Source: Rebecca billardiae RCC1528
Lineage: Eukaryota; Protista; Haptophyta
Reading direction: 5' to 3'
Length of the DNA stretch: 64,000 nt
Assembly (NCBI GenBank): GCA_965240325.2
Contig: OZ251248.1
Coordinates: 496,001 to 560,000, forward strand
Made by a program: the position numbers and the translations under genes. Below are positions 1 to 64,000 of this stretch, piece by piece. The first letter of the stretch is position 1. Each line of letters starts with the position of its first letter. The notes under the pieces are model-generated. The model did no database searches and was not told the DNA's origin. It saw only the letters and a program-made list of their open reading frames with translations.

Positions 1-1150
1 TGCCGCTCGCCCGCAGCAGGGTGAGCGCGCACTCGCGCAGCCCAACAACAGCCGGCTGCCACACTGCCGCCGCGCTCGCTGCTGCCGCGCTCCTGCCTCG
101 ACGGCTCGCTGCCCGCTGCGCCTGCTGCCGCCACAGCACGCGGTGGTGGTGCCGCTTGCACTCGGCGTGGCCGTGCTCGCCGCACGCTCCATTCGCCCCG
201 CCGCTCGCTGCCGCTCGCCAGCAGCAGGGCGAGCGCGCACTCGCGCAGCCCAACAACAGCCTGCTGCCACACTGCCGCCGCGCTCGCTGCTGCAGCGCTC
301 CTGCCTCGACGGCTCGCTGCCCGCTGCGCCTGCTGCCGCCACAGCACGCGGTGGTGGTGCCGCTTGCACTCGGCGTGGCCGTGCTCGCCGCACGCTCCAT
401 TCGCGCCGCCGCTCGCTTTTGCTGCCGCTCGGCCGCAGCAGGGTGAGCGCACGCTCGCGCAGCTCGACACAGCCTGCTGCCACACTGCCGCCGCGCTCGC
501 TGCTGCCGCGCTCCTGCCTCGACGGCTCGCTGCCCGCTGCGCCTGCTGCCGCCACAGCACGCGGTGGTGGTGCCGCTTGCACTCGGCGTGGCCGTGCTCG
601 CCGCACGCTCCATTCGCGCCGCCGCTCGCTGCCGCTCGCCCGCAGCAGGGCGAGCGCGCACTCGCGCAGCCCAACAACAGCCTGCTGCCACACTGCCGCC
701 GCGCTCGCTGCTGCCGCGCTCCTGCCTCGACGGCTCGCTGCCCGCTGCGCCTGCTGCCGCCACAGCACGCGGTGGTGGTGCCGCGTGCACTCGGCGTGGC
801 CGTGCTCGCCGCACGCTCCATTCGCGCCGCCGCTCGCTTTTGCTGCCGCTCGCCCGCAGCAGGGTGAGCGCACGCTCGCGCAGCTCGACACAGCCTGCTG
901 CAGCGCCGCCGCCGCGCTCGCCGCCGCCGCGCTCCGGCCTCGACAGCTCGCCGCCCGCTGCTGCCTCCTCGGCGCGCGGTGGCGGTGCCGCTCGCACTCG
1001 GCGTGGCCGTGCTCGCCGCACGCTCCATTCGCACCGCCGCTCGCTGCCGCTCGCCCGCAGCAGGGCGAGCGCGCGCTCGCGCAGCTCAACAACGGCCTGC
1101 GGCCGCCCCGCCGGCGCGCTCGCTGCCGCAGCGCTCCTGCCTCGACACTG
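1..1150. repeat. GC-rich tandem repeat, alternating 208/213-bp units (421-bp dimer); starts before the window and degenerates after ~900
   Basis: Marker CCACAGCACGCGGTGGTGG starts at 131, 339, 552 and 760 (spacings 208, 213, 208). The overlapping ORFs are just translations of the repeat. Confidence 0.93.
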
Positions 1151-1194
1151 CTCAGTCAGCGACGTTCTCTGCCTGACTGGCACTTGGTTTTGGC

Positions 1195-2740
1195 GACTTT
1201 GTTTTGTTCCAGTTCCGCAGCATGCGTATGCTCGGCGGGGGGCGGCCCCTTCGCGGCTGCCCCGGGCTTTTTTGCCCCACTGGCCCGGGCTTTTCTGCCC
1301 GGGTGACTTTGTTTTGTTCCAGTTCCGCAGCATGCATATATGCTCGGCGGAGGGCGGCCCCGTCGCGGCTGCCCCGGGCTTTTCTGCCCGACTGGCCCGG
1401 GCTTTTCTGCCCGGGTGACTTTGTTTTGTTCCAGTTCCGCAGCATGCGTATGCTCGGCGGGGGGCAGCCCCTTCGCGGCTGCCCCGGGCTTTTCTGCCCG
1501 ACTGGCCCGGGCTTTTCTGCCCGGGTGACTTTGTTTTGTTCCAGTTCCGCAGCATGCGTATGCTCGGCGGGGGGCGGCCCCTTCGCGGCTGCCCCGGGCT
1601 TTTCTGCCCGACTGGCCCGGGCTTTTCTGCCCGGGTGACTTTGTTTTGTTCCAGTTCCGCAGCATGCATATATGCTCGGCGGGGGGCGGCCCCTTCGCGG
1701 CTGCCCCGGGCTTTTCTGCCCGGGTGACTTTGTTTTGTTCCAGTTCCGCAGCATGCGTATGCTCGGCGGGGGGCGGCCCCTTCGCGGCTGCCCCGGGCTT
1801 TTCTGCCCGACTGGCCCGGGCTTTTCTGCCCGGGTAACTTTGTTTTGTTCCAGTTCCGCAGCATGCGTATGCTCGGCGGGGGGCGGCCCCTTCGCTGCTG
1901 CCCCGGGCTTTTCTGCCCGACTGGCCCGGGCTTTTCTGCCCGGGTGACTTTGTTTTGTTCCCGTTCCGCAGCATGCGTATGCTCGGCGGGGGGCGGCCCC
2001 TTCGCAGCTGCCCCGGGCTTTTCTGCCCGACTGGCCCGGGCTTTTCTGCCCGGGTAACTTTGTTTTGTTCCAGTCGTTCCGCAGCATGCATATGCTCGGC
2101 GGGGGGCGGCCCCTTCGAGGCTGCCCCGGGCTTTTCTGCCCGACTGGCCCGGGCTTTTCTGCCCGGGTAACTTTGTTTTGTCCCAGTTCCGCAGCATGCG
2201 TATGCTCGGCGGGGGGCGGCCCCTTCGCGGCTGCCCCGGGCTTTTCTGCCCGACTGGCCCGGGCTTTTCTGCCCGGGTGACTTTGTTTTGTTCCAGTTCC
2301 GCAGCATGCATATGCTCGGCGGGGGGCGGCCCCTTCGCGGCTGCCCCGGGCTTTTCTGCCCGACTGGCCCGGGCTTTTCTGCCCGGGTAACTTTGTTTTG
2401 TTCCAGTTCCGCAGCATGCGTATGCTCGGCGGGGGGCGGCCCCTTCGCGGCTGCCCCGGGCTTTTCTGCCCGACTGGCCCGGGCTTTTCTGCCCGGGTAA
2501 CTTTGTTTTGTTCCAGTTCCGCAGCATGCGTATGCTCGGCGGGGGGCGGCCCCTCCGCGGCTGCTCCGGGCTTTTCTGCCCGACTGGCCCGGGCTTTTCT
2601 GCCCAGGTGACTTTGTTTTGTTCCAGTTCCGCAGCATGCATATGCTCGGCGGGGGGCGGCCCCTTCGCAGCTGCCCCAGGCTTTTCTGCCCTACTGGCCC
2701 GAGCTTTTCTGCCCAGGTGACTTTGTTTTGTTCCTGTTCA
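1195..2740. repeat. ~110-bp satellite, ~15 copies
   Basis: Marker (G/A)ACTTTGTTTTGT at 1195, 1305, 1417, 1527, 1637, 1726, 1836, 1946, 2056, 2169, 2279, 2389, 2499, 2609, 2719. Each unit has an internal duplication of CCCGGGCTTTTCTGCCCG. Confidence 0.95.
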
Positions 2741-3029
2741 GTGGAGCATGCAAATGCTCGGCGGAAAGCAGCTGCCCCATCCAGCTGCTGCAGGCTTTTC
2801 TGCCCGTCTGGCTGGGGCTGCTGCCTCTGGCTTTTCTGCCCAACGCACCGGCGCGCGCGTGCGCGCGCGCGCGCACAGGACACACACAATCTACCCCCCC
2901 AAAAAAAAAAAAACCAAAAAAAACACGAGGACGTGCCACCTCGCCACCTTCGGCCTCCTCCGTGTCGCTCGCCTCCAGCATCTCGCTGCAGCGCCCTCAT
3001 CCTCAACGGGATCTCTCCTGCTCACAAAC

Positions 3030-3182
3030 GGGACCTTGCTGCCACACGCTGGCGCAGTCTGCGCGCAGCTTTGGCACCGTCGGCTCAGTCGCTCTTCCCG
3101 TCATCCAGGGACAAATCCCCACCTCACACAAGTATATATACACATCGATTGGCGCCGCTTCAATCTTTGTGCAGGAGGACAC
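3030..3182 (+). repeat. 153-bp direct repeat, copy 1 (left of the PLV)
   Basis: GGGACCTTGCTGCC...GCAGGAGGACAC matches 17481-17633. Confidence 0.95.
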
Positions 3183-3203
3183 GTGGCGTTATAACGCAGT
3201 TAT

Positions 3204-3448
3204 GAGAGAGAAGGTATTACCTACTCACCAGGACAGTTTACCCCCGGCCGCCGCGCCGTCACAAAATGGCCGGCACTCGCAGGTCATTTTCGCGCATCCG
3301 CGCACACCCTCCATCCCTCCCGCCCCTCCGAAATCACCGGTGTTTGCCACCCGAAACGAGACTGGCAAATGCCGGTGATTTTCGCGCTGAAAACCATGCT
3401 TTCACAAGCGAAAATTTAGACGCCACTTCGATACACTGCGCGCTACGA
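3204..3448 (+). repeat. Left terminal inverted repeat (245 bp) of the PLV
   Basis: GAGAGAGAAGGTATTACC...CGCTACGA is the reverse complement of 16803-17047. Confidence 0.96.
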
Positions 3449-3522
3449 GGCCAGCCACCACCCAACCGCCATAGTGGCGAGCGGGTGGTCGGTGGCTAAA
3501 TAATTTCTGCGGTGTGTTAAGT

Positions 3523-3840
3523 ATGAAGACCACCTTCACGACCGTCGAGGATGGTCGCATGGGCCCGGAGAATCCAGCCGAGCTCAAGGGCCTGTACGCC
3601 CACTGTAAAGCATGTGAGAAATACGTGCCCGCACTCGAGATGAACTATCGTCGCAAGAACAAGCGTGTTTACCGGGCCAAGATCTGCATCGCATGCAACC
3701 GGGAGCTGCTCAAGAAACGTCAGGCACTCTGGCGCGAGCGTCATCCTCGGCAAAACAAGGAAGATAGCAATTCAGATATGCAGCTGAGCACGCACTCGGC
3801 GCTGAAGACGGCCGATGGAGGCGGCCTATCGTCCATGTAG
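3523..3840 (+). CDS. Small basic zinc-ribbon protein (PLV)
   Basis: First ATG at 3523; CKAC...CIAC pair followed by a basic helix. Confidence 0.6.
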   Translation: MKTTFTTVEDGRMGPENPAELKGLYAHCKACEKYVPALEMNYRRKNKRVYRAKICIACNRELLKKRQALWRERHPRQNKEDSNSDMQLSTHSALKTADGGGLSSM

Positions 3841-4065
3841 TATCTCCAGGTTTTTCTGCAGGCTCGGTGTCGGGCCCCACAGCAAATGACGGCTGTAGTA
3901 AATCCCAGATTTGGGGTTGTTCCAGTTTTTATTCACGCGATGCCTAGCGATCCAGGCCTTTTTGATGGCATCATCACCATGGTCTATATACGTCTTACCG
4001 CCTTTAGCACCAAAATGCACACCCTTGTACTCGTATCGCTTACCCTTGCGGGTCGAAGCTTTCAT
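3826..4065 (-). CDS. DUF5754-like small viral protein
   Basis: STRKGKRY..VHFGAKG..TYIDH.D...KKAWIARH...W..P.SGIYYSRHLLW matches a family common in NCLDVs and PLVs; start context TATAAATG. Confidence 0.75.
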   Translation of the reverse strand: MKASTRKGKRYEYKGVHFGAKGGKTYIDHGDDAIKKAWIARHRVNKNWNNPKSGIYYSRHLLWGPTPSLQKNLEILHGR

Positions 4066-4086
4066 TTATATGACATGATTTTTAGT

Positions 4087-6207
4087 CTATGGCGGAGGCG
4101 TGAAGAGGTCATAGTCGCGATCGACCTCGGCCTGCGTGATCGCACCTTCGGTGTAGAAGCGCACTGCAGCACACTTGAATGGACCGCCGCTTGGGGGCGT
4201 GCTCGCGTAAATTTCGTTGACATCGCCCACGGCAGTGGCGCTCATGGCCTCAACGCCGAGCGATACCTTGTTCAACCAGGCCTCCATGTTGCCTCCCACT
4301 GTATAAGACCAAGCAATATGATACCAGGTGTTCAGCGGCAAAACATCGACTCGGTCGTATAAATTACCAGACTGCCCTGTGATATCGAACCCAAACGCGG
4401 TGTTCCCAACGCCGTTGCGGTAGATGTAAAAATGAACGACCTTCGAGCCTGTATTGCGCCACTCGAGTTTGAATGAGCCTGAGACGTTGTCGACATAAAC
4501 CCACGCTGAGAACCCAAACATCGTCATCGTCTGCGTCGGTACTGGCGCTGTCATCACAACCGAGCTGCTGAGATCAGCATAGCCATTGGTGTGCGTTGCA
4601 GTGCCGCTGGATACAGTGAAAGCATAGCTGCCAACATCATCGGTCAAATTCGTCGTCATCGGCCAGCTGGCAAATGGATTTAAGCCTTGCATCGGCGAGT
4701 ACAAATTCATCACCGTCGGCACATCGATGATCCCGCGCGCGATTGTCATGGCATACAGTCGCACGCCTGCGGTCATAGGCGCGGTTCTGTGCCCGATGAT
4801 GCTGAGCAGCGGGGTGAAGCTGGCTGGTAGCGTGGTAGTACTCACCAGCACACCATCGATGTACACTTTGGACGTGGTGCCATCCACTGTTTGCGCAATG
4901 TGGTGCCACTCTCCATGTGCCGGTCCTGCCAAGTCCTGAAACGCTGTCGCGCCCAGCTCAGAGCGCAGCTGGCCACCGATGATCTCGAAAGTGAAGTCGG
5001 TGACGCCATCCTCGAGGAGCCACATGCGAACGGCATCGGTGTTATTCGGGCGGTAGGTCCATGCCGCAAGCGAGAAGCGCTCGCTGCCCTGCATGTCGGG
5101 CATTTCATTCAGACCGAGATGCAATGTACTAGTATTTTGCATCTCTAGGTAACCGCTCGTCATCACATAATCGCCATTTGTGGGCTGCAGCGCGGCGGCG
5201 GCACCGTCTACCTCGAGCAAGTTTCCATCGAGCAACCATGTGTACCGCAGGACATATCCAAGCCACGACTGCGCATGCGCCAGGCGGCCGGCCGCATCGA
5301 GAGCGTATGGATATATGCTCAGCTGCGCGAGCGCAGCCTGGTCGTCAAGCGTGGCGACGAGTGGGTAGTAGAGCGAAATCCGCTTGAAATCTGGGTCCGT
5401 TTGTTGGCCAATGGTGCGAGAGTGGAGGAGCGTTTGGTCCGCATAGATCTCGATATTCGCCTCAAAAGAGTTGGTTTCCTGCGAGATGACAAAGTGTGTC
5501 CAGACACCGCTTGGGACCATCTGGCTCACGTCGTCTACAAAGCCGACACTGCTACTAGCGATGATGTTCGAGTCCAGCTCAGCGCTCGCGTACGAGAGCC
5601 CACCGCCTAGTGAGAGCTTACTCAGGCCTGGGCAGCCCTTCAGGTAGAAAGCCGCACTAAAATCCCGCCAGTCGTGCCCCGGTGTCTGGAGCGTGAGCGT
5701 GCTCGCATTGGCCGTTGAGCGAGCGGAGTCTTCAGCAAAGGCAAACGTGCCAGCCGGCACGAGGCTCTGAGCGCGGGGAGTGGTATCAACCAGGTCTGCG
5801 GTCAGCGGGAAATGAGCCACTGTGGGGCCAGTGAGCATGGACTGGGTAATCAGATTGCCAGACTCGATCGATCCATGATATAGCGTACCCGTGTGATCAA
5901 AGCTGGTCAGTAGGCTATCGCCGGAGTACACGCTGAAATAAGGCTTATACTCGTGATCATATTGGCGATTCACTACCTTCTCATAATTGTCCGCTGTCCA
6001 GACTACAGTGGCGCTCGATGGAGTTATGCTCGCGCTCGTCACAGTGAATACATGCCTGGGATGGGAAACCCGTATTTTCAGGTCGGCATCGGGCAGTGGC
6101 GGAACGAAATTGATAGTTATAGACGAGCTTGCTGGGTACGTGAGCACCTCGCCACTCCAGCTGATTGATGATGATGATGATGAAACTAGGCCGAAGATGC
6201 TCGCCAT
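4087..6207 (-). CDS. LamG/concanavalin-A-like repeat protein, putative fibre or receptor-binding protein (706 aa)
   Basis: Three LamG-type motifs: GVWTHFVIS..IEIYAD, GEWHHIAQTVDGTTSKVYIDG, NTWYHIAWSY..MEAWLN; beta-rich composition. Confidence 0.8.
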   Translation of the reverse strand: MASIFGLVSSSSSSISWSGEVLTYPASSSITINFVPPLPDADLKIRVSHPRHVFTVTSASITPSSATVVWTADNYEKVVNRQYDHEYKPYFSVYSGDSLLTSFDHTGTLYHGSIESGNLITQSMLTGPTVAHFPLTADLVDTTPRAQSLVPAGTFAFAEDSARSTANASTLTLQTPGHDWRDFSAAFYLKGCPGLSKLSLGGGLSYASAELDSNIIASSSVGFVDDVSQMVPSGVWTHFVISQETNSFEANIEIYADQTLLHSRTIGQQTDPDFKRISLYYPLVATLDDQAALAQLSIYPYALDAAGRLAHAQSWLGYVLRYTWLLDGNLLEVDGAAAALQPTNGDYVMTSGYLEMQNTSTLHLGLNEMPDMQGSERFSLAAWTYRPNNTDAVRMWLLEDGVTDFTFEIIGGQLRSELGATAFQDLAGPAHGEWHHIAQTVDGTTSKVYIDGVLVSTTTLPASFTPLLSIIGHRTAPMTAGVRLYAMTIARGIIDVPTVMNLYSPMQGLNPFASWPMTTNLTDDVGSYAFTVSSGTATHTNGYADLSSSVVMTAPVPTQTMTMFGFSAWVYVDNVSGSFKLEWRNTGSKVVHFYIYRNGVGNTAFGFDITGQSGNLYDRVDVLPLNTWYHIAWSYTVGGNMEAWLNKVSLGVEAMSATAVGDVNEIYASTPPSGGPFKCAAVRFYTEGAITQAEVDRDYDLFTPPP

Positions 6208-6229
6208 ATATTATAAGCCATATAATAAT

Positions 6230-6862
6230 ATGCGTATCACTGACCCGCTAAAGAAGGAGTATACGCAGTTTAAGGCTGCGCTGCAAAATGCGGGCTTCGC
6301 TGACAAGGACAAAAAGATTGCCGGCGTGTATGTGATCCACCCAACATGGGCGGGCAAGAGACCCCTGTTTAAAATGGGAATGACCAAAAATATTCGGAGT
6401 CGGCTCTTCGCTGGATACAGGCATAGCATGCCCTATGCTGCAGGCAGCTTCAAGCTACTGGCATTCCTTGTGACGAGCCCCAACCTGGCCAAAGATGTGG
6501 AGGATCGGCTTCTCGCTCGCACGAATCCAGGCTACAGTTTTGTCAAGCCTCTCCGGGATAAAGAGTGGCGACAAAGCGGGGCACCATGGCCTGAGATTCG
6601 GCCGCTCCTGGCTCTGCTCATGGCGGTGGTGCGGAGGCAAACAGAGGGGAACTGGTATGTTTTTAATGACAAGGGCTCGATCACTCACAGAGGTGGCAGC
6701 CAGCCGGCTGTGGAGCAAACCTCAGTCATCCCTACTGGAGCCATCCGTCGCACGCGTAGCCAGAGAGACAGGCGAGCGCAGGTCACAAACATTGTAGACG
6801 CCACGAGCGGGCACCCAGTCCGCTCGGCTCACGGCTTCAGGATGCTCAGGCCTCGCAAATAA
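6230..6862 (+). CDS. GIY-YIG superfamily (T5orf172-like) putative nuclease with basic C-terminal tail
   Basis: AGVYVI...LFKMGMTKNIRSRL..Y...VEDRL motif. ATG at 6230 is preferred because the longer ORF overlaps the divergent LamG gene. Confidence 0.65.
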   Translation: MRITDPLKKEYTQFKAALQNAGFADKDKKIAGVYVIHPTWAGKRPLFKMGMTKNIRSRLFAGYRHSMPYAAGSFKLLAFLVTSPNLAKDVEDRLLARTNPGYSFVKPLRDKEWRQSGAPWPEIRPLLALLMAVVRRQTEGNWYVFNDKGSITHRGGSQPAVEQTSVIPTGAIRRTRSQRDRRAQVTNIVDATSGHPVRSAHGFRMLRPRK

Positions 6863-6876
6863 AACAGTGCAGTAAT

Positions 6877-7494
6877 ATGAATATCCCCACCATCTCAACC
6901 CAGGAAGGCGAGCGCATGCTATTCGATTTGGGGACGACCCTCCAAAAAGACAGGCGCATGTTGCTAGAAGCATCATACATGACGCTCGAGCAGGCGCGCG
7001 AGCACGTAAAGCCGCGGTATCGGCTCGACGTCAGACTCTCGTCTGACGAAGACAAGGTGTTGGTGCACATAGCATCAGGCCGGCCGCTAGTCCTATTTCG
7101 AGGCAGCGTCAGCTTTGCCGACTGGGCAGTGTCCGATGTGCTACTCGCGCTCGGGTTCTCTGTATATGATCCGCGCCACCAGCGAGCCCGCAAGCTGGTC
7201 GAGATTGTGCGACGAAAATATGGCGTGACGTCAGCCATGGGCCACAGCTTGGGCGGGCACCTGGCCGAAAACTCTGGCGCAGCTCAGGTGCATACATCCC
7301 AAAAAGGTGCTGGGTTGAAGGATATCGGAAAGGTCTTACCAAAGACACAATTCGATGTCCGCTCTCCAGGCGATATCGTGTCGGCACTCTCGCTCACTCA
7401 GCGAGGGGGCAGTCGGAAGACGGTCGGGCGCATCAGCGCAGACGCGTTCACGCGCCCAATCCGCTTTTTACGAGAGCAGCACCGCCTAGCGTAG
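6877..7494 (+). CDS. Class-3-like lipase (alpha/beta hydrolase), typical PLV accessory gene
   Basis: VLFRGS..FADW, nucleophile elbow GHSLGG, DIVS and a C-terminal His (EQHRL). Confidence 0.85.
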   Translation: MNIPTISTQEGERMLFDLGTTLQKDRRMLLEASYMTLEQAREHVKPRYRLDVRLSSDEDKVLVHIASGRPLVLFRGSVSFADWAVSDVLLALGFSVYDPRHQRARKLVEIVRRKYGVTSAMGHSLGGHLAENSGAAQVHTSQKGAGLKDIGKVLPKTQFDVRSPGDIVSALSLTQRGGSRKTVGRISADAFTRPIRFLREQHRLA

Positions 7495-7779
7495 AAACCG
7501 GTCAGCTCTGCGAGCCCCCTGGTCCAGACGGTTGGAGATCTGACGCCCACGCTGTATGGCCCGCCTTCCCGCGGCCGTATAAGGTGAGGCGATATCACCG
7601 AGGCCTTCGGTGCGATCGACTTCGTTCAAGAATTGGGTGACGTCCCCACCCACCTTGTCTACACAGGGCTTTAGGTGATGGATTGCAGAGCTGATAGGTC
7701 TGCCGAGCCTTCGGGCGGTGTTAGCCAGCCCGCCGATCTTTCCGCGCGCATCTCTAACGAGTCTACCTAGAAAACTCAT
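7486..7779 (-). CDS. Small basic amphipathic protein directly downstream of MCP (putative core or membrane-penetration protein)
   Basis: 97-aa ORF tightly packed after MCP with TATATATAC-ATG start context; N-terminus MSFLGRLVRDARGKIGGLANTARRLG is amphipathic. Confidence 0.65.
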   Translation of the reverse strand: MSFLGRLVRDARGKIGGLANTARRLGRPISSAIHHLKPCVDKVGGDVTQFLNEVDRTEGLGDIASPYTAAGRRAIQRGRQISNRLDQGARRADRFLR

Positions 7780-7796
7780 GTATATATAGAGCGAAA

Positions 7797-9110
7797 TTAA
7801 ATGGCGAAATTAAGCTGGTTCTGTGAGACCTCCATCATCACATCATGGAGCGCCCAGGCATGCCACTTGAAAGATGCCCCGCTGTTCGTGTCCGCCTCAA
7901 AGATGGCGTACTCCGTATCGAGTCGGCGACCGTCGAAGAGGATGTCGGACTGCGAGAAGGCGCTCGTGTTGAAGGCGATGCAGAAAGCCGCATCGTCAAA
8001 GGCCGTGCCGCTCACGCGAGAGGCATAATCGGCAATGCCGAGCGCGTTGAAGGCGCGAACGAGCTCAGCGCGCGTCTCTGCGCCGCCGTGGGTGGCAGAG
8101 ACTGGCTGATCCGGCACGAGGGTAGAGCCGATGCGCAACTGCCACTTGGTGAGCGCCGCTCGCGTGCGAGTCGTGATGTCGCCACCAAATGCGTTCTCAC
8201 TGGTATTCGGCACCGCAGCCAGGATGATCATGTTGACCGAGGCCAGGCGGAACGGCAACTGCCAGGCCGTCGACGTGTTTGCAGCCACCGAGTGGGAGGC
8301 ATGGAGGTAGGACATCGATGGGATGTAGATCCGATCGAGCGAGCGAACCATCTTGGTGTAGGCACTATCGCTCAGCATGACCATGCCGAGCTGCATCTTG
8401 ACCGTCTCAAGCGTGGGGGAGGTAGTGCCTGGGTCGGCATCATACACGCCAAAGTCGAGCATGTTGGCCACATGGATGTCAACACGAAGGCCTTGGTGCA
8501 GCTCAGAGAGCGGCACCGCCTTACCACACAGAGCGCCAAACACGTACGCGAGTGGGAGGGTAACCGTCTTCCGGGCATTGTTGGCAATTGTCTCACCGGT
8601 TGTCGGGTAAAGCGCGCTCTCAACATCGGCGGCTGCATATGCGGCAGGCATCTCGTAGTCGGCACAGCCCAGCATGCTGCCGGTGGAGAAGCCCGAAGAA
8701 GCGCCCGACTGGAAGTCGAGCAAAACATTGTGCAGCAGGCCTGCCTTGCCCGTGCTCGCGATCATCTGGCTGCCGTGGTAGGCGTCAATGCGCTCGATGC
8801 ACGAGTATGCAGATCTTGAGAGCGTGAGAGGCTGGCCAGAGGTGTTGTGGATTGTAAACTGCAGGACTGTCTGCGACGGGTCCATCATCGCGCCGGGCGT
8901 GCCAGTCGGGATATCGAATTGCATCACCTGGCCACTTGTGAAGCTAGACGACGGGCCTGCATATATCGTCGACCTCTTGTAGGCAGCGCCAACGGCGACG
9001 GGCTTGGGGTTTGAGAAGTCATAGTAGCTCGGAGCCGTCTCCTCCTGCTCGAGCACCATCGCGTCATCACCGCGAATATCGTTCGTCACACGCTTGCCGG
9101 CGTAAGCCAT
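7797..9110 (-). CDS. Major capsid protein (double jelly-roll, PLV type), 437 aa
   Basis: MQFDIP...MDPSQTVLQFTI, IERIDAYHGSQMI, LPL..FG...KAVPL....GLRVDIH, WQLRIG...VP.QP patterns; typical size; adjacent to mCP and ATPase. Confidence 0.85.
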   Translation of the reverse strand: MAYAGKRVTNDIRGDDAMVLEQEETAPSYYDFSNPKPVAVGAAYKRSTIYAGPSSSFTSGQVMQFDIPTGTPGAMMDPSQTVLQFTIHNTSGQPLTLSRSAYSCIERIDAYHGSQMIASTGKAGLLHNVLLDFQSGASSGFSTGSMLGCADYEMPAAYAAADVESALYPTTGETIANNARKTVTLPLAYVFGALCGKAVPLSELHQGLRVDIHVANMLDFGVYDADPGTTSPTLETVKMQLGMVMLSDSAYTKMVRSLDRIYIPSMSYLHASHSVAANTSTAWQLPFRLASVNMIILAAVPNTSENAFGGDITTRTRAALTKWQLRIGSTLVPDQPVSATHGGAETRAELVRAFNALGIADYASRVSGTAFDDAAFCIAFNTSAFSQSDILFDGRRLDTEYAIFEADTNSGASFKWHAWALHDVMMEVSQNQLNFAI

Positions 9111-9135
9111 AAGTACTATGGCCAGGAAATATTTC

Positions 9136-9870
9136 TTAAGAAATTTGGAATTTCAGGTTGACAGACCACTCGGCTCCATTCAGCTCCACCGGCTGCATGG
9201 TCTCGAGATCGATCAGCTGAAGCTCGATATTTTGTATACTCCGACGGTTGCACTGCAAGATGTCATTGTTCGCATCAGTGTACAGTACAGTCTGGCCGAA
9301 AGGCTTGTCGATATGCACCACGCACAAAATATTGCTTGATGAGCCCGAGTTGGTCGAGTCTCTGCTCTTGACGTCTAGCCCTTCGCAGGTGAGCGCAAAG
9401 CCTCGGCTGAGCAGGTCCACCACGCCGGGTGCCTCTATACTGCCGCCAGCAGGTATTACCAAGTCTGTGCGACAGAGGCCGAGCACGCGCGAAGCGCTGC
9501 TCGTGCCCTTGATGGTGGTGTCGAAACCATGTGACGTCGAGAATGTAAGCTTGCCAGTGGCCGAGTCGAAAGCAGCAGTCACGTTGATGCTAGACAATGC
9601 CGAGTTGATCTCCGTGACTAGCGTGCTAGCGGTATAATTCTTCGGGGTGAGCGTGAGCGTCGTATCGCCCCAGTCGGAGGCGGCACCCACGCTATTATTC
9701 GAGCTGTCTACGGCATAGCGCGTATTAGGCACACACAGGCTATCGACAGATACAAATATGACCTCATCGCTTGCCGCCATGATTGGGTGGCTCAGTGTGA
9801 AATTCACGCAGCTCGTCTTGGCTCGGCCCAGTGGGAACACATCGCCCTGACTTGTGTGCAGGTGCAGCAT
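9136..9870 (-). CDS. Minor capsid protein (penton, single jelly-roll), 244 aa
   Basis: VPNTRYAVDSSNN, LTPKNYT..TL..EIN, and C-terminal IQNIELQLID...PVELNGAEWSVNLKF, characteristic of PLV/virophage mCP. Confidence 0.88.
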   Translation of the reverse strand: MLHLHTSQGDVFPLGRAKTSCVNFTLSHPIMAASDEVIFVSVDSLCVPNTRYAVDSSNNSVGAASDWGDTTLTLTPKNYTASTLVTEINSALSSINVTAAFDSATGKLTFSTSHGFDTTIKGTSSASRVLGLCRTDLVIPAGGSIEAPGVVDLLSRGFALTCEGLDVKSRDSTNSGSSSNILCVVHIDKPFGQTVLYTDANNDILQCNRRSIQNIELQLIDLETMQPVELNGAEWSVNLKFQIS

Positions 9871-9983
9871 GAATTAGTGCCGATATTATTTCATCATCGC
9901 TCGTGCCTAGCTTCTTGGAGATGTACCATGCCAATGCATCCTCTCGGCTGAAATCCAAAATATTCTCTGCTTGCATATAGAAG

Positions 9984-10316
9984 ATGGAGAATAAAAAGAC
10001 ACGCAGCGAGGCGCAGCAGCTGGCGACGGAGCGCATGCGCCTGAAACGCCAGGTAGTGACCTATGAGACACATGCGGCCACATACACCAAGCTGGCAGAG
10101 GATGCGAAAGCCAAGCTCGAAGAAATCGGCGGCGAGGTCGGGCCAAAAGCACCCACACCCAGGCGCCCGCCAAGCAAGACGCCGCCGAGCATTGTCAGGC
10201 AGCCGGTCGAATCGATCGAGCTGGCAGGCGAGGAAGAGGCGACCCCGGAGGCGGTGACCCCGGAGGCGGTAGCCCCGGTCAAGCCATCCCAAAAAAGAAT
10301 CATGCGCTTTATATGA
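9984..10316 (+). CDS. Hypothetical PLV protein (coiled coil plus Pro/Glu-rich tail)
   Basis: 110-aa ORF whose stop overlaps the ATPase start (ATGA). Confidence 0.6.
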   Translation: MENKKTRSEAQQLATERMRLKRQVVTYETHAATYTKLAEDAKAKLEEIGGEVGPKAPTPRRPPSKTPPSIVRQPVESIELAGEEEATPEAVTPEAVAPVKPSQKRIMRFI

Positions 10317-11002
10317 TCAACGAGATCGCGCACCACATAGAGCTCCCGCTGCCTAGAATTAGTGCCGACAAGCCTCTAAAGCCAGGCCTACCAGAACCAC
10401 TCCCTAACACGAGTTTTCATTGGGGCATCTTTGGCCCACCACGCAGCGGCAAATCCAGCCAGGTAGTGGGCCTGATCACTGGCCCCTATAAACGAGTCTT
10501 TGCCAACGTAATCTTCGTGGCTCCTCGCACCTCGGTGGACAGCTTCCAAAATTCCCCGCTAGCCACGCTTCAATATGTATACCACGAGCTGACGGCAGAG
10601 ACACTTCAGAATGTGCTCAGCATTGCCGAGTCGAATATGCCTTTGCCGACCCTCCTTATTATAGATGATTTTGCTGCGTCACTAAAAGACCCAAATTTGC
10701 AGCGCCTGTATTCGCGTATCGTTCAGAACAGGCGACACTACAAACTCAGTATCATTGTTATATCACAGGGTTACATATCGGTGCCGCTGACTATACGAAA
10801 ATTATTCTCGCATGTGACCGTGTTCAAGCCCAACAATACCAAGGAGCTAGAGGCTCTGCGCTCTGAATTGATCATGATGCCTCGCTCAGACTTTGCTACA
10901 GTGTATCAGTACATTTTTGGCGATGGCGATCCGCACACTTTTTTATTTCTTAATGCAGACCATGGTGCGCTCCACAGAGAGTGGAATAAATTATTACTAT
11001 GA
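10313..11002 (+). CDS. A32/FtsK-HerA-like genome packaging ATPase
   Basis: Walker A GPPRSGKS, Walker B LLIIDD, A32-type motif NRRHYKLSIIVISQ, then VPLTIR. Confidence 0.95.
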   Translation: MINEIAHHIELPLPRISADKPLKPGLPEPLPNTSFHWGIFGPPRSGKSSQVVGLITGPYKRVFANVIFVAPRTSVDSFQNSPLATLQYVYHELTAETLQNVLSIAESNMPLPTLLIIDDFAASLKDPNLQRLYSRIVQNRRHYKLSIIVISQGYISVPLTIRKLFSHVTVFKPNNTKELEALRSELIMMPRSDFATVYQYIFGDGDPHTFLFLNADHGALHREWNKLLL

Positions 11003-11008
11003 TTATAG

Positions 11009-11926
11009 ATGCAGGCCATACATCGCGAGCGATTCCTGCCGACCAAGACCACGCACTTTCGCCTCGAGGGCAAACCCTACGGCGGCTCCTTTCACAGCCG
11101 CGGAAAAGAATACTGGAGCGGAGCCGTGCCTACGCCGTCTTCGAGACGATTGACGTATTCGGCCGAGCCGATTGTGATGAAGCCACTAATCAAGCCAACG
11201 CGACCGCCGCCCACCAACCAGACGGCTGCAGTGGGCAGGCGAGTGCCTTCCATCGATGCGCTGCTACCCTTTAGCGATGGTGTGAACGAATTTCGGGCTC
11301 GGCAGATTCGCCTGCCTACACGCGATGCGTCTGGCCAAGCAATGAGCAGGCTGATAGTCAACAAGCAGCCTCTGCCTGTCTCTACAAGTGCCGTGCCAGA
11401 GCGGCGATCGATTGGTATTGGGACAGACAGAGTCGCTCGGGGCCTGCGGCCAGAGCAGCACTCTACAGGTACTCAGGCGAGCACCAAGAGACGGTCGATT
11501 GCTACTCAGGAGATGCCTCCTCCGGCTGAACGCCCGGCGATTGGCACGCAGGCTGGTGGCCCAAAGAGGCGTTCAACTGGTACTCAGGGGATGCCAGAGC
11601 GCCCGGCGATTGGCACGCAGGCTGGTCCGAAGAGACGCTCCATGGGGACACAGGAGCAGCCATCCCAGCAGACGGCTGGCACCCAGGCCTCAAAACCGCT
11701 CTTCGGAAATGAAGCCAGAGACCACCTTGACGACAACATCGATGCCATCATACTCATGATGCAGGCCAACCCGAAAGAATCGCGCACAGCTCTGAGCAAA
11801 ATGCTGGCCAGAGATTTTAACGTCTCTGAAAATGCGGCGAAGGCATTCCTCAAGGTCATTCCTTACGATCCCACACCTCGGTTCTCGTCGCCGTCGTCAT
11901 CGTTCAGCCCGTCGAGCAAGCTGTGA
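11009..11926 (+). CDS. Largely disordered PLV protein with tandem (G/A)TQx motifs
   Basis: 305-aa ORF with seven xTQx motifs plus RRSIGIGTD between 11402 and 11692; small folded-looking N- and C-terminal segments. Confidence 0.75.
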   Translation: MQAIHRERFLPTKTTHFRLEGKPYGGSFHSRGKEYWSGAVPTPSSRRLTYSAEPIVMKPLIKPTRPPPTNQTAAVGRRVPSIDALLPFSDGVNEFRARQIRLPTRDASGQAMSRLIVNKQPLPVSTSAVPERRSIGIGTDRVARGLRPEQHSTGTQASTKRRSIATQEMPPPAERPAIGTQAGGPKRRSTGTQGMPERPAIGTQAGPKRRSMGTQEQPSQQTAGTQASKPLFGNEARDHLDDNIDAIILMMQANPKESRTALSKMLARDFNVSENAAKAFLKVIPYDPTPRFSSPSSSFSPSSKL

Positions 11927-14900
11927 CGAACTCGTTCATTATTCGGTTGGCCCATTTGAGGCTCACGTCGTAGCCAGACTCGTCGACCATGATTTGCGCT
12001 GCCTTCCTTGCTGTGAGCGTGTCCCAATCATGCGTCCGAATAATTCGCTCAAAGTGTCTCCTTGGATCGAGCTTGTAGTGGCCCAGCGATAGGATCTCCA
12101 GCCCGTTCGCAGCCACGACACCCTTGTTGTACGAGTTTCGGAGGGCCACCTTCTCTTGGCGTTCCATCCTCACCACGTTCGAGCGCGCCGCAATCTGGTA
12201 GTAGTCCACGTGTGTCTCCCTCTCGCGGAGGACGATATCGCGATAGTGACCATGTTGCAGTGCTTTCGTCACCACTTTGTATGGCACGCCCTTGTTCTTG
12301 CGCAGTTCTTTCTTTGTCGATCTGACCGAGTAACATTTCGGCGCGTTGCACACCACCTCGCAAATGCGGTCGTTGGCGAACTCGTCCTTGAAGTAGCCGA
12401 CCACTTTCTGGTTCGAGGCATCATGCATCGGGTTGCGCTTGTGGTAGCCATGCATATCAAGCCAGCGCGGCGCGAGCTCTTTCATCTTGTGCTTGTAATT
12501 CTTGTCGTTCACCGAGAAGATGAAGGAATCGGTATCGGTCATGCAGAGCTGGATGTTTGGAAGCGCCGGCTTGAGGCCATCGTACCAAAAGGTCTGCATG
12601 AGCAGCTTCGAGCTCTCAAGGATGAGCGCGCCCAATTGAACAGGAGTAGTCTTGAGGTAGCGCTTCTTGTCACCAGAGACGAGAAAGAGCGAGCCGCCGA
12701 TATGCCTCGAGTACCGGCTGCGCGGGTCGAGGAAGCGCTTCTCCATCACACTCCCAGAGACGATGCCGGCATCCTGGTGGTGCAGCGTGCGCTCCATGGT
12801 TTTTCCAAAGCACGAGTTCGGGCCTAGTTTGAAGAAATTCTTCTCAAAGTCGTTTCTCGCCCGGGCGCGCAGCGCAGCCATCTGGTCGACATAGCCGCGC
12901 ATCCACGGTGCTAGATGCATCTCTAGCACGCGATGGACCTTTGTCACGACAAAGCCGAGCTCGACTGCCTTCTGCAGATTCAGCACACTGCACACATAGT
13001 TGACACGTGGGTCGAGGTGCGCGATGAGCTTGCCGTCACGGTGTTCGGGCAGCGGGACAAAATCGTTGAGGTGCTGGTGCGTGTGCTCCGGGAAGTAGCC
13101 ATCGATCTCCACATACGCTCCGATGTCTCCTTGGAAATCGAGGTCGCCGGGGTCACTCGGTAGCCGCCCATACCGGGGGTCGTGCAGGTCAAAGTCCTCG
13201 GGCTCAACATCCCAGGGCGCGCCTACTGGCATCTTGAGCTTCATCGCCCAGCCGTACAAGTTGTTCGCGTCAAAGTAGCCGATGTGCACGCCTCCTCCTG
13301 CCGTCTGCAGCTTGTGGCGCACATCTGTGTAGCCGCCTCGAATGCACTTGGAAGCAAAATCCACGTCTCGCGAGTCTTGCCAGAGCTCGATCTTTTGCCC
13401 CGTGGTCTTGAGCATCGTCTTGAAGAAGGATTGCGGCGCCGAGAGAAACCAGCTCGGGTCCAGGCCAAAGTTGGTGTGAAAGAGGTGCTGGAAGTTGGTG
13501 AAGACGTCTGCCTGCCCGTGAACGTCGATAGCGAGGTACCAGTCGAGGAGGTCTCTCATCGTCTCCAGCCCGACCGCCGACTTGAGTTGCACGAGCTTGA
13601 CGATCGCCTCATCCTCGCCCGCCTCAAAGTGTTGGTCCTGGCCTGCGATACCGAAGCTCGATTTAAGCTTGGACAAGAAGAGGTCGGGGTATTTTTCGAT
13701 GAGCGTGTCGATGGGCGTATCCAGCTCGAGGTGCCACGGAATCTCGTAGGGGAAAATGCCCTTGCGCCGCGCGGCCTCGAATACGATTTCTGGGTCGAGT
13801 CCTCGGGCCCGCGCCCAATCGCTGGCAAACGAGCGCAAGTTCCGCATGTCCGCGGGGTCCAGGTTGTCTAGGAGCGTCTCCAGCGATTCTTTCATAAAGG
13901 CCATCGTGTCCTTGAAACAAAAGCCGCCGATAGTCAGCTGCTTGAGTCGCTGCGTGTTCTGGAGAATGATGTCGGTTTTGAGCGCTTTGGTGAGGCGCGT
14001 GCTCGCGAGCTCGCGCTCGAGGCTGGTGATTTGCGCAGTGTCATAGTTGTCTCCTCTTATTGCGCACGAGACGAGAAGCGCCTCCTGCGCCTCGATCCTT
14101 TTCTTGAGGATCTCCGTTTTGCGGTTCTGCTTTATCCTGGCCATCTCGTTCATCAGCCCTTGCACCCGCTCGGAGCCGAGGGCCTGGATCAGGAAATTGG
14201 CGTCAAAGCCGGTGAGGTTGTGAAAGAATACTGGTACGCTCGCCATGAGATTCGTCGTGGATGCATGCAGGTTGCACTTTGTGCAAGCAGCACCGCGATA
14301 TGCGCCAGTGTAGTGGTCATGGTCGAAATTTTTGGTCTCGCCGAATTCGCCGTCGCAGAGGTAGCAGCAGGTGGCACTATCGAAAGCCTGCCTTGTCTCG
14401 AGAGGGAAGGAGCGCTTCTTGAGCGCAGAGTGCCTGCTGGCAGTATCCAGGTAGCTCGGGTATGTCTCCAGCAGGTAGACCACCAGATCGATATGGCACT
14501 CAGGCCCGGTGAAGGTCACGTACTTGATGGCTCCGTCGCTCCAGGTCTCAATGAGGCCGACGGCATATGGCCTCATCTCACCGTCGATTGTCACGGTCTC
14601 GAAATCGGCGTGGATCACCAGCGGCTTGACGATCTGCTCGATGCCTCCCGTGTACTCGATAGAGGTCTGGTAATCTTTGCCGGCCGCAGCCTCGCGAGGC
14701 GTCATGTAGCTGGCTAATTTTTGCTCCTCAGTCTGAGCATCGTAATTCACTGTCCACGAGTCATGGCACGTCTCCTGATGCTCATCTCGCTTGGCGCGAG
14801 CGTTGAAGGGGAACTTTTTGAGACACAGCTCGCAGTAGATATAGGTGGTATTTGCGCAAATGGCATCGGCGGAGCGGCAGAAGACCCAGTGCTCCTTGTA

Positions 14901-16178
14901 GAGCCCGAGGGTCACCCGAGGCAGGTTGTGGAAATCCTGCGGCGTCGGCAGTCGCATCACCTGCGCCTGCCCACCGTCCTCGGGGAGGCGATAGGCTGTG
15001 ATGGCCAGGTTGTTGGCGACCTCCCATGCGCGGATCTCGCCGATGTCCACAGGGTAGACAGCACCCTCGGGCTCGGTCACGAGGAACTTCCGGTGGACGC
15101 TCGGCCGCTCGGGGTGGGCAACGCCGCTCTCCACAGCCTTTGCTGCCTGCAGCGCGGCCATGAAGCACTTGAGGTCTTGGTTCTTGGGGTTGACGATGCC
15201 CATCTTGGCGTTCGCCCACCGCCCTTCGAGCTTCACGTAGCTGCTCCCGGATGTCGCTCCGCGAGGCGTCACCATGCCGCTGGTTATCCACATCCGGCTG
15301 AGGGCGATTGGCTTGTCTGCGTAGATTGACTGCCGCTGCTCGAAGGCGTCTGTGATCATCTCGTTGACGAGATCGATGAGCGGCTGCGGCTCCTGCTGCC
15401 AAACTGCTTTGCCGGCAATGGAGCGACTTGACTTCGAGATGGTGGGGTGCCCTCGTTCGATCATGCGGCGGTAGGCGTCCTCGGGCAGGCCCGGCATCTC
15501 GACCGCAAAGACACCCTTGGTGCTCTTCACATGCAGCGTCTCGATGATGACCCTCACCTTGAGCCGACTCGATGCTCCGCGCATCAGCTCCTTCTCGATC
15601 GTCTCAGCGACAAAGTCGTGGATTGCGCTTGTCAGATGCGACGGCATCTGGTAGAGCGCTTGCTCTCGCATGAGCAGAGGCGCCGTCGCCTCCACCTGCA
15701 TCGAGATTGGCATGGTGAAGGTCGTCTCCTTGGTGATCTCCGGCCCATGCACAGCCACCCTGGTCATGCCATCATTCAGCATCTTGGCGGTGAAGCCGAT
15801 CTGCTTGCGCAGCTTCCTCATGCCCTCCGATGTGCGAGGTAGTCGCCTCTTGCGCCCTTGGAGCATGAACTGCCCGCCGTCTTGGAGCTCGATGCCCATC
15901 GCCTTCAGCTCTGTCTCCATAGGCTGGTGCTTCTCAAGCCTCTCGAGCGTGCGGCGTAGCTGGTCCCAGCTCTTGCGCGTTCTGGGCATGCGCTTTCGCT
16001 TGCCCTGCAGCACGAAGGTCTTGCCATCGACGTTTGGCGTCAGGTTGAACTCGGCAAAGAGCCTCTCGAGACGGTCTCGGTCGAGCTCGTGGCGCGCGGC
16101 GGCATGCCGCCTCATGGACAGGTTGGGGTCGAGGAGATCCTGCTCGAGTCGGTTGCGGACGAGGTCGAGGAGGACCAT
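11904..16178 (-). CDS. polB: Protein-primed family B DNA polymerase (pPolB), ~1424 aa, with vOTU-like, EndoVII-like Zn and DEK-C-like modules
   Basis: ExoI IHADFET, ExoII FHNLTGFDANF, ExoIII YLAIDV, Pol A YFDANNLYGWAM, Pol B KLGPNSCFGKT, Pol C MTDTDS, GYFKDE, KNKGV, and Polinton-typical CYLC...DHDHYTGAYRGAACTKCNL. First ATG at 16178. Confidence 0.97.
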   Translation of the reverse strand: MVLLDLVRNRLEQDLLDPNLSMRRHAAARHELDRDRLERLFAEFNLTPNVDGKTFVLQGKRKRMPRTRKSWDQLRRTLERLEKHQPMETELKAMGIELQDGGQFMLQGRKRRLPRTSEGMRKLRKQIGFTAKMLNDGMTRVAVHGPEITKETTFTMPISMQVEATAPLLMREQALYQMPSHLTSAIHDFVAETIEKELMRGASSRLKVRVIIETLHVKSTKGVFAVEMPGLPEDAYRRMIERGHPTISKSSRSIAGKAVWQQEPQPLIDLVNEMITDAFEQRQSIYADKPIALSRMWITSGMVTPRGATSGSSYVKLEGRWANAKMGIVNPKNQDLKCFMAALQAAKAVESGVAHPERPSVHRKFLVTEPEGAVYPVDIGEIRAWEVANNLAITAYRLPEDGGQAQVMRLPTPQDFHNLPRVTLGLYKEHWVFCRSADAICANTTYIYCELCLKKFPFNARAKRDEHQETCHDSWTVNYDAQTEEQKLASYMTPREAAAGKDYQTSIEYTGGIEQIVKPLVIHADFETVTIDGEMRPYAVGLIETWSDGAIKYVTFTGPECHIDLVVYLLETYPSYLDTASRHSALKKRSFPLETRQAFDSATCCYLCDGEFGETKNFDHDHYTGAYRGAACTKCNLHASTTNLMASVPVFFHNLTGFDANFLIQALGSERVQGLMNEMARIKQNRKTEILKKRIEAQEALLVSCAIRGDNYDTAQITSLERELASTRLTKALKTDIILQNTQRLKQLTIGGFCFKDTMAFMKESLETLLDNLDPADMRNLRSFASDWARARGLDPEIVFEAARRKGIFPYEIPWHLELDTPIDTLIEKYPDLFLSKLKSSFGIAGQDQHFEAGEDEAIVKLVQLKSAVGLETMRDLLDWYLAIDVHGQADVFTNFQHLFHTNFGLDPSWFLSAPQSFFKTMLKTTGQKIELWQDSRDVDFASKCIRGGYTDVRHKLQTAGGGVHIGYFDANNLYGWAMKLKMPVGAPWDVEPEDFDLHDPRYGRLPSDPGDLDFQGDIGAYVEIDGYFPEHTHQHLNDFVPLPEHRDGKLIAHLDPRVNYVCSVLNLQKAVELGFVVTKVHRVLEMHLAPWMRGYVDQMAALRARARNDFEKNFFKLGPNSCFGKTMERTLHHQDAGIVSGSVMEKRFLDPRSRYSRHIGGSLFLVSGDKKRYLKTTPVQLGALILESSKLLMQTFWYDGLKPALPNIQLCMTDTDSFIFSVNDKNYKHKMKELAPRWLDMHGYHKRNPMHDASNQKVVGYFKDEFANDRICEVVCNAPKCYSVRSTKKELRKNKGVPYKVVTKALQHGHYRDIVLRERETHVDYYQIAARSNVVRMERQEKVALRNSYNKGVVAANGLEILSLGHYKLDPRRHFERIIRTHDWDTLTARKAAQIMVDESGYDVSLKWANRIMNEFVTACSTG

Positions 16179-16382
16179 TTTACTCTGGCGCAGAAAATTT
16201 TCGTCGAAAACTAACGCACTTTGGTCCGCCGCTGGCTCGGCCCCCAAGTCCTAAGTTTTTTCCGCGGATGGCGGGTCGGCGGCTGAGGGTCGGCGGCGGC
16301 CGCCCGGGATGCCGACATCGTCGCGCGAGCTCGGCCCAAGTCTTAAGTGCGGATCGAAATATGTTTTGGGGATGGTCGGCCT

Positions 16383-16690
16383 CTCTAAAGTTGAGACCCG
16401 AAGCTTCGCCGGCATGGTCGCCTTTTTTTACTGGTGGGGGCGCTGGTCTGTCCTGGTGGAAAAACCTGGCGGAGTGCTCGAAGTGGCCTCTAAAGTTGAG
16501 ACCCGAAGCTTCGCCGGTAAAATCATGGTCGCCTCGCGAGTTTTTACTGGCGGGGCGCTGGTCTGTCCTGGTGGAAAAACCTGGCGGAGTGCTCGAAGTG
16601 GCCTCTAAAGTTGAGACCCGAAGCTTCACCGGTAAAATCATGGTCGCCTCGCGAGTTTTTACTGGCGGGGCTCTGGTCTGTCCTGGTGAA
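16383..16690. repeat. Subterminal tandem repeat (~2.8 copies of 105-115 bp) upstream of pPolB
   Basis: CTCTAAAGTTGAGACCCGAAGCTTC starts at 16383, 16488 and 16603. Confidence 0.92.
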
Positions 16691-16802
16691 AAGCGAGATC
16701 CGGAAAGCTTCGGCCTTGGATCACTGGTAGTTCTTGGCCGGCTCGCAAGCTTCGGCCTTGGAACTGAGCTTCGGCGGCCGCCCTCGGTTTGTCTTGGCGG
16801 GA

Positions 16803-17047
16803 TCGTAGCGCGCAGTGTATCGAAGTGGCGTCTAAATTTTCGCTTGTGAAAGCATGGTTTTCAGCGCGAAAATCACCGGCATTTGCCAGTCTCGTTTCGG
16901 GTGGCAAACACCGGTGATTTCGGAGGGGCGGGAGGGATGGAGGGTGTGCGCGGATGCGCGAAAATGACCTGCGAGTGCCGGCCATTTTGTGACGGCGCGG
17001 CGGCCGGGGGTAAACTGTCCTGGTGAGTAGGTAATACCTTCTCTCTC
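16803..17047 (-). repeat. Right terminal inverted repeat (245 bp) of the PLV
   Basis: Reverse complement of 3204-3448; ends ...GGTAATACCTTCTCTCTC. Confidence 0.96.
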
Positions 17048-17480
17048 TAACCGAATGTGTCGGGAGGCTGGAAGGTGATGCGTCGCAGTGTCGTGACAGC
17101 CAAGGCCAAGGGCCTCCATCGTCTACCTGATCCTGCAGGTAGTTGCTTCGTGCTGGTACGGCGCTCGAGATCATATCCAAGATCATCTGCAGTCATCCGA
17201 GTGGCAGCTTTCCAGTTCATCAAGCAACTAACCAGTCGAGCTCACACAAATCGGCACTTTACGACCTTTCGCGCCGAGCTCACAAGCTGCTCATCAGTTA
17301 CTGCCAGTCGGCCCCTTGCCTCATCATCAGCAAACGAGGCCCCATCTCCTTCGCCGTCGCGTGCTTCTTTGCTCGTGCTCGCTCGCTCGTCGCTCAACCC
17401 GCCATCCGCCCCTGCAGCCTCCGTTGTGGTTGACGAGCTTGCTGTTGTCAGGCCTGTGAGTGCTATGCTCGCCTGAGCCA

Positions 17481-17633
17481 GGGACCTTGCTGCCACACGC
17501 TGGCGCAGTCTGCGCGCAGCTTTGGCACCGTCGGCTCAGTCGCTCTTCCCGTCATCCAGGGACAAATCCCCACCTCACACAAGTATATATACACATCGAT
17601 TGGCGCCGCTTCAATCTTTGTGCAGGAGGACAC
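17481..17633 (+). repeat. 153-bp direct repeat, copy 2 (right of the PLV)
   Basis: Matches 3030-3182 and is followed immediately by a (TA)n/(TAA)n tract. Confidence 0.95.
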
Positions 17634-17730
17634 TATATATATATCTGACGATATAATAATTATGTATAATATATATATAATTATAATAATAATAATGATA
17701 ATAATAATCGATGCTATGACGATGATGATA
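17634..17730. repeat. AT-rich simple-sequence island
   Basis: TATATATATAT...ATAATAATAATGATAATAATAAT in a GC-rich background. Confidence 0.8.
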
Positions 17731-18209
17731 CGGCGCAGCGCCGAGCGCGCACTATGTCTGCTATTAATATCGATCGGACCTGATGATCGGAGTGATTGAT
17801 GCGTGCTGCGCGCTATATAGCTATAGCACTTATTCGGACAATCAATCGTCAGTCACACCGTGCCGCAGTGATGAGTCACACTCCGCGCGCACGCCACACC
17901 CCCGCACATGCAGCCGCTAGCGGCGCCGCCGGCGGTCACTCTGCGCTGATGCGCAGAATGCAATAACAGTATATGGGGGTAACAGTAGTCGTGCACTCAT
18001 TCCTCGACCTCATCAGGCGGTGAATCGCGCATAGGATCATCGTCAGCAGCGCAGCATACGGGCCGCCGCCGGCCGGGCGGCACCGTCCGGCGGACAGGCG
18101 GACCGAGCCAGCGAGGGGTACGCGCAGAGTCGTCATCTCTCTGGCGGTGGCCGCGTGAGCCGTACCGGCGGTACTGGAACAGCAGCGGCGGCGGCGGCGG
18201 CGGCGGCGC

Positions 18210-19232
18210 TCACGACTGCATGCCGCTGCGAGCGCCACCGCTGGCTTCTCGCACCGTCCACATCCGCACGATGCGGTCGTCGCCCGTGGAGCAGAGCAGC
18301 TCCGGATCCGTCGGGTTCCACGCGACGCAGTTGACGTCGCCCCGGTGCGCCGCGTGCTGCGCGTGGCGCACCTCGTACGCCGCCCCGCCGCCGCCCGGCG
18401 CGAGGATCCGGACCGTGTCATCCGCCGCGGCGGTCGCCACCAGCCCTGATGTCGCGCTCGCGTCGACGCAGAAGATGGCTCGGGAGTGCGCGCCGCTCAC
18501 GGTGGCCACGGGCTCGTACGCCGCGGGCGGCAGCGCGGCGCCGCGCTCGTCCCCGCCGCTCGCCGACGGCGCCCAGACCACCAGCGTGCAGTCGTCGCTC
18601 ACCGAGAAGAGCCGCCCGCCCTCGGCGCCGAAGGCGAGCGACCAGACAGTGGAGCTGTGCGCGCGCATGGTGGCGGCGCACACCCACTCGCCGTCCGCGT
18701 CGGCGCTCCACGCGCGGATGGTGTCGTCGTAGCTGGCGGAGTAGAGCACCTCGTGCGCCGGGTGCCAGACCACCGTCTTCACGTCCTGCGTGTGCTCTCG
18801 CAGCACGGCCGCGCACTCGAAGTCGCCATCCTCGAGCACCTCCCAGACCCAGACCGACTTGTCGCGGCCGCACGACGCGAGGAGCGCGCCGCTCGGGCTG
18901 TACGCGACGTCCTTGACCTCGTTCTCGTGGCCCTCGAGGGTGGCGATGCACTCCACCTCGGGCAGCGACGTGTCCCACACGCCCACCGTGCCGTCGAAGC
19001 TCGCGGTCGCGAGGTGGCGGCCCGGCGGGTCCCAAGCGCAGCGTCGGACCGTGCGCGAGTGCATGCCTGTGAGCGCGTGGCGGCAGACCCACTGCCCGAC
19101 GCCGTCGCGCGCCCAAAGCCGTATCGTCTGATCGCCGCCGCACGTGGCGAGCATGGTGCCGTTCGGCGACCACCGAGCGCACCACACGCGCTCGTTGTGG
19201 CCGCGGAGCTCCGCGACGCACGTGACCTCCAT
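18210..19232 (-). CDS. CIA1: Cytosolic iron-sulfur assembly WD40 protein CIA1/CIAO1
   Basis: GHNERVW, HSRTVR, LATASFD, ECIATLEGHENEVKDVAY, CGRDKSVWVWE, FECAAVLREHTQDVK.V.WHP, SASYDDTI are CIAO1 signatures. An alternative ATG lies at 19313. Confidence 0.95.
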   Translation of the reverse strand: MEVTCVAELRGHNERVWCARWSPNGTMLATCGGDQTIRLWARDGVGQWVCRHALTGMHSRTVRRCAWDPPGRHLATASFDGTVGVWDTSLPEVECIATLEGHENEVKDVAYSPSGALLASCGRDKSVWVWEVLEDGDFECAAVLREHTQDVKTVVWHPAHEVLYSASYDDTIRAWSADADGEWVCAATMRAHSSTVWSLAFGAEGGRLFSVSDDCTLVVWAPSASGGDERGAALPPAAYEPVATVSGAHSRAIFCVDASATSGLVATAAADDTVRILAPGGGGAAYEVRHAQHAAHRGDVNCVAWNPTDPELLCSTGDDRIVRMWTVREASGGARSGMQS

Positions 19233-19363
19233 CCTTGCCAGCCCGACGTCCTGCCGGCCGGAGTGGGGAGCCAGCCCACCTGGTCCGGGATTGGCCCACG
19301 CCGCCGCCGCCATTCTCGCCGTTTCTGTTTCCGCCTGGTGCTTTCGGCCCGCCACTCGGAGGG

Positions 19364-19470
19364 ATGCCGCTCGTCGTGGCGGCGAACAACGCCAAGCCCA
19401 TCACCGGGCGCGAATGGCGCTTCCTCCCGCCGAGCGCGCTGCGGGTAGCGCCCGCACTCCCGCACGCCGT

Positions 19471-19503
<33 letters not shown>

Positions 19504-20623
19504 CGCAGCCTCGGATCTCGAGTCTCAGTACTCGTCGTTTCTCGACAACTCGCGTCAACAGCAGCTGCTCGCCGGCACGGGGGACGACCCGATTCTGGGG
19601 CTGGACGGCGAGCCGCCGCTGCTCCGGGCGCAGGTCTCGATGCCACTCTCCACCGCCTCGGGCCCGCAGGGCACGGGCGATATCGGCGGCTCGAGCGGCA
19701 TGGGCGACATCATCCCGAGCGACCCGGACGTACTGGCGGTCGTCTATGCGCTCAGCAAAGACATGTCCGGCGCGGAGGCGGAGGGCGCGGGCTCGGGCGC
19801 GCACGAGGGGAGGGGCGAGACGCGGCACGGGCTGCACAGCACCGCGGCCGACGAGCAAGACGCCGCCGCGCGCCACGCCTCCCACTCGCCGGACGACGAC
19901 GCCGCGAGCGTGCGCGAGACTGCGGCGCCCGTCATCGTCTGGGATCGCGCGGCGCAGGTGCGGATCGTGACCGACCTGCCGCCCGAGCTGCGGCCCACGG
20001 CGCCGCTGGCGGACTCGCCGGCGAGGAGCCTCGGCCGCCGCAGCAGCAGCCTGGGCCAGTCCGGCGGCCCGCCGCAGGCCTCGCGCAGGCCGCCGTTCGG
20101 CCGGAATCGGCGGCAGCCGCGCTCGAACAAATTGCCGTTTGGCGCGTGGTACCTGCCCTCTGAGGCGTGGGGGAAGGACGCGCCGCCGCACGACGGCGAG
20201 GCGGCGCTGCAGCTCGCGCACGTGCGGGACCCGACGGCGCTCAGCCGCGACCGCGACAGCGCGGCCGAGGCCGCCGCCGCCAGCGTGGCGAGCAAGCTCA
20301 CCAGCCTCTACTCCTCGCGCATGTACAAGGAATTCCTGAAGCAGAATAACGCCCGGATCCCCTCCTATCTCCAGCGCGTCGAGACGCCCAAGGCGAGCAC
20401 GCGGCCCAAGGCGTCGGCGTTCGCGCAGAGGGCGCGAGAGGCCGCGCCCGCGCTCGAGCAGATGCCGACGACGCCGGCGCAGGGCAGCTTCCACGGAGCC
20501 GCCGCGCAGCCCGCCGCGGCGCGCCCACCGTCGGCGGCGGCGGCTCCAAAGCCGAGCACTAGCAGTGATGCTGCCGCACCGCCGCCTGCAGCGCCGCCGG
20601 GCTCAACGACAACGGGGATGTAG
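19364..20623 (+). CDS. Hypothetical protein, low-complexity, with poly-Q and a conserved-looking C-terminal block
   Basis: Host-like codon usage; FGAWYLPSEAW...LYSSRMYKEFLKQNNARIPSYL looks conserved; divergent from CIA1 across 131 bp. Confidence 0.7.
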
Positions 20624-21125
20624 CAGCAGGAGGGGATAAACTGCTGCTGCTAAACTGCGTGAACTTCATTGTACGTGATGCATAGCATGCAGCACTCAGG
20701 CTCAGCACGACAGCAGCGCTCCGTGCGTGCAGCACGACAGCAGCGCTCTGCGTGAGAGTCTGCCGGCCGCCTCACAGGCCCCGGCGCCGTCCGGTCGCGG
20801 CCTCTGCCCTCTCGCTTCTCATGCGTGAGTCATGCGGTTCAGCTCAGAGGCGAGATTGAATCGTCAATGAGTACTGTAGTCATTGATCATGAGTCAATAG
20901 TCATTGTCAGCAGGTCGGTCGATCCGACGAAATATAAAGTCGTCGCCGAAGCAAAAGGAACCCACCGCAAGATTCTCCCGGAGCCTTTGTCGTGGAAAGA
21001 TTCCTTGATGTGCGCAAAGTGACAAACGTCTCATCAGCCTGGCGCGTCCGAGACGCTCGAGACGAGGCACGTCTCGCACCCGCGCGCAGCGTCTCCTCCG
21101 GCCGCGGTGCTGGGAGCGCGAGACG

Positions 21126-22595
21126 ATGCCGAACCTCGGGCGTGTCTTCCCCCTCGCGCTCTCGCCTCGCACGCGCAACAAAGTCGGCTCGCCCGCAAAC
21201 GGCGCGAAAGAGAGCGACGTGGAATCGCCTCCTCCCTCCGATGCCGCCACCAACAATGCTGCCGATTCGCCGCCCGTGCGTAGGAGGTCGCTCAAGCGCA
21301 CGCAGTCGTTCAAGGTCGACGACTACACGCACGGGCAGATGTTGTACCTGCACCTCACGCTGTTTGTGACGATCACACCCATCCTCTTCATCTGGTCGCA
21401 GCCGCTGCTCACGCGTTGGGCGCCTGGGCACGACATGCGGCACGAAGGCAACGACTACTTTGCGACGCCTGGCCTCGATCCGGCCGAGCCGGGCGACGTG
21501 CCGATCGGGTACACGCTGAGCTCGTACATCTCGAACGCGCACTCGACGGGCGCGACCGCGCTGCTCTTCAAGGGCAACTCCTTCATGACCTGGTCCGAGT
21601 ACGGCCTGAAGGCCTTCCTTGAGAACGTGGCGCGCGACGACGAGAACGACGATCGGTACCTGTTCGCTTTCCTGCTGCTGTTCGCGTACGAGCTGGCGTT
21701 CGGGCTGTTCCTCACGTTTAGCACGGACTACATGCCCATCGCGCACCTGCTCGCCGTCACCGTCTTCTGCATCTCCGCCATCTGCGCGTACAACTACCTC
21801 TACCAGATCGGCTCGTACTATCGGGACGTGCACGCGCACACTCAGATTGGCCTGCACCCCATGTGCGGCTGGCTGGTGGCGCTGGGCACCCTCGCCTTCG
21901 TCACCGTGCGCGCCCGCGCACGCCGGGCGCGTGGCGCGCGCCCGAGCGTGCTCGTCCCCGCGCCAGCTAGCCTCGCGTGCCGCTCCTCACCGCCACACGC
22001 CCTCCCTCCTCCCGATGCCGCGCCGCCCGCGGCCCGCCGCGCGCTCCGCGCTCGACAGACGATCATGCTGGTCGGGCTGCACGTGCTGTTCAACATTAAT
22101 TTCTATCATTTCTTCTGGGCGAGCGAGTGCACCGGGCTGACGACGGTGCTGCTCATGGGCGGGGTGGACCGGGTGGCGAAGTTCATCGAGAAGAAGGGCT
22201 GGCCGCACACCAAGTACATCCTGACCTTTGGCCTGCTCGGCAACCGCGTCGGCAACGACCGCGTAGCGCACCTGATGCGCCGCGCGTCGCGTTCGCTCGG
22301 CGCATTCGGCGCGGGAGCCCTCGCCGGCCATCAAGGCCAGCGCGTCCCCATGTACCCCAGCGATGGCGAGGAGTCCGGCTCTAAGAAGGGCGATGGCGCT
22401 CATCGCATGCGGCTGGCTGGCCTCGGCGGTGCTCGGCAAAAGAGCAGCGGCGCAACAGTCACCTTTGCTGCTGATGATGGCACCAGCAATCGCGATGGCG
22501 GCGGCGCCAGCGGACATCACTGGGACGCTCACACCCTCGTGCAGCCGACGCCTGCCACATCACGCAGCCTCTGGCCGTCGCAGAGCTTGTTGTGA
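21126..22595 (+). CDS. Multi-pass membrane protein (possibly Frag1/DRAM-like); predicted intron 21906-22058
   Basis: Several hydrophobic helices. A 153-nt GT...AG segment translating to Arg/Pro/Ala-rich sequence interrupts one helix (LAFVT|TIMLVG). Confidence 0.75.
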   Translation: MPNLGRVFPLALSPRTRNKVGSPANGAKESDVESPPPSDAATNNAADSPPVRRRSLKRTQSFKVDDYTHGQMLYLHLTLFVTITPILFIWSQPLLTRWAPGHDMRHEGNDYFATPGLDPAEPGDVPIGYTLSSYISNAHSTGATALLFKGNSFMTWSEYGLKAFLENVARDDENDDRYLFAFLLLFAYELAFGLFLTFSTDYMPIAHLLAVTVFCISAICAYNYLYQIGSYYRDVHAHTQIGLHPMCGWLVALGTLAFVTVRARARRARGARPSVLVPAPASLACRSSPPHALPPPDAAPPAARRALRARQTIMLVGLHVLFNINFYHFFWASECTGLTTVLLMGGVDRVAKFIEKKGWPHTKYILTFGLLGNRVGNDRVAHLMRRASRSLGAFGAGALAGHQGQRVPMYPSDGEESGSKKGDGAHRMRLAGLGGARQKSSGATVTFAADDGTSNRDGGGASGHHWDAHTLVQPTPATSRSLWPSQSLL

Positions 22596-23000
22596 CCGCC
22601 GCAGCGCAGCGCCGCCCGGACCCGGTCCGCGGACTCGGACTGAGTGACACTGACGAGTCGTAATACGGTCAGTGCGGCCCTTATATATATATAAATAGTT
22701 ATTATTAAATAGTGCGCTCGCGTCCTGCCGCGCGCACCCGCCCCTACAGCTTGCCCGCCGGGACTGCGCACGAATTCGGCCACTGCTCGACTGACAGTCG
22801 ACTGCGCGGCGGACTTGTTATTTACAGACGATGCGGCGGGACTGTCTATTGTCGTCCTGACGAGCAGAGTGTCTGCGGTCTGGCAGCGTCCGCGGCCGGG
22901 CCCCACTGGCCACTGCGGGCACTGGCGCCACGCGCATCCGGACTACGTTCGGTCTCATCGATCGGTAACGAAGTCACGCCGATGCGAAGTGCCACTGCTG

Positions 23001-23921
23001 CTATTCTCGTCTGCCCGTCGCTCGGCGGGGAAGCGCGGGCAGCTTCGTGTCGCTGTGCGTGGCGGCCGCCGCGCCCGTGTACGCCGCCGCGTCGGCGCGC
23101 ACTCGCGCCGGCGGAGCGCCCTCGCGCACCGTGGCCGAGTGCGAGCCGGACGCCGCGGCGATCGGGCCCGCGCGCCGCTGGATCATCATGTGCACCGCCT
23201 GCCGGTCCATGGTGAGCACGTTGGTGTAGCCCGAGTCGAGCGCGTCGTCCGGCTCGGCGCTCGCGGCGAGCGACTCCGAGCCCGAGCTCGTCGTGCGCTG
23301 CGAGGAGCGGCTGGCAGTGCGCGGGAGCAGCCGCTGGCCGGCGACCGCGCGCTGGAGCATCTTGAGCTGGTAGTGCGCCTGCTCGGTCTCGCGCTCGAGG
23401 CGGTGGAGCTCGTGCTCGAGCTCGTCGCGCTCGACCATCTCCGCCTCTATCTGCTGCATCAGCTCCGTCTCCGCCCGCTCCGAGTCGATCTGCGCGTTGC
23501 GCAGCGCGCGGCCGAGCTTCTCGAGCCGCCGCTCGTGCGAGACGCTCGCCTCCTGCTGCTGCCGCATCCACTTCTGCTCGGCGAGCTGCTGCTTGCGCGC
23601 CTGCTCGCTCTCCTCGGCCTGGAGGCTGTCCATCGGGTGCTCCCACTGCGTGATGCCCGTCTTGATGCTGTGGAAGTAGGGCGAGCCGTCCTCGTCCCAA
23701 TATTGCTCCCAGTCGGGCGGCAGCTCGCGCCGACGCGCCGTTTGCATCTCGCCCGCCTCGCTCGTCGCGGCGGAGCCGTCGTCGCGGAACGTGCCATGCA
23801 GGGGTGGGCCGACGGGGAAGTACATCTGGCACTCGTCGCACAGCGCCGCGCCGCGCCGCGCGGACACGGGCTGCGTGTGCGAGCAGAACGGACATCGCGC
23901 CGTGCCCTGCGCGGCCGCCAT
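23001..23921 (-). CDS. Zn-ribbon + WW domain + coiled-coil protein
   Basis: CPFC...CDEC; LPPDWEQYWDEDGSPYFHSIKTGITQWEHP is a canonical WW domain; E/Q/R-rich coiled coil follows. Confidence 0.85.
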   Translation of the reverse strand: MAAAQGTARCPFCSHTQPVSARRGAALCDECQMYFPVGPPLHGTFRDDGSAATSEAGEMQTARRRELPPDWEQYWDEDGSPYFHSIKTGITQWEHPMDSLQAEESEQARKQQLAEQKWMRQQQEASVSHERRLEKLGRALRNAQIDSERAETELMQQIEAEMVERDELEHELHRLERETEQAHYQLKMLQRAVAGQRLLPRTASRSSQRTTSSGSESLAASAEPDDALDSGYTNVLTMDRQAVHMMIQRRAGPIAAASGSHSATVREGAPPARVRADAAAYTGAAAATHSDTKLPALPRRATGRRE

Positions 23922-24077
23922 CGCCGCGGGAGGCCGTCAGAGCAAAGGTAACCGGTGCGGTTGCATTGGTGAGCAAAGCTGAAAGCGGTGATCCGGGCGT
24001 GGCGATCGGCGATCCGGCCGACTGCTCGAGCAGCGGCAGTTAGCCGCCGCCCTGCGCTTTGCAAGCTGCCCGGCGAC

Positions 24078-28820
<4,743 letters not shown>

Positions 28821-29868
28821 TGGCTGATGACGGCGACGATCTCGTGACTCGTCATCATCACTCTGCTGTCGGAGTGTCGCGCGTATATATTCATAGAATT
28901 TCACTCTGCTATTTAATATTAATAATAATAATATATACAATCCGCCGCGATCCTGCCAACGCCGCGTTGCGGTGTCAATCAGAAGTTGAATTCACTCAGC
29001 ACTCTCCTGCCGTCAGACCGCGATGGCGATCGGCCTGGCGGTGGACTCGGTCCGCGCACCCCGCATTGGCTCCGGGCGCCATCAGCTCCCCAGATCCGCA
29101 ATGAAAAGCCATCCCGTCACCACAACGACGACGCTTGTCGTAGTGGCCGCGCCGGAAGCGGCAAGGAGCGACGGTCACGGCTGCGGTGCCGATGCGGTTG
29201 TCGAGGTTCTCGCAGTGGCCGACGCGCCTTCGGTGCGCAGAGCGCGCACCGCGCCGGAAGACGCGCTCGCACGCATCGTCCGCGCGGCCTCGATTTCAGC
29301 CGCCGAGCACGCGCTGGGCCGCGCGGCCGAGAAGAAGAGGTTGGGGCCGATGACGGCGCTGGACGTCGCCGGCGCGCGTGGCACGATCGCGGCGACCAGC
29401 TGCTCGAGGTTGAAGGCTGGGGCGTTGACGGCCTTTGCGACGCCGTTGAGCGATGCGGTGAGGGCCGTGCCGGTCGCTTGCCGCGCGGCGAGCGTGCGGC
29501 CAGGCTGACGGAAGCAGGGCAGCATGACGTGCGCGGGTGGGCGAAGTTGACGGATTCCTCGCTCGCAGTTGCGTCCGCGTCCGCCCGTTGACAACCCGCA
29601 CACCCTTTCAGACTGTGCTAATGCGGTTAAGGGCGCCCGTTCGACGGGGAATCGCGGGAATCTGGGCTGATCTTGGCCTAATTTGCACTCTGCTCCTCGT
29701 CAAATAACCGCGCTACCATTTTCGAGCGCGTTTGATAGGCCAGCTTGATTGTTGAGCCCGTTCAAGAATGCCTCCTCGTCTTCTTGTCGACTCTCAGATT
29801 CGTCGTCGCGGAGTGGCAGTGGCGCGCGCACGAGTTGCTCGAAGCTTCACCAGAGACGGGAGGCAGAC

Positions 29869-30982
29869 CAAGGGGAGTCAGGGTACAGCACGTCCAGTTG
29901 GGCTGCAGCTGGAGCTTGGGTACAAAAGCTCCCGCGGCACAACGGCACTCGCCGCCGCCGCCGCCGTCGAGGGGCGGTTGTGGCGCGCACGGCGTGAGCC
30001 GCTGCGGGCGCTGAGGTGCGCGCGACGGCGGCGCGCCCGGCGGCGCTGCTGTAGGAGGCCACTGCCCTCCTCTCTGCCCCGCGCGCTTCGCTCGTCGTCG
30101 CCGTCTCCGCGCCTGCGACTCAGCGCGCACGCGAGCGCGGCACCGCCCGGCAGCCGGGGCAATCTCTGCCGTGACTGCGCATGTGCGTCGCGACCTGGTC
30201 GGCCCAGCGCGCGAGGCGCGTGCGGGCGAGGTAGGGCCAGTATGAGCGCGCGCCATGCCGCCTCAAGTAAGCCCATCAGAGCGTACAACAGGGAACTGAG
30301 CACGTGTGTCTGGTTGGCCGCTTGGACTGTGTTTAAGCAATGCACGGGCCATCGTCGAGGCGATCTCGAGGAACTCAGTCAAAACGTCAGTTCAGCGCGC
30401 AGACGACCTGGGCGAGAGTCACTGATAATGTATGACTCGCATGATCACAAAAAGCTCTGCAACTATCGCGTCTGTACGCCTACTGCCTCGATCGTGCACA
30501 CTGACGTCTGCGCTTGGGTGCCGCATTGTTTGTCAACGTTGTCGACAGAGGTGCAAGGCCCGCGACATGCCCACCGGCGCAAGGTCGAGGCGGCATGGCG
30601 CGCGCTCATACTGGCCCTACCTCGCCCGCACGCGCCTCGCGCGCTGGGCCGACCAGGTCGCGACGCACATGCGCAGTCACGGCAGAGATTGCCCCGGCTG
30701 CCGGGCGGTGCCGCGCTCGCGTGCGCGCTGGTCGCAGGCGCGGAGACGGCGACGACGAGCGAAGCGCGCGGGGCAGAGAGGAGGGCAGTGGTCTCCTACA
30801 GCAGCGCCGCCGGGCGCGCCGCCGTCGCGCGCACCTCAGCGCCCGCAGCGGCTCACGCCGTGCGCGCCACAACCGCCCCTCGACGGCGGCGGCGGCGGCG
30901 AGTGCCGTTGTGCGCGCGGGAGCTTTTGTACCCAAGCTCCAGCTGCAGCCCAACTGGACGTGCTGTACCCTGACTCCCCTTG
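29869..30982. mobile_element. Non-autonomous foldback DNA transposon, P-superfamily (Galileo-like) candidate, 1114 bp
   Basis: ~396-bp TIRs (29869-30264 and 30587-30982) with termini CAAGGGGAG...CTCCCCTTG and a 7-bp TSD GGCAGAC (29862-29868, 30983-30989). Confidence 0.88.
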
Positions 30983-31287
30983 GGCAGACTCGCAGAGCTC
31001 GGCCGTTTGCCGCAAAGTCCCGGTTTCTCATCATTCTCACGAATTCACGATGGAGTCGGCGGCCTGCCAGCCTCCGGGCGGGCAGGACCCCCTTGCCCTT
31101 GGCTTGGCCGCTTGGCCGTGTTCTGACAGGCTCGCCCGAGGAGGTGTCGACTGTTGGGAGCGTGACATGCATATCTATAGATGTGCTTGTGTAGGCGCTT
31201 TATCCGACTGCTAGCTTGCGCTGACATGACATGACATCTGACACGGCCAGTGCGCGGGCCGCTAGAGCGCGGTTGGCTTCGGCTTCG

Positions 31288-34200
31288 TCAGCGCGCGGCC
31301 TGCCGCTCGATGGCGAGGACGGCGAGCACCGAGAGCGCGACGGCGCACGGCTCCCAGATGAGCGCGCCCTGCACCTCCGCCACCGCCCAGCTCACGAGCA
31401 GCAGCCGCGTGCGCGCCTCGTCGAGCGAGCGCGAGAGTACGAGCGCGCACGCGGCAGAGCCGCCGAGCACGCACGCGCTCGCGAGCCAGAGGAGGGCTGT
31501 GCGTAGCGCGCGCGACACGCCGGCGCGCGAGCCCGTCGGCTTGGCGGCGCGGAGCGCGCGCGCCGCCTCCGCCTCCGCCGCGGCGCGCGCCACGCGGGCG
31601 CACCACGCCAGCAACTCGTGCAGCTCGAGCTCGTCGCCGCACGCGGCCTCGGCCGAGCGCGCGAGCTCGAGCGAGCGCCTCGCTGACAGCCGCATGCCGG
31701 CCTCGCGCAGCACCGCGCCGACCTCGGCCGCGCCCACCGTCGCGCCCGCGTCGGCCGCGCGCGCCTCGAACGCGCCACGCACGCGCTCGGCCGCGCCCGG
31801 CCGCAGCGAGGGCGGAGGCGCCTTGGAGCGCGCGCGCGACGATGACGGCGTGCGCGCGGACGCGCGCTCGGCGCCGCGCGTCGGCGTCGGCGTCACCACC
31901 GACGCCGCCGACCGCGGCGGCGGCGCCGAGCCCTGCTGCTCGGGGCCCGGCGCCACGCGCTCCGGCTGCGGCGCCGCGGCGGCGCGCTTGGGCGTGACGC
32001 GCAGAGTGCGCGCCGCGGGCGTCGGATCGGGGCGCTGGGGCGGCGCGCCGACGCGCGCCCGCTGAGGGCCGGCGGGCAGCCTCCGCGCGCCGGAGGACGT
32101 GTCCTGGCGCGACGCGCTGCCCTCGTCCACCTCGCCCTGGTCCAGGTCCGGCGGCGGCGGGCGGGAGCGCTGCGGGCTCCCGGGCACGGCCGCGGCGTCG
32201 TCGCGCGGCGCCGGCACGCGCGTGCGCGTCGGCTCGGCCGGCTGCGGCGGCGAGGGCGGCGGCGAGGGCGGCGGCGGCCCGGGCGGCGGCTCCCGCGGCG
32301 CGCCGGCCGTCGACGCGGCTGGCGACGTGTCTGGCGGACGAGGCGGCCCGCGCGCGCTCTCGCCGAGCTGCGAGTCGTCACCCCGGGCAGGCTCGGCGGG
32401 CGTCGCCCAGAAAGGCGCCGCGGCGCGCGCGGCGCCGGGCTGCCCCTCGAAGGGGCCCGGCTGCCGCCCCGCCGCCGCCGCCGAGCCGGCCGCACGGCTG
32501 CTCGTCGCAGAAGAGCCACGAGCGGAGGACGTCGCCGACGGGCGGCGCTTGGCGGTCGCCGGCCGCGCAGCGCCGCCGCTCCCTGACGGGCGGCGCCCCG
32601 AGGCCGGGCGGCCGACCAGCGCGGCGGCGGCGTCGGACGCGGCGCGCGCGGCCGCGCTCGGCGGCCTGCCGCGCCGCGCGGGCGGCGCGCCGCCCTCCGC
32701 CACGTCGCCCTCCGGGTGGATGGCCGCGCCCACCGCGTCGCCGCCCTCGTCGCCGCTGTCGTCGGAGTCCTGGGAGCTGCCCGGCCTGGCGGCGGGCAGC
32801 TCGGGCGTGGCGGCGGGCGGCGGCGGCGGCGGCGCGGCCCACGCGTCCTGCTGCAGCCGCGCGCGCGGCGGCGGCGAGGGGGTTGCCGAGGGCGGCGGCG
32901 TGAGTCCATCCCCGCCCTCGTCGTCTTCGCGCTCGTTGCGCGACAGTGTGCGTGCGCGCATCTGCTGCGCGCGCGCGATCACGACCGATCGCGGCAGGTC
33001 CTGGACGCTCGGCGGCACGCGCGTCGAGCGGCGCCGCGCCGGCGAGCCCGCGGCGGCGGCACCCTCTGCGCTCTGCCGGCGCGGCGGCGCGCGCGTCGGC
33101 GCGACCGAGTCTCCCCGAAGCCTCGAGCTCACGGCAGGCTGTGTGCTCGGGCGCGCCTGCGGGGTCGCGCGAGGCGCGCCCACGCCGCCGCACGCGCCAA
33201 CCCCGCGCGCGAGGTCCTCGCTGCTGCCTCCGGCGTAGACCCGCGAGCCGCCGCCGGCTGCGCCCGCGCCGCCCGCGCCGGCGGTGCCGGAATGCCCGCG
33301 GCCCACGAGCGGAGGCACACTCAGCTCGCCCGCCGCGGGCGCGCCGGCGAGCTGCGCGGCCAGCGACTGTCGGGAGGGGCGCTGCGGGCGCTCCGATGGT
33401 GGCTGCATGGCCGACGGCGCGCCGGCCGCGGCGGTTGGCACTGCTGGCTCCGCCGGCTGGGCCGCGCCACCCGCCGCCTCCGCCACGCCGCCCTCCTCGG
33501 CCGCGCGCGCGCCGTCGGTGCGCCCCCCGGCCTCTGCGCGGGCGCTGTCTGCGCCGTCGGTGCGCCCCCCGGCCTCTGCGCGGGCGCTGTCTCCAAGCTC
33601 ACGCGCCGCCGCTGCGGTGGGCAGCGGCAGCACGCGGTCGCGGCCGCTCGGCACGCTCGCAGGCGCCGCGGCGGCTTCGGCTGCTGCGCCAGCCTCGGGC
33701 GCGGGCGCGGCGGCGTCGACGCGCTCCGCGGCCGCGCCGCCGCCATCGGCTGCAAACCCGCCACGGTCCTGCGCCGCGGCGGGCGGCGCGTCATCGCCTG
33801 CGCTCGGCGTCACGACGGCCGCGCCGCCGCCGCCGTCGGCAGTCGGCGGCGGCGCGAGCCTTGCACCCGAGGACGGCGCGAGGGCGGCGGCGAGGATCGC
33901 GTCGTCACGCGCGCGCGGCTCGCGCACGGCGCGCCACGCGCGCGCCGCGCGCGGCAGCGCGCGCGCGCTCCCGCCCGCGGCCCGGCGCGTCAGCGCCTTC
34001 AGCAGCCACAGCACCGGCTGGGCGAGTGCCGCGCCCGCGGTGGCGGTGAGGAGGACGGCTGCGATCGGCTCGGGGGCGGGGCCGGCGGTGAGGCCGAGGG
34101 CGAGGAGCAGCGTGCACAGCGCGAGCACCAGGGCGGCCGTCGAGAAGAGCGCCGCGCCCACCGTCGCGCGCGGCCGGAGCGCCGTGCTCAGCGCGATGGA

Positions 34201-34627
34201 CTCGGCCGCGCCGCCGTCGGCGTCCGCGGCCGCTTCGCCCGGCCGGCCGCCGCCCGCCGCCGAGCCACCGCCGCCGCCGCGCCAGAGGGCGAGCAGCAGG
34301 AGCTCGTGCTCCAGGGCGAGCGCCACGCTCGCGAACGGCGGCGGCGCTGGCTTCGAGGGCGGCACCGCCAGCTGCTCCGCCCGCCCGCCGCCGCCGCCGC
34401 CGGGCGAGCCGTCGGCGGCGCCGCCGTCGGCGCCACCGTTTGCGTCGGCAGCGGCGTAGGCGGACCCGCCACCCGCCGAGCCGCGCGACTTGGCGCGGCG
34501 CTCGGCGACGAGCGCGGCGCAGGCGCACACGAGCCAGCCGCCCACGAGCGCGACGACGAGCGCGAGCACGGCGATGTTCTCCTCGCCGTCGAGCGCGGCG
34601 GTGCGCACGCCGAGCACTCCGTCGATC

Positions 34628-34665
<38 letters not shown>

Positions 34666-37600
34666 TCCGCTCGCGCCGCCGCCGCCGCTGTCAACGTCGG
34701 GCGACGGGGGCGGCGCGGCGAGCGAGAGCGCGGCGAACTCGGTGAGGTGCGTGCACGCGCAGCGCACGAGGTCCTCGCTCTCCGACACCTCCGCCTCGCA
34801 CCCGCGCGTGCTCCACGCGCCCGCGCCGCCGGCGGCGCGCCCATCCCACCAGCCACACCCGGCCACCAGCGTGCAGGCGGCGCCGTGGTACCATGGGGGT
34901 TGCGCGTCGCACGCGCACGTGCCGTTGACGCACGCGCCGCGGGCGGAGCAGCCGCCCAGCGCGTCGCACGAGCCGTCGGCGCGCGGCGAGGCCGCGCTCG
35001 CGCCGCGCGGCACCTCGCGCGGCAGCGCCAGCCGCACCGGACTGCCGAGTCCGGAGAGGCGCAGCTCCGCGCCCGACGCGGCCGAAGCAATTTTGATCGA
35101 GAGCAGGTGCGACTGCAGGGTCGAAGCGGCGGCGTCGGTCTCGGGGTAGCCGGTGGCGGGGCGCGGCGGCGGCGCGCGGAGGTTGGCGCCGCCGAACGAC
35201 GCGAGCAGCACGTCCACGCCCGCGCCGAGCAGCGCCGCCTCCGCGCCCTCGCCGCCCGCCGCCGCCCGGACTCCGAGCAGCAAATCGCTCGGCAGCTCCA
35301 GCTGAGCGCCCGCGCCGCTCGGGCCGAGAAGGCCGCCGACGGTGGCGCTGGCGCCGAGCAGCGTCGCGCCGGAGGCGTCGAGCGCGTCGGCGTCGAGGCG
35401 CGCCGCCGAGACCGCCACGTCCGCGCTGCGCACGCCGCGCCCCGCCTCGCCCGCGAGCGCGCCGACGAGGAGCGCGCGCGCGAGGCTGTCCGCAACGCTC
35501 GCCGCGGCCGCGGGCTCGGCGATCGTGCGGACGCCTGCGCGGAGGGTGAGGGCGAGTGCCTCGGCGACGGAGGCGGCGGTGGGGTCGTCGACGCCCGTCG
35601 CGCCCGCCGCCTGCGCCGCGATCCCATCGAGCAGCCCGAGCGCCGTGTCCTGCGGCCCGCCCACCAGTAGGGAGCCGCCGCCGCCGCCGCCGTCGCCGTC
35701 GCCGCCGCCGCCCGAGCCGAGCCGCAGCACGCCTGCGACGACTGCGGCCAGCTGGCGGCGCGTGTCCGGCGTGGAGGCGCTGGTGGCGGCGACGTCGGCG
35801 GCGACGCCGAGCATCGCGCCGAGCACGGACCCGTCGGCCGCGCTGCCGTTGCTCGCGCCCGTCGCGTTGGCCGCGGCCCCGCCGGCCGCCTGCAGCGCGC
35901 GCGCGCGGCGCGCGCCGCCGGCCGCGGCGGCGGCCGCCGCCGCCGCGCCGGCGGCGCCGTCACACGTCGCGCTGGCGTTGGGCGGGACGACGGAGGTGAG
36001 CGCGACGAGCATCTGCAGCGCCTGCGCGCCCGAGCCCACCGCCACCGCCACGCCCGCCGCGTCGAGCGCCGCCGACACCTCGTCGCAGCTCAGCGCCTCC
36101 GCGGGCGCGGCCGCGTCGACGGGCGCGGCCGCGCGCGCGGCGCCGCCCCAGTAATCCCACACGGTCGCCCAGACGGTGTGCGCGCCGAGCGGGAGGATGG
36201 CCTGCGCGGCGGCGGCGGAGGAGCGCTCGGTGAGCGGCGACGCGTCGGCGACGCCGCCGCCGCGCGGCGCCAGCTCGAAGCGGTACGCCAGCGGCAGGTC
36301 CTCCGCGTCGTCCGTCCAACCGAGCGCGCTCAGCTCGAACGCCGTCGACAGCGCCACGCCGGCCGCGGGCGAAACCGCCACGGCGCCGCCGTACGGCGCG
36401 CGGTTGATCTGGACGACGAGCTCGGCGAGCGCGGGCTCGGGCGCGTCGGAGAGCTCGACGGTGAGCGCGAACGCGTACGTCGCGCCGGGCGTGAGCACGC
36501 CCGAGCGGAACGCGAGCGAGAGCTGCGCCGCGCCCGTCGTCGTCACCGCGACGCTGTCGTCGAGGTCGAGCGAGGCGTCGGCGCGCAGCCGGCGCGCGCC
36601 GACCAGCTCGGTCGCGCGCCACCGCGCGCTCGCGGTGGCCTCGCCGCTGGAGACGCGCGCGGCGCTCTCGTCGTCGAGCGCGGCGGCGAGCGCGAGCCCG
36701 TCGAGCGCGAGCTCCCACGTCGGGTTGAACTTGAACGCGTCGAGCGGCGCGAGCGCCAGCGTGGGCACGCGCGCGCCCACGACGCCGACGCGCACGCTCG
36801 CCGTCGCGGCCGCGGCCGCGGTGGCGGGCGCGGAGAGGGTGAGGGTGAAGGTGTAGTTGGCGCCGGCGTCGAGCGCGCCCGGCGGCACGACGAGGAGCGG
36901 CCCGTCCAGCGCCGTCCGCGCGCGCAGCGCCGCGGTGGCGCCCGCGCCCTCCTCCTCGCTTCCGCCCTCCGGCCGCACCGCCCACGAAAACGCGAGCGTG
37001 CCGTTGGCGCCGTTGAGAGCGTTCGGATCGTAGCTGGCCGACGCGTCGAGCTCGAAGGGCGCGAGGGAGGAGACGACGCGGTCGCCGCCGGCGAGGACCG
37101 GCTGCAGCGGCAGCGCGAGCACGCGCACCTGCACCACCGCCTCCGACGCCTCGCCCGGCGCCGCGGCCATCTCGGCGCGCGCGCGCAGCTCGTACACTCG
37201 GCCGGGCGTCAGGCTGAACGGAGGCAGCGTGAGGGAGGGCAGCGTGGCGCCGCCGAGCGGCAGCGGCGGCGCGTCGGCGTCGGGCAGCGGCAGGCGTGTC
37301 TCCGCGTCGAGCGTGCGCACGTGCGCCCAGCTGAACAGCACCCTCGCGTCCGAGCCCGCGGGCCAGCACGGCGCGAGCTGCGCGACGGCGCGCAGCGCAA
37401 GCGGCGCGGCCGTGCGCGCGTCGCGCGCCGCCGGCCCGTCGATGCGCACGCGCGGCTCGGCGCCGCCGCCGCGCGACACCTCCCACGCGGCGAGCGGCGA
37501 GTCCTCGCCGAGCAGCGTGGAGCGCACGCGCAGGAGGAAGCGGAAGCGCGCGCCCACGAGCTCGCTCACCGCGAGCACCGCCGCGCCCGAGCCGTCCAGC

Positions 37601-40600
37601 GCGGCGAGCCGGGCGTTGAGCTCGTCTGCAAAGTCGGTCGCGGCCGGGTCGGCGCGCCACTCGTAGGCGAGCGGCACGATGCCGCCGCCGGAGGAGGACG
37701 AGGCGTCGAGGCGGAGGGTCTCGCCGGGGCACGCGGAGATCTGCGTGGGGCCGGAGAGCCGCGCGACGGGCGACGGGCACGCCTCCTCGCCGCACGGCGC
37801 GTCCGCGTCGAGCGTCGCGTTCACGCCGACCGCCGCGAGCTCGGGCGCGCAGCCGTCGCCGCACGCGAGCGGTCGGACCGCGCCGTCGAGGATGGCGATG
37901 GTGGCGCCGGGCGCGAGCGCGGTGGCGGCGGAGAGCTCGACGACGGCGGTGGAGTCGTCGAGCCAGTGGCACAGCGGCGGCAGCGCCGACGCGCCGCGCA
38001 CCAGCCCCACCGACTGCGGCGCGAGCAGCCGCGCGCACGGCTGAGAGCCCGACATGCGCGCGCGGTCGGTCGGCTGCGCGTCAAACTCGAGGACGAGCTC
38101 GGTCGCGCGCTCGCCGAGCCGCGCGCGCAGCAGCTGCGGCGCGCGCAGCCCGACGAACGTGAACTCGGGCGGCGCGGCGCCGCCCGGCGCGGGGGCGAAC
38201 TGCTGGCCGTTGAGCGCGACGCTCACCGGCAGCGCCGCGCCCGCCGTGCCCCAGGGGGTGAGCACCGCGATCTCGCGCGCCGAGATCGACAGCGGCGGCG
38301 GCGCGACGGCGGCGCCAAAGCGCACGCGCGCGAGCGAGCCGAGCGCCGCCGCGCCGCCGAGCGCGCCGAAGCCGGCGCCGCGCACGGTGACGAGCTCGCC
38401 GCCGAGGGCGAGGCCGCTGCTCGGCTGTACGGCCGTTACGACCGGCTCCTCATACACGGCGAACGGCGCGGCGAGCGCGCTCGGCGTCGCGCCGCCGTCG
38501 AGGCTCAGCCCGACGCGCAGCGTGGCGGGCGCGCTCAGCGGCGGCGTGACGCAGCGCGCGCGCGCGCTGCCGTCGGCCGCGCCGGGCAGCATCGCCGCCG
38601 CCGCCCAGCAGCCCTCGCCGTCGAGCACGGCGCCGTCGGCGCCGACGCGCACGCAGCACAGCCGGCCGGCGCCAAAGTCGGCGAACCCGTCGCCGAGCAG
38701 CGTGAGCGCCGTCCCGCCGCGCGTCGGGCCCGCGGGCGGCGTGAGCGCGCGCACGCGCACGGCCTCGGCCGCGTACAGCTGGAAGGCGCGCGACGCGGCG
38801 TCGGCGAACCGCGACCGCACGGTGTTGCGCCCGGCGTTGAGCGAGAGCTCGACGGTGTAGCTGCCGGCGAGCGCGCCGGCAGGCAGCGCGCACTCGGCCG
38901 TCGTCGCGTCCAGCACGCGCCCGGCCGAGACGAGCGGCTCGGCCGCCGCCGCGGCGGCGGCGGCGGCGGCGGCGGCGGGCTCGAACACGCAGCGCGTGCC
39001 GCCGAGCTCGACGAAGCCCGTGCCGCGCACGGTGAGCGCGGGCTCCGAGGGCGGCGCGCCGAGGGGCGCGCCGCGCGGGCCGAGCGAGTCCGTGACCGCC
39101 GAGAAGAGAACGAATGTGCCGTCCGCCTGCGTGAGGCTCTGCCCGTCGAGCGAGACCTCGAGCGCCACCGCCTCCGCCGGCGCGTACGGCGGCACGTACG
39201 GGAACACGCACTCGAGCTCCGAGCCGGCCGCGCCGTCCGACAGGCTGGCCGGGACGGTGCCGTAGCCGCCGAACGAGCAGAGCAGGCCGCCGTAGTCGGC
39301 GAGGCCCTCGCCGCCGACGCGCACGAGCGTGCCGCCCGCCGAGCCGAGCGGCGCGCCCGGCGGATCGACCGCGCCGATCGACACCGCGCTCAGGTCGTAG
39401 TAGGCGAAGTCGGCGGTGACGAGGATCGGCTCGGTCTCCTCGTCGGCGGCGGACGCGCCGAGCGCGAGCAGCTCGAGGCTGAGCGTCGCGACGAGCGCGC
39501 TCGGCGGCGCGGCGCACGCGATGCGCGCGGCCGAGACGGAGGCCGCGCGCGTGCGCACCCCGCCCGCGCCGCCCCACTGGCACCGGATCCGATCCGGCGC
39601 GGCCGCCGCCAGCTCGAAGCCCGCGCCTGCGATGCTCACATTCGCGCCCGCGCCGCCGATCGGAAGGCCGCGCGGGGAGACCGAGGCGACGGTGGCGTAC
39701 GCGAGCGGGTTGGCCGGCAGGGTCACTGAGAGGGCGGGCGCGCGCGAGAAGCGCGCGGGCGGGAGCAGCGCGGCGCGGCCGGCCGTCGCGTTCTCCGCCG
39801 CGCCCGCCGACGCGGCGAAGCGGTAGCACAGGACGAAGCCCGCGCCGAGCTGCGCGAACGTGAAGCTCGCCGCGCCGTCCACGCCGACCGTGCCGTTGGC
39901 GACGGCGGCGGCGGCGTCGCACGGCGCCGCGCCGCCGCCCGCCGCTCCGCCGGGCGGCAGCCAGAACGCCCAGTCGCCCGCGCGCACGCCCGCGCCGCCG
40001 AAGCGCACCGCCTCCGCCTCGAGCACCACCGCGATCACCGTCGCGGGAGACGTGATCTCGAGCGCGTCGAGATTGAAATCCGGGTAGAGCGCAAAGCGCG
40101 CGCCGGCCGCGCCGAACCGGTAACACAGCCGCAGCCGCTCGGCGCCGCCGCCCGCGCGCAGCGCAAACGTCGCGGCGCCGCCGGCGAGCGTGACGACGCC
40201 GCCGCGCGCGGCGCGCGGCGCCGCGCTCGCGCAGTCCGTCGCGCCGGGCGGCGCCCAGTACGCCGCGTCGCCGTCCGCCACGCCGCTCCCTTCGAAGCCG
40301 AGCGTGACGGCCGTGCCGACGGGCGCGCGCGCCGGGCCGACGAGTCGCGCGAGCGCTCGCACGAGCACCGTCACGTTGGGGAAGAAGGCAAAGGGCTCGG
40401 CGGCGAAGCGGTAGCAGAGGCCGGCGGGCGCGGCGCCGGCGCCGAGCGCCGCCGCCGCCGTGGGCGTGAACGAGCCGGTCTGCGCGGTGCCGACGGCCCA
40501 GAGCCCGCCGAACGCCGCGCCCGCCGCGCCGCTCGCGCCCGAGCCGTCGGCCGCGCACGCGGACGCGGTGGGAGCCCAGTGCGCCGCGTCGCGCGTGCTC

Positions 40601-43600
40601 AGCCCGACGCCGCTCAGCGTCACGCGCTGCGCGGCGCCCGCGACCGCGAGCGTCTCGACAGGCCCGTCGAGCGTCGCCACCACCAGCCGCGCCGACGCGT
40701 ACCGCGCGGGCGCGGCGCCCGCGCGCGCGGCGTGCGCATAACAGAGGCGCGCGTCGGCAGTCGGCTCGGCGAATAGGAACGAGGCGCCGAGCGCGCCGCC
40801 GCCGCCGCCGCCGAGCGGCGCGACGGGCTGCGCGCCGCCGAGCTCCGCGCGCGCGCCGAGCGCGCACGCGCCCGCGCCCGCGCCCGCGTGCGCCCACCAC
40901 GCCACGTCCCCGTCCCCCAGCCCGACGCCGTCGAAGCTGACAACCTCGGCCACGCCGGCGACCGCGAGGGTCGCGAGCGGTGCGGTCACGCTGAGCACGT
41001 CGAGGCTCAGGTTGGCGTACAGCGCGAAGGCGGGCGTGGCGCCGAAGCGGTAGCAGAGCGGCAGGCCGAGCGCGCCGAGCGTGGGCGCGAACGAGCCCCG
41101 CCCGTCCGACCCCACGCTCGCGAGCCCGCCGCGCTCGGCGCTCGGGCCGTCCGCGCCGTCCGCGTCGCGGCCGCACGCGCTCGCGCCGCGCGCGGCCCAG
41201 AAGGCTTCGTCGCCGCCCGCCGCCTCGCCCACGCCGTACCCGCCGAAGCGCACGGCCTCGGGCACCGCGGCGACGGAGAGCGCGTACCGCACCGCCGGCG
41301 AGTCGTCCAGCCCCAGCCCGCGCAGCCGCACGCCCGGGTACGGCGCCGCGGCGCGCTGGTCGGCGAAGCGGTAGCACAACACGAGCCCGGGCGCGTGCGC
41401 CGCCGTGTGCTCGAGCAGCGTGAAGCTCGCGCTCGACGTGCTGCCGTTCACCGGCTGCGCGCCGCCCCACGCGGCGCGCGGCGGCAGGTCGCACGGCGCG
41501 GGCGCGGGCGCGGCCGCGCTCGCCGCCGCCCACCACGCCACGTCGCCCGCGCCCACGCCCACGCCGTCGAAGGCGACCGGCTGTTGCACGCGCACGGCCG
41601 CGGAGACTGGCTCCGCGCCGGGCGGCGCGCGCACCGCCAGCAGGTCGACCAGCAGCGCGACGCCGCCGCTCTCCTCGTCGTCGGCGGCGTAGAGCGTGAA
41701 CTGCGGCCGGCCGTCGAACCTGTAGCACAGCGCCCGGCCGAGCGCAGCGCCGTCCGCGCTCGCGCCCGCGAGCGTCAGATTCGCTGAGCCGCCGTCCGGC
41801 GCGGCGACCACGCTCAGCAAGCCGCCCGCGGCCTCGTCCGCGCCGGCCGCGCACGAGCTCGAGCCCGGCGCGGCCCAGAAGGCGAGGTCTGCGGAGCTGA
41901 GCCACGCGCCGGAGAGCTCGACCCTCGCCAGGCCGGCGCCGAGCCCGACCGCCAGCCGGCGCGGCGCGGACGCCGTCACGCCGAGCGCGCGCAGCTGCAC
42001 GGCGCCGTAGTGCGCCCACGCGCCCGCGCCGCCCGCGGCCGCGCCGTGCCAGTAGCACAGGCTGAGCGGCACGCCCGCCGGCGCGGCGGCGCGCAGCGCG
42101 ACGCGCAGCGTGCCGCCGTCGCCCACGGGCACCACCCCGCCGTACGCCGCGCGCTCGCCGCCGCCGTCCGCGCCGCACGCCGACGCGGCCTCCACCCAGT
42201 AGGCCGCGTCGTCCGCGGCGCGCAGGCCGACACCGCTGAGGCCCACGGCCTGCGGCTCCGACACGACCGCCGCCGTGAGCGCCGGGCCGAGCACGCCCAC
42301 CGCGTCGAGCAGCACGTCGGGGTAGAGCGCGTACGCGTGCGCGCCGCCGCGGTGCGCGTAGCACAGCCGCAGCCCGAGCTCCGCGCCCGGCGGCGGCTCG
42401 AGCGCGACGCGCACGCCGCCGGCGCCGCCGGCCTCGACGATCGCCGGCTGCGTGCGCCCGAGCTCGGGCGCGCACGCGCTCGCGCTCGGCGCGGCCCAGA
42501 ACGCGAGGTCGCCGGGCGCGAGCCCGACGCCGCCCAGCTCGACCGCCTCGCCCGGCAGCCCAGCGACGGCCGTCAGCCGCGCCGGCGCGCCCACGGCGAG
42601 CAGGTCGAGGGTCACGTTCGCGTAGCGCACCGCGGCGGCCGTGCCGGCGAATCGGTAGCAGAGAGGCAGGCTGAGCGCGCCGAGCAGCGGCGGGGCGAAG
42701 CGGGCCTCGCCCGCCGCGTCGACGGGCTGCGCGCCGCCGCGCGCGGCGCTCGGCGCCGCGCCGCACGACCCCGCGCCCGCGCCCGCCGCCGCCCACCACG
42801 CCACGTCGCCCGCGCCCACGCCCACGCCGTCGAAGGCGACGGCGCCGCCGACGCGCGCAACCAGCGACAGCGGCGAGCGCGCGCCCATCGCTGGGTCGAG
42901 CCCGACGACCGCCAGCGTCACGTTGGGGTACGGCGCGAAGGGCTCGGCGCGGAAGCGGTAGCACAGGGCGAGCGTGCTCCCGAGCGCGGACGGCGGCATG
43001 CGGAAGTCGACGCGCGAGCCGGTGAGCGTCGCCTCCGCCACGGCGGCGTCCGCGTCGTTGCACGCCAGGCTGTCGAGTGGCGCTGCGCCGGGCGCGGGCG
43101 CGCGCACCCAGCGCGCGCCATCGCCCGTCGCGACGCCGACGCCGTCAAAGGCGACGCGCGCGTCGGCGCCCGCGACCGCGCGGCCGACGCTCGCGCGCTC
43201 CACCGCCAGCACGTCCAGCTGCACCGCCTCCGACAGCGCCCACGCGCCGCTCCCGTCCGAGCCGGCGCCGCCGCCGGTCTCTTGGAGTGCATAGCACAGC
43301 CGCAGCCCGACGCGTGGCTCGTGCACCGTCCACGCCGCCGATCCGTTCCGGACGAGCTGCTCGCCGCCGAGCGCGCCGAGCGCGGGCGCCGAGCAGTTGG
43401 GCGCGTCGCCGCCGTCGGTGGGCGGCGGCAGCCACTTGGCGAGCGCGGACGCGCCGGGCGCGGCGAGCGCGATCTCGGCGCCGAGATCGTGCGCCTTGCG
43501 CACGCGCGACACGGCGACCAGGATGGTGCCGTTGCGAGTCGGGGGCGGGGGCGAGGGCGGCGGCGGCGCGGGCGAGGGCGGGGGCGAGGGCGGCGGCGAG

Positions 43601-46600
43601 GGCGGCGGGGTGGGCGGCGGCGGCGCGGGCGAGGGCGGCGGCGAGGGCGGCGGCGAGGGCGGCGGCATGGGCGGCGGCGGGCCAGGCGAGGGCGGCGGCG
43701 GGCTCGGTGGCGGCGGCGGCGGCGCGCGCGGCGGCGGCGAGGGCGGAGGCGCCGGCGGCGGCGAGGGCGGCGGCGCGGGCGGCGGGCGCGGCGGCGGCGC
43801 GGGCGAGGGCGGCGGGAACGGCAGCGTGCGCGGCGGCGGCGGCGGGCTCGGCGGCGCGCTCGGCGGCGCGCTCGGCGCGCTCGGCGGCGCGCTCGGCGGC
43901 GCGCTCGGCGGCGGCGGCGGCGCGTACACGCAGCTGCCGTCGTCGTACGTTGCGCTCGGGTCGAACGAGAGCGCCGCCGAGTCGAGGCAGCCGAGGAACA
44001 CGCGCTCGGGCGTCGCCAGCACCTGCGCGCCGAGCGCGGCGCCGAGCGCGTCGAGCGAGGCGGCGCTGAGCTCGGCGAGCACGTCGACGGGCTCGCCGGC
44101 GCTGCCGGCCTGAAAGACGCGCACCACGACGCGCAGCGACGCGGGCTGCACGGCCACGACCGCCATCGACGCCGCCGGCACGCCGAGCACGCCCTCGAGG
44201 CCGCCGAGCAGCCGCGCCCGCGCCGCGCCGTCGAAGGCGACGAGCTCCATCTCGAGCGTCAGAAGCACGTGGGTGGTCGTGCCAGGGGGCGAGGGCGGCG
44301 GCGAGGGCGGGGCCGGCGGCGGCGGCGAGGGCGGCGGCGAGGGCGGCGGCGGCGGCGGGAACGGCTCCGTGCGCGGCGGCGGCGGCGGCAGCGGTGGCGG
44401 CGGCGGCGGCGGGCTCGGCGGCGAGGGCGGCGGCGGCGAGGGCGGCGGCGCAGGCGGCACAGGCGGCGGCGGTGGCAGCGGTGGCGCCGGCGGAGGCGAG
44501 GGCGGTGGCGACGGCGGACGTGAGGGCGGCGGCGGCGGCGGGAACGGCTCCGTGCGCGGCGGCGGCGGCGGCAGCGGCGGCGGCGCCGGCGGCGCGCTCG
44601 GCGGAGCCGATGGCGGCGGCGACGGCGGCGGCGCAGGCGGCGGCGGTGGCAGCGGCGGCGCCGGCGGAGGCGAGGGCGGTGGCGCCGGCGGCGGCGAGGG
44701 CGGCGAGGGCGGCGGGAACGGCTCCGTGCGCGGCGGCGGCGGCGGCAGCGGTGGCGGCGCCGGCGGCGCGCTCGGCGGAGCCGATGGCGGCGGCGACGGC
44801 GGCGGCGCAGGCGGCGGCGGTGGCAGCGGCGGCGCCGGCGGAGGCGAGGGCGGTGGCGCCGGCGGCGGCGAGGGCGGCGAGGGCGGCGGGAACGGCTCCG
44901 TGCGCGGCGGCGGCGGCGGCAGCGGTGGCGGCGGCGGCGGCGGGCTCGGCGGCGAGGGCGGCGGCGGCGAGGGCGGCGGCGCAGGCGGCACAGGCGGCGG
45001 CGGTGGCAGCGGTGGCGCCGGCGGAGGCGAGGGCGGTGGCGACGGCGGACGTGAGGGCGGCGGCGGCGGCGGGAACGGCTCCGTGCGCGGCGGCGGCGGC
45101 GGCAGCGGCGGCGGCGCCGGCGGCGCGCTCGGCGGAGCCGATGGCGGCGGCGACGGCGGCGGCGCAGGCGGCGGCGGTGGCAGCGGCGGCGCCGGCGGAG
45201 GCGAGGGCGGTGGCGCCGGCGGCGGCGAGGGCGGCGAGGGCGGCGGGAACGGCTCCGTGCGCGGCGGCGGCGGCGGCAGCGGTGGCGGCGCCGGCGGCGC
45301 GCTCGGCGGAGCCGATGGCGGCGGCGACGGCGGCGGCGCAGGCGGCGGCGGTGGCAGCGGCGGCGCCGGCGGAGGCGAGGGCGGTGGCGCCGGCGGCGGC
45401 GAGGGCGGCGAGGGCGGCGGGAACGGCTCCGTGCGCGGCGGCGGCGGCGGCAGCGGCGGCGGCGCCGGCGGCGCGCTCGGCGGAGCCGATGGCGGCGGCG
45501 ACGGCGGCGGCGCAGGCGGCGGCGGTGGCAGCGGTGGCGCCGGCGGAGGCGAGGGCGGTGGCGCCGGCGGGCGCGAGGGTGGCGCCGGCGGCGGGAACGG
45601 CTCCGTGCGCGGCGGCGGCGGCGGCAGCGGTGGCGGCGCCGGCGGCAGGCTCGGCGGAGCCGATGGCGGCGGCGACGGCGGCGGCGCAGGCGGCGGCGGT
45701 GGCAGCGGTGGCGCCGGCGGAGGCGAGGGCGGTGGCGCCGGCGGGCGCGAGGGTGGCGCCGGCGGCGGGAACGGCTCCGTGCGCGGCGGCGGCGGCGGCA
45801 GCGGTGGCGGCGGCGGCGGCAGGCTCGGCGGAGCCGATGGCGGCGGCGACGGCGGCGGCGCAGGCGGCGGCGGTGGCAGCGGCGGCGCCGGCGGAGGCGA
45901 GGGCGGTGGCGCCGGCGGCGGCGAGGGCGGCGAGGGCGGCGGGAACGGCTCCGTGCGCGGCGGCGGCGGCGGCAGCGGTGGCGGCGCCGGCGGCGCGCTC
46001 GGCGGAGCCGATGGCGGCGGCGACGGCGGCGGCGCAGGCGGCGGCGGTGGCAGCGGCGGCGACGGCAGAGGCGAGGGCGGTGGCGCCGGCGGACGCGAGG
46101 GCGGCGAGGGCGGCGGGAACCGCTCTGTGCGTGGCGGCGGCGGCGGCGCCAGAGGCGGCGTGGACGGCGGCGGCGGCGGCGGGGGCGATGGCGGAGGACT
46201 CGGTGGCGGCGGGAATGGGGGTGGCGGCGAGGGCGGCGGCGAGGGCAGCGGTGCCGGCGGCAGGCTCGGCGGCGGCGCGGGTGGCCGCGACGGTGGTGGC
46301 GCCGGGGGCGGACTGGGTGGCGGACTGGGCGGCCGACTGGGCGGCGGATTGGGCGGCGGCGAGGGTGGCGACGAGGGCGGCGAGGGCGGCGGGAACGGCT
46401 CTGTGCGCGGCGGCGGCGGTGGCGCCGGCGGTGGCGATGGAGGCGGCGCCGGCAGCGGGCTCGGCGGTGGCGAGGGCGGGGGTGCGGGCGGCAGCGGGCT
46501 CGGCGGCGGGAACGGTGAGGCAGCAGGCGGCGGCAACGGCGGCGGCACTGGCGGAGGCGCCAATGGCGGCCGTGACGGCGGTGGCGACGGCGGTGGCGTA

Positions 46601-49600
46601 GGCGGTGGGGCCGACGGCGGCGGAAGCGGCGGTGACGACGGCAGCGGCGACGGCGGCGGGCTCGGCGGCGAGGGCGGCGGGAACGGCTCTGTACGAGGAG
46701 GCGGCGGTGGCGCCGGAGGTGGCGATGGCGGCGGGGATGGGGCGGGGCTCGGCGGCGGCGACGGCGGCGGCGCTGGCGGCGACGGGCTCGGCGGTGGGCT
46801 TGGCGACACAGCCGGCGGCGGGGACGGTGGCGGCGCAGGTGGTTGCTCAGGTGGCGGCGCGGGCGGCGGCGACGGTGGTGGTGCGAGCGGCGGCGGCGAC
46901 GGTGGCGGTGCTGGCGGTGGCGACGGCGCTGGGCTTGGCGGGGGTGAAGGCGGCGGAAAGGGCGGCGGGGCGCTCGGTGGACGGAACGGAGGCGGCGAGG
47001 GCGGCGGCGATGGCGGCGGGGCCGGCAGTGGCGCGGGCGGAGGAGAGGGCGGCGGCGAGGGCAGCGGCGGCACGGGCGGAGACAGCGGGGGCGGCGACGG
47101 TGGTGGAGACGGTGGCGGCACAGGCGGCAGCGCCGAGGGCGGCGGTGCCGGCGGCGGCGACGGCGGAGGCGACGGCGGCGGGCTCGGTGGCGACGGTGGC
47201 GGGTACGGTGCCGTGCGAGGAGGCGGCGGGGGCGCCGGAGGGGGTGACGGCGGCGGCGATGGCACCGGGCTCGGCGGCGGTGAAGGCGGCGGGGCGGGCG
47301 GCGGCGGGCTCGGCGGCGGTGAAGGCGGCAGGCTGGGCGGCGGGCTCGGTGGCGGGCTCGGCGGTGGGCTCGGAGGCGGGCTTGGCGAGGCCGCAGGCGG
47401 TGGCGACGGTGGGGGCAGCGGCGGCTGCGCGGGCGGTGGCGATGGTGGCGGCTGTGGCGACGGCGACGGTGGCGGCGACGGCGGCGGCAACGGCGGCGGC
47501 ACTGGCGGAGGCGCCAATGGCGGCCGTGACGGCGGTGGCGACGGCGGTGGCGACGGCGGCGGGGGCGACGGTGGCGGAAGCGGCGGCGGCGATGGCGGAG
47601 GCGACGGCGGCGGGCTCGGCGGTGACGGTGGCGGGAACGGTGCCGTGCGAGGAGGCGGCGGGGGCGCCGGAGGTGGTGACGGCGGCGGCGATGGCACCGG
47701 GCTCGGCGGCGGTGAAGGCGGCGGCGCGGGCGGCGGCGGGCTCGGCGGCGGTGAAGGCGGCAGGCTGGGCGGCGGGCTCGGTGGCGGGCTCGGCGGTGGG
47801 CTCGGTGGCGGGCTCGGCGAGGCCGCAGGCGGTGGCGACGGTGGGGGCAGCGGTGGCTGCGCGGGCGGTGGCGATGGTGGAGGCTGTGGCGACGGCGACG
47901 GTGGCGGCGATGGCGGCGGCGATGGCGGCGGCACTGGCGGAGGCGGCAACGGCGGCGGCGACGGCGGAGGCGACGGCGGCGGCGTCGGCGGCGGGGGCGA
48001 CGGTGGCGGAAGCGGCGGCGGCGATGGCGGAGGCGACGGCGGCGGGCTCGGTGGCGACGGTGGCGGGTACGGTGCCGTGCGAGGAGGCGGCGGGGGCGCC
48101 GGAGGGGGTGACGGCGGCGGCGATGGCGCCGGGCTCGGCGGCGGTGAAGGCGGCGGCGCGGGCGGCGGCGGGCTCGGCGGCGGTGAAGGCGGCAGGCTGG
48201 GCGGCGGGCTCGGTGGCGGGCTCGGCGGTGGGCTCGGAGGCGGGCTCGGCGAGGCCGCAGGCGGTGGCGACGGCGGGGGCAGCGGCGGCTGCGCGGGCGG
48301 TGGCGATGGTGGCGGCTGTGGCGACGGCGACGGTGGCGGCGATGGCGGCGGCGATGGCGGCGGCACTGGCGGAGGCGCCAACGGCGGCGGCGACGGCGGA
48401 GGCGACGGCGGTGGCGTCGGCGGCGGGGGCGACGGTGGCGGAAGCGGCGGCGGCGATGGCGGAGGCGACGGCGGCGGGCTCGGCGGTGACGGTGGCGGAA
48501 ACGGTGCCGTGCGAGGAGGCGGCGGGGGCGCCGGAGGTGGTGACGGCGGCGGCGATGGCGACGGGCTCGGCGGCGGTGAAGGCGGCGGCGCGGGCGGCGG
48601 CGGGCTCGGCGGCGGTGAAGGCGGCAGGCTGGGCGGCGGGCTCGGTGGCGGGCTCGGCGGTGGGCTCGGAGGCGGGCTCGGCGAGGCCGCAGGCGGTGGC
48701 GACGGCGGGGGCAGCGGCGGCTGCGCGGGCGGTGGCGATGGTGGCGGCTGTGGCGACGGCGACGGTGGCGGCGATGGCGGCGGCGATGGCGGCGGCACTG
48801 GCGGAGGCGGCAACGGCGGCGGCGACGGCGGAGGCGACGGCGGCGGCGTCGGCGGCGGGGGCGACGGTGGCGGAAGCGGCGGCGGCGATGGCGGAGGCGA
48901 CGGCGGCGGGCTCGGCGGTGACGGTGGCGGAAACGGTGCCGTGCGAGGAGGCGGCGGGGGCGCCGGAGGTGGTGACGGCGGCGGCGATGGCGACGGGCTC
49001 GGCGGCGGTGAAGGCGGCGGCGCGGGCGGCGGCGGGCTCGGCGGCGGTGAAGGCGGCAGGCTGGGCGGCGGGCTCGGTGGCGGGCTCGGCGGTGGGCTCG
49101 GAGGAGGGCTTGGCGAGGCCGCAGGCGGTGGCGACGGTGGGGGCAGCGGCGGCTGCGCGGGCGGTGGCGATGGTGGCGGCTGTGGCGACGGCGACGGTGG
49201 CGGCGACGGCGGCGGCGATGGCGGCGGCACTGGCGGAGGCGCCAATGGCGGCCGTGACGGCGGAGGCGACGGCGGTGGCGACGGCGGCGGGGGCGACGGT
49301 GGCGGAAGTGGCGGCGGCGACGGCGGAGGCGACGGCGGCGGGCTCGGTGGCGACGGTGGCGGGTACGGTGCCGTGCGAGGAGGCGGCGGGGGCGCCGGAG
49401 GTGGTGACGGCGGCGGCGATGGGGCCGGGCTCGGCGGCGGTGAAGGCGGCGGCGCGGGCGGCGGCGGGCTCGGCGGCGGTGAAGGCGGCAGGCTGGGCGG
49501 TGGGCTCGGTGGCGGGCTCGGCGGTGGGCTCGGAGGCGGGCTCGGTGAAGCCGCAGGCGGTGGCGACGGTGGGGGCAGCGGCGGCTGCGCGAACGGTGGC

Positions 49601-52600
49601 GATGGAGGCGGCTGTGGCGACGGTGACGGTGGCAACGATGGCGGCGGTGATGGCGGCGGCACTGGCGGAGGCGGCAACGGCGGCGGCGACGGCGGAGGCG
49701 ACGGCGGCGGCGTCGGCGGCGGGGGCGACGGTGGCGGAAGCGGCGGCGGCGACGGCGGAGGCGACGGCGGCGGGCTCGGTGGCGACGGTGGCGGGAGCGG
49801 TGCCGTGCGGGGAGGCGGCGGGGGCGCCGGAGGAGGTGACGGCGGCGGCGATGGCGCAGGGCTCGGCGGCGGTGAAGGCGGCGGCGCGGGCGGCGGCGGG
49901 CTCGGCGGCGGTGAAGGCGGCAGGCTGGGCGGTGGGCTCGGTGGCGGGCTCGGCGGTGGGCTCGGAGGCGGGCTCGGTGAAGCCGCAGGCGGTGGCGACG
50001 GTGGGGGCAGCGGCGGCTGCGCGAACGGTGGCGATGGAGGCGGCTGTGGCGACGGCGACGGTGGCGGCGATGGCGGCGGCGATGGCGGCGGCACTGGCGG
50101 AGGCGCCAATGGCGGCCGTGACGGCGGAGGCGACGGCGGCGGCGACGGCGGCGGGGGCGACGGTGGCGGAAGCGGCGGCGGCGACGGCGGAGGCGACGGC
50201 GGCGGGCTCGGTGGCGACGGTGGCGGGTACGGTGCCGTGCGGGGAGGCGGCGGGGGCGCCGGAGGTGGTGACGGCGGCGGCAATGGCGCAGGGCTCGGCG
50301 GCGGTGAAGGCGGCGGCGCGGGCGGCGGCGGGCTCGGCGGCGGTGAAGGCGGCAGGCTGGGCGGCGGGCTCGGCGGCGGGCTCGGCGGTGGGCTCGGAGG
50401 CGGGCTCGGCGAGGCCGCAGGCGGTGGCGACGGTGGGGGCAGCGGCGGCTGCGCGGGCGGTGGCGATGGCGGCGGCTGTGGCGACGGTGACGGTGGCGGC
50501 GATGGCGGCGGTGATGGCGGCGGCACTGGCGGAGGCGGCAACGGCGGCGGCGACGGCGGAGGCGACGGCGGTGGCGTCGGCGGCGAGGGCGACGGTGGCG
50601 GAAGTGGCGGCGGCGATGGCGGAGGCGACGGCGGCGGGCTCGGTGGCGACGGTGGCGGGAACGGTGCCGTGCGAGGAGGCGGCGGGGGCGCTGGAGGTGG
50701 TGACGGCGGCGGCGATGGCACCGGGCTCGGCGGCGGTGAAGGCGGCGGCGCGGGCGGCGGCGGGCTTGGCGGCAGTGAAGGCGGCAGGCTCGGCGGCGGG
50801 CTGGGCGGCGGGCTCGGCGGTGGGCTCGGAGGCGGGCTTGGCGAGGCCGCAGGCGGTGGCGACGGTGGGGGCAGCGGCGGCTGCGCGGGCGGAGGCGATG
50901 GTGGCGGCTGTGGCGAAGGCGACGGTGGCGGCGACGGCGGCGGCAACGGCGGCGGCACTGGCGGAGGCGCCAATGGCGGCCGTGACGGCGGAGGCGACGG
51001 CGGTGGGGACGGCGGCGGGGGCGACGGTGGCGGAAATGGCGGCGGCGATGGAGGAGGCGACGGCGGCGGGCTCGGTGGCGACGGTGGCGGGAACGGTGCC
51101 GTGCGAGGAGGCGGCGGGGGCGCCGGAGGTGGCGACGGCGGCGGCGATGGGGCCGGGCTCGGCGGCGGTGAAGGCGGCGGCGTGGGTGGTGGCGGGCTTG
51201 GCGGTGGTCTCGGAGGCGGGCTCGGCGAGGCCGCAGGCGGTGGCGACGGTGGGGGCAGCGGCGGCTGCGCGGGCGGTGGCGATGGCGGCGGCTGTGGCGA
51301 CGGTGACGGTGGCGGCGATGGCGGCGGTGATGGCGGCGGCACTGGCGGAGGCGCCAATGGCGGCCGTGACGGCGGAGGCGACGGCGGTGGCGACGGCGGT
51401 GGGGACGGCGGCGGGGGCGACGGTGGCGGAAGTGGCGGCGGCGATGGAGGAGGCGACGGCGGCGGGCTCGGTGGCGACGGTGGCGGGAACGGTGCCGTGC
51501 GAGGAGGCGGCGGGGGCGCCGGAGGTGGCGACGGCGGCGGCGATGGCGCCGGGCTCGGCGGCGGTGAAGGCGGCGGCGCGGGCGGCGGCGGGCTTGGCGG
51601 CGGTGAAGGCGGCAGGCTGGGCGGCGGGCTCGGCGGCGGGCTCGGCGGTGGGCTCGGAGGCGGTCTCGGCGAGGCCGCAGGCGGTGGCGACGGTGGGGGC
51701 AGCGGCGGCTGCGCGGGCGGTGGCGATGGTGGCGGCTGTGGCGACGGCGACGGTGGCGGCGACGGCGGCGGCAACGGCGGCGGCACTGGCGGAGGCGCCA
51801 ATGGCGGCCGTGACGGCGGAGGCGACGGCGGTGGCGACGGCGGCGGGGGCGACGGTGGCGGAAGTGGCGGCGGCGATGGCGGAGGCGACGGCGGCGGGCT
51901 CGGTGGCGACGGTGGCGGGAACGGTGCCGTGCGAGGAGGCGGCGGGGGCGCCGGAGGTGGCGACGGCGGCGGCGATGGGGCCGGGCTCGGCGGCGGTGAA
52001 GGCGGCGGCGCGGGCGGCGGCGGGCTTGGCGGCGGTGAAGGCGGCAGGCTGGGCGGCGGGCTCGGCGGCGGGCTCGGCGGTGGGCTCGGAGGCGGGCTCG
52101 GCGAGGCCGCAGGCGGTGGCGACGGTGGGGGCAGCGGCGGCTGCGCGGGCGGTGGCGATGGCGGCGGCTGTGGCGACGGTGACGGTGGCGGCGATGGCGG
52201 CGGTGATGGCGGCGGCACTGGCGGAGGCGGCAACGGCGGCGGCGACGGCGGAGGCGACGGCGGTGGCGTCGGCGGCGAGGGCGACGGTGGCGGAAGTGGC
52301 GGCGGCGATGGCGGAGGCGACGGCGGCGGGCTCGGTGGCGACGGTGGCGGGTACGGTGCCGTGCGAGGAGGCGGCGGGGGCGCTGGAGGTGGTGACGGCG
52401 GCGGCGATGGCACCGGGCTCGGCGGCGGTGAAGGCGGCGGCGCGGGCGGCGGCGGGCTTGGCGGCGGTGAAGGCGGCAGGCTCGGCGGCGGGCTGGGCGG
52501 CGGGCTCGGCGGTGGGCTCGGAGGCGGGCTTGGCGAGGCCGCAGGCGGTGGCGACGGTGGGGGCAGCGGCGGCTGCGCGGGCGGTGGCGATGGTGGCGGC

Positions 52601-55600
52601 TGTGGCGAAGGCGACGGTGGCGGCGACGGCGGCGGCAACGGCGGCGGCACTGGCGGAGGCGCCAATGGCGGCCGTGACGGCGGAGGCGACGGCGGTGGGG
52701 ACGGCGGCGGGGGCGACGGTGGCGGAAGTGGCGGCGGCGATGGAGGAGGCGACGGCGGCGGGCTCGGTGGCGACGGTGGCGGGAACGGCACCGTGCGAGG
52801 AGGCGGCGGGGGCGCTGGAGGCGGTGACGGCGGCGGCGATGGCGCCGGGCTCGGCGGCGGTGAAGGCGGCGGCGCGGGCGGCGGCGGGCTCGGCGGCGGT
52901 GAAGGCGGCAGGCTGGGCGGCGGGCTCGGCGGCGGGCTCGGCGGTGGGCTCGGAGGCGGGCTCGGCGAGGCCGCAGGCGGTGGCGACGGTGGGGGCAGCG
53001 GCGACTGCGCGGGCGGTGGCGATGGAGGCGGCTGTGGCGACGGTGACGGTGGCAACGATGGCGGCGGTGATGGCGGCGGCACTGGCGGAGGCGGCAACGG
53101 CGGCGGCGACGGCGGAGGCGACGGCGGCGGCGTCGGCGGCGGGGGCGACGGTGGCGGAAGCGGCGGCGGCGACGGCGGAGGCGACGGCGGCGGGCTCGGT
53201 GGCGACGGTGGCGGGAACGGTGCCGTGCGAGGAGGCGGCGGGGGCGCCGGAGGAGGTGACGGCGGCGGCGATGGCGCAGGGCTCGGCGGCGGTGAAGGCG
53301 GCGGCGCGGGCGGCGGCGGGCTCGGCGGCGGTGAAGGCGGCAGGCTGGGCGGTGGGCTCGGCGGCGGGCTCGGCGGTGGGCTCGGAGGCGGGCTCGGCGA
53401 GGCCGCAGGCGGTGGCGACGGTGGGGGCAGCGGCGGCTGCGCGGGCGGTGGCGATGGTGGCGGCTGTGGCGACGGTGACGGTGGCAACGATGGCGGCGGT
53501 GATGGCGGCGGCACTGGCGGAGGCGGCAACGGCGGCGGCGACGGCGGAGGCGACGGCGGCGGCGTCGGCGGCGGGGGCGACGGTGGCGGAAGCGGCGGCG
53601 GCGACGGCGGAGGCGACGGCGGCGGGCTCGGTGGCGACGGTGGCGGGTACGGTGCCGTGCGAGGAGGCGGCGGGGGCGCCGGAGGAGGTGACGGCGGCGG
53701 CGATGGCGCAGGGCTCGGCGGCGGTGAAGGCGGCGGCGCGGGCGGCGGCGGGCTCGGCGGCGGTGAAGGCGGCAGGCTGGGCGGTGGGCTCGGCGGCGGG
53801 CTCGGCGGTGGGCTCGGAGGCGGGCTCGGCGAGGCCGCAGGCGGTGGCGACGGTGGGGGCAGCGGCGGCTGCGCGGGCGGTGGCGATGGTGGCGGCTGTG
53901 GCGAAGGCGACGGTGGCGGCGATGGCGGCGGCGATGGCGGCGGCACTGGCGGAGGCGGCAACGGCGGCGGCGACGGCGGAGGCGACGGCGGTGGCGTCGG
54001 CGGCGAGGGCGACGGTGGCGGAAGTGGCGGCGGCGATGGCGGAGGCGACGGCGGCGGGCTCGGTGGAGACGGTGGCGGGAGCGGTGCCGTGCGAGGAGGC
54101 GGCGGGGGCGCCGGAGGTGGTGACGGCGGCGGCGATGGCGCCGGGCTCGGCGGCGGTGAAGGCGGCGGCGCGGGCGGCGGCGGGCTCGGCGGCGGTGAAG
54201 GCGGCAGGCTGGGCGGTGGGCTCGGTGGCGGGCTCGGCGGTGGGCTCGGAGGCGGGCTCGGTGAAGCCGCAGGCGGTGGCGACGGTGGGGGCAGTGGCGG
54301 CTGCGCGGGCGGTGGCGATGGTGGCGGCTGTGGCGAAGGCGACGGTGGCGGCGATGGCGGCGGCGATGGCGGCGGCACTGGCGGAGGCGGCAACGGCGGC
54401 GGCGACGGCGGAGGCGACGGCGGTGGCGTCGGCGGCGAGGGCGACGGTGGCGGAAGTGGCGGCGGCGATGGCGGAGGCGACGGCGGCGGGCTCGGTGGAG
54501 ACGGTGGCGGGAGCGGTGCCGTGCGAGGAGGCGGCGGGGGCGCCGGAGGTGGTGACGGCGGCGGCGATGGCGCCGGGCTCGGCGGCGGTGAAGGCGGCGG
54601 CGCGGGCGGCGGCGGGCTCGGCGGCGGTGAAGGCGGCAGGCTGGGCGGCGGGCTCGGCGGCGGGCTCGGCGGTGGGCTCGGAGGCGGGCTCGGCGAGGCC
54701 GCAGGCGGTGGCGACGGTGGGGGCAGTGGCGGCTGCGCGGGCGGTGGCGATGGCGGCGGCTGTGGCGACGGTGACGGTGGCGGCGATGGCGGCGGTGATG
54801 GCGGCGGCACTGGCGGAGGCGGCAACGGCGGCGGCGACGGCGGAGGCGACGGCGGTGGCGTCGGCGGCGAGGGCGACGGTGGCGGAAGTGGCGGCGGCGA
54901 TGGCGGAGGCGACGGCGGCGGGCTCGGTGGCGACGGTGGCGGGAACGGTGCCGTGCGAGGAGGCGGCGGGGGCGCTGGAGGTGGTGACGGCGGCGGCGAT
55001 GGCACCGGGCTCGGCGGCGGTGAAGGCGGCGGCGCGGGCGGCGGCGGGCTTGGCGGCGGTGAAGGCGGCAGGCTCGGCGGCGGGCTGGGCGGCGGGCTCG
55101 GCGGTGGGCTCGGAGGCGGGCTCGGCGAGGCCGCAGGCGGTGGCGACGGTGGGGGCAGCGGCGGCTGCGCGGGCGGTGGCGATGGTGGCGGCTGTGGCGA
55201 CGGCGACGGTGGCGGCGATGGCGGCGGCGATGGCGGCGGCACTGGCGGAGGCGCCAATGGCGGCCGTGACGGCGGAGGCGACGGCGGTGGCGACGGCGGC
55301 GGGGGCGACGGTGGCGGAAGTGGCGGCGGCGATGGCGGAGGCGACGGCGGCGGGCTCGGTGGCGACGGTGGCGGGAACGGCACCGTGCGAGGAGGCGGTG
55401 GGGGCGCTGGAGGTGGTGACGGCGGCGGCGATGGCGCCGGGCTCGGCGGCGGTGAAGGCGGCGGCGCGGGCGGCGGCGGGCTCGGCGGCGGTGAAGGCGG
55501 CAGGCTGGGCGGCGGGCTCGGTGGCGGGCTCGGCGGTGGGCTCGGAGGCGGGCTCGGCGAGGCCGCAGGCGGTGGCGACGGTGGGGGCAGCGGCGGCTGC

Positions 55601-58600
55601 GCGGGCGGTGGCGATGGTGGCGGCTGTGGCGACGGCGACGGTGGCGGCGATGGCGGCGGCGATGGCGGCGGCACTGGCGGAGGCGCCAATGGCGGCCGTG
55701 ACGGCGGAGGCGACGGCGGTGGCGACGGCGGTGGGGACGGCGGCGGGGGCGACGGTGGCGGAAGTGGCGGCGGCGATGGAGGAGGCGACGGCGGCGGGCT
55801 CGGTGGCGACGGTGGCGGGAACGGTGCCGTGCGAGGAGGCGGCGGGGGCGCCGGAGGTGGCGACGGCGGCGGCGATGGCGCCGGGCTCGGCGGCGGTGAA
55901 GGCGGCGGCGCGGGCGGCGGCGGGCTTGGCGGCGGTGAAGGCGGCAGGCTGGGCGGCGGGCTCGGCGGCGGGCTCGGCGGTGGGCTCGGAGGCGGGCTCG
56001 GCGAGGCCGCAGGCGGTGGCGACGGTGGGGGCAGCGGCGGCTGCGCGGGCGGTGGCGATGGAGGCGGCTGTGGCGACGGCGACGGTGGCGGCGATGGCGG
56101 CGGTGATGGCGGCGGCACTGGCGGAGGCGCCAATGGCGGCGGCGACGGCGGAGGCGACGGCGGCGGCGTCGGCGGCGGGGGCGACGGTGGCGGAAGCGGC
56201 GGCGGCGACGGCGGAGGCGACGGCGGCGGGCTCGGTGGCGACGGTGGCGGGTACGGTGCCGTGCGAGGAGGCGGCGGGGGCGCCGGAGGTGGTGACGGCG
56301 GCGGCGATGGGGCCGGGCTCGGCGGCGGTGAAGGCGGCGGCGCGGGCGGCGGCGGGCTCGGCGGCGGGCTGGGGGGCGGGCTGGGGGGTAAGCCAGGCGG
56401 TGGCGAGGGCGGCGGTGTTGGTGGCGTCGATGGCGGTGGAGATGGCGGCGGCGACGGCGGCGGCGATGGCGGCGGCGATGGCGGCGCAGCGGGTGGCTCG
56501 AACGGAGCGCCAAGGCTAGGCGGTGGCGACGGCGGTGGTGACGGGGGCGCGCTGGGCGGCGGCGATGGCGGCGGGGCAGGCGGGTCCGCCGGCGGCTGTG
56601 ATGGCGGCGGCGATGGTGGAGGCGAGGGCGGCGGTGAGGGCGGCGGCTGAGGCGGCGGCGAGGGCGGCGGCGAGGGCGGCGGCGAGGGTGGCGGAGCAGG
56701 CGGTGGCGAGGGCGGTGGCGAGGGCGGTGGCGAGGGCGGTGGCGAGGGCGGCGGCGAGGGCGGAGACGGCGGCGGGAAGGGCGCTGCACGTGGAGGCGGG
56801 GGCGGTGCCGGCGGCGGACTTGGTGGAGGCGACGGCGGTGGTCTAGGGGGTGGCGAAGGCGGCGGTGTCGGCGGCGGCGGGCTCGGCGGCGGGCTCGGCG
56901 GCGGGATGGGTGGTGAAGACGGGGGTGGCGACGGCGGTGGCTTAGGTGGCGGTACCGGGGGACGGCGAGGCGGCGGCGAGGGAGGCGGTGACGGAGGCGG
57001 TTGCGGCGGCTGCGCTGGTGGGGGGGACGGTGGCGGCGACGGCGACTCTGCCAGTGGTGGCGGAGATGGCGGCGGGGAGGGTGGCGGTTGCGGCGGCTGG
57101 GCAGGCGGCGGCGACGGCGGCGGCGAAGGCGGCGGGGAGGGCGGAGGCGAAGGCGGTGGGCTCGGTGGCAACGGCGGAGGTGACGGCGGCGGCGCCGGCG
57201 GCGGCGATGGCGGCGGTGCTGGCGGTGGTGACGGCGGCGGCTGTGGAGGCGACAGCGGCGGCGGGCTCGGCGGCGGGCTCGGCGGTGGGCTCGGCGGTGA
57301 CGATGGCGGCGGCGACGGGGGCGGCCGCGGCAGAGGCGACGGCGGCGGCGACGGCGGCGGGCTCGGCGGCGGGCTGGGCGGGGGCGACGGCGGGGGCGAT
57401 GGCGGAGGCGCAGGTGGCGGTGACGGTGGCGGGCTGGGTGGGGGCGTGGGCGGCACGCCCGGCGGTGGGCTAGGTGGCGGGCTCGGTGGCGGCGCTGGCG
57501 GTGGTGGGCTTGGGGGCGGTGCCGGCGGCATCGCTGGAGGAGGCGACGGCGGAGGCAAGGGCGGTGGCGAAGGGGGTGGCGATGGCGGCGGCGACGGCGG
57601 GGGGCTCGGTGGCGAGGGCGGCGGGAAGGGAAAAGCGCGCGGCGGCGGCGGCGGGGCGGGCGGCGGCGACGGCGGCGGCGATGGCGGTGGGAATGGCGGT
57701 GGGAGCGGAGGCGGCGATGGCGGTGGCGGCGACGGTGGCGGCGATGGCGGCGGCAGGGGAGGTGGGCTGGGCGGAGGGCTCGGAGGCGGCAGCGGTGGTG
57801 GCGATGGTGGCGGCCGTGGCTGCGGCGAGGGTGGCGGCGAGGGCGGTGGCGAGGGCGGCGGCGACGGAGGCGGCGAGGGCGGCGGCGAGGGCGGCGGCGA
57901 GGGCGGCGGCGACGGAGGCGGCGAGGGCGGCGGCGAGGGCGGCGGCGAGGGCGGCGGCGACGGAGGCGGCGACGGAGGCGGCGAGGGCGGCGGCGAGGGC
58001 GGCGGCGACGGAGGTGGCGACGGAGGCGGCTGGGGCGGCGGCGAGGGCGGAGGCGATGGCGGCGGCAGGGGCGCGGGGCTCGGCGGCGGACTCGGCGGCG
58101 GCGAAGGCGGTGGCTGCGGCGGCGTGGCTGGCGGTGGGCTGGGCGGCGGCGACGGCGGTGGGCTCGGAGGTGGCGTCGGCGGTGCAAGAGGTGGCGGCGA
58201 GGGCGGCGGCGTGGGCGGTGGCGGCGACGGCGGTGGGCTTGGCGGAGGGCTCGGCGGCGGTGAAGGCGGTGGCACGGGCGATGGCGACGGCGGGGGGCTC
58301 GGCGGGGGACTTGGCGGCGCAGACGGTGGCGGCGAGGGCGGAGGACGGGGCGGTGGGCTTGGCGGTGGGAGCGGTGGCGGCGGGGAGGGCGGCGGCGAGG
58401 GTGGCAGGGACGGCGGAGGGCTTGGCGGCGGCGCGGGTGGCGGTGGGCTCGGCGGCGGCGTGGGCGGCGGTGACGGCGGTAGCGCGGGCGGCGGCGACGG
58501 TGGCGGCGACGGTGGCGGCGACGGTGGCGGCGAAGGCGGGGGATGCGGCGGCGGCGGCGAGGGCGGTGGGCTCGGCGGAGGACTTGGCGGTGGTGACGGC

Positions 58601-61600
58601 GGCGGGAATGGCGACGGGGAGGGCGGCGGGCTCGGCGGCGGGCTTGGAGGAGGGCTGGGCGGCGGGGAGGGCGGAGGGCCTGGCGGCGGGCTGGGCGGAG
58701 GGCTGGGCGGTGGCGAGGGCGGCGGCGAGGGTGGCGGCGCGGGAGGCGGCGGGCTCGGCGGTGGCGCGGGCGGTGGGCTCGGCGGCGGTGCCGGCGGTGG
58801 CGGGCTCGGCGGCGGCAATGGCGGCGGCGATGGTGGTGGGGACGGCGGGGGCGACGGAGGTGGCGACGGGGGCGGTCGCGGCGGTGGTGGCGACGGCGGA
58901 GGGCTGGGCGGCGGGCTGGGAGGCGGGTGCGGTGGCGGCGGCGATGGAGGCGGAAGCGGCGGTGGCCGGGGAGGCGGGAATGGCGGGGGAGGCGACGGCG
59001 GGGGGCTTGGCGGCGGGCTGGGCGGCGGGCTTGGCGGTGGCGACGGCGGCAAGCTCGGCGGCGGGCTGGGCGGAGGGCGCGGCGGCGGCGGCGATGGCGG
59101 TGGGGTCGGTGGCGGGTTCGGCGGTGGCGATGGCGGCGGGCTTGGCGGCGACAGGGGCGGGGGCGACGGCGGCGGCGAAGGTGGCGGCGACGGTGGCGGA
59201 AGCGGCGGCGGGCTCGGTGGCGGGCGTGGCGGCGGCGGAGACGGCGGCGGCTGCGGAGGCGGGCTTGGAGGCGGAAACGGCGGCGGCGGGCTTGGCGGAG
59301 GCGACGGCGGGGGAATCGGTGGAGGGCTCGGAGGTGGGATCGGCGGCGGTGATGGAGGTGGGGCCGGCGGCGGAGGGCTCGGCGGCGGGCTCGGCGGCGG
59401 GCTCGGTGGCGGGCTTGGTGGCGGCGGGCTGGGCGGCGGGCTTGGTGGCGGACTCGGCGGCGGGCTCGGCGGCGGGCGTGGCGGTGGGCTGGGCGGCGGC
59501 GACGGCGGCGGAGTCGGAGGCGGGGGGCTCGGTGGAGGGCGCGGGGGCGGGCTGGGCGGCGGCTGTGGGGGTGGGCTCGGCGGTGGGCTCGGCGGCGGGC
59601 TCGGCGGGGGAGCCGGGGGCGGTGGACTCGGAGGAGGGCTCGGCGGTGGGCTCGGCGGTGGATGCGGCGGCGGCGGGCTCGGCGGCGGGCTCGGCGGCGG
59701 GCGTGGCGGCGGGCTCGGCGGCGGGCTCGGCGGCGGGCTCGGCGGCGGGCGTGGCGGCGGGCGTGGCGGCGGGCTCGGCGGCGGGCTCGGCGGCGGGCTC
59801 GGCGGCGGTCGCGGCGGCGGGCTCGGCGGCGGGCTCGGCGGCGGGCTCGGCGGCGGGCTCGGCGGCGGCGGGCTCGGCGGCGGGCTCGGTGGCGGGCTCG
59901 GTGGTGGCCGTGGCGGTGGGCTAGGCGGTGGACTTGGGGGTGGTGAAGGCGGCGGGGCCGGCGGTGGCGGGCTGGGCGGTGGGCTCGGTGGCGGGCTGGG
60001 CGGCGGGCTCGGTGGCGGCGGGCTCGGCGGTGGGCTCGGCGGTGGGCTCGGCGGTGGGCTCGGCGGTGGACCGGGCGGTGGGCTTGGGGGTGGCGATGGC
60101 GGTGGAGTCGGAGGCGGCGGGCTCGGCGGCGGAGCGGGCGGCGGGCTCGGCGGCGGAGCGGGCGGCGGAGGGCTGGGTGGCGGCGATGGCGGCGGCGACG
60201 GTGGCGGGGACGGTGGTGGCGGCGATGGAGGCGGGCTCGGCGGCGGTACTGGCGGCGGCGACGGCGGTGGGCTAGGCGGTGGAAGCGGCGGGGGGCTTGG
60301 CGGTGGAAGCGGCGGGGGAGGCGATGGCGGCGGACTGGGAGGCGGGCGTGGTGGCGGGGACGGCGGCGGGGACGGCGGTGGGGACGGCGGTGGACTTGGT
60401 GGCGGGCTTGGTGGCGGCGGAGAAGGCGGCGGGCTCGGTGGCGGCGAAGGCGGTGGGCTGGGCGGCGGCGATGGTGGAGGCGCCGGCGGCGGGCTCGGCG
60501 GGGGCGAGGGTGGCGGCGGGCTCGGCGGTGGGCTCGGAGGCGGGCTTGGTGGTGGGCTAGGCGGTGGTGATGGCGGCGGGCTCGGCGGTGGGCTGGGCGG
60601 CGGGGCCGGTGGCGGGCTCGGCGGTGGGCTTGGCGGAGGAGAGGGCGGCGGGGCCGGCGGAGGCGGACTTGGCGGCGGGCTAGGGGGCGGGCTCGGTGGC
60701 GGGCTCGGTGGCGGGCTCGGTGGTGGCGTCGGCGGGGGGCTCGGTGGCGGGCTCGGTGGCGGGCTCGGTGGTGGCGTCGGCGGGGGGCTCGGAGGCGGGC
60801 TGGGGGGCGGGCTTGGTGGCGGCGTCGGAGGTGGGCTCGGCGGTGGGCTTGGCGGAGGGCTCGGCGGTGCGCTTGGTGGCGGGCTTGGCGGTGGGCTTGG
60901 CGGCGGTGGGCTGGGCGGCGGGCTCGGGGGAGGCAAGGGTGGAGGGCTTGGCGGCGGGCCCGGGGGCGGACTTGGCGGCGGGCTCGGGGGCGGGCTCGGA
61001 GGCGGGCTCGGAGGCGGGCTGGGTGGCGGCGACGGAGGTGGGCTGGGCGGTGGAGGGCTGGGCGGTGGGCTGGGCGGTGGGCTCGGTGGTGGCGAAGGCG
61101 GCGGGCTGGGCGGCGGCAGGGGAGGCGGGCTGGGAGGCGGGCTGGGCGGCGGGGTGGGCGGCGGCGAGGGCGGCGGGCTGGGCGGCGGGCTTGGAGGCGG
61201 GCCGGGCGGCGGGCTCGGCGGAGGGCTGGGCGGCGGACTCGGCGGAGGTGGGCTTGGCGGCGGGCTTGGCGGAGGGCTGGGAGGCGGCCTCGGAGGTGGG
61301 CTGGGCGGTGGCGAGGGAGGCGGGCTCGGCGGCGGGCTAGGTGGCGGGCTGGGCGGTGGGCTGGGAGGCGGCGACGGCGGCGGGCTCGGCGGCGGGCTCG
61401 GGGGAGGCGGGCTCGGCGGTGGGCTCGGAGGCGGCGACGGAGGCGGGCTCGGCGGTGGAGATGGCGGTGGTGACGGCGGTGGACTCGGCGGCGGGCTCGG
61501 CGGCGGGCTCGGCGGCGGGCTCGGCGGCGGGCTTGGAGGCGGGCTTGGCGGCGGCGGGCTCGGCGGCGGGCTCGGCGGTGGCGAGGGTGGTGGGCTCGGC

Positions 61601-64000
61601 GGCGGCGCTGGCGGCGGGCTTGGCGGTGGGCCCGGCGGTGGGCTCGGCGGCGGACTGGGCGGCGGGCTCGGCGGCGGCGAAGGCGGTGGGCTGGGTGGCG
61701 GCGGGCTGGGTGGTGGGCTGGGTGGCGGGCTGGGCGGCGGTGACGGCGGCGGGCTGGGCGGTGGGCTGGGCGGCGGGCTGGGCGGTGGACTGGGCGGCGG
61801 GCTGGGTGGTGGGCTGGGCGGCGGTGACGGGGGCGGGCTCGGCGGTGGGCTAGGAGGCGGGCTCGGTGGAGGGCTTGGAGGCGGGCTTGGCGGAGGTGGG
61901 CTTGGCGGCGGACTCGGCGGCGGGCCGGGAGGCGGGCTGGGCGGTGGGCTGGGCGGTGGCGACGGTGGCGGGCTGGGGGGCGGAGCCGGCGGTGGCGAGG
62001 GTGGCGGGCTGGGCGGCGGTGACGGTGGAGGCGACGGCGGTGGGCTCGGCGGCGGTGGGCTTGGCGGCGGGCTCGGCGGTGGGCTCGGCGGCGGGCTCGG
62101 CGGCGGGCTCGGCGGCGGTGACGGAGGAGGCGATGGCGGGGGACTCGGAGGCGGGCTTGGCGGTGGCGAAGGCGGTGGGCTTGGCGGCGGGTTCGGCGGA
62201 GGGCTAGGTGGCGGGCTTGGTGGCGGGCTCGGCGGCGGGCTTGGGGGGGGCGGGCTCGGTGGAGGGCTGGGCGGCGGGCTGGGCGGAGGCGACGGTGGCG
62301 GGACCGGCGGTGGCGAAGGAGGCGGACTTGGTGGTGGACTGGGCGGTGGGCTCGGCGGGGGGCTCGGCGGTGGTGTCGGCGGCGGGCTTGGCGGCGGTGA
62401 GGGTGGCGGGCTCGGTGGCGGAGACGGCGGTGGCGATGGAGGTGGGCTCGGTGGCGGGCTCGGCGGCGGGCTCGGCGGCGGGCTCGGCGGCGGCGGGCTG
62501 GGCGGCGGGCTGGGCGGCGGGCTGGGCGGCGGGCTCGGCGGCGGGCGCGGCGGAGGGCTTGGTGGAGGGCTTGGAGGCGGACTCGGCGGCGGGCTCGGCG
62601 GCGGGCTCGGCGGCGGGCTCGGCGGCGGACTTGGCGGAGGTGGGCTTGGCGGCGGTGACGGTGGCGGGCTCGGCGGTGGCGACGGCGGTGGCGACGGCGG
62701 TGGGCTCGGCGGCGGGCTTGGAGGCGGGCTCGGTGGCGGGCTCGGCGGCGGAGGGCTGGGTGGCGGGCTGGGTGGCGGGCTGGGCGGTGGGCTGGGCGGC
62801 GGACTCGGTGGCGGGCTCGGCGGAGGGCTGGGCGGCGGGCTCGGCGGCGGGCTCGGCGGCGGCAGCGGCGGCGGGCTCGGCGGCGGGCTCGGCGGCGGGC
62901 TCGGCGGTGGGCTCGGTGGTGGGCTCGGAGGTGGGCTCGGAGGCGGTGGGCTGGGTGGCGGGCTGGGCGGCGGGCTGGGCGGAGGCGACGGTGGCGGGAC
63001 CGGCGGTGGCGAGGGGGGCGGACTTGGTGGTGGAATGGGCGGTGGGCTCGGCGGCGGGCTCGGCGGTGGTGACGGCGGCGGACTGGGCGGCGGTGATGGT
63101 GGCGGGCTCGGTGGTGGTGACGGTGGCGGACTCGGCGGCGGTGATGGTGGCGGGCTCGGTGGTGGTGACGGTGGCGGACTCGGCGGCGGTGATGGTGGCG
63201 GGCTCGGTGGTGGTGACGGTGGCGGACTGGGCGGTGGCGGGCTTGGCGGCGGACTCGGCGGCGGCGACGGCGGAGGCGACGGCGGAGGACTCGGAGGAGG
63301 GCTCGGAGGGGGTGACGGCGGCGGCGATGGCGGCGGGCTGGGCGGGGGCGACGGCGGCGGGCTGGGAGGCGGACTCGGTGGCGGGCTCGGCGGCGGGCTT
63401 GGCGGCGGGCTTGGCGGCGGGCTTGGCGGAGGTGGGCTTGGCGGCGGTGACGGCGGCGGGCTCGGCGGCGGAGACGGCGGTGGCGACGGCGGTGGGCTCG
63501 GTGGCGGGCTCGGAGGCGGGCTCGGCGGCGGGCTCGGCGGCGGAGGGCTGGGTGGCGGGCTGGGCGGCGGGCTGGGCGGCGGGCTTGGCGGCGGACTCGG
63601 TGGTGGGCTCGGCGGTGGGCTGGGCGGCGGGCTCGGTGGCGGGCTCGGCGGCGGCAACGGTGGCGGGCTGGGCGGTGGGCTCGGCGGCGGGCTCGGCGGT
63701 GGGCTCGGCGGTGGGCTCGGAGGGGGGCTCGGAGGCGGTGGGCTGGGTGGCGGGCTGGGCGGCGGGCTGGGCGGAGGCGACGGTGGCGGGATCGGCGGTG
63801 GCGAAGGAGGCGGGCTTGGTGGTGGACTGGGCGGCGGGCTCGGCGGCGGGCTCGGCGGTGGTGACGGCGGTGGGCTTGGCGGCGGTGAGGGTGGCGGGCT
63901 CGGCGGCGGAGACGGCGGTGGCGATGGAGGTGGGCTCGGTGGCGGGCTTGGCGGCGGGCTCGGCGGCGGGCTCGGCGGCGGAGGGCTGGGCGGCGGGCTG
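31288..64000 (-). CDS. Giant polycystin-1/REJ-GPS-like membrane protein with extensin-like Ser-Pro shaft (5' end beyond the window, >10,900 aa)
   Basis: One stop-free frame to the window edge. Order: SP3 repeats, SEA-like segment, 12 LCY repeats, 5 IPT/TIG, REJ (INRAPYGG..V.P..G.AL.T.F...A.GW.DD.EDLPL.Y.F), EGF-like, GPS (CGWWD..WSTRGC..CACTHLTEF), ~5 TM ending in IWEP as in PKD1 TM5. Confidence 0.9.
44350..46130 (-). repeat. Coding tandem repeat, 174/183-bp units (58-61 aa, RTEPF marker), ~11 copies
   Basis: GGAACGGCTCCGTGCG at 44358, 44541, 44715, 44889, 45072, 45246, 45420, 45594, 45768, 45942; a variant at 46116. Confidence 0.9.
47150..56370 (-). repeat. Coding tandem repeat, 432-bp unit (144 aa, RT[AV]P[FYL] marker), ~21-22 copies
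   Basis: Marker recurs from 47208 to 56256 every 432 bp, with one 396-bp and one 444-bp variant. Confidence 0.93.

Follow-up and report, generated by a model that had tools for sequence, protein, structure and literature searches.

A proline rod of 11,832 residues on a REJ/GAIN anchor: a candidate single-molecule surface fibre in the haptophyte Rebecca billardiae

The mastigoneme axial protein of Chlamydomonas reinhardtii, MST3, is a single polypeptide of 8,572 aa whose free polyproline-II helices span hundreds of nanometres at ~0.31 nm per residue (PMC11015965). Its Pro-rich repeat array acts as a ruler, and a single molecule can make a hair of nearly one micrometre (PMC11015965). The MST3 anchor is a PKD2-like channel domain that lacks S1 and is completed by SIP; the protein also carries five C-type lectin domains and P13/P11(XXP)3 motifs that bind MST1 (PMC11015965). 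A literature search on the REJ domain in haptophytes and on pavlovophyte flagellar hairs returned nothing.

Ser-Pro3/4 repeats are the classic hydroxyproline-arabinoside motif giving rigid rods. The sea-urchin sperm egg-jelly receptors suREJ1 and suREJ2 have REJ modules, no channel half and one or two membrane helices, and are therefore a precedent for channel-less REJ proteins. They are ~1,400-1,500 aa long, with EGF and C-type lectin heads and no proline rod, in contrast to the gene described here.

One open frame from proline rod to membrane helices

The window is a stretch of 64,000 nucleotides from contig OZ251248.1 of R. billardiae RCC1528. A sequence-only reading had described an uninterrupted frame of >10,900 aa and >32.7 kb, and the minus strand indeed holds 10,903 codons between positions 31288 and 63999, the sole stop being the terminal one. 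With contig positions 560001-590000 added, the frame runs 16.4 kb past the window edge to a total of 16,357 codons, in a gene of ~49 kb with no detectable intron (Table 1). The search for a 5' end and signal peptide that this reading had proposed succeeded in part on the assembly: a hydrophobic segment with a small-residue cleavage-type site lies directly N-terminal of the first SPPP, but the nearest in-frame ATG is 68 codons ahead of the hydrophobic core, and the intervening stretch is low in GC3. The repeats start right after the signal-peptide-like segment, with no head domain N-terminal of the rod.

Table 1. Features of the frame, in window positions unless stated otherwise
Feature	Position	Strand	Basis
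Whole frame	31291-80361, window-equivalent (end = contig position 576361)	-	open frame
Window part of the 16,357-codon frame	31288..64000	-	open frame
Signal-peptide-like hydrophobic segment	contig positions 575798-575857, outside window	-	hydrophobicity
Rod zones 1-2, (SPPP)n with occasional SPPPP	56383..64000; zone 1 onward to ~79797	-	repeat analysis
Zone 2, less regular, transitional; proximal end of zones 1-2, leading to the 144-aa units	within 56383..64000	-	
Rod zone 3, Pro-rich 432-nt (144-aa) unit, ~22 copies	46975..56382	-	
Rod zone 4, 174-nt (58-aa) unit, 10.5 copies	44317..46147	-	
Globular insert, ~120-126 aa, between rod and second Pro-rich linker	43924..44280	-	
Second, short Pro-rich linker, ~130 aa	43537..43923	-	
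Ig-like array, ~11 tandem 105-aa two-Cys repeats	39739..43209	-	tiling and predicted fold
IPT/TIG array, 4 matched stretches	37255..39744	-	Pfam TIG 7.6e-21
REJ domain	36088..37242	-	Pfam PF02010, 1.8e-35 and 5.3e-36
GAIN domain, helical subdomain then beta-sandwich	34714..36087	-	AF2 model and Foldseek
GPS	34726-34857	-	Pfam PF01825 4.5e-10
CACTHL/T cleavage motif (His-Leu-Thr)	34741-34749	-	sequence motif
Membrane helix 1	34501..34581	-	hydrophobicity
Membrane helices 2 and 3	33991..34164	-	hydrophobicity
Disordered linker, ~700 aa, presumably cytosolic; Ala/Gly/Arg/Pro/Ser-rich	31810..33912	-	
Conserved C-terminal module: degenerate EF-hand pair, then helices 4-5	31291..31800	-	
Membrane helix 4	31435-31494	-	hydrophobicity
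Membrane helix 5	31309-31365	-	hydrophobicity
Stop codon	31288-31290	-	open frame

The earlier figure of >6,500 residues of extensin-type SP3/SP4 repeats agrees with the ~6,570 found in the window (66-75% Pro, 15-23% Ser), and the full rod comprises 11,832 residues, 73% Pro and 20% Ser. Only ~1.5% of residues in zone 1 are other than Ser or Pro, and zones 1-2 include one 696-nt higher-order unit in ~6 near-identical copies. The longest Pro run in the rod is seven residues, and Pro is encoded mostly by CCG (0.62), then CCA (0.2), with CCC and CCT at 0.08 each. The rise of 0.31 nm per residue assumed earlier for polyproline-II is the same value as that used for MST3 (PMC11015965), and at this rise the rod would be up to ~3.7 micrometres long as a polyproline-II filament.

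Rod, Ig-like arrays, REJ, GAIN/GPS and a membrane anchor had been proposed to share a single frame, and this is borne out by the domain matches in Table 1 and by the hydrophobic helix after the GPS. The globular insert terminates in a Cys-bracketed motif and gave only sub-threshold DUF matches in Pfam, without a family assignment. The 105-aa repeats that follow the second linker, with the signature GVGV..GD.A.W ... LCYRF, were resolved by tiling, as self-BLAST of the whole segment showed none. Their model is a seven-strand Ig-like beta-sandwich (pLDDT 83) whose structural neighbours are all beta-sandwiches; Foldseek against the PDB returned only weak Ig-like and macroglobulin matches, with E above 0.07. 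Neither a profile search against PDB sequences nor Pfam on each copy gave a match. The predicted 105-aa Ig-like sandwich is a novel, unannotated repeat. A protein word search with the insert and the Ig-like repeat region returned low-complexity Pro-rich matches only, and the same search with the TIG-REJ-GPS region recovered a single true relative, P0001 (ENA contig, 40% identity), plus one weak match. A weak PKD-domain hint, below the Pfam cut-off, was seen in the IPT/TIG region.

For the AF2 model of the GAIN domain, the best 12 Foldseek matches are all adhesion-GPCR GAIN domains (E 5e-8 to 3e-3), and the GPS matches ADGRB2 in sequence at 4.4e-5. Every family-invariant Cys, Trp and HLT position is retained. 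The autoproteolysis motif is intact, and cleavage itself is predicted.

Membrane base, paralogs and known systems

The membrane base has ~5 hydrophobic helices, three on the N-terminal and two on the C-terminal side of a long disordered loop. Helix 1 is reached via a poly-Gly linker in place of the conserved stalk of the family, and the IQ-like box and the 'DHSLLG..AELAQ' box that paralogs carry upstream of helices 2-3 are lost. The EF-hand pair gave no match at E<=1, compared with 8.8e-12 in a paralog, and the stop codon sits where paralogs continue with a conserved tail of ~35 aa. Pfam on the 1,150 residues after the GPS gave no match at E<=5, so neither PLAT, channel nor 7tm was found there. 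PLAT occurs at only two loci genome-wide, neither on this contig.

The 72-Mb genome holds ~90 REJ loci, this gene included. In at least 20 paralogs, by a census that matched open-frame sizes and coordinates, an SPPP rod is in one open frame with, and N-terminal of, the REJ or the C-terminal module. On their cytosolic side, typical members bear an IQ-like box together with a canonical EF-hand pair. In alignments the present gene retains the five helices and the module order, whereas its stalk, IQ-like box, DHSLLG box, EF-hand pair and C-terminal tail are degenerate or absent; for the cytosolic motifs and the tail the comparison is with 14 of 16 paralogs. This member is unusual in its family: headless, very long, and without IQ-like box, EF-hand calcium ligands or C-terminal tail.

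The reading of this gene as 'polycystin-1-like' holds for the REJ-GAIN front half only. As in polycystin-1/PKD1 and PKDREJ, a REJ is followed by a GAIN with GPS (HL/T) and then by the first membrane helix; PKD1 has five helices ahead of its channel-like part, and the present gene ~5 in all. The remainder does not fit, since polycystin-1 has 11 helices and builds a TRPP-like channel/TOP from the last six, and this protein has no TOP or PKD channel half and no PLAT between helices 1 and 2. It also lacks LRR, WSC and C-type lectin domains, and the PKD Ig repeats of polycystin-1 are represented by the sub-threshold hint only. Cytosolic EF-hand and IQ-type modules are in turn a feature of the algal family and not of PKD1. 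Full polycystin-1 identity was rejected, as there is neither PLAT nor channel. A genome search for a PKD2-like partner, suggested earlier, yielded at least 30 PKD_channel loci, none of them in this contig region or linked to this gene.

A rod and a polycystin-like anchor in one polypeptide had been presented as new; MST3 is a published precedent (PMC11015965). MST3 and the present gene have in common a signal peptide or signal-peptide-like segment, a free N-terminal poly-Pro helix, a long Pro-rich repeat array, Ig-like domains, a polycystin-type anchor and a long cytosolic part. Unlike in MST3, the anchor consists of REJ, GAIN and five helices, without a PKD2-like pore or voltage-sensor-like domain, and there are no lectin domains. 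The short Pro runs and the other motifs carried by the 144-aa and 58-aa units also differ from P13/P11(XXP)3. Orthology with MST3 was rejected on the missing PKD2-like domain and P13/P11 motifs. The Chlamydomonas proteins are best taken as analogies and not as relatives, because the structural and feature neighbours are haptophyte clusters.

With adhesion GPCRs the gene shares its GAIN fold, the best structural match, and a big adhesive ectodomain that would be joined non-covalently to a membrane stub; unlike them it has no seven-helix, family-B-like membrane domain (7TM), its five helices lying 3 + 2 around a ~800-aa disordered loop. Ser-Pro3/4 repeats are common to plant and volvocine extensins, pherophorins and sexual agglutinins. 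These are soluble or wall-bound and far shorter, whereas the present product is a predicted integral membrane protein. The Tyr cross-link motif that cross-linking extensins carry among their SP3-5 repeats is absent, since the whole rod contains only seven Tyr.

Proposed function and a receptor alternative

The best explanation of the whole, held with moderate confidence, is a single-molecule surface or flagellar fibre on a REJ/GAIN anchor. After secretion, the rod prolines would be modified by hydroxylation and glycosylation, as happens in other hydroxyproline-rich glycoproteins; at least 54 loci for prolyl-4-hydroxylase-type 2OG oxygenases, a family not specific to prolyl hydroxylases, are present in the genome. 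The rod would then extend as a polyproline-II filament from the plasma or flagellar membrane, and the product would serve as a single-molecule hair, fibre or spacer. Its free N-terminal poly-Pro tip may resist aminopeptidases. The exposed rod would be the distal two-thirds, made of pure SPPP, and partner proteins could use the proximal 144-aa and 58-aa units as a ruler, in the way proposed for MST3. Cleavage in the GAIN domain would leave a non-covalent, force-limited joint between a 15,200-residue fibre and the membrane stub.

It is unlikely, though still the strongest alternative, that the protein functions as a mechano- or adhesion receptor, as the rest of the family would. In that case tension on the rod would release the N-terminal fragment at the GPS, and the stub thereby exposed would signal through the membrane base, possibly with a separately encoded PKD2-type channel. 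The intact GAIN domain with HL/T and all invariant positions, the IQ-like box and canonical EF-hand pair of typical members, and the many PKD_channel loci are consistent with such a receptor; this member, however, has no head domain for ligand binding and no linked channel gene. Loss of the cytosolic Ca2+/calmodulin-type motifs of the family weakens the sensor reading, and the combined loss of IQ-like box, EF-hand ligands, post-GPS stalk and C-terminal tail argues for a structural rather than a signalling role.

The fibre reading can be extended, tentatively and with low confidence in the combination, to the family as the source of a chromist alga's 'simple' (non-tubular) hairs or surface fibrils. 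A single polyproline molecule, glycosylated and several micrometres in length, would make up each hair, with a break-away, self-cleaved GAIN joint; the REJ-GAIN-5TM part would be one half of a split polycystin-1, paired in trans with separate PKD2-type channels, and the headless, motif-stripped member would represent the purely structural end.

If expressed as assembled, the gene would be among the longest single-exon genes, and its product among the longest rod-shaped proteins proposed, with a rod comparable in length to the cell itself. The MST3 principle, by which a polyproline molecule is both hair and ruler, would then operate with another kind of anchor and, probably, in another eukaryotic supergroup. 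The gene offers a concrete test case. A ~90-gene family in which the REJ-GAIN module can exist without the channel half also bears on the evolutionary assembly of polycystin-1.

Coding evidence and integrity of the rod

GC content at the locus is 80-87%, a range in which an open frame by itself proves little, because two further reading frames across the rod are likewise free of stops. In the non-repeat part (4,350 codons), the coding frame has no stops, whereas the remaining five frames contain as many as 12 per 600 codons. GC3 is 0.92-0.98 there (0.96-0.98 in the extracellular domains) against a GC2 of 0.62-0.77, and coding periodicity spans the entire non-repeat part, weaker in places within the cytosolic linker. 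Neighbouring 12-nt rod units diverge by ~26%, almost wholly at synonymous sites; the synonymous scatter of zones 1-2 is seen in a DNA identity of only ~0.74 at 12-nt lag. No frameshift occurs across the 35.5 kb of rod. Codon periodicity, synonymous-only scatter and the lack of frameshifts thus point to a real coding rod rather than assembly stutter, and the locus is a real protein-coding gene, apparently intact as assembled.

The cytosolic motifs and tail may equally have been lost through decay, in which case the locus would be a decaying or silent paralog, open only through rare stops at this GC and young repeats. The weaker periodicity in parts of the cytosolic linker, the distance of the nearest in-frame ATG from the signal segment and the two other open rod frames fit such an origin. 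It is nevertheless improbable given the stop-free non-repeat codons, the high GC3 of the extracellular domains, the frameshift-free rod despite its divergent units, and the retention of all invariant GAIN residues.

Quite improbable is a far shorter real protein, with a rod expanded by assembly or mostly spliced out: the locus is repeat-rich and the copy number of the near-identical 696-nt units and of the 432-nt units (adjacent copies mostly 0.93-0.98 identical) could be slightly off, but most of the rod is imperfect repeat, no exact DNA duplicate is longer than 830 nt, which long reads span comfortably, the genome is assembled in 41 contigs, the rod-before-REJ layout recurs in one frame in at least 20 paralogs, and a rod-spanning intron would need to begin immediately after the signal peptide.

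Additional downstream exons were ruled out, as the C-terminal module aligns with paralog ends and the next ORFs are unrelated. The genes 3' of the frame are one unknown ORF and a calpain on the opposite strand.

Extent and coding capacity of the giant gene

The sequence-only reading described a single uninterrupted frame of more than 10,900 residues, and this description holds. Translation of the part of the giant gene that lies in the window gives 10,903 residues with one stop, the terminal one, and a search for REJ in the genome (72 Mb, 41 contigs) placed the REJ domain of this gene within a 16,357-aa open frame. The window corresponds to C32:496001-560000 of genome set G000. The 16,357 open codons were confirmed on the next 30 kb of the contig, with the far end at window-equivalent position 80361. 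Residues 1 to ~6,570 of the window translation are built of SPPP/SPPPP units (Pro 66-75%, Ser 15-23%), and the last ~4,330 residues are Ala/Gly/Leu-rich and without repetitive character. The window has a GC content of 73.4% and its genes appear intron-poor. Because GC reaches 80-87% along the length of the giant gene, the open frame by itself is weak evidence, and in the rod region two further frames also lack stops. Stronger evidence comes from the non-repeat part of ~4,350 codons, where the gene frame has no stops against up to 12 per 600 codons in the other five frames, and where GC3 of 0.92-0.98 against GC2 of 0.62-0.77 is a strong coding periodicity. In a finer scan, weaker periodicity was confined to the disordered cytosolic linker.

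Locating the 5' end and a signal peptide had also been suggested, and this succeeded in part. The initial ~165 codons of the full frame have low GC3 and look untranslated. They are followed by a hydrophobic segment with a small-residue site at its end. Directly after this segment come QPSPSPPPS and unbroken SPPP repeats, so the giant gene has no head domain. The closest in-frame ATG is 68 codons upstream of the hydrophobic core, and the assignment of the start codon is therefore provisional.

Organization and conservation of the proline rod

The rod occupies residues 189-12,020 of the full frame (11,832 residues; Pro 73%, Ser 20%) and contains 2,334 runs of Pro3 and 207 of Pro4, with no Pro run longer than 7. 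Tyr occurs 7 times and Lys 26 times, Cys is absent, and non-Ser/Pro residues make up only ~1.5% of the distal zone. Proline is encoded by CCG (0.62), CCA (~0.2), and CCC and CCT (~0.08 each), and no frameshifts occur in the 35.5 kb of rod. The limitation of divergence to synonymous positions is a signature of selection on the rod protein. The longest exact DNA duplicate is 830 nt, which argues against assembly stutter as the source of the rod; the copy numbers of two near-identical blocks (696-nt and 432-nt units) could be slightly in error. The zones of the rod and the other features are summarized in the table.

Features of the giant gene, its surroundings and selected other loci (positions are those of the window unless a contig number, C, of genome set G000 is given)
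Feature	Position	Strand	Size or copies	Characteristics
Giant gene, window part	31288-63999	-	10,903 residues
Rod, distal zone			~7,000 residues of (SPPP)n	12-nt lag DNA identity only 0.74
Block within distal zone			~6 units of 696 nt	Near-identical units
Rod, middle zone			144-aa unit, ~22 copies	Adjacent copies mostly 0.93-0.98 identical
Rod, proximal zone			58-aa unit, 10.5 copies
Globular insert	43924-44280	-	~120 aa	Between rod and second Pro-rich linker
Second Pro-rich linker			~130 aa	After insert
105-aa repeat			~11 copies	After second linker; invariant G.G...D.A.W and LCY signature, two Cys
IPT/TIG			4 stretches	After 105-aa repeats; Pfam 3.9e-24
REJ				After IPT/TIG; Pfam 5.3e-36
Calpain gene	23988-28064	+		~3 kb downstream of giant gene; Peptidase_C2 1.5e-47, Calpain_III
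Island	2000-18000			56-60% GC vs 70-80% in flanks
Island ORF	11904-16247	-		Protein-primed family-B DNA polymerase, endonuclease VII domain
Island ORF	4087-6207	-		Laminin_G_3
SPPP rod	C30:213951-214904	-		Frame of 23,065 codons
SPPP rod	C17:391476-392171	+		Frame of 20,156 codons
SPPP rod	C25:28024-52533	+		Frame of 15,074 codons
SPPP rod	C37:39235-95970	-		Frame of 21,132 codons
PKD_channel match	C16:881490-881921	-		Within 6,448-codon open frame

With a rise of 0.31 nm per residue, a length of ~3.7 micrometres is expected for the rod. The same value predicts 133 nm for the 429-residue free polyproline-II (PPII) helix of MST3, the mastigoneme axial protein of Chlamydomonas reinhardtii, for which 146 nm was measured (PMC11015965). 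At least 54 loci in the genome carry PF13640, a prolyl-4-hydroxylase-type 2OG-Fe(II) oxygenase domain. This number is large for 72 Mb and fits heavy use of hydroxyproline, though the family is not specific to prolyl hydroxylases.

Ectodomain and membrane base

For the globular insert a family match was sought and none was found; its C-terminal end is the Cys-bracketed motif GC.D....S.DP.A..DDGSC, and it resembles a short module closed by a disulfide. Neither Pfam nor PDB sequences gave a match for the 105-aa repeat. An AlphaFold2 model from the alignment of its copies (mean pLDDT 83) is a seven-strand beta-sandwich, whose neighbours in the PDB are all weak, being Ig-like or macroglobulin-type domains. 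The best Atlas neighbour belongs to an unnamed, mostly haptophyte cluster (TM 0.73, rmsd 2.0 A). Overall, the clusters closest in structure and in features are mostly haptophyte. The pavlovophyte Diacronema lutheri has a GC content of 73.25%, and 45% of its genes have a single exon; a pavlovophyte-like haptophyte is a plausible source of the window. Pavlovophyte flagella have fine non-tubular hairs.

The GPS was matched by Pfam at 4.5e-10, has the motif CACTHL|T and matches the ADGRB2 GPS in sequence at 4.4e-5. To model the GAIN domain, 566 residues through the first membrane helix were aligned with those of 15 paralogs and of P0001, a relative protein encoded outside this genome. The model combines a helical subdomain and a beta-sandwich with a long helix, and each of its top 12 Foldseek matches is an adhesion-GPCR GAIN domain (E 5e-8 to 3e-3, probability 1.0). 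In the same alignment, the family-invariant Cys, Trp and HLT are all retained in the giant gene.

The protein had been called polycystin-1-like, and this stands for the REJ-GAIN front half only. Polycystin-1 proper was ruled out: there is no PLAT (the genome has only two PLAT loci, both elsewhere), no channel and ~5 helices. Hydrophobic helices occur at five places, three and then two, separated by a disordered stretch of ~800 residues, and the 1,150 residues after the GPS have no Pfam match even at E<=5. PKD1 has five helices beyond its PKD domain (PMC11015965), a likeness in number, with helices 2-5 compared by count only. A search for PKD2-like partner genes had been suggested, and the genome indeed has at least 30 PKD_channel loci, none of them at the giant gene. 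Its 3' side is occupied by an unknown ORF and the opposite-strand calpain gene, which indicates that no channel exons follow. The giant protein is rated as a putative surface protein in which a polyproline rod is joined to an anchor of the polycystin type. Both the gene and its architecture are well supported by the sequence and the predicted fold; all that concerns the function, expression, localisation, cleavage or modification of the protein is inferred.

Paralogs and comparable giant proteins

REJ has 103 matching places at ~90 loci in the genome, all within open frames of ~1,200-21,000 codons (most >2,000), and the last 170 residues of the giant gene match ~40 of these loci in the same open frame, ~4.3 kb past REJ. 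When a 300-aa SPPP sequence was used as query, at least 20 further loci proved to have a rod in one open frame with REJ or with the C-terminal module, the rod being N-terminal in every case. Judged from these matches, rod-plus-base is a recurrent, retained architecture in the family, and its recurrence in paralogs is added evidence that the rod is coding. Frames beyond the 16,357 codons of the giant gene have 23,065, 21,132 and 20,156 codons; among the rods on C30, C17, C25 and C37, only that on C37 was seen with REJ.

An alignment of 16 paralogs was used to compare the membrane bases. In a typical base the GPS is followed by a conserved stalk and helix 1, then by an IQ-like basic box and a DHSLLG...AELAQ box. 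Helices 2 and 3 come next, and a variable disordered loop separates them from a canonical EF-hand pair (Pfam 8.8e-12 in the paralog locus L023); helices 4 and 5 and a conserved tail of ~35 aa complete the base. The giant gene retains the helices and their order, but its stalk is poly-Gly, the IQ-like and DHSLLG boxes are lost, and its EF-hand loops lack acidic ligands, with no EF-hand match at E<=1. It stops directly after helix 5, as does one other long member, L036. The motif losses and the absence of a head point to a fibre-like structural specialisation or, as an alternative, to a relaxed constraint on the cytosolic side. The giant gene is notable within its family for its length, its missing head and its stripped signalling motifs. 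P0001 (3,179 aa; ENA ERZ4290864, NODE_3211, 9,708 nt, 74% GC) has 40% identity with the giant gene over >1,800 residues spanning TIG, REJ, GAIN and helices 1-3, and retains the IQ-like and DHSLLG-type boxes.

No literature was found on REJ-GAIN proteins carried on proline rods. Chlamydomonas MST3 is the closest concept. This protein of 8,572 aa has a signal peptide and a free N-terminal PPII helix, 42 Pro-rich repeats that act as a ruler, and Ig-like domains; SIP completes its PKD2-like membrane domain, and its cytosolic tail is long (PMC11015965). That a rod and a polycystin-like anchor are joined in one polypeptide had been pointed out earlier, and MST3 is a published precedent for it. Membership of the giant gene in the MST3 family was nevertheless ruled out, as the PKD2-like domain, the P13/P11 motifs and the lectins are all absent. 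The PKD_channel match on C16 marks a frame that is possibly an MST3-like giant protein carrying the channel domain. Elsewhere in the window, the island of lower GC looks like an integrated Polinton-like virus.
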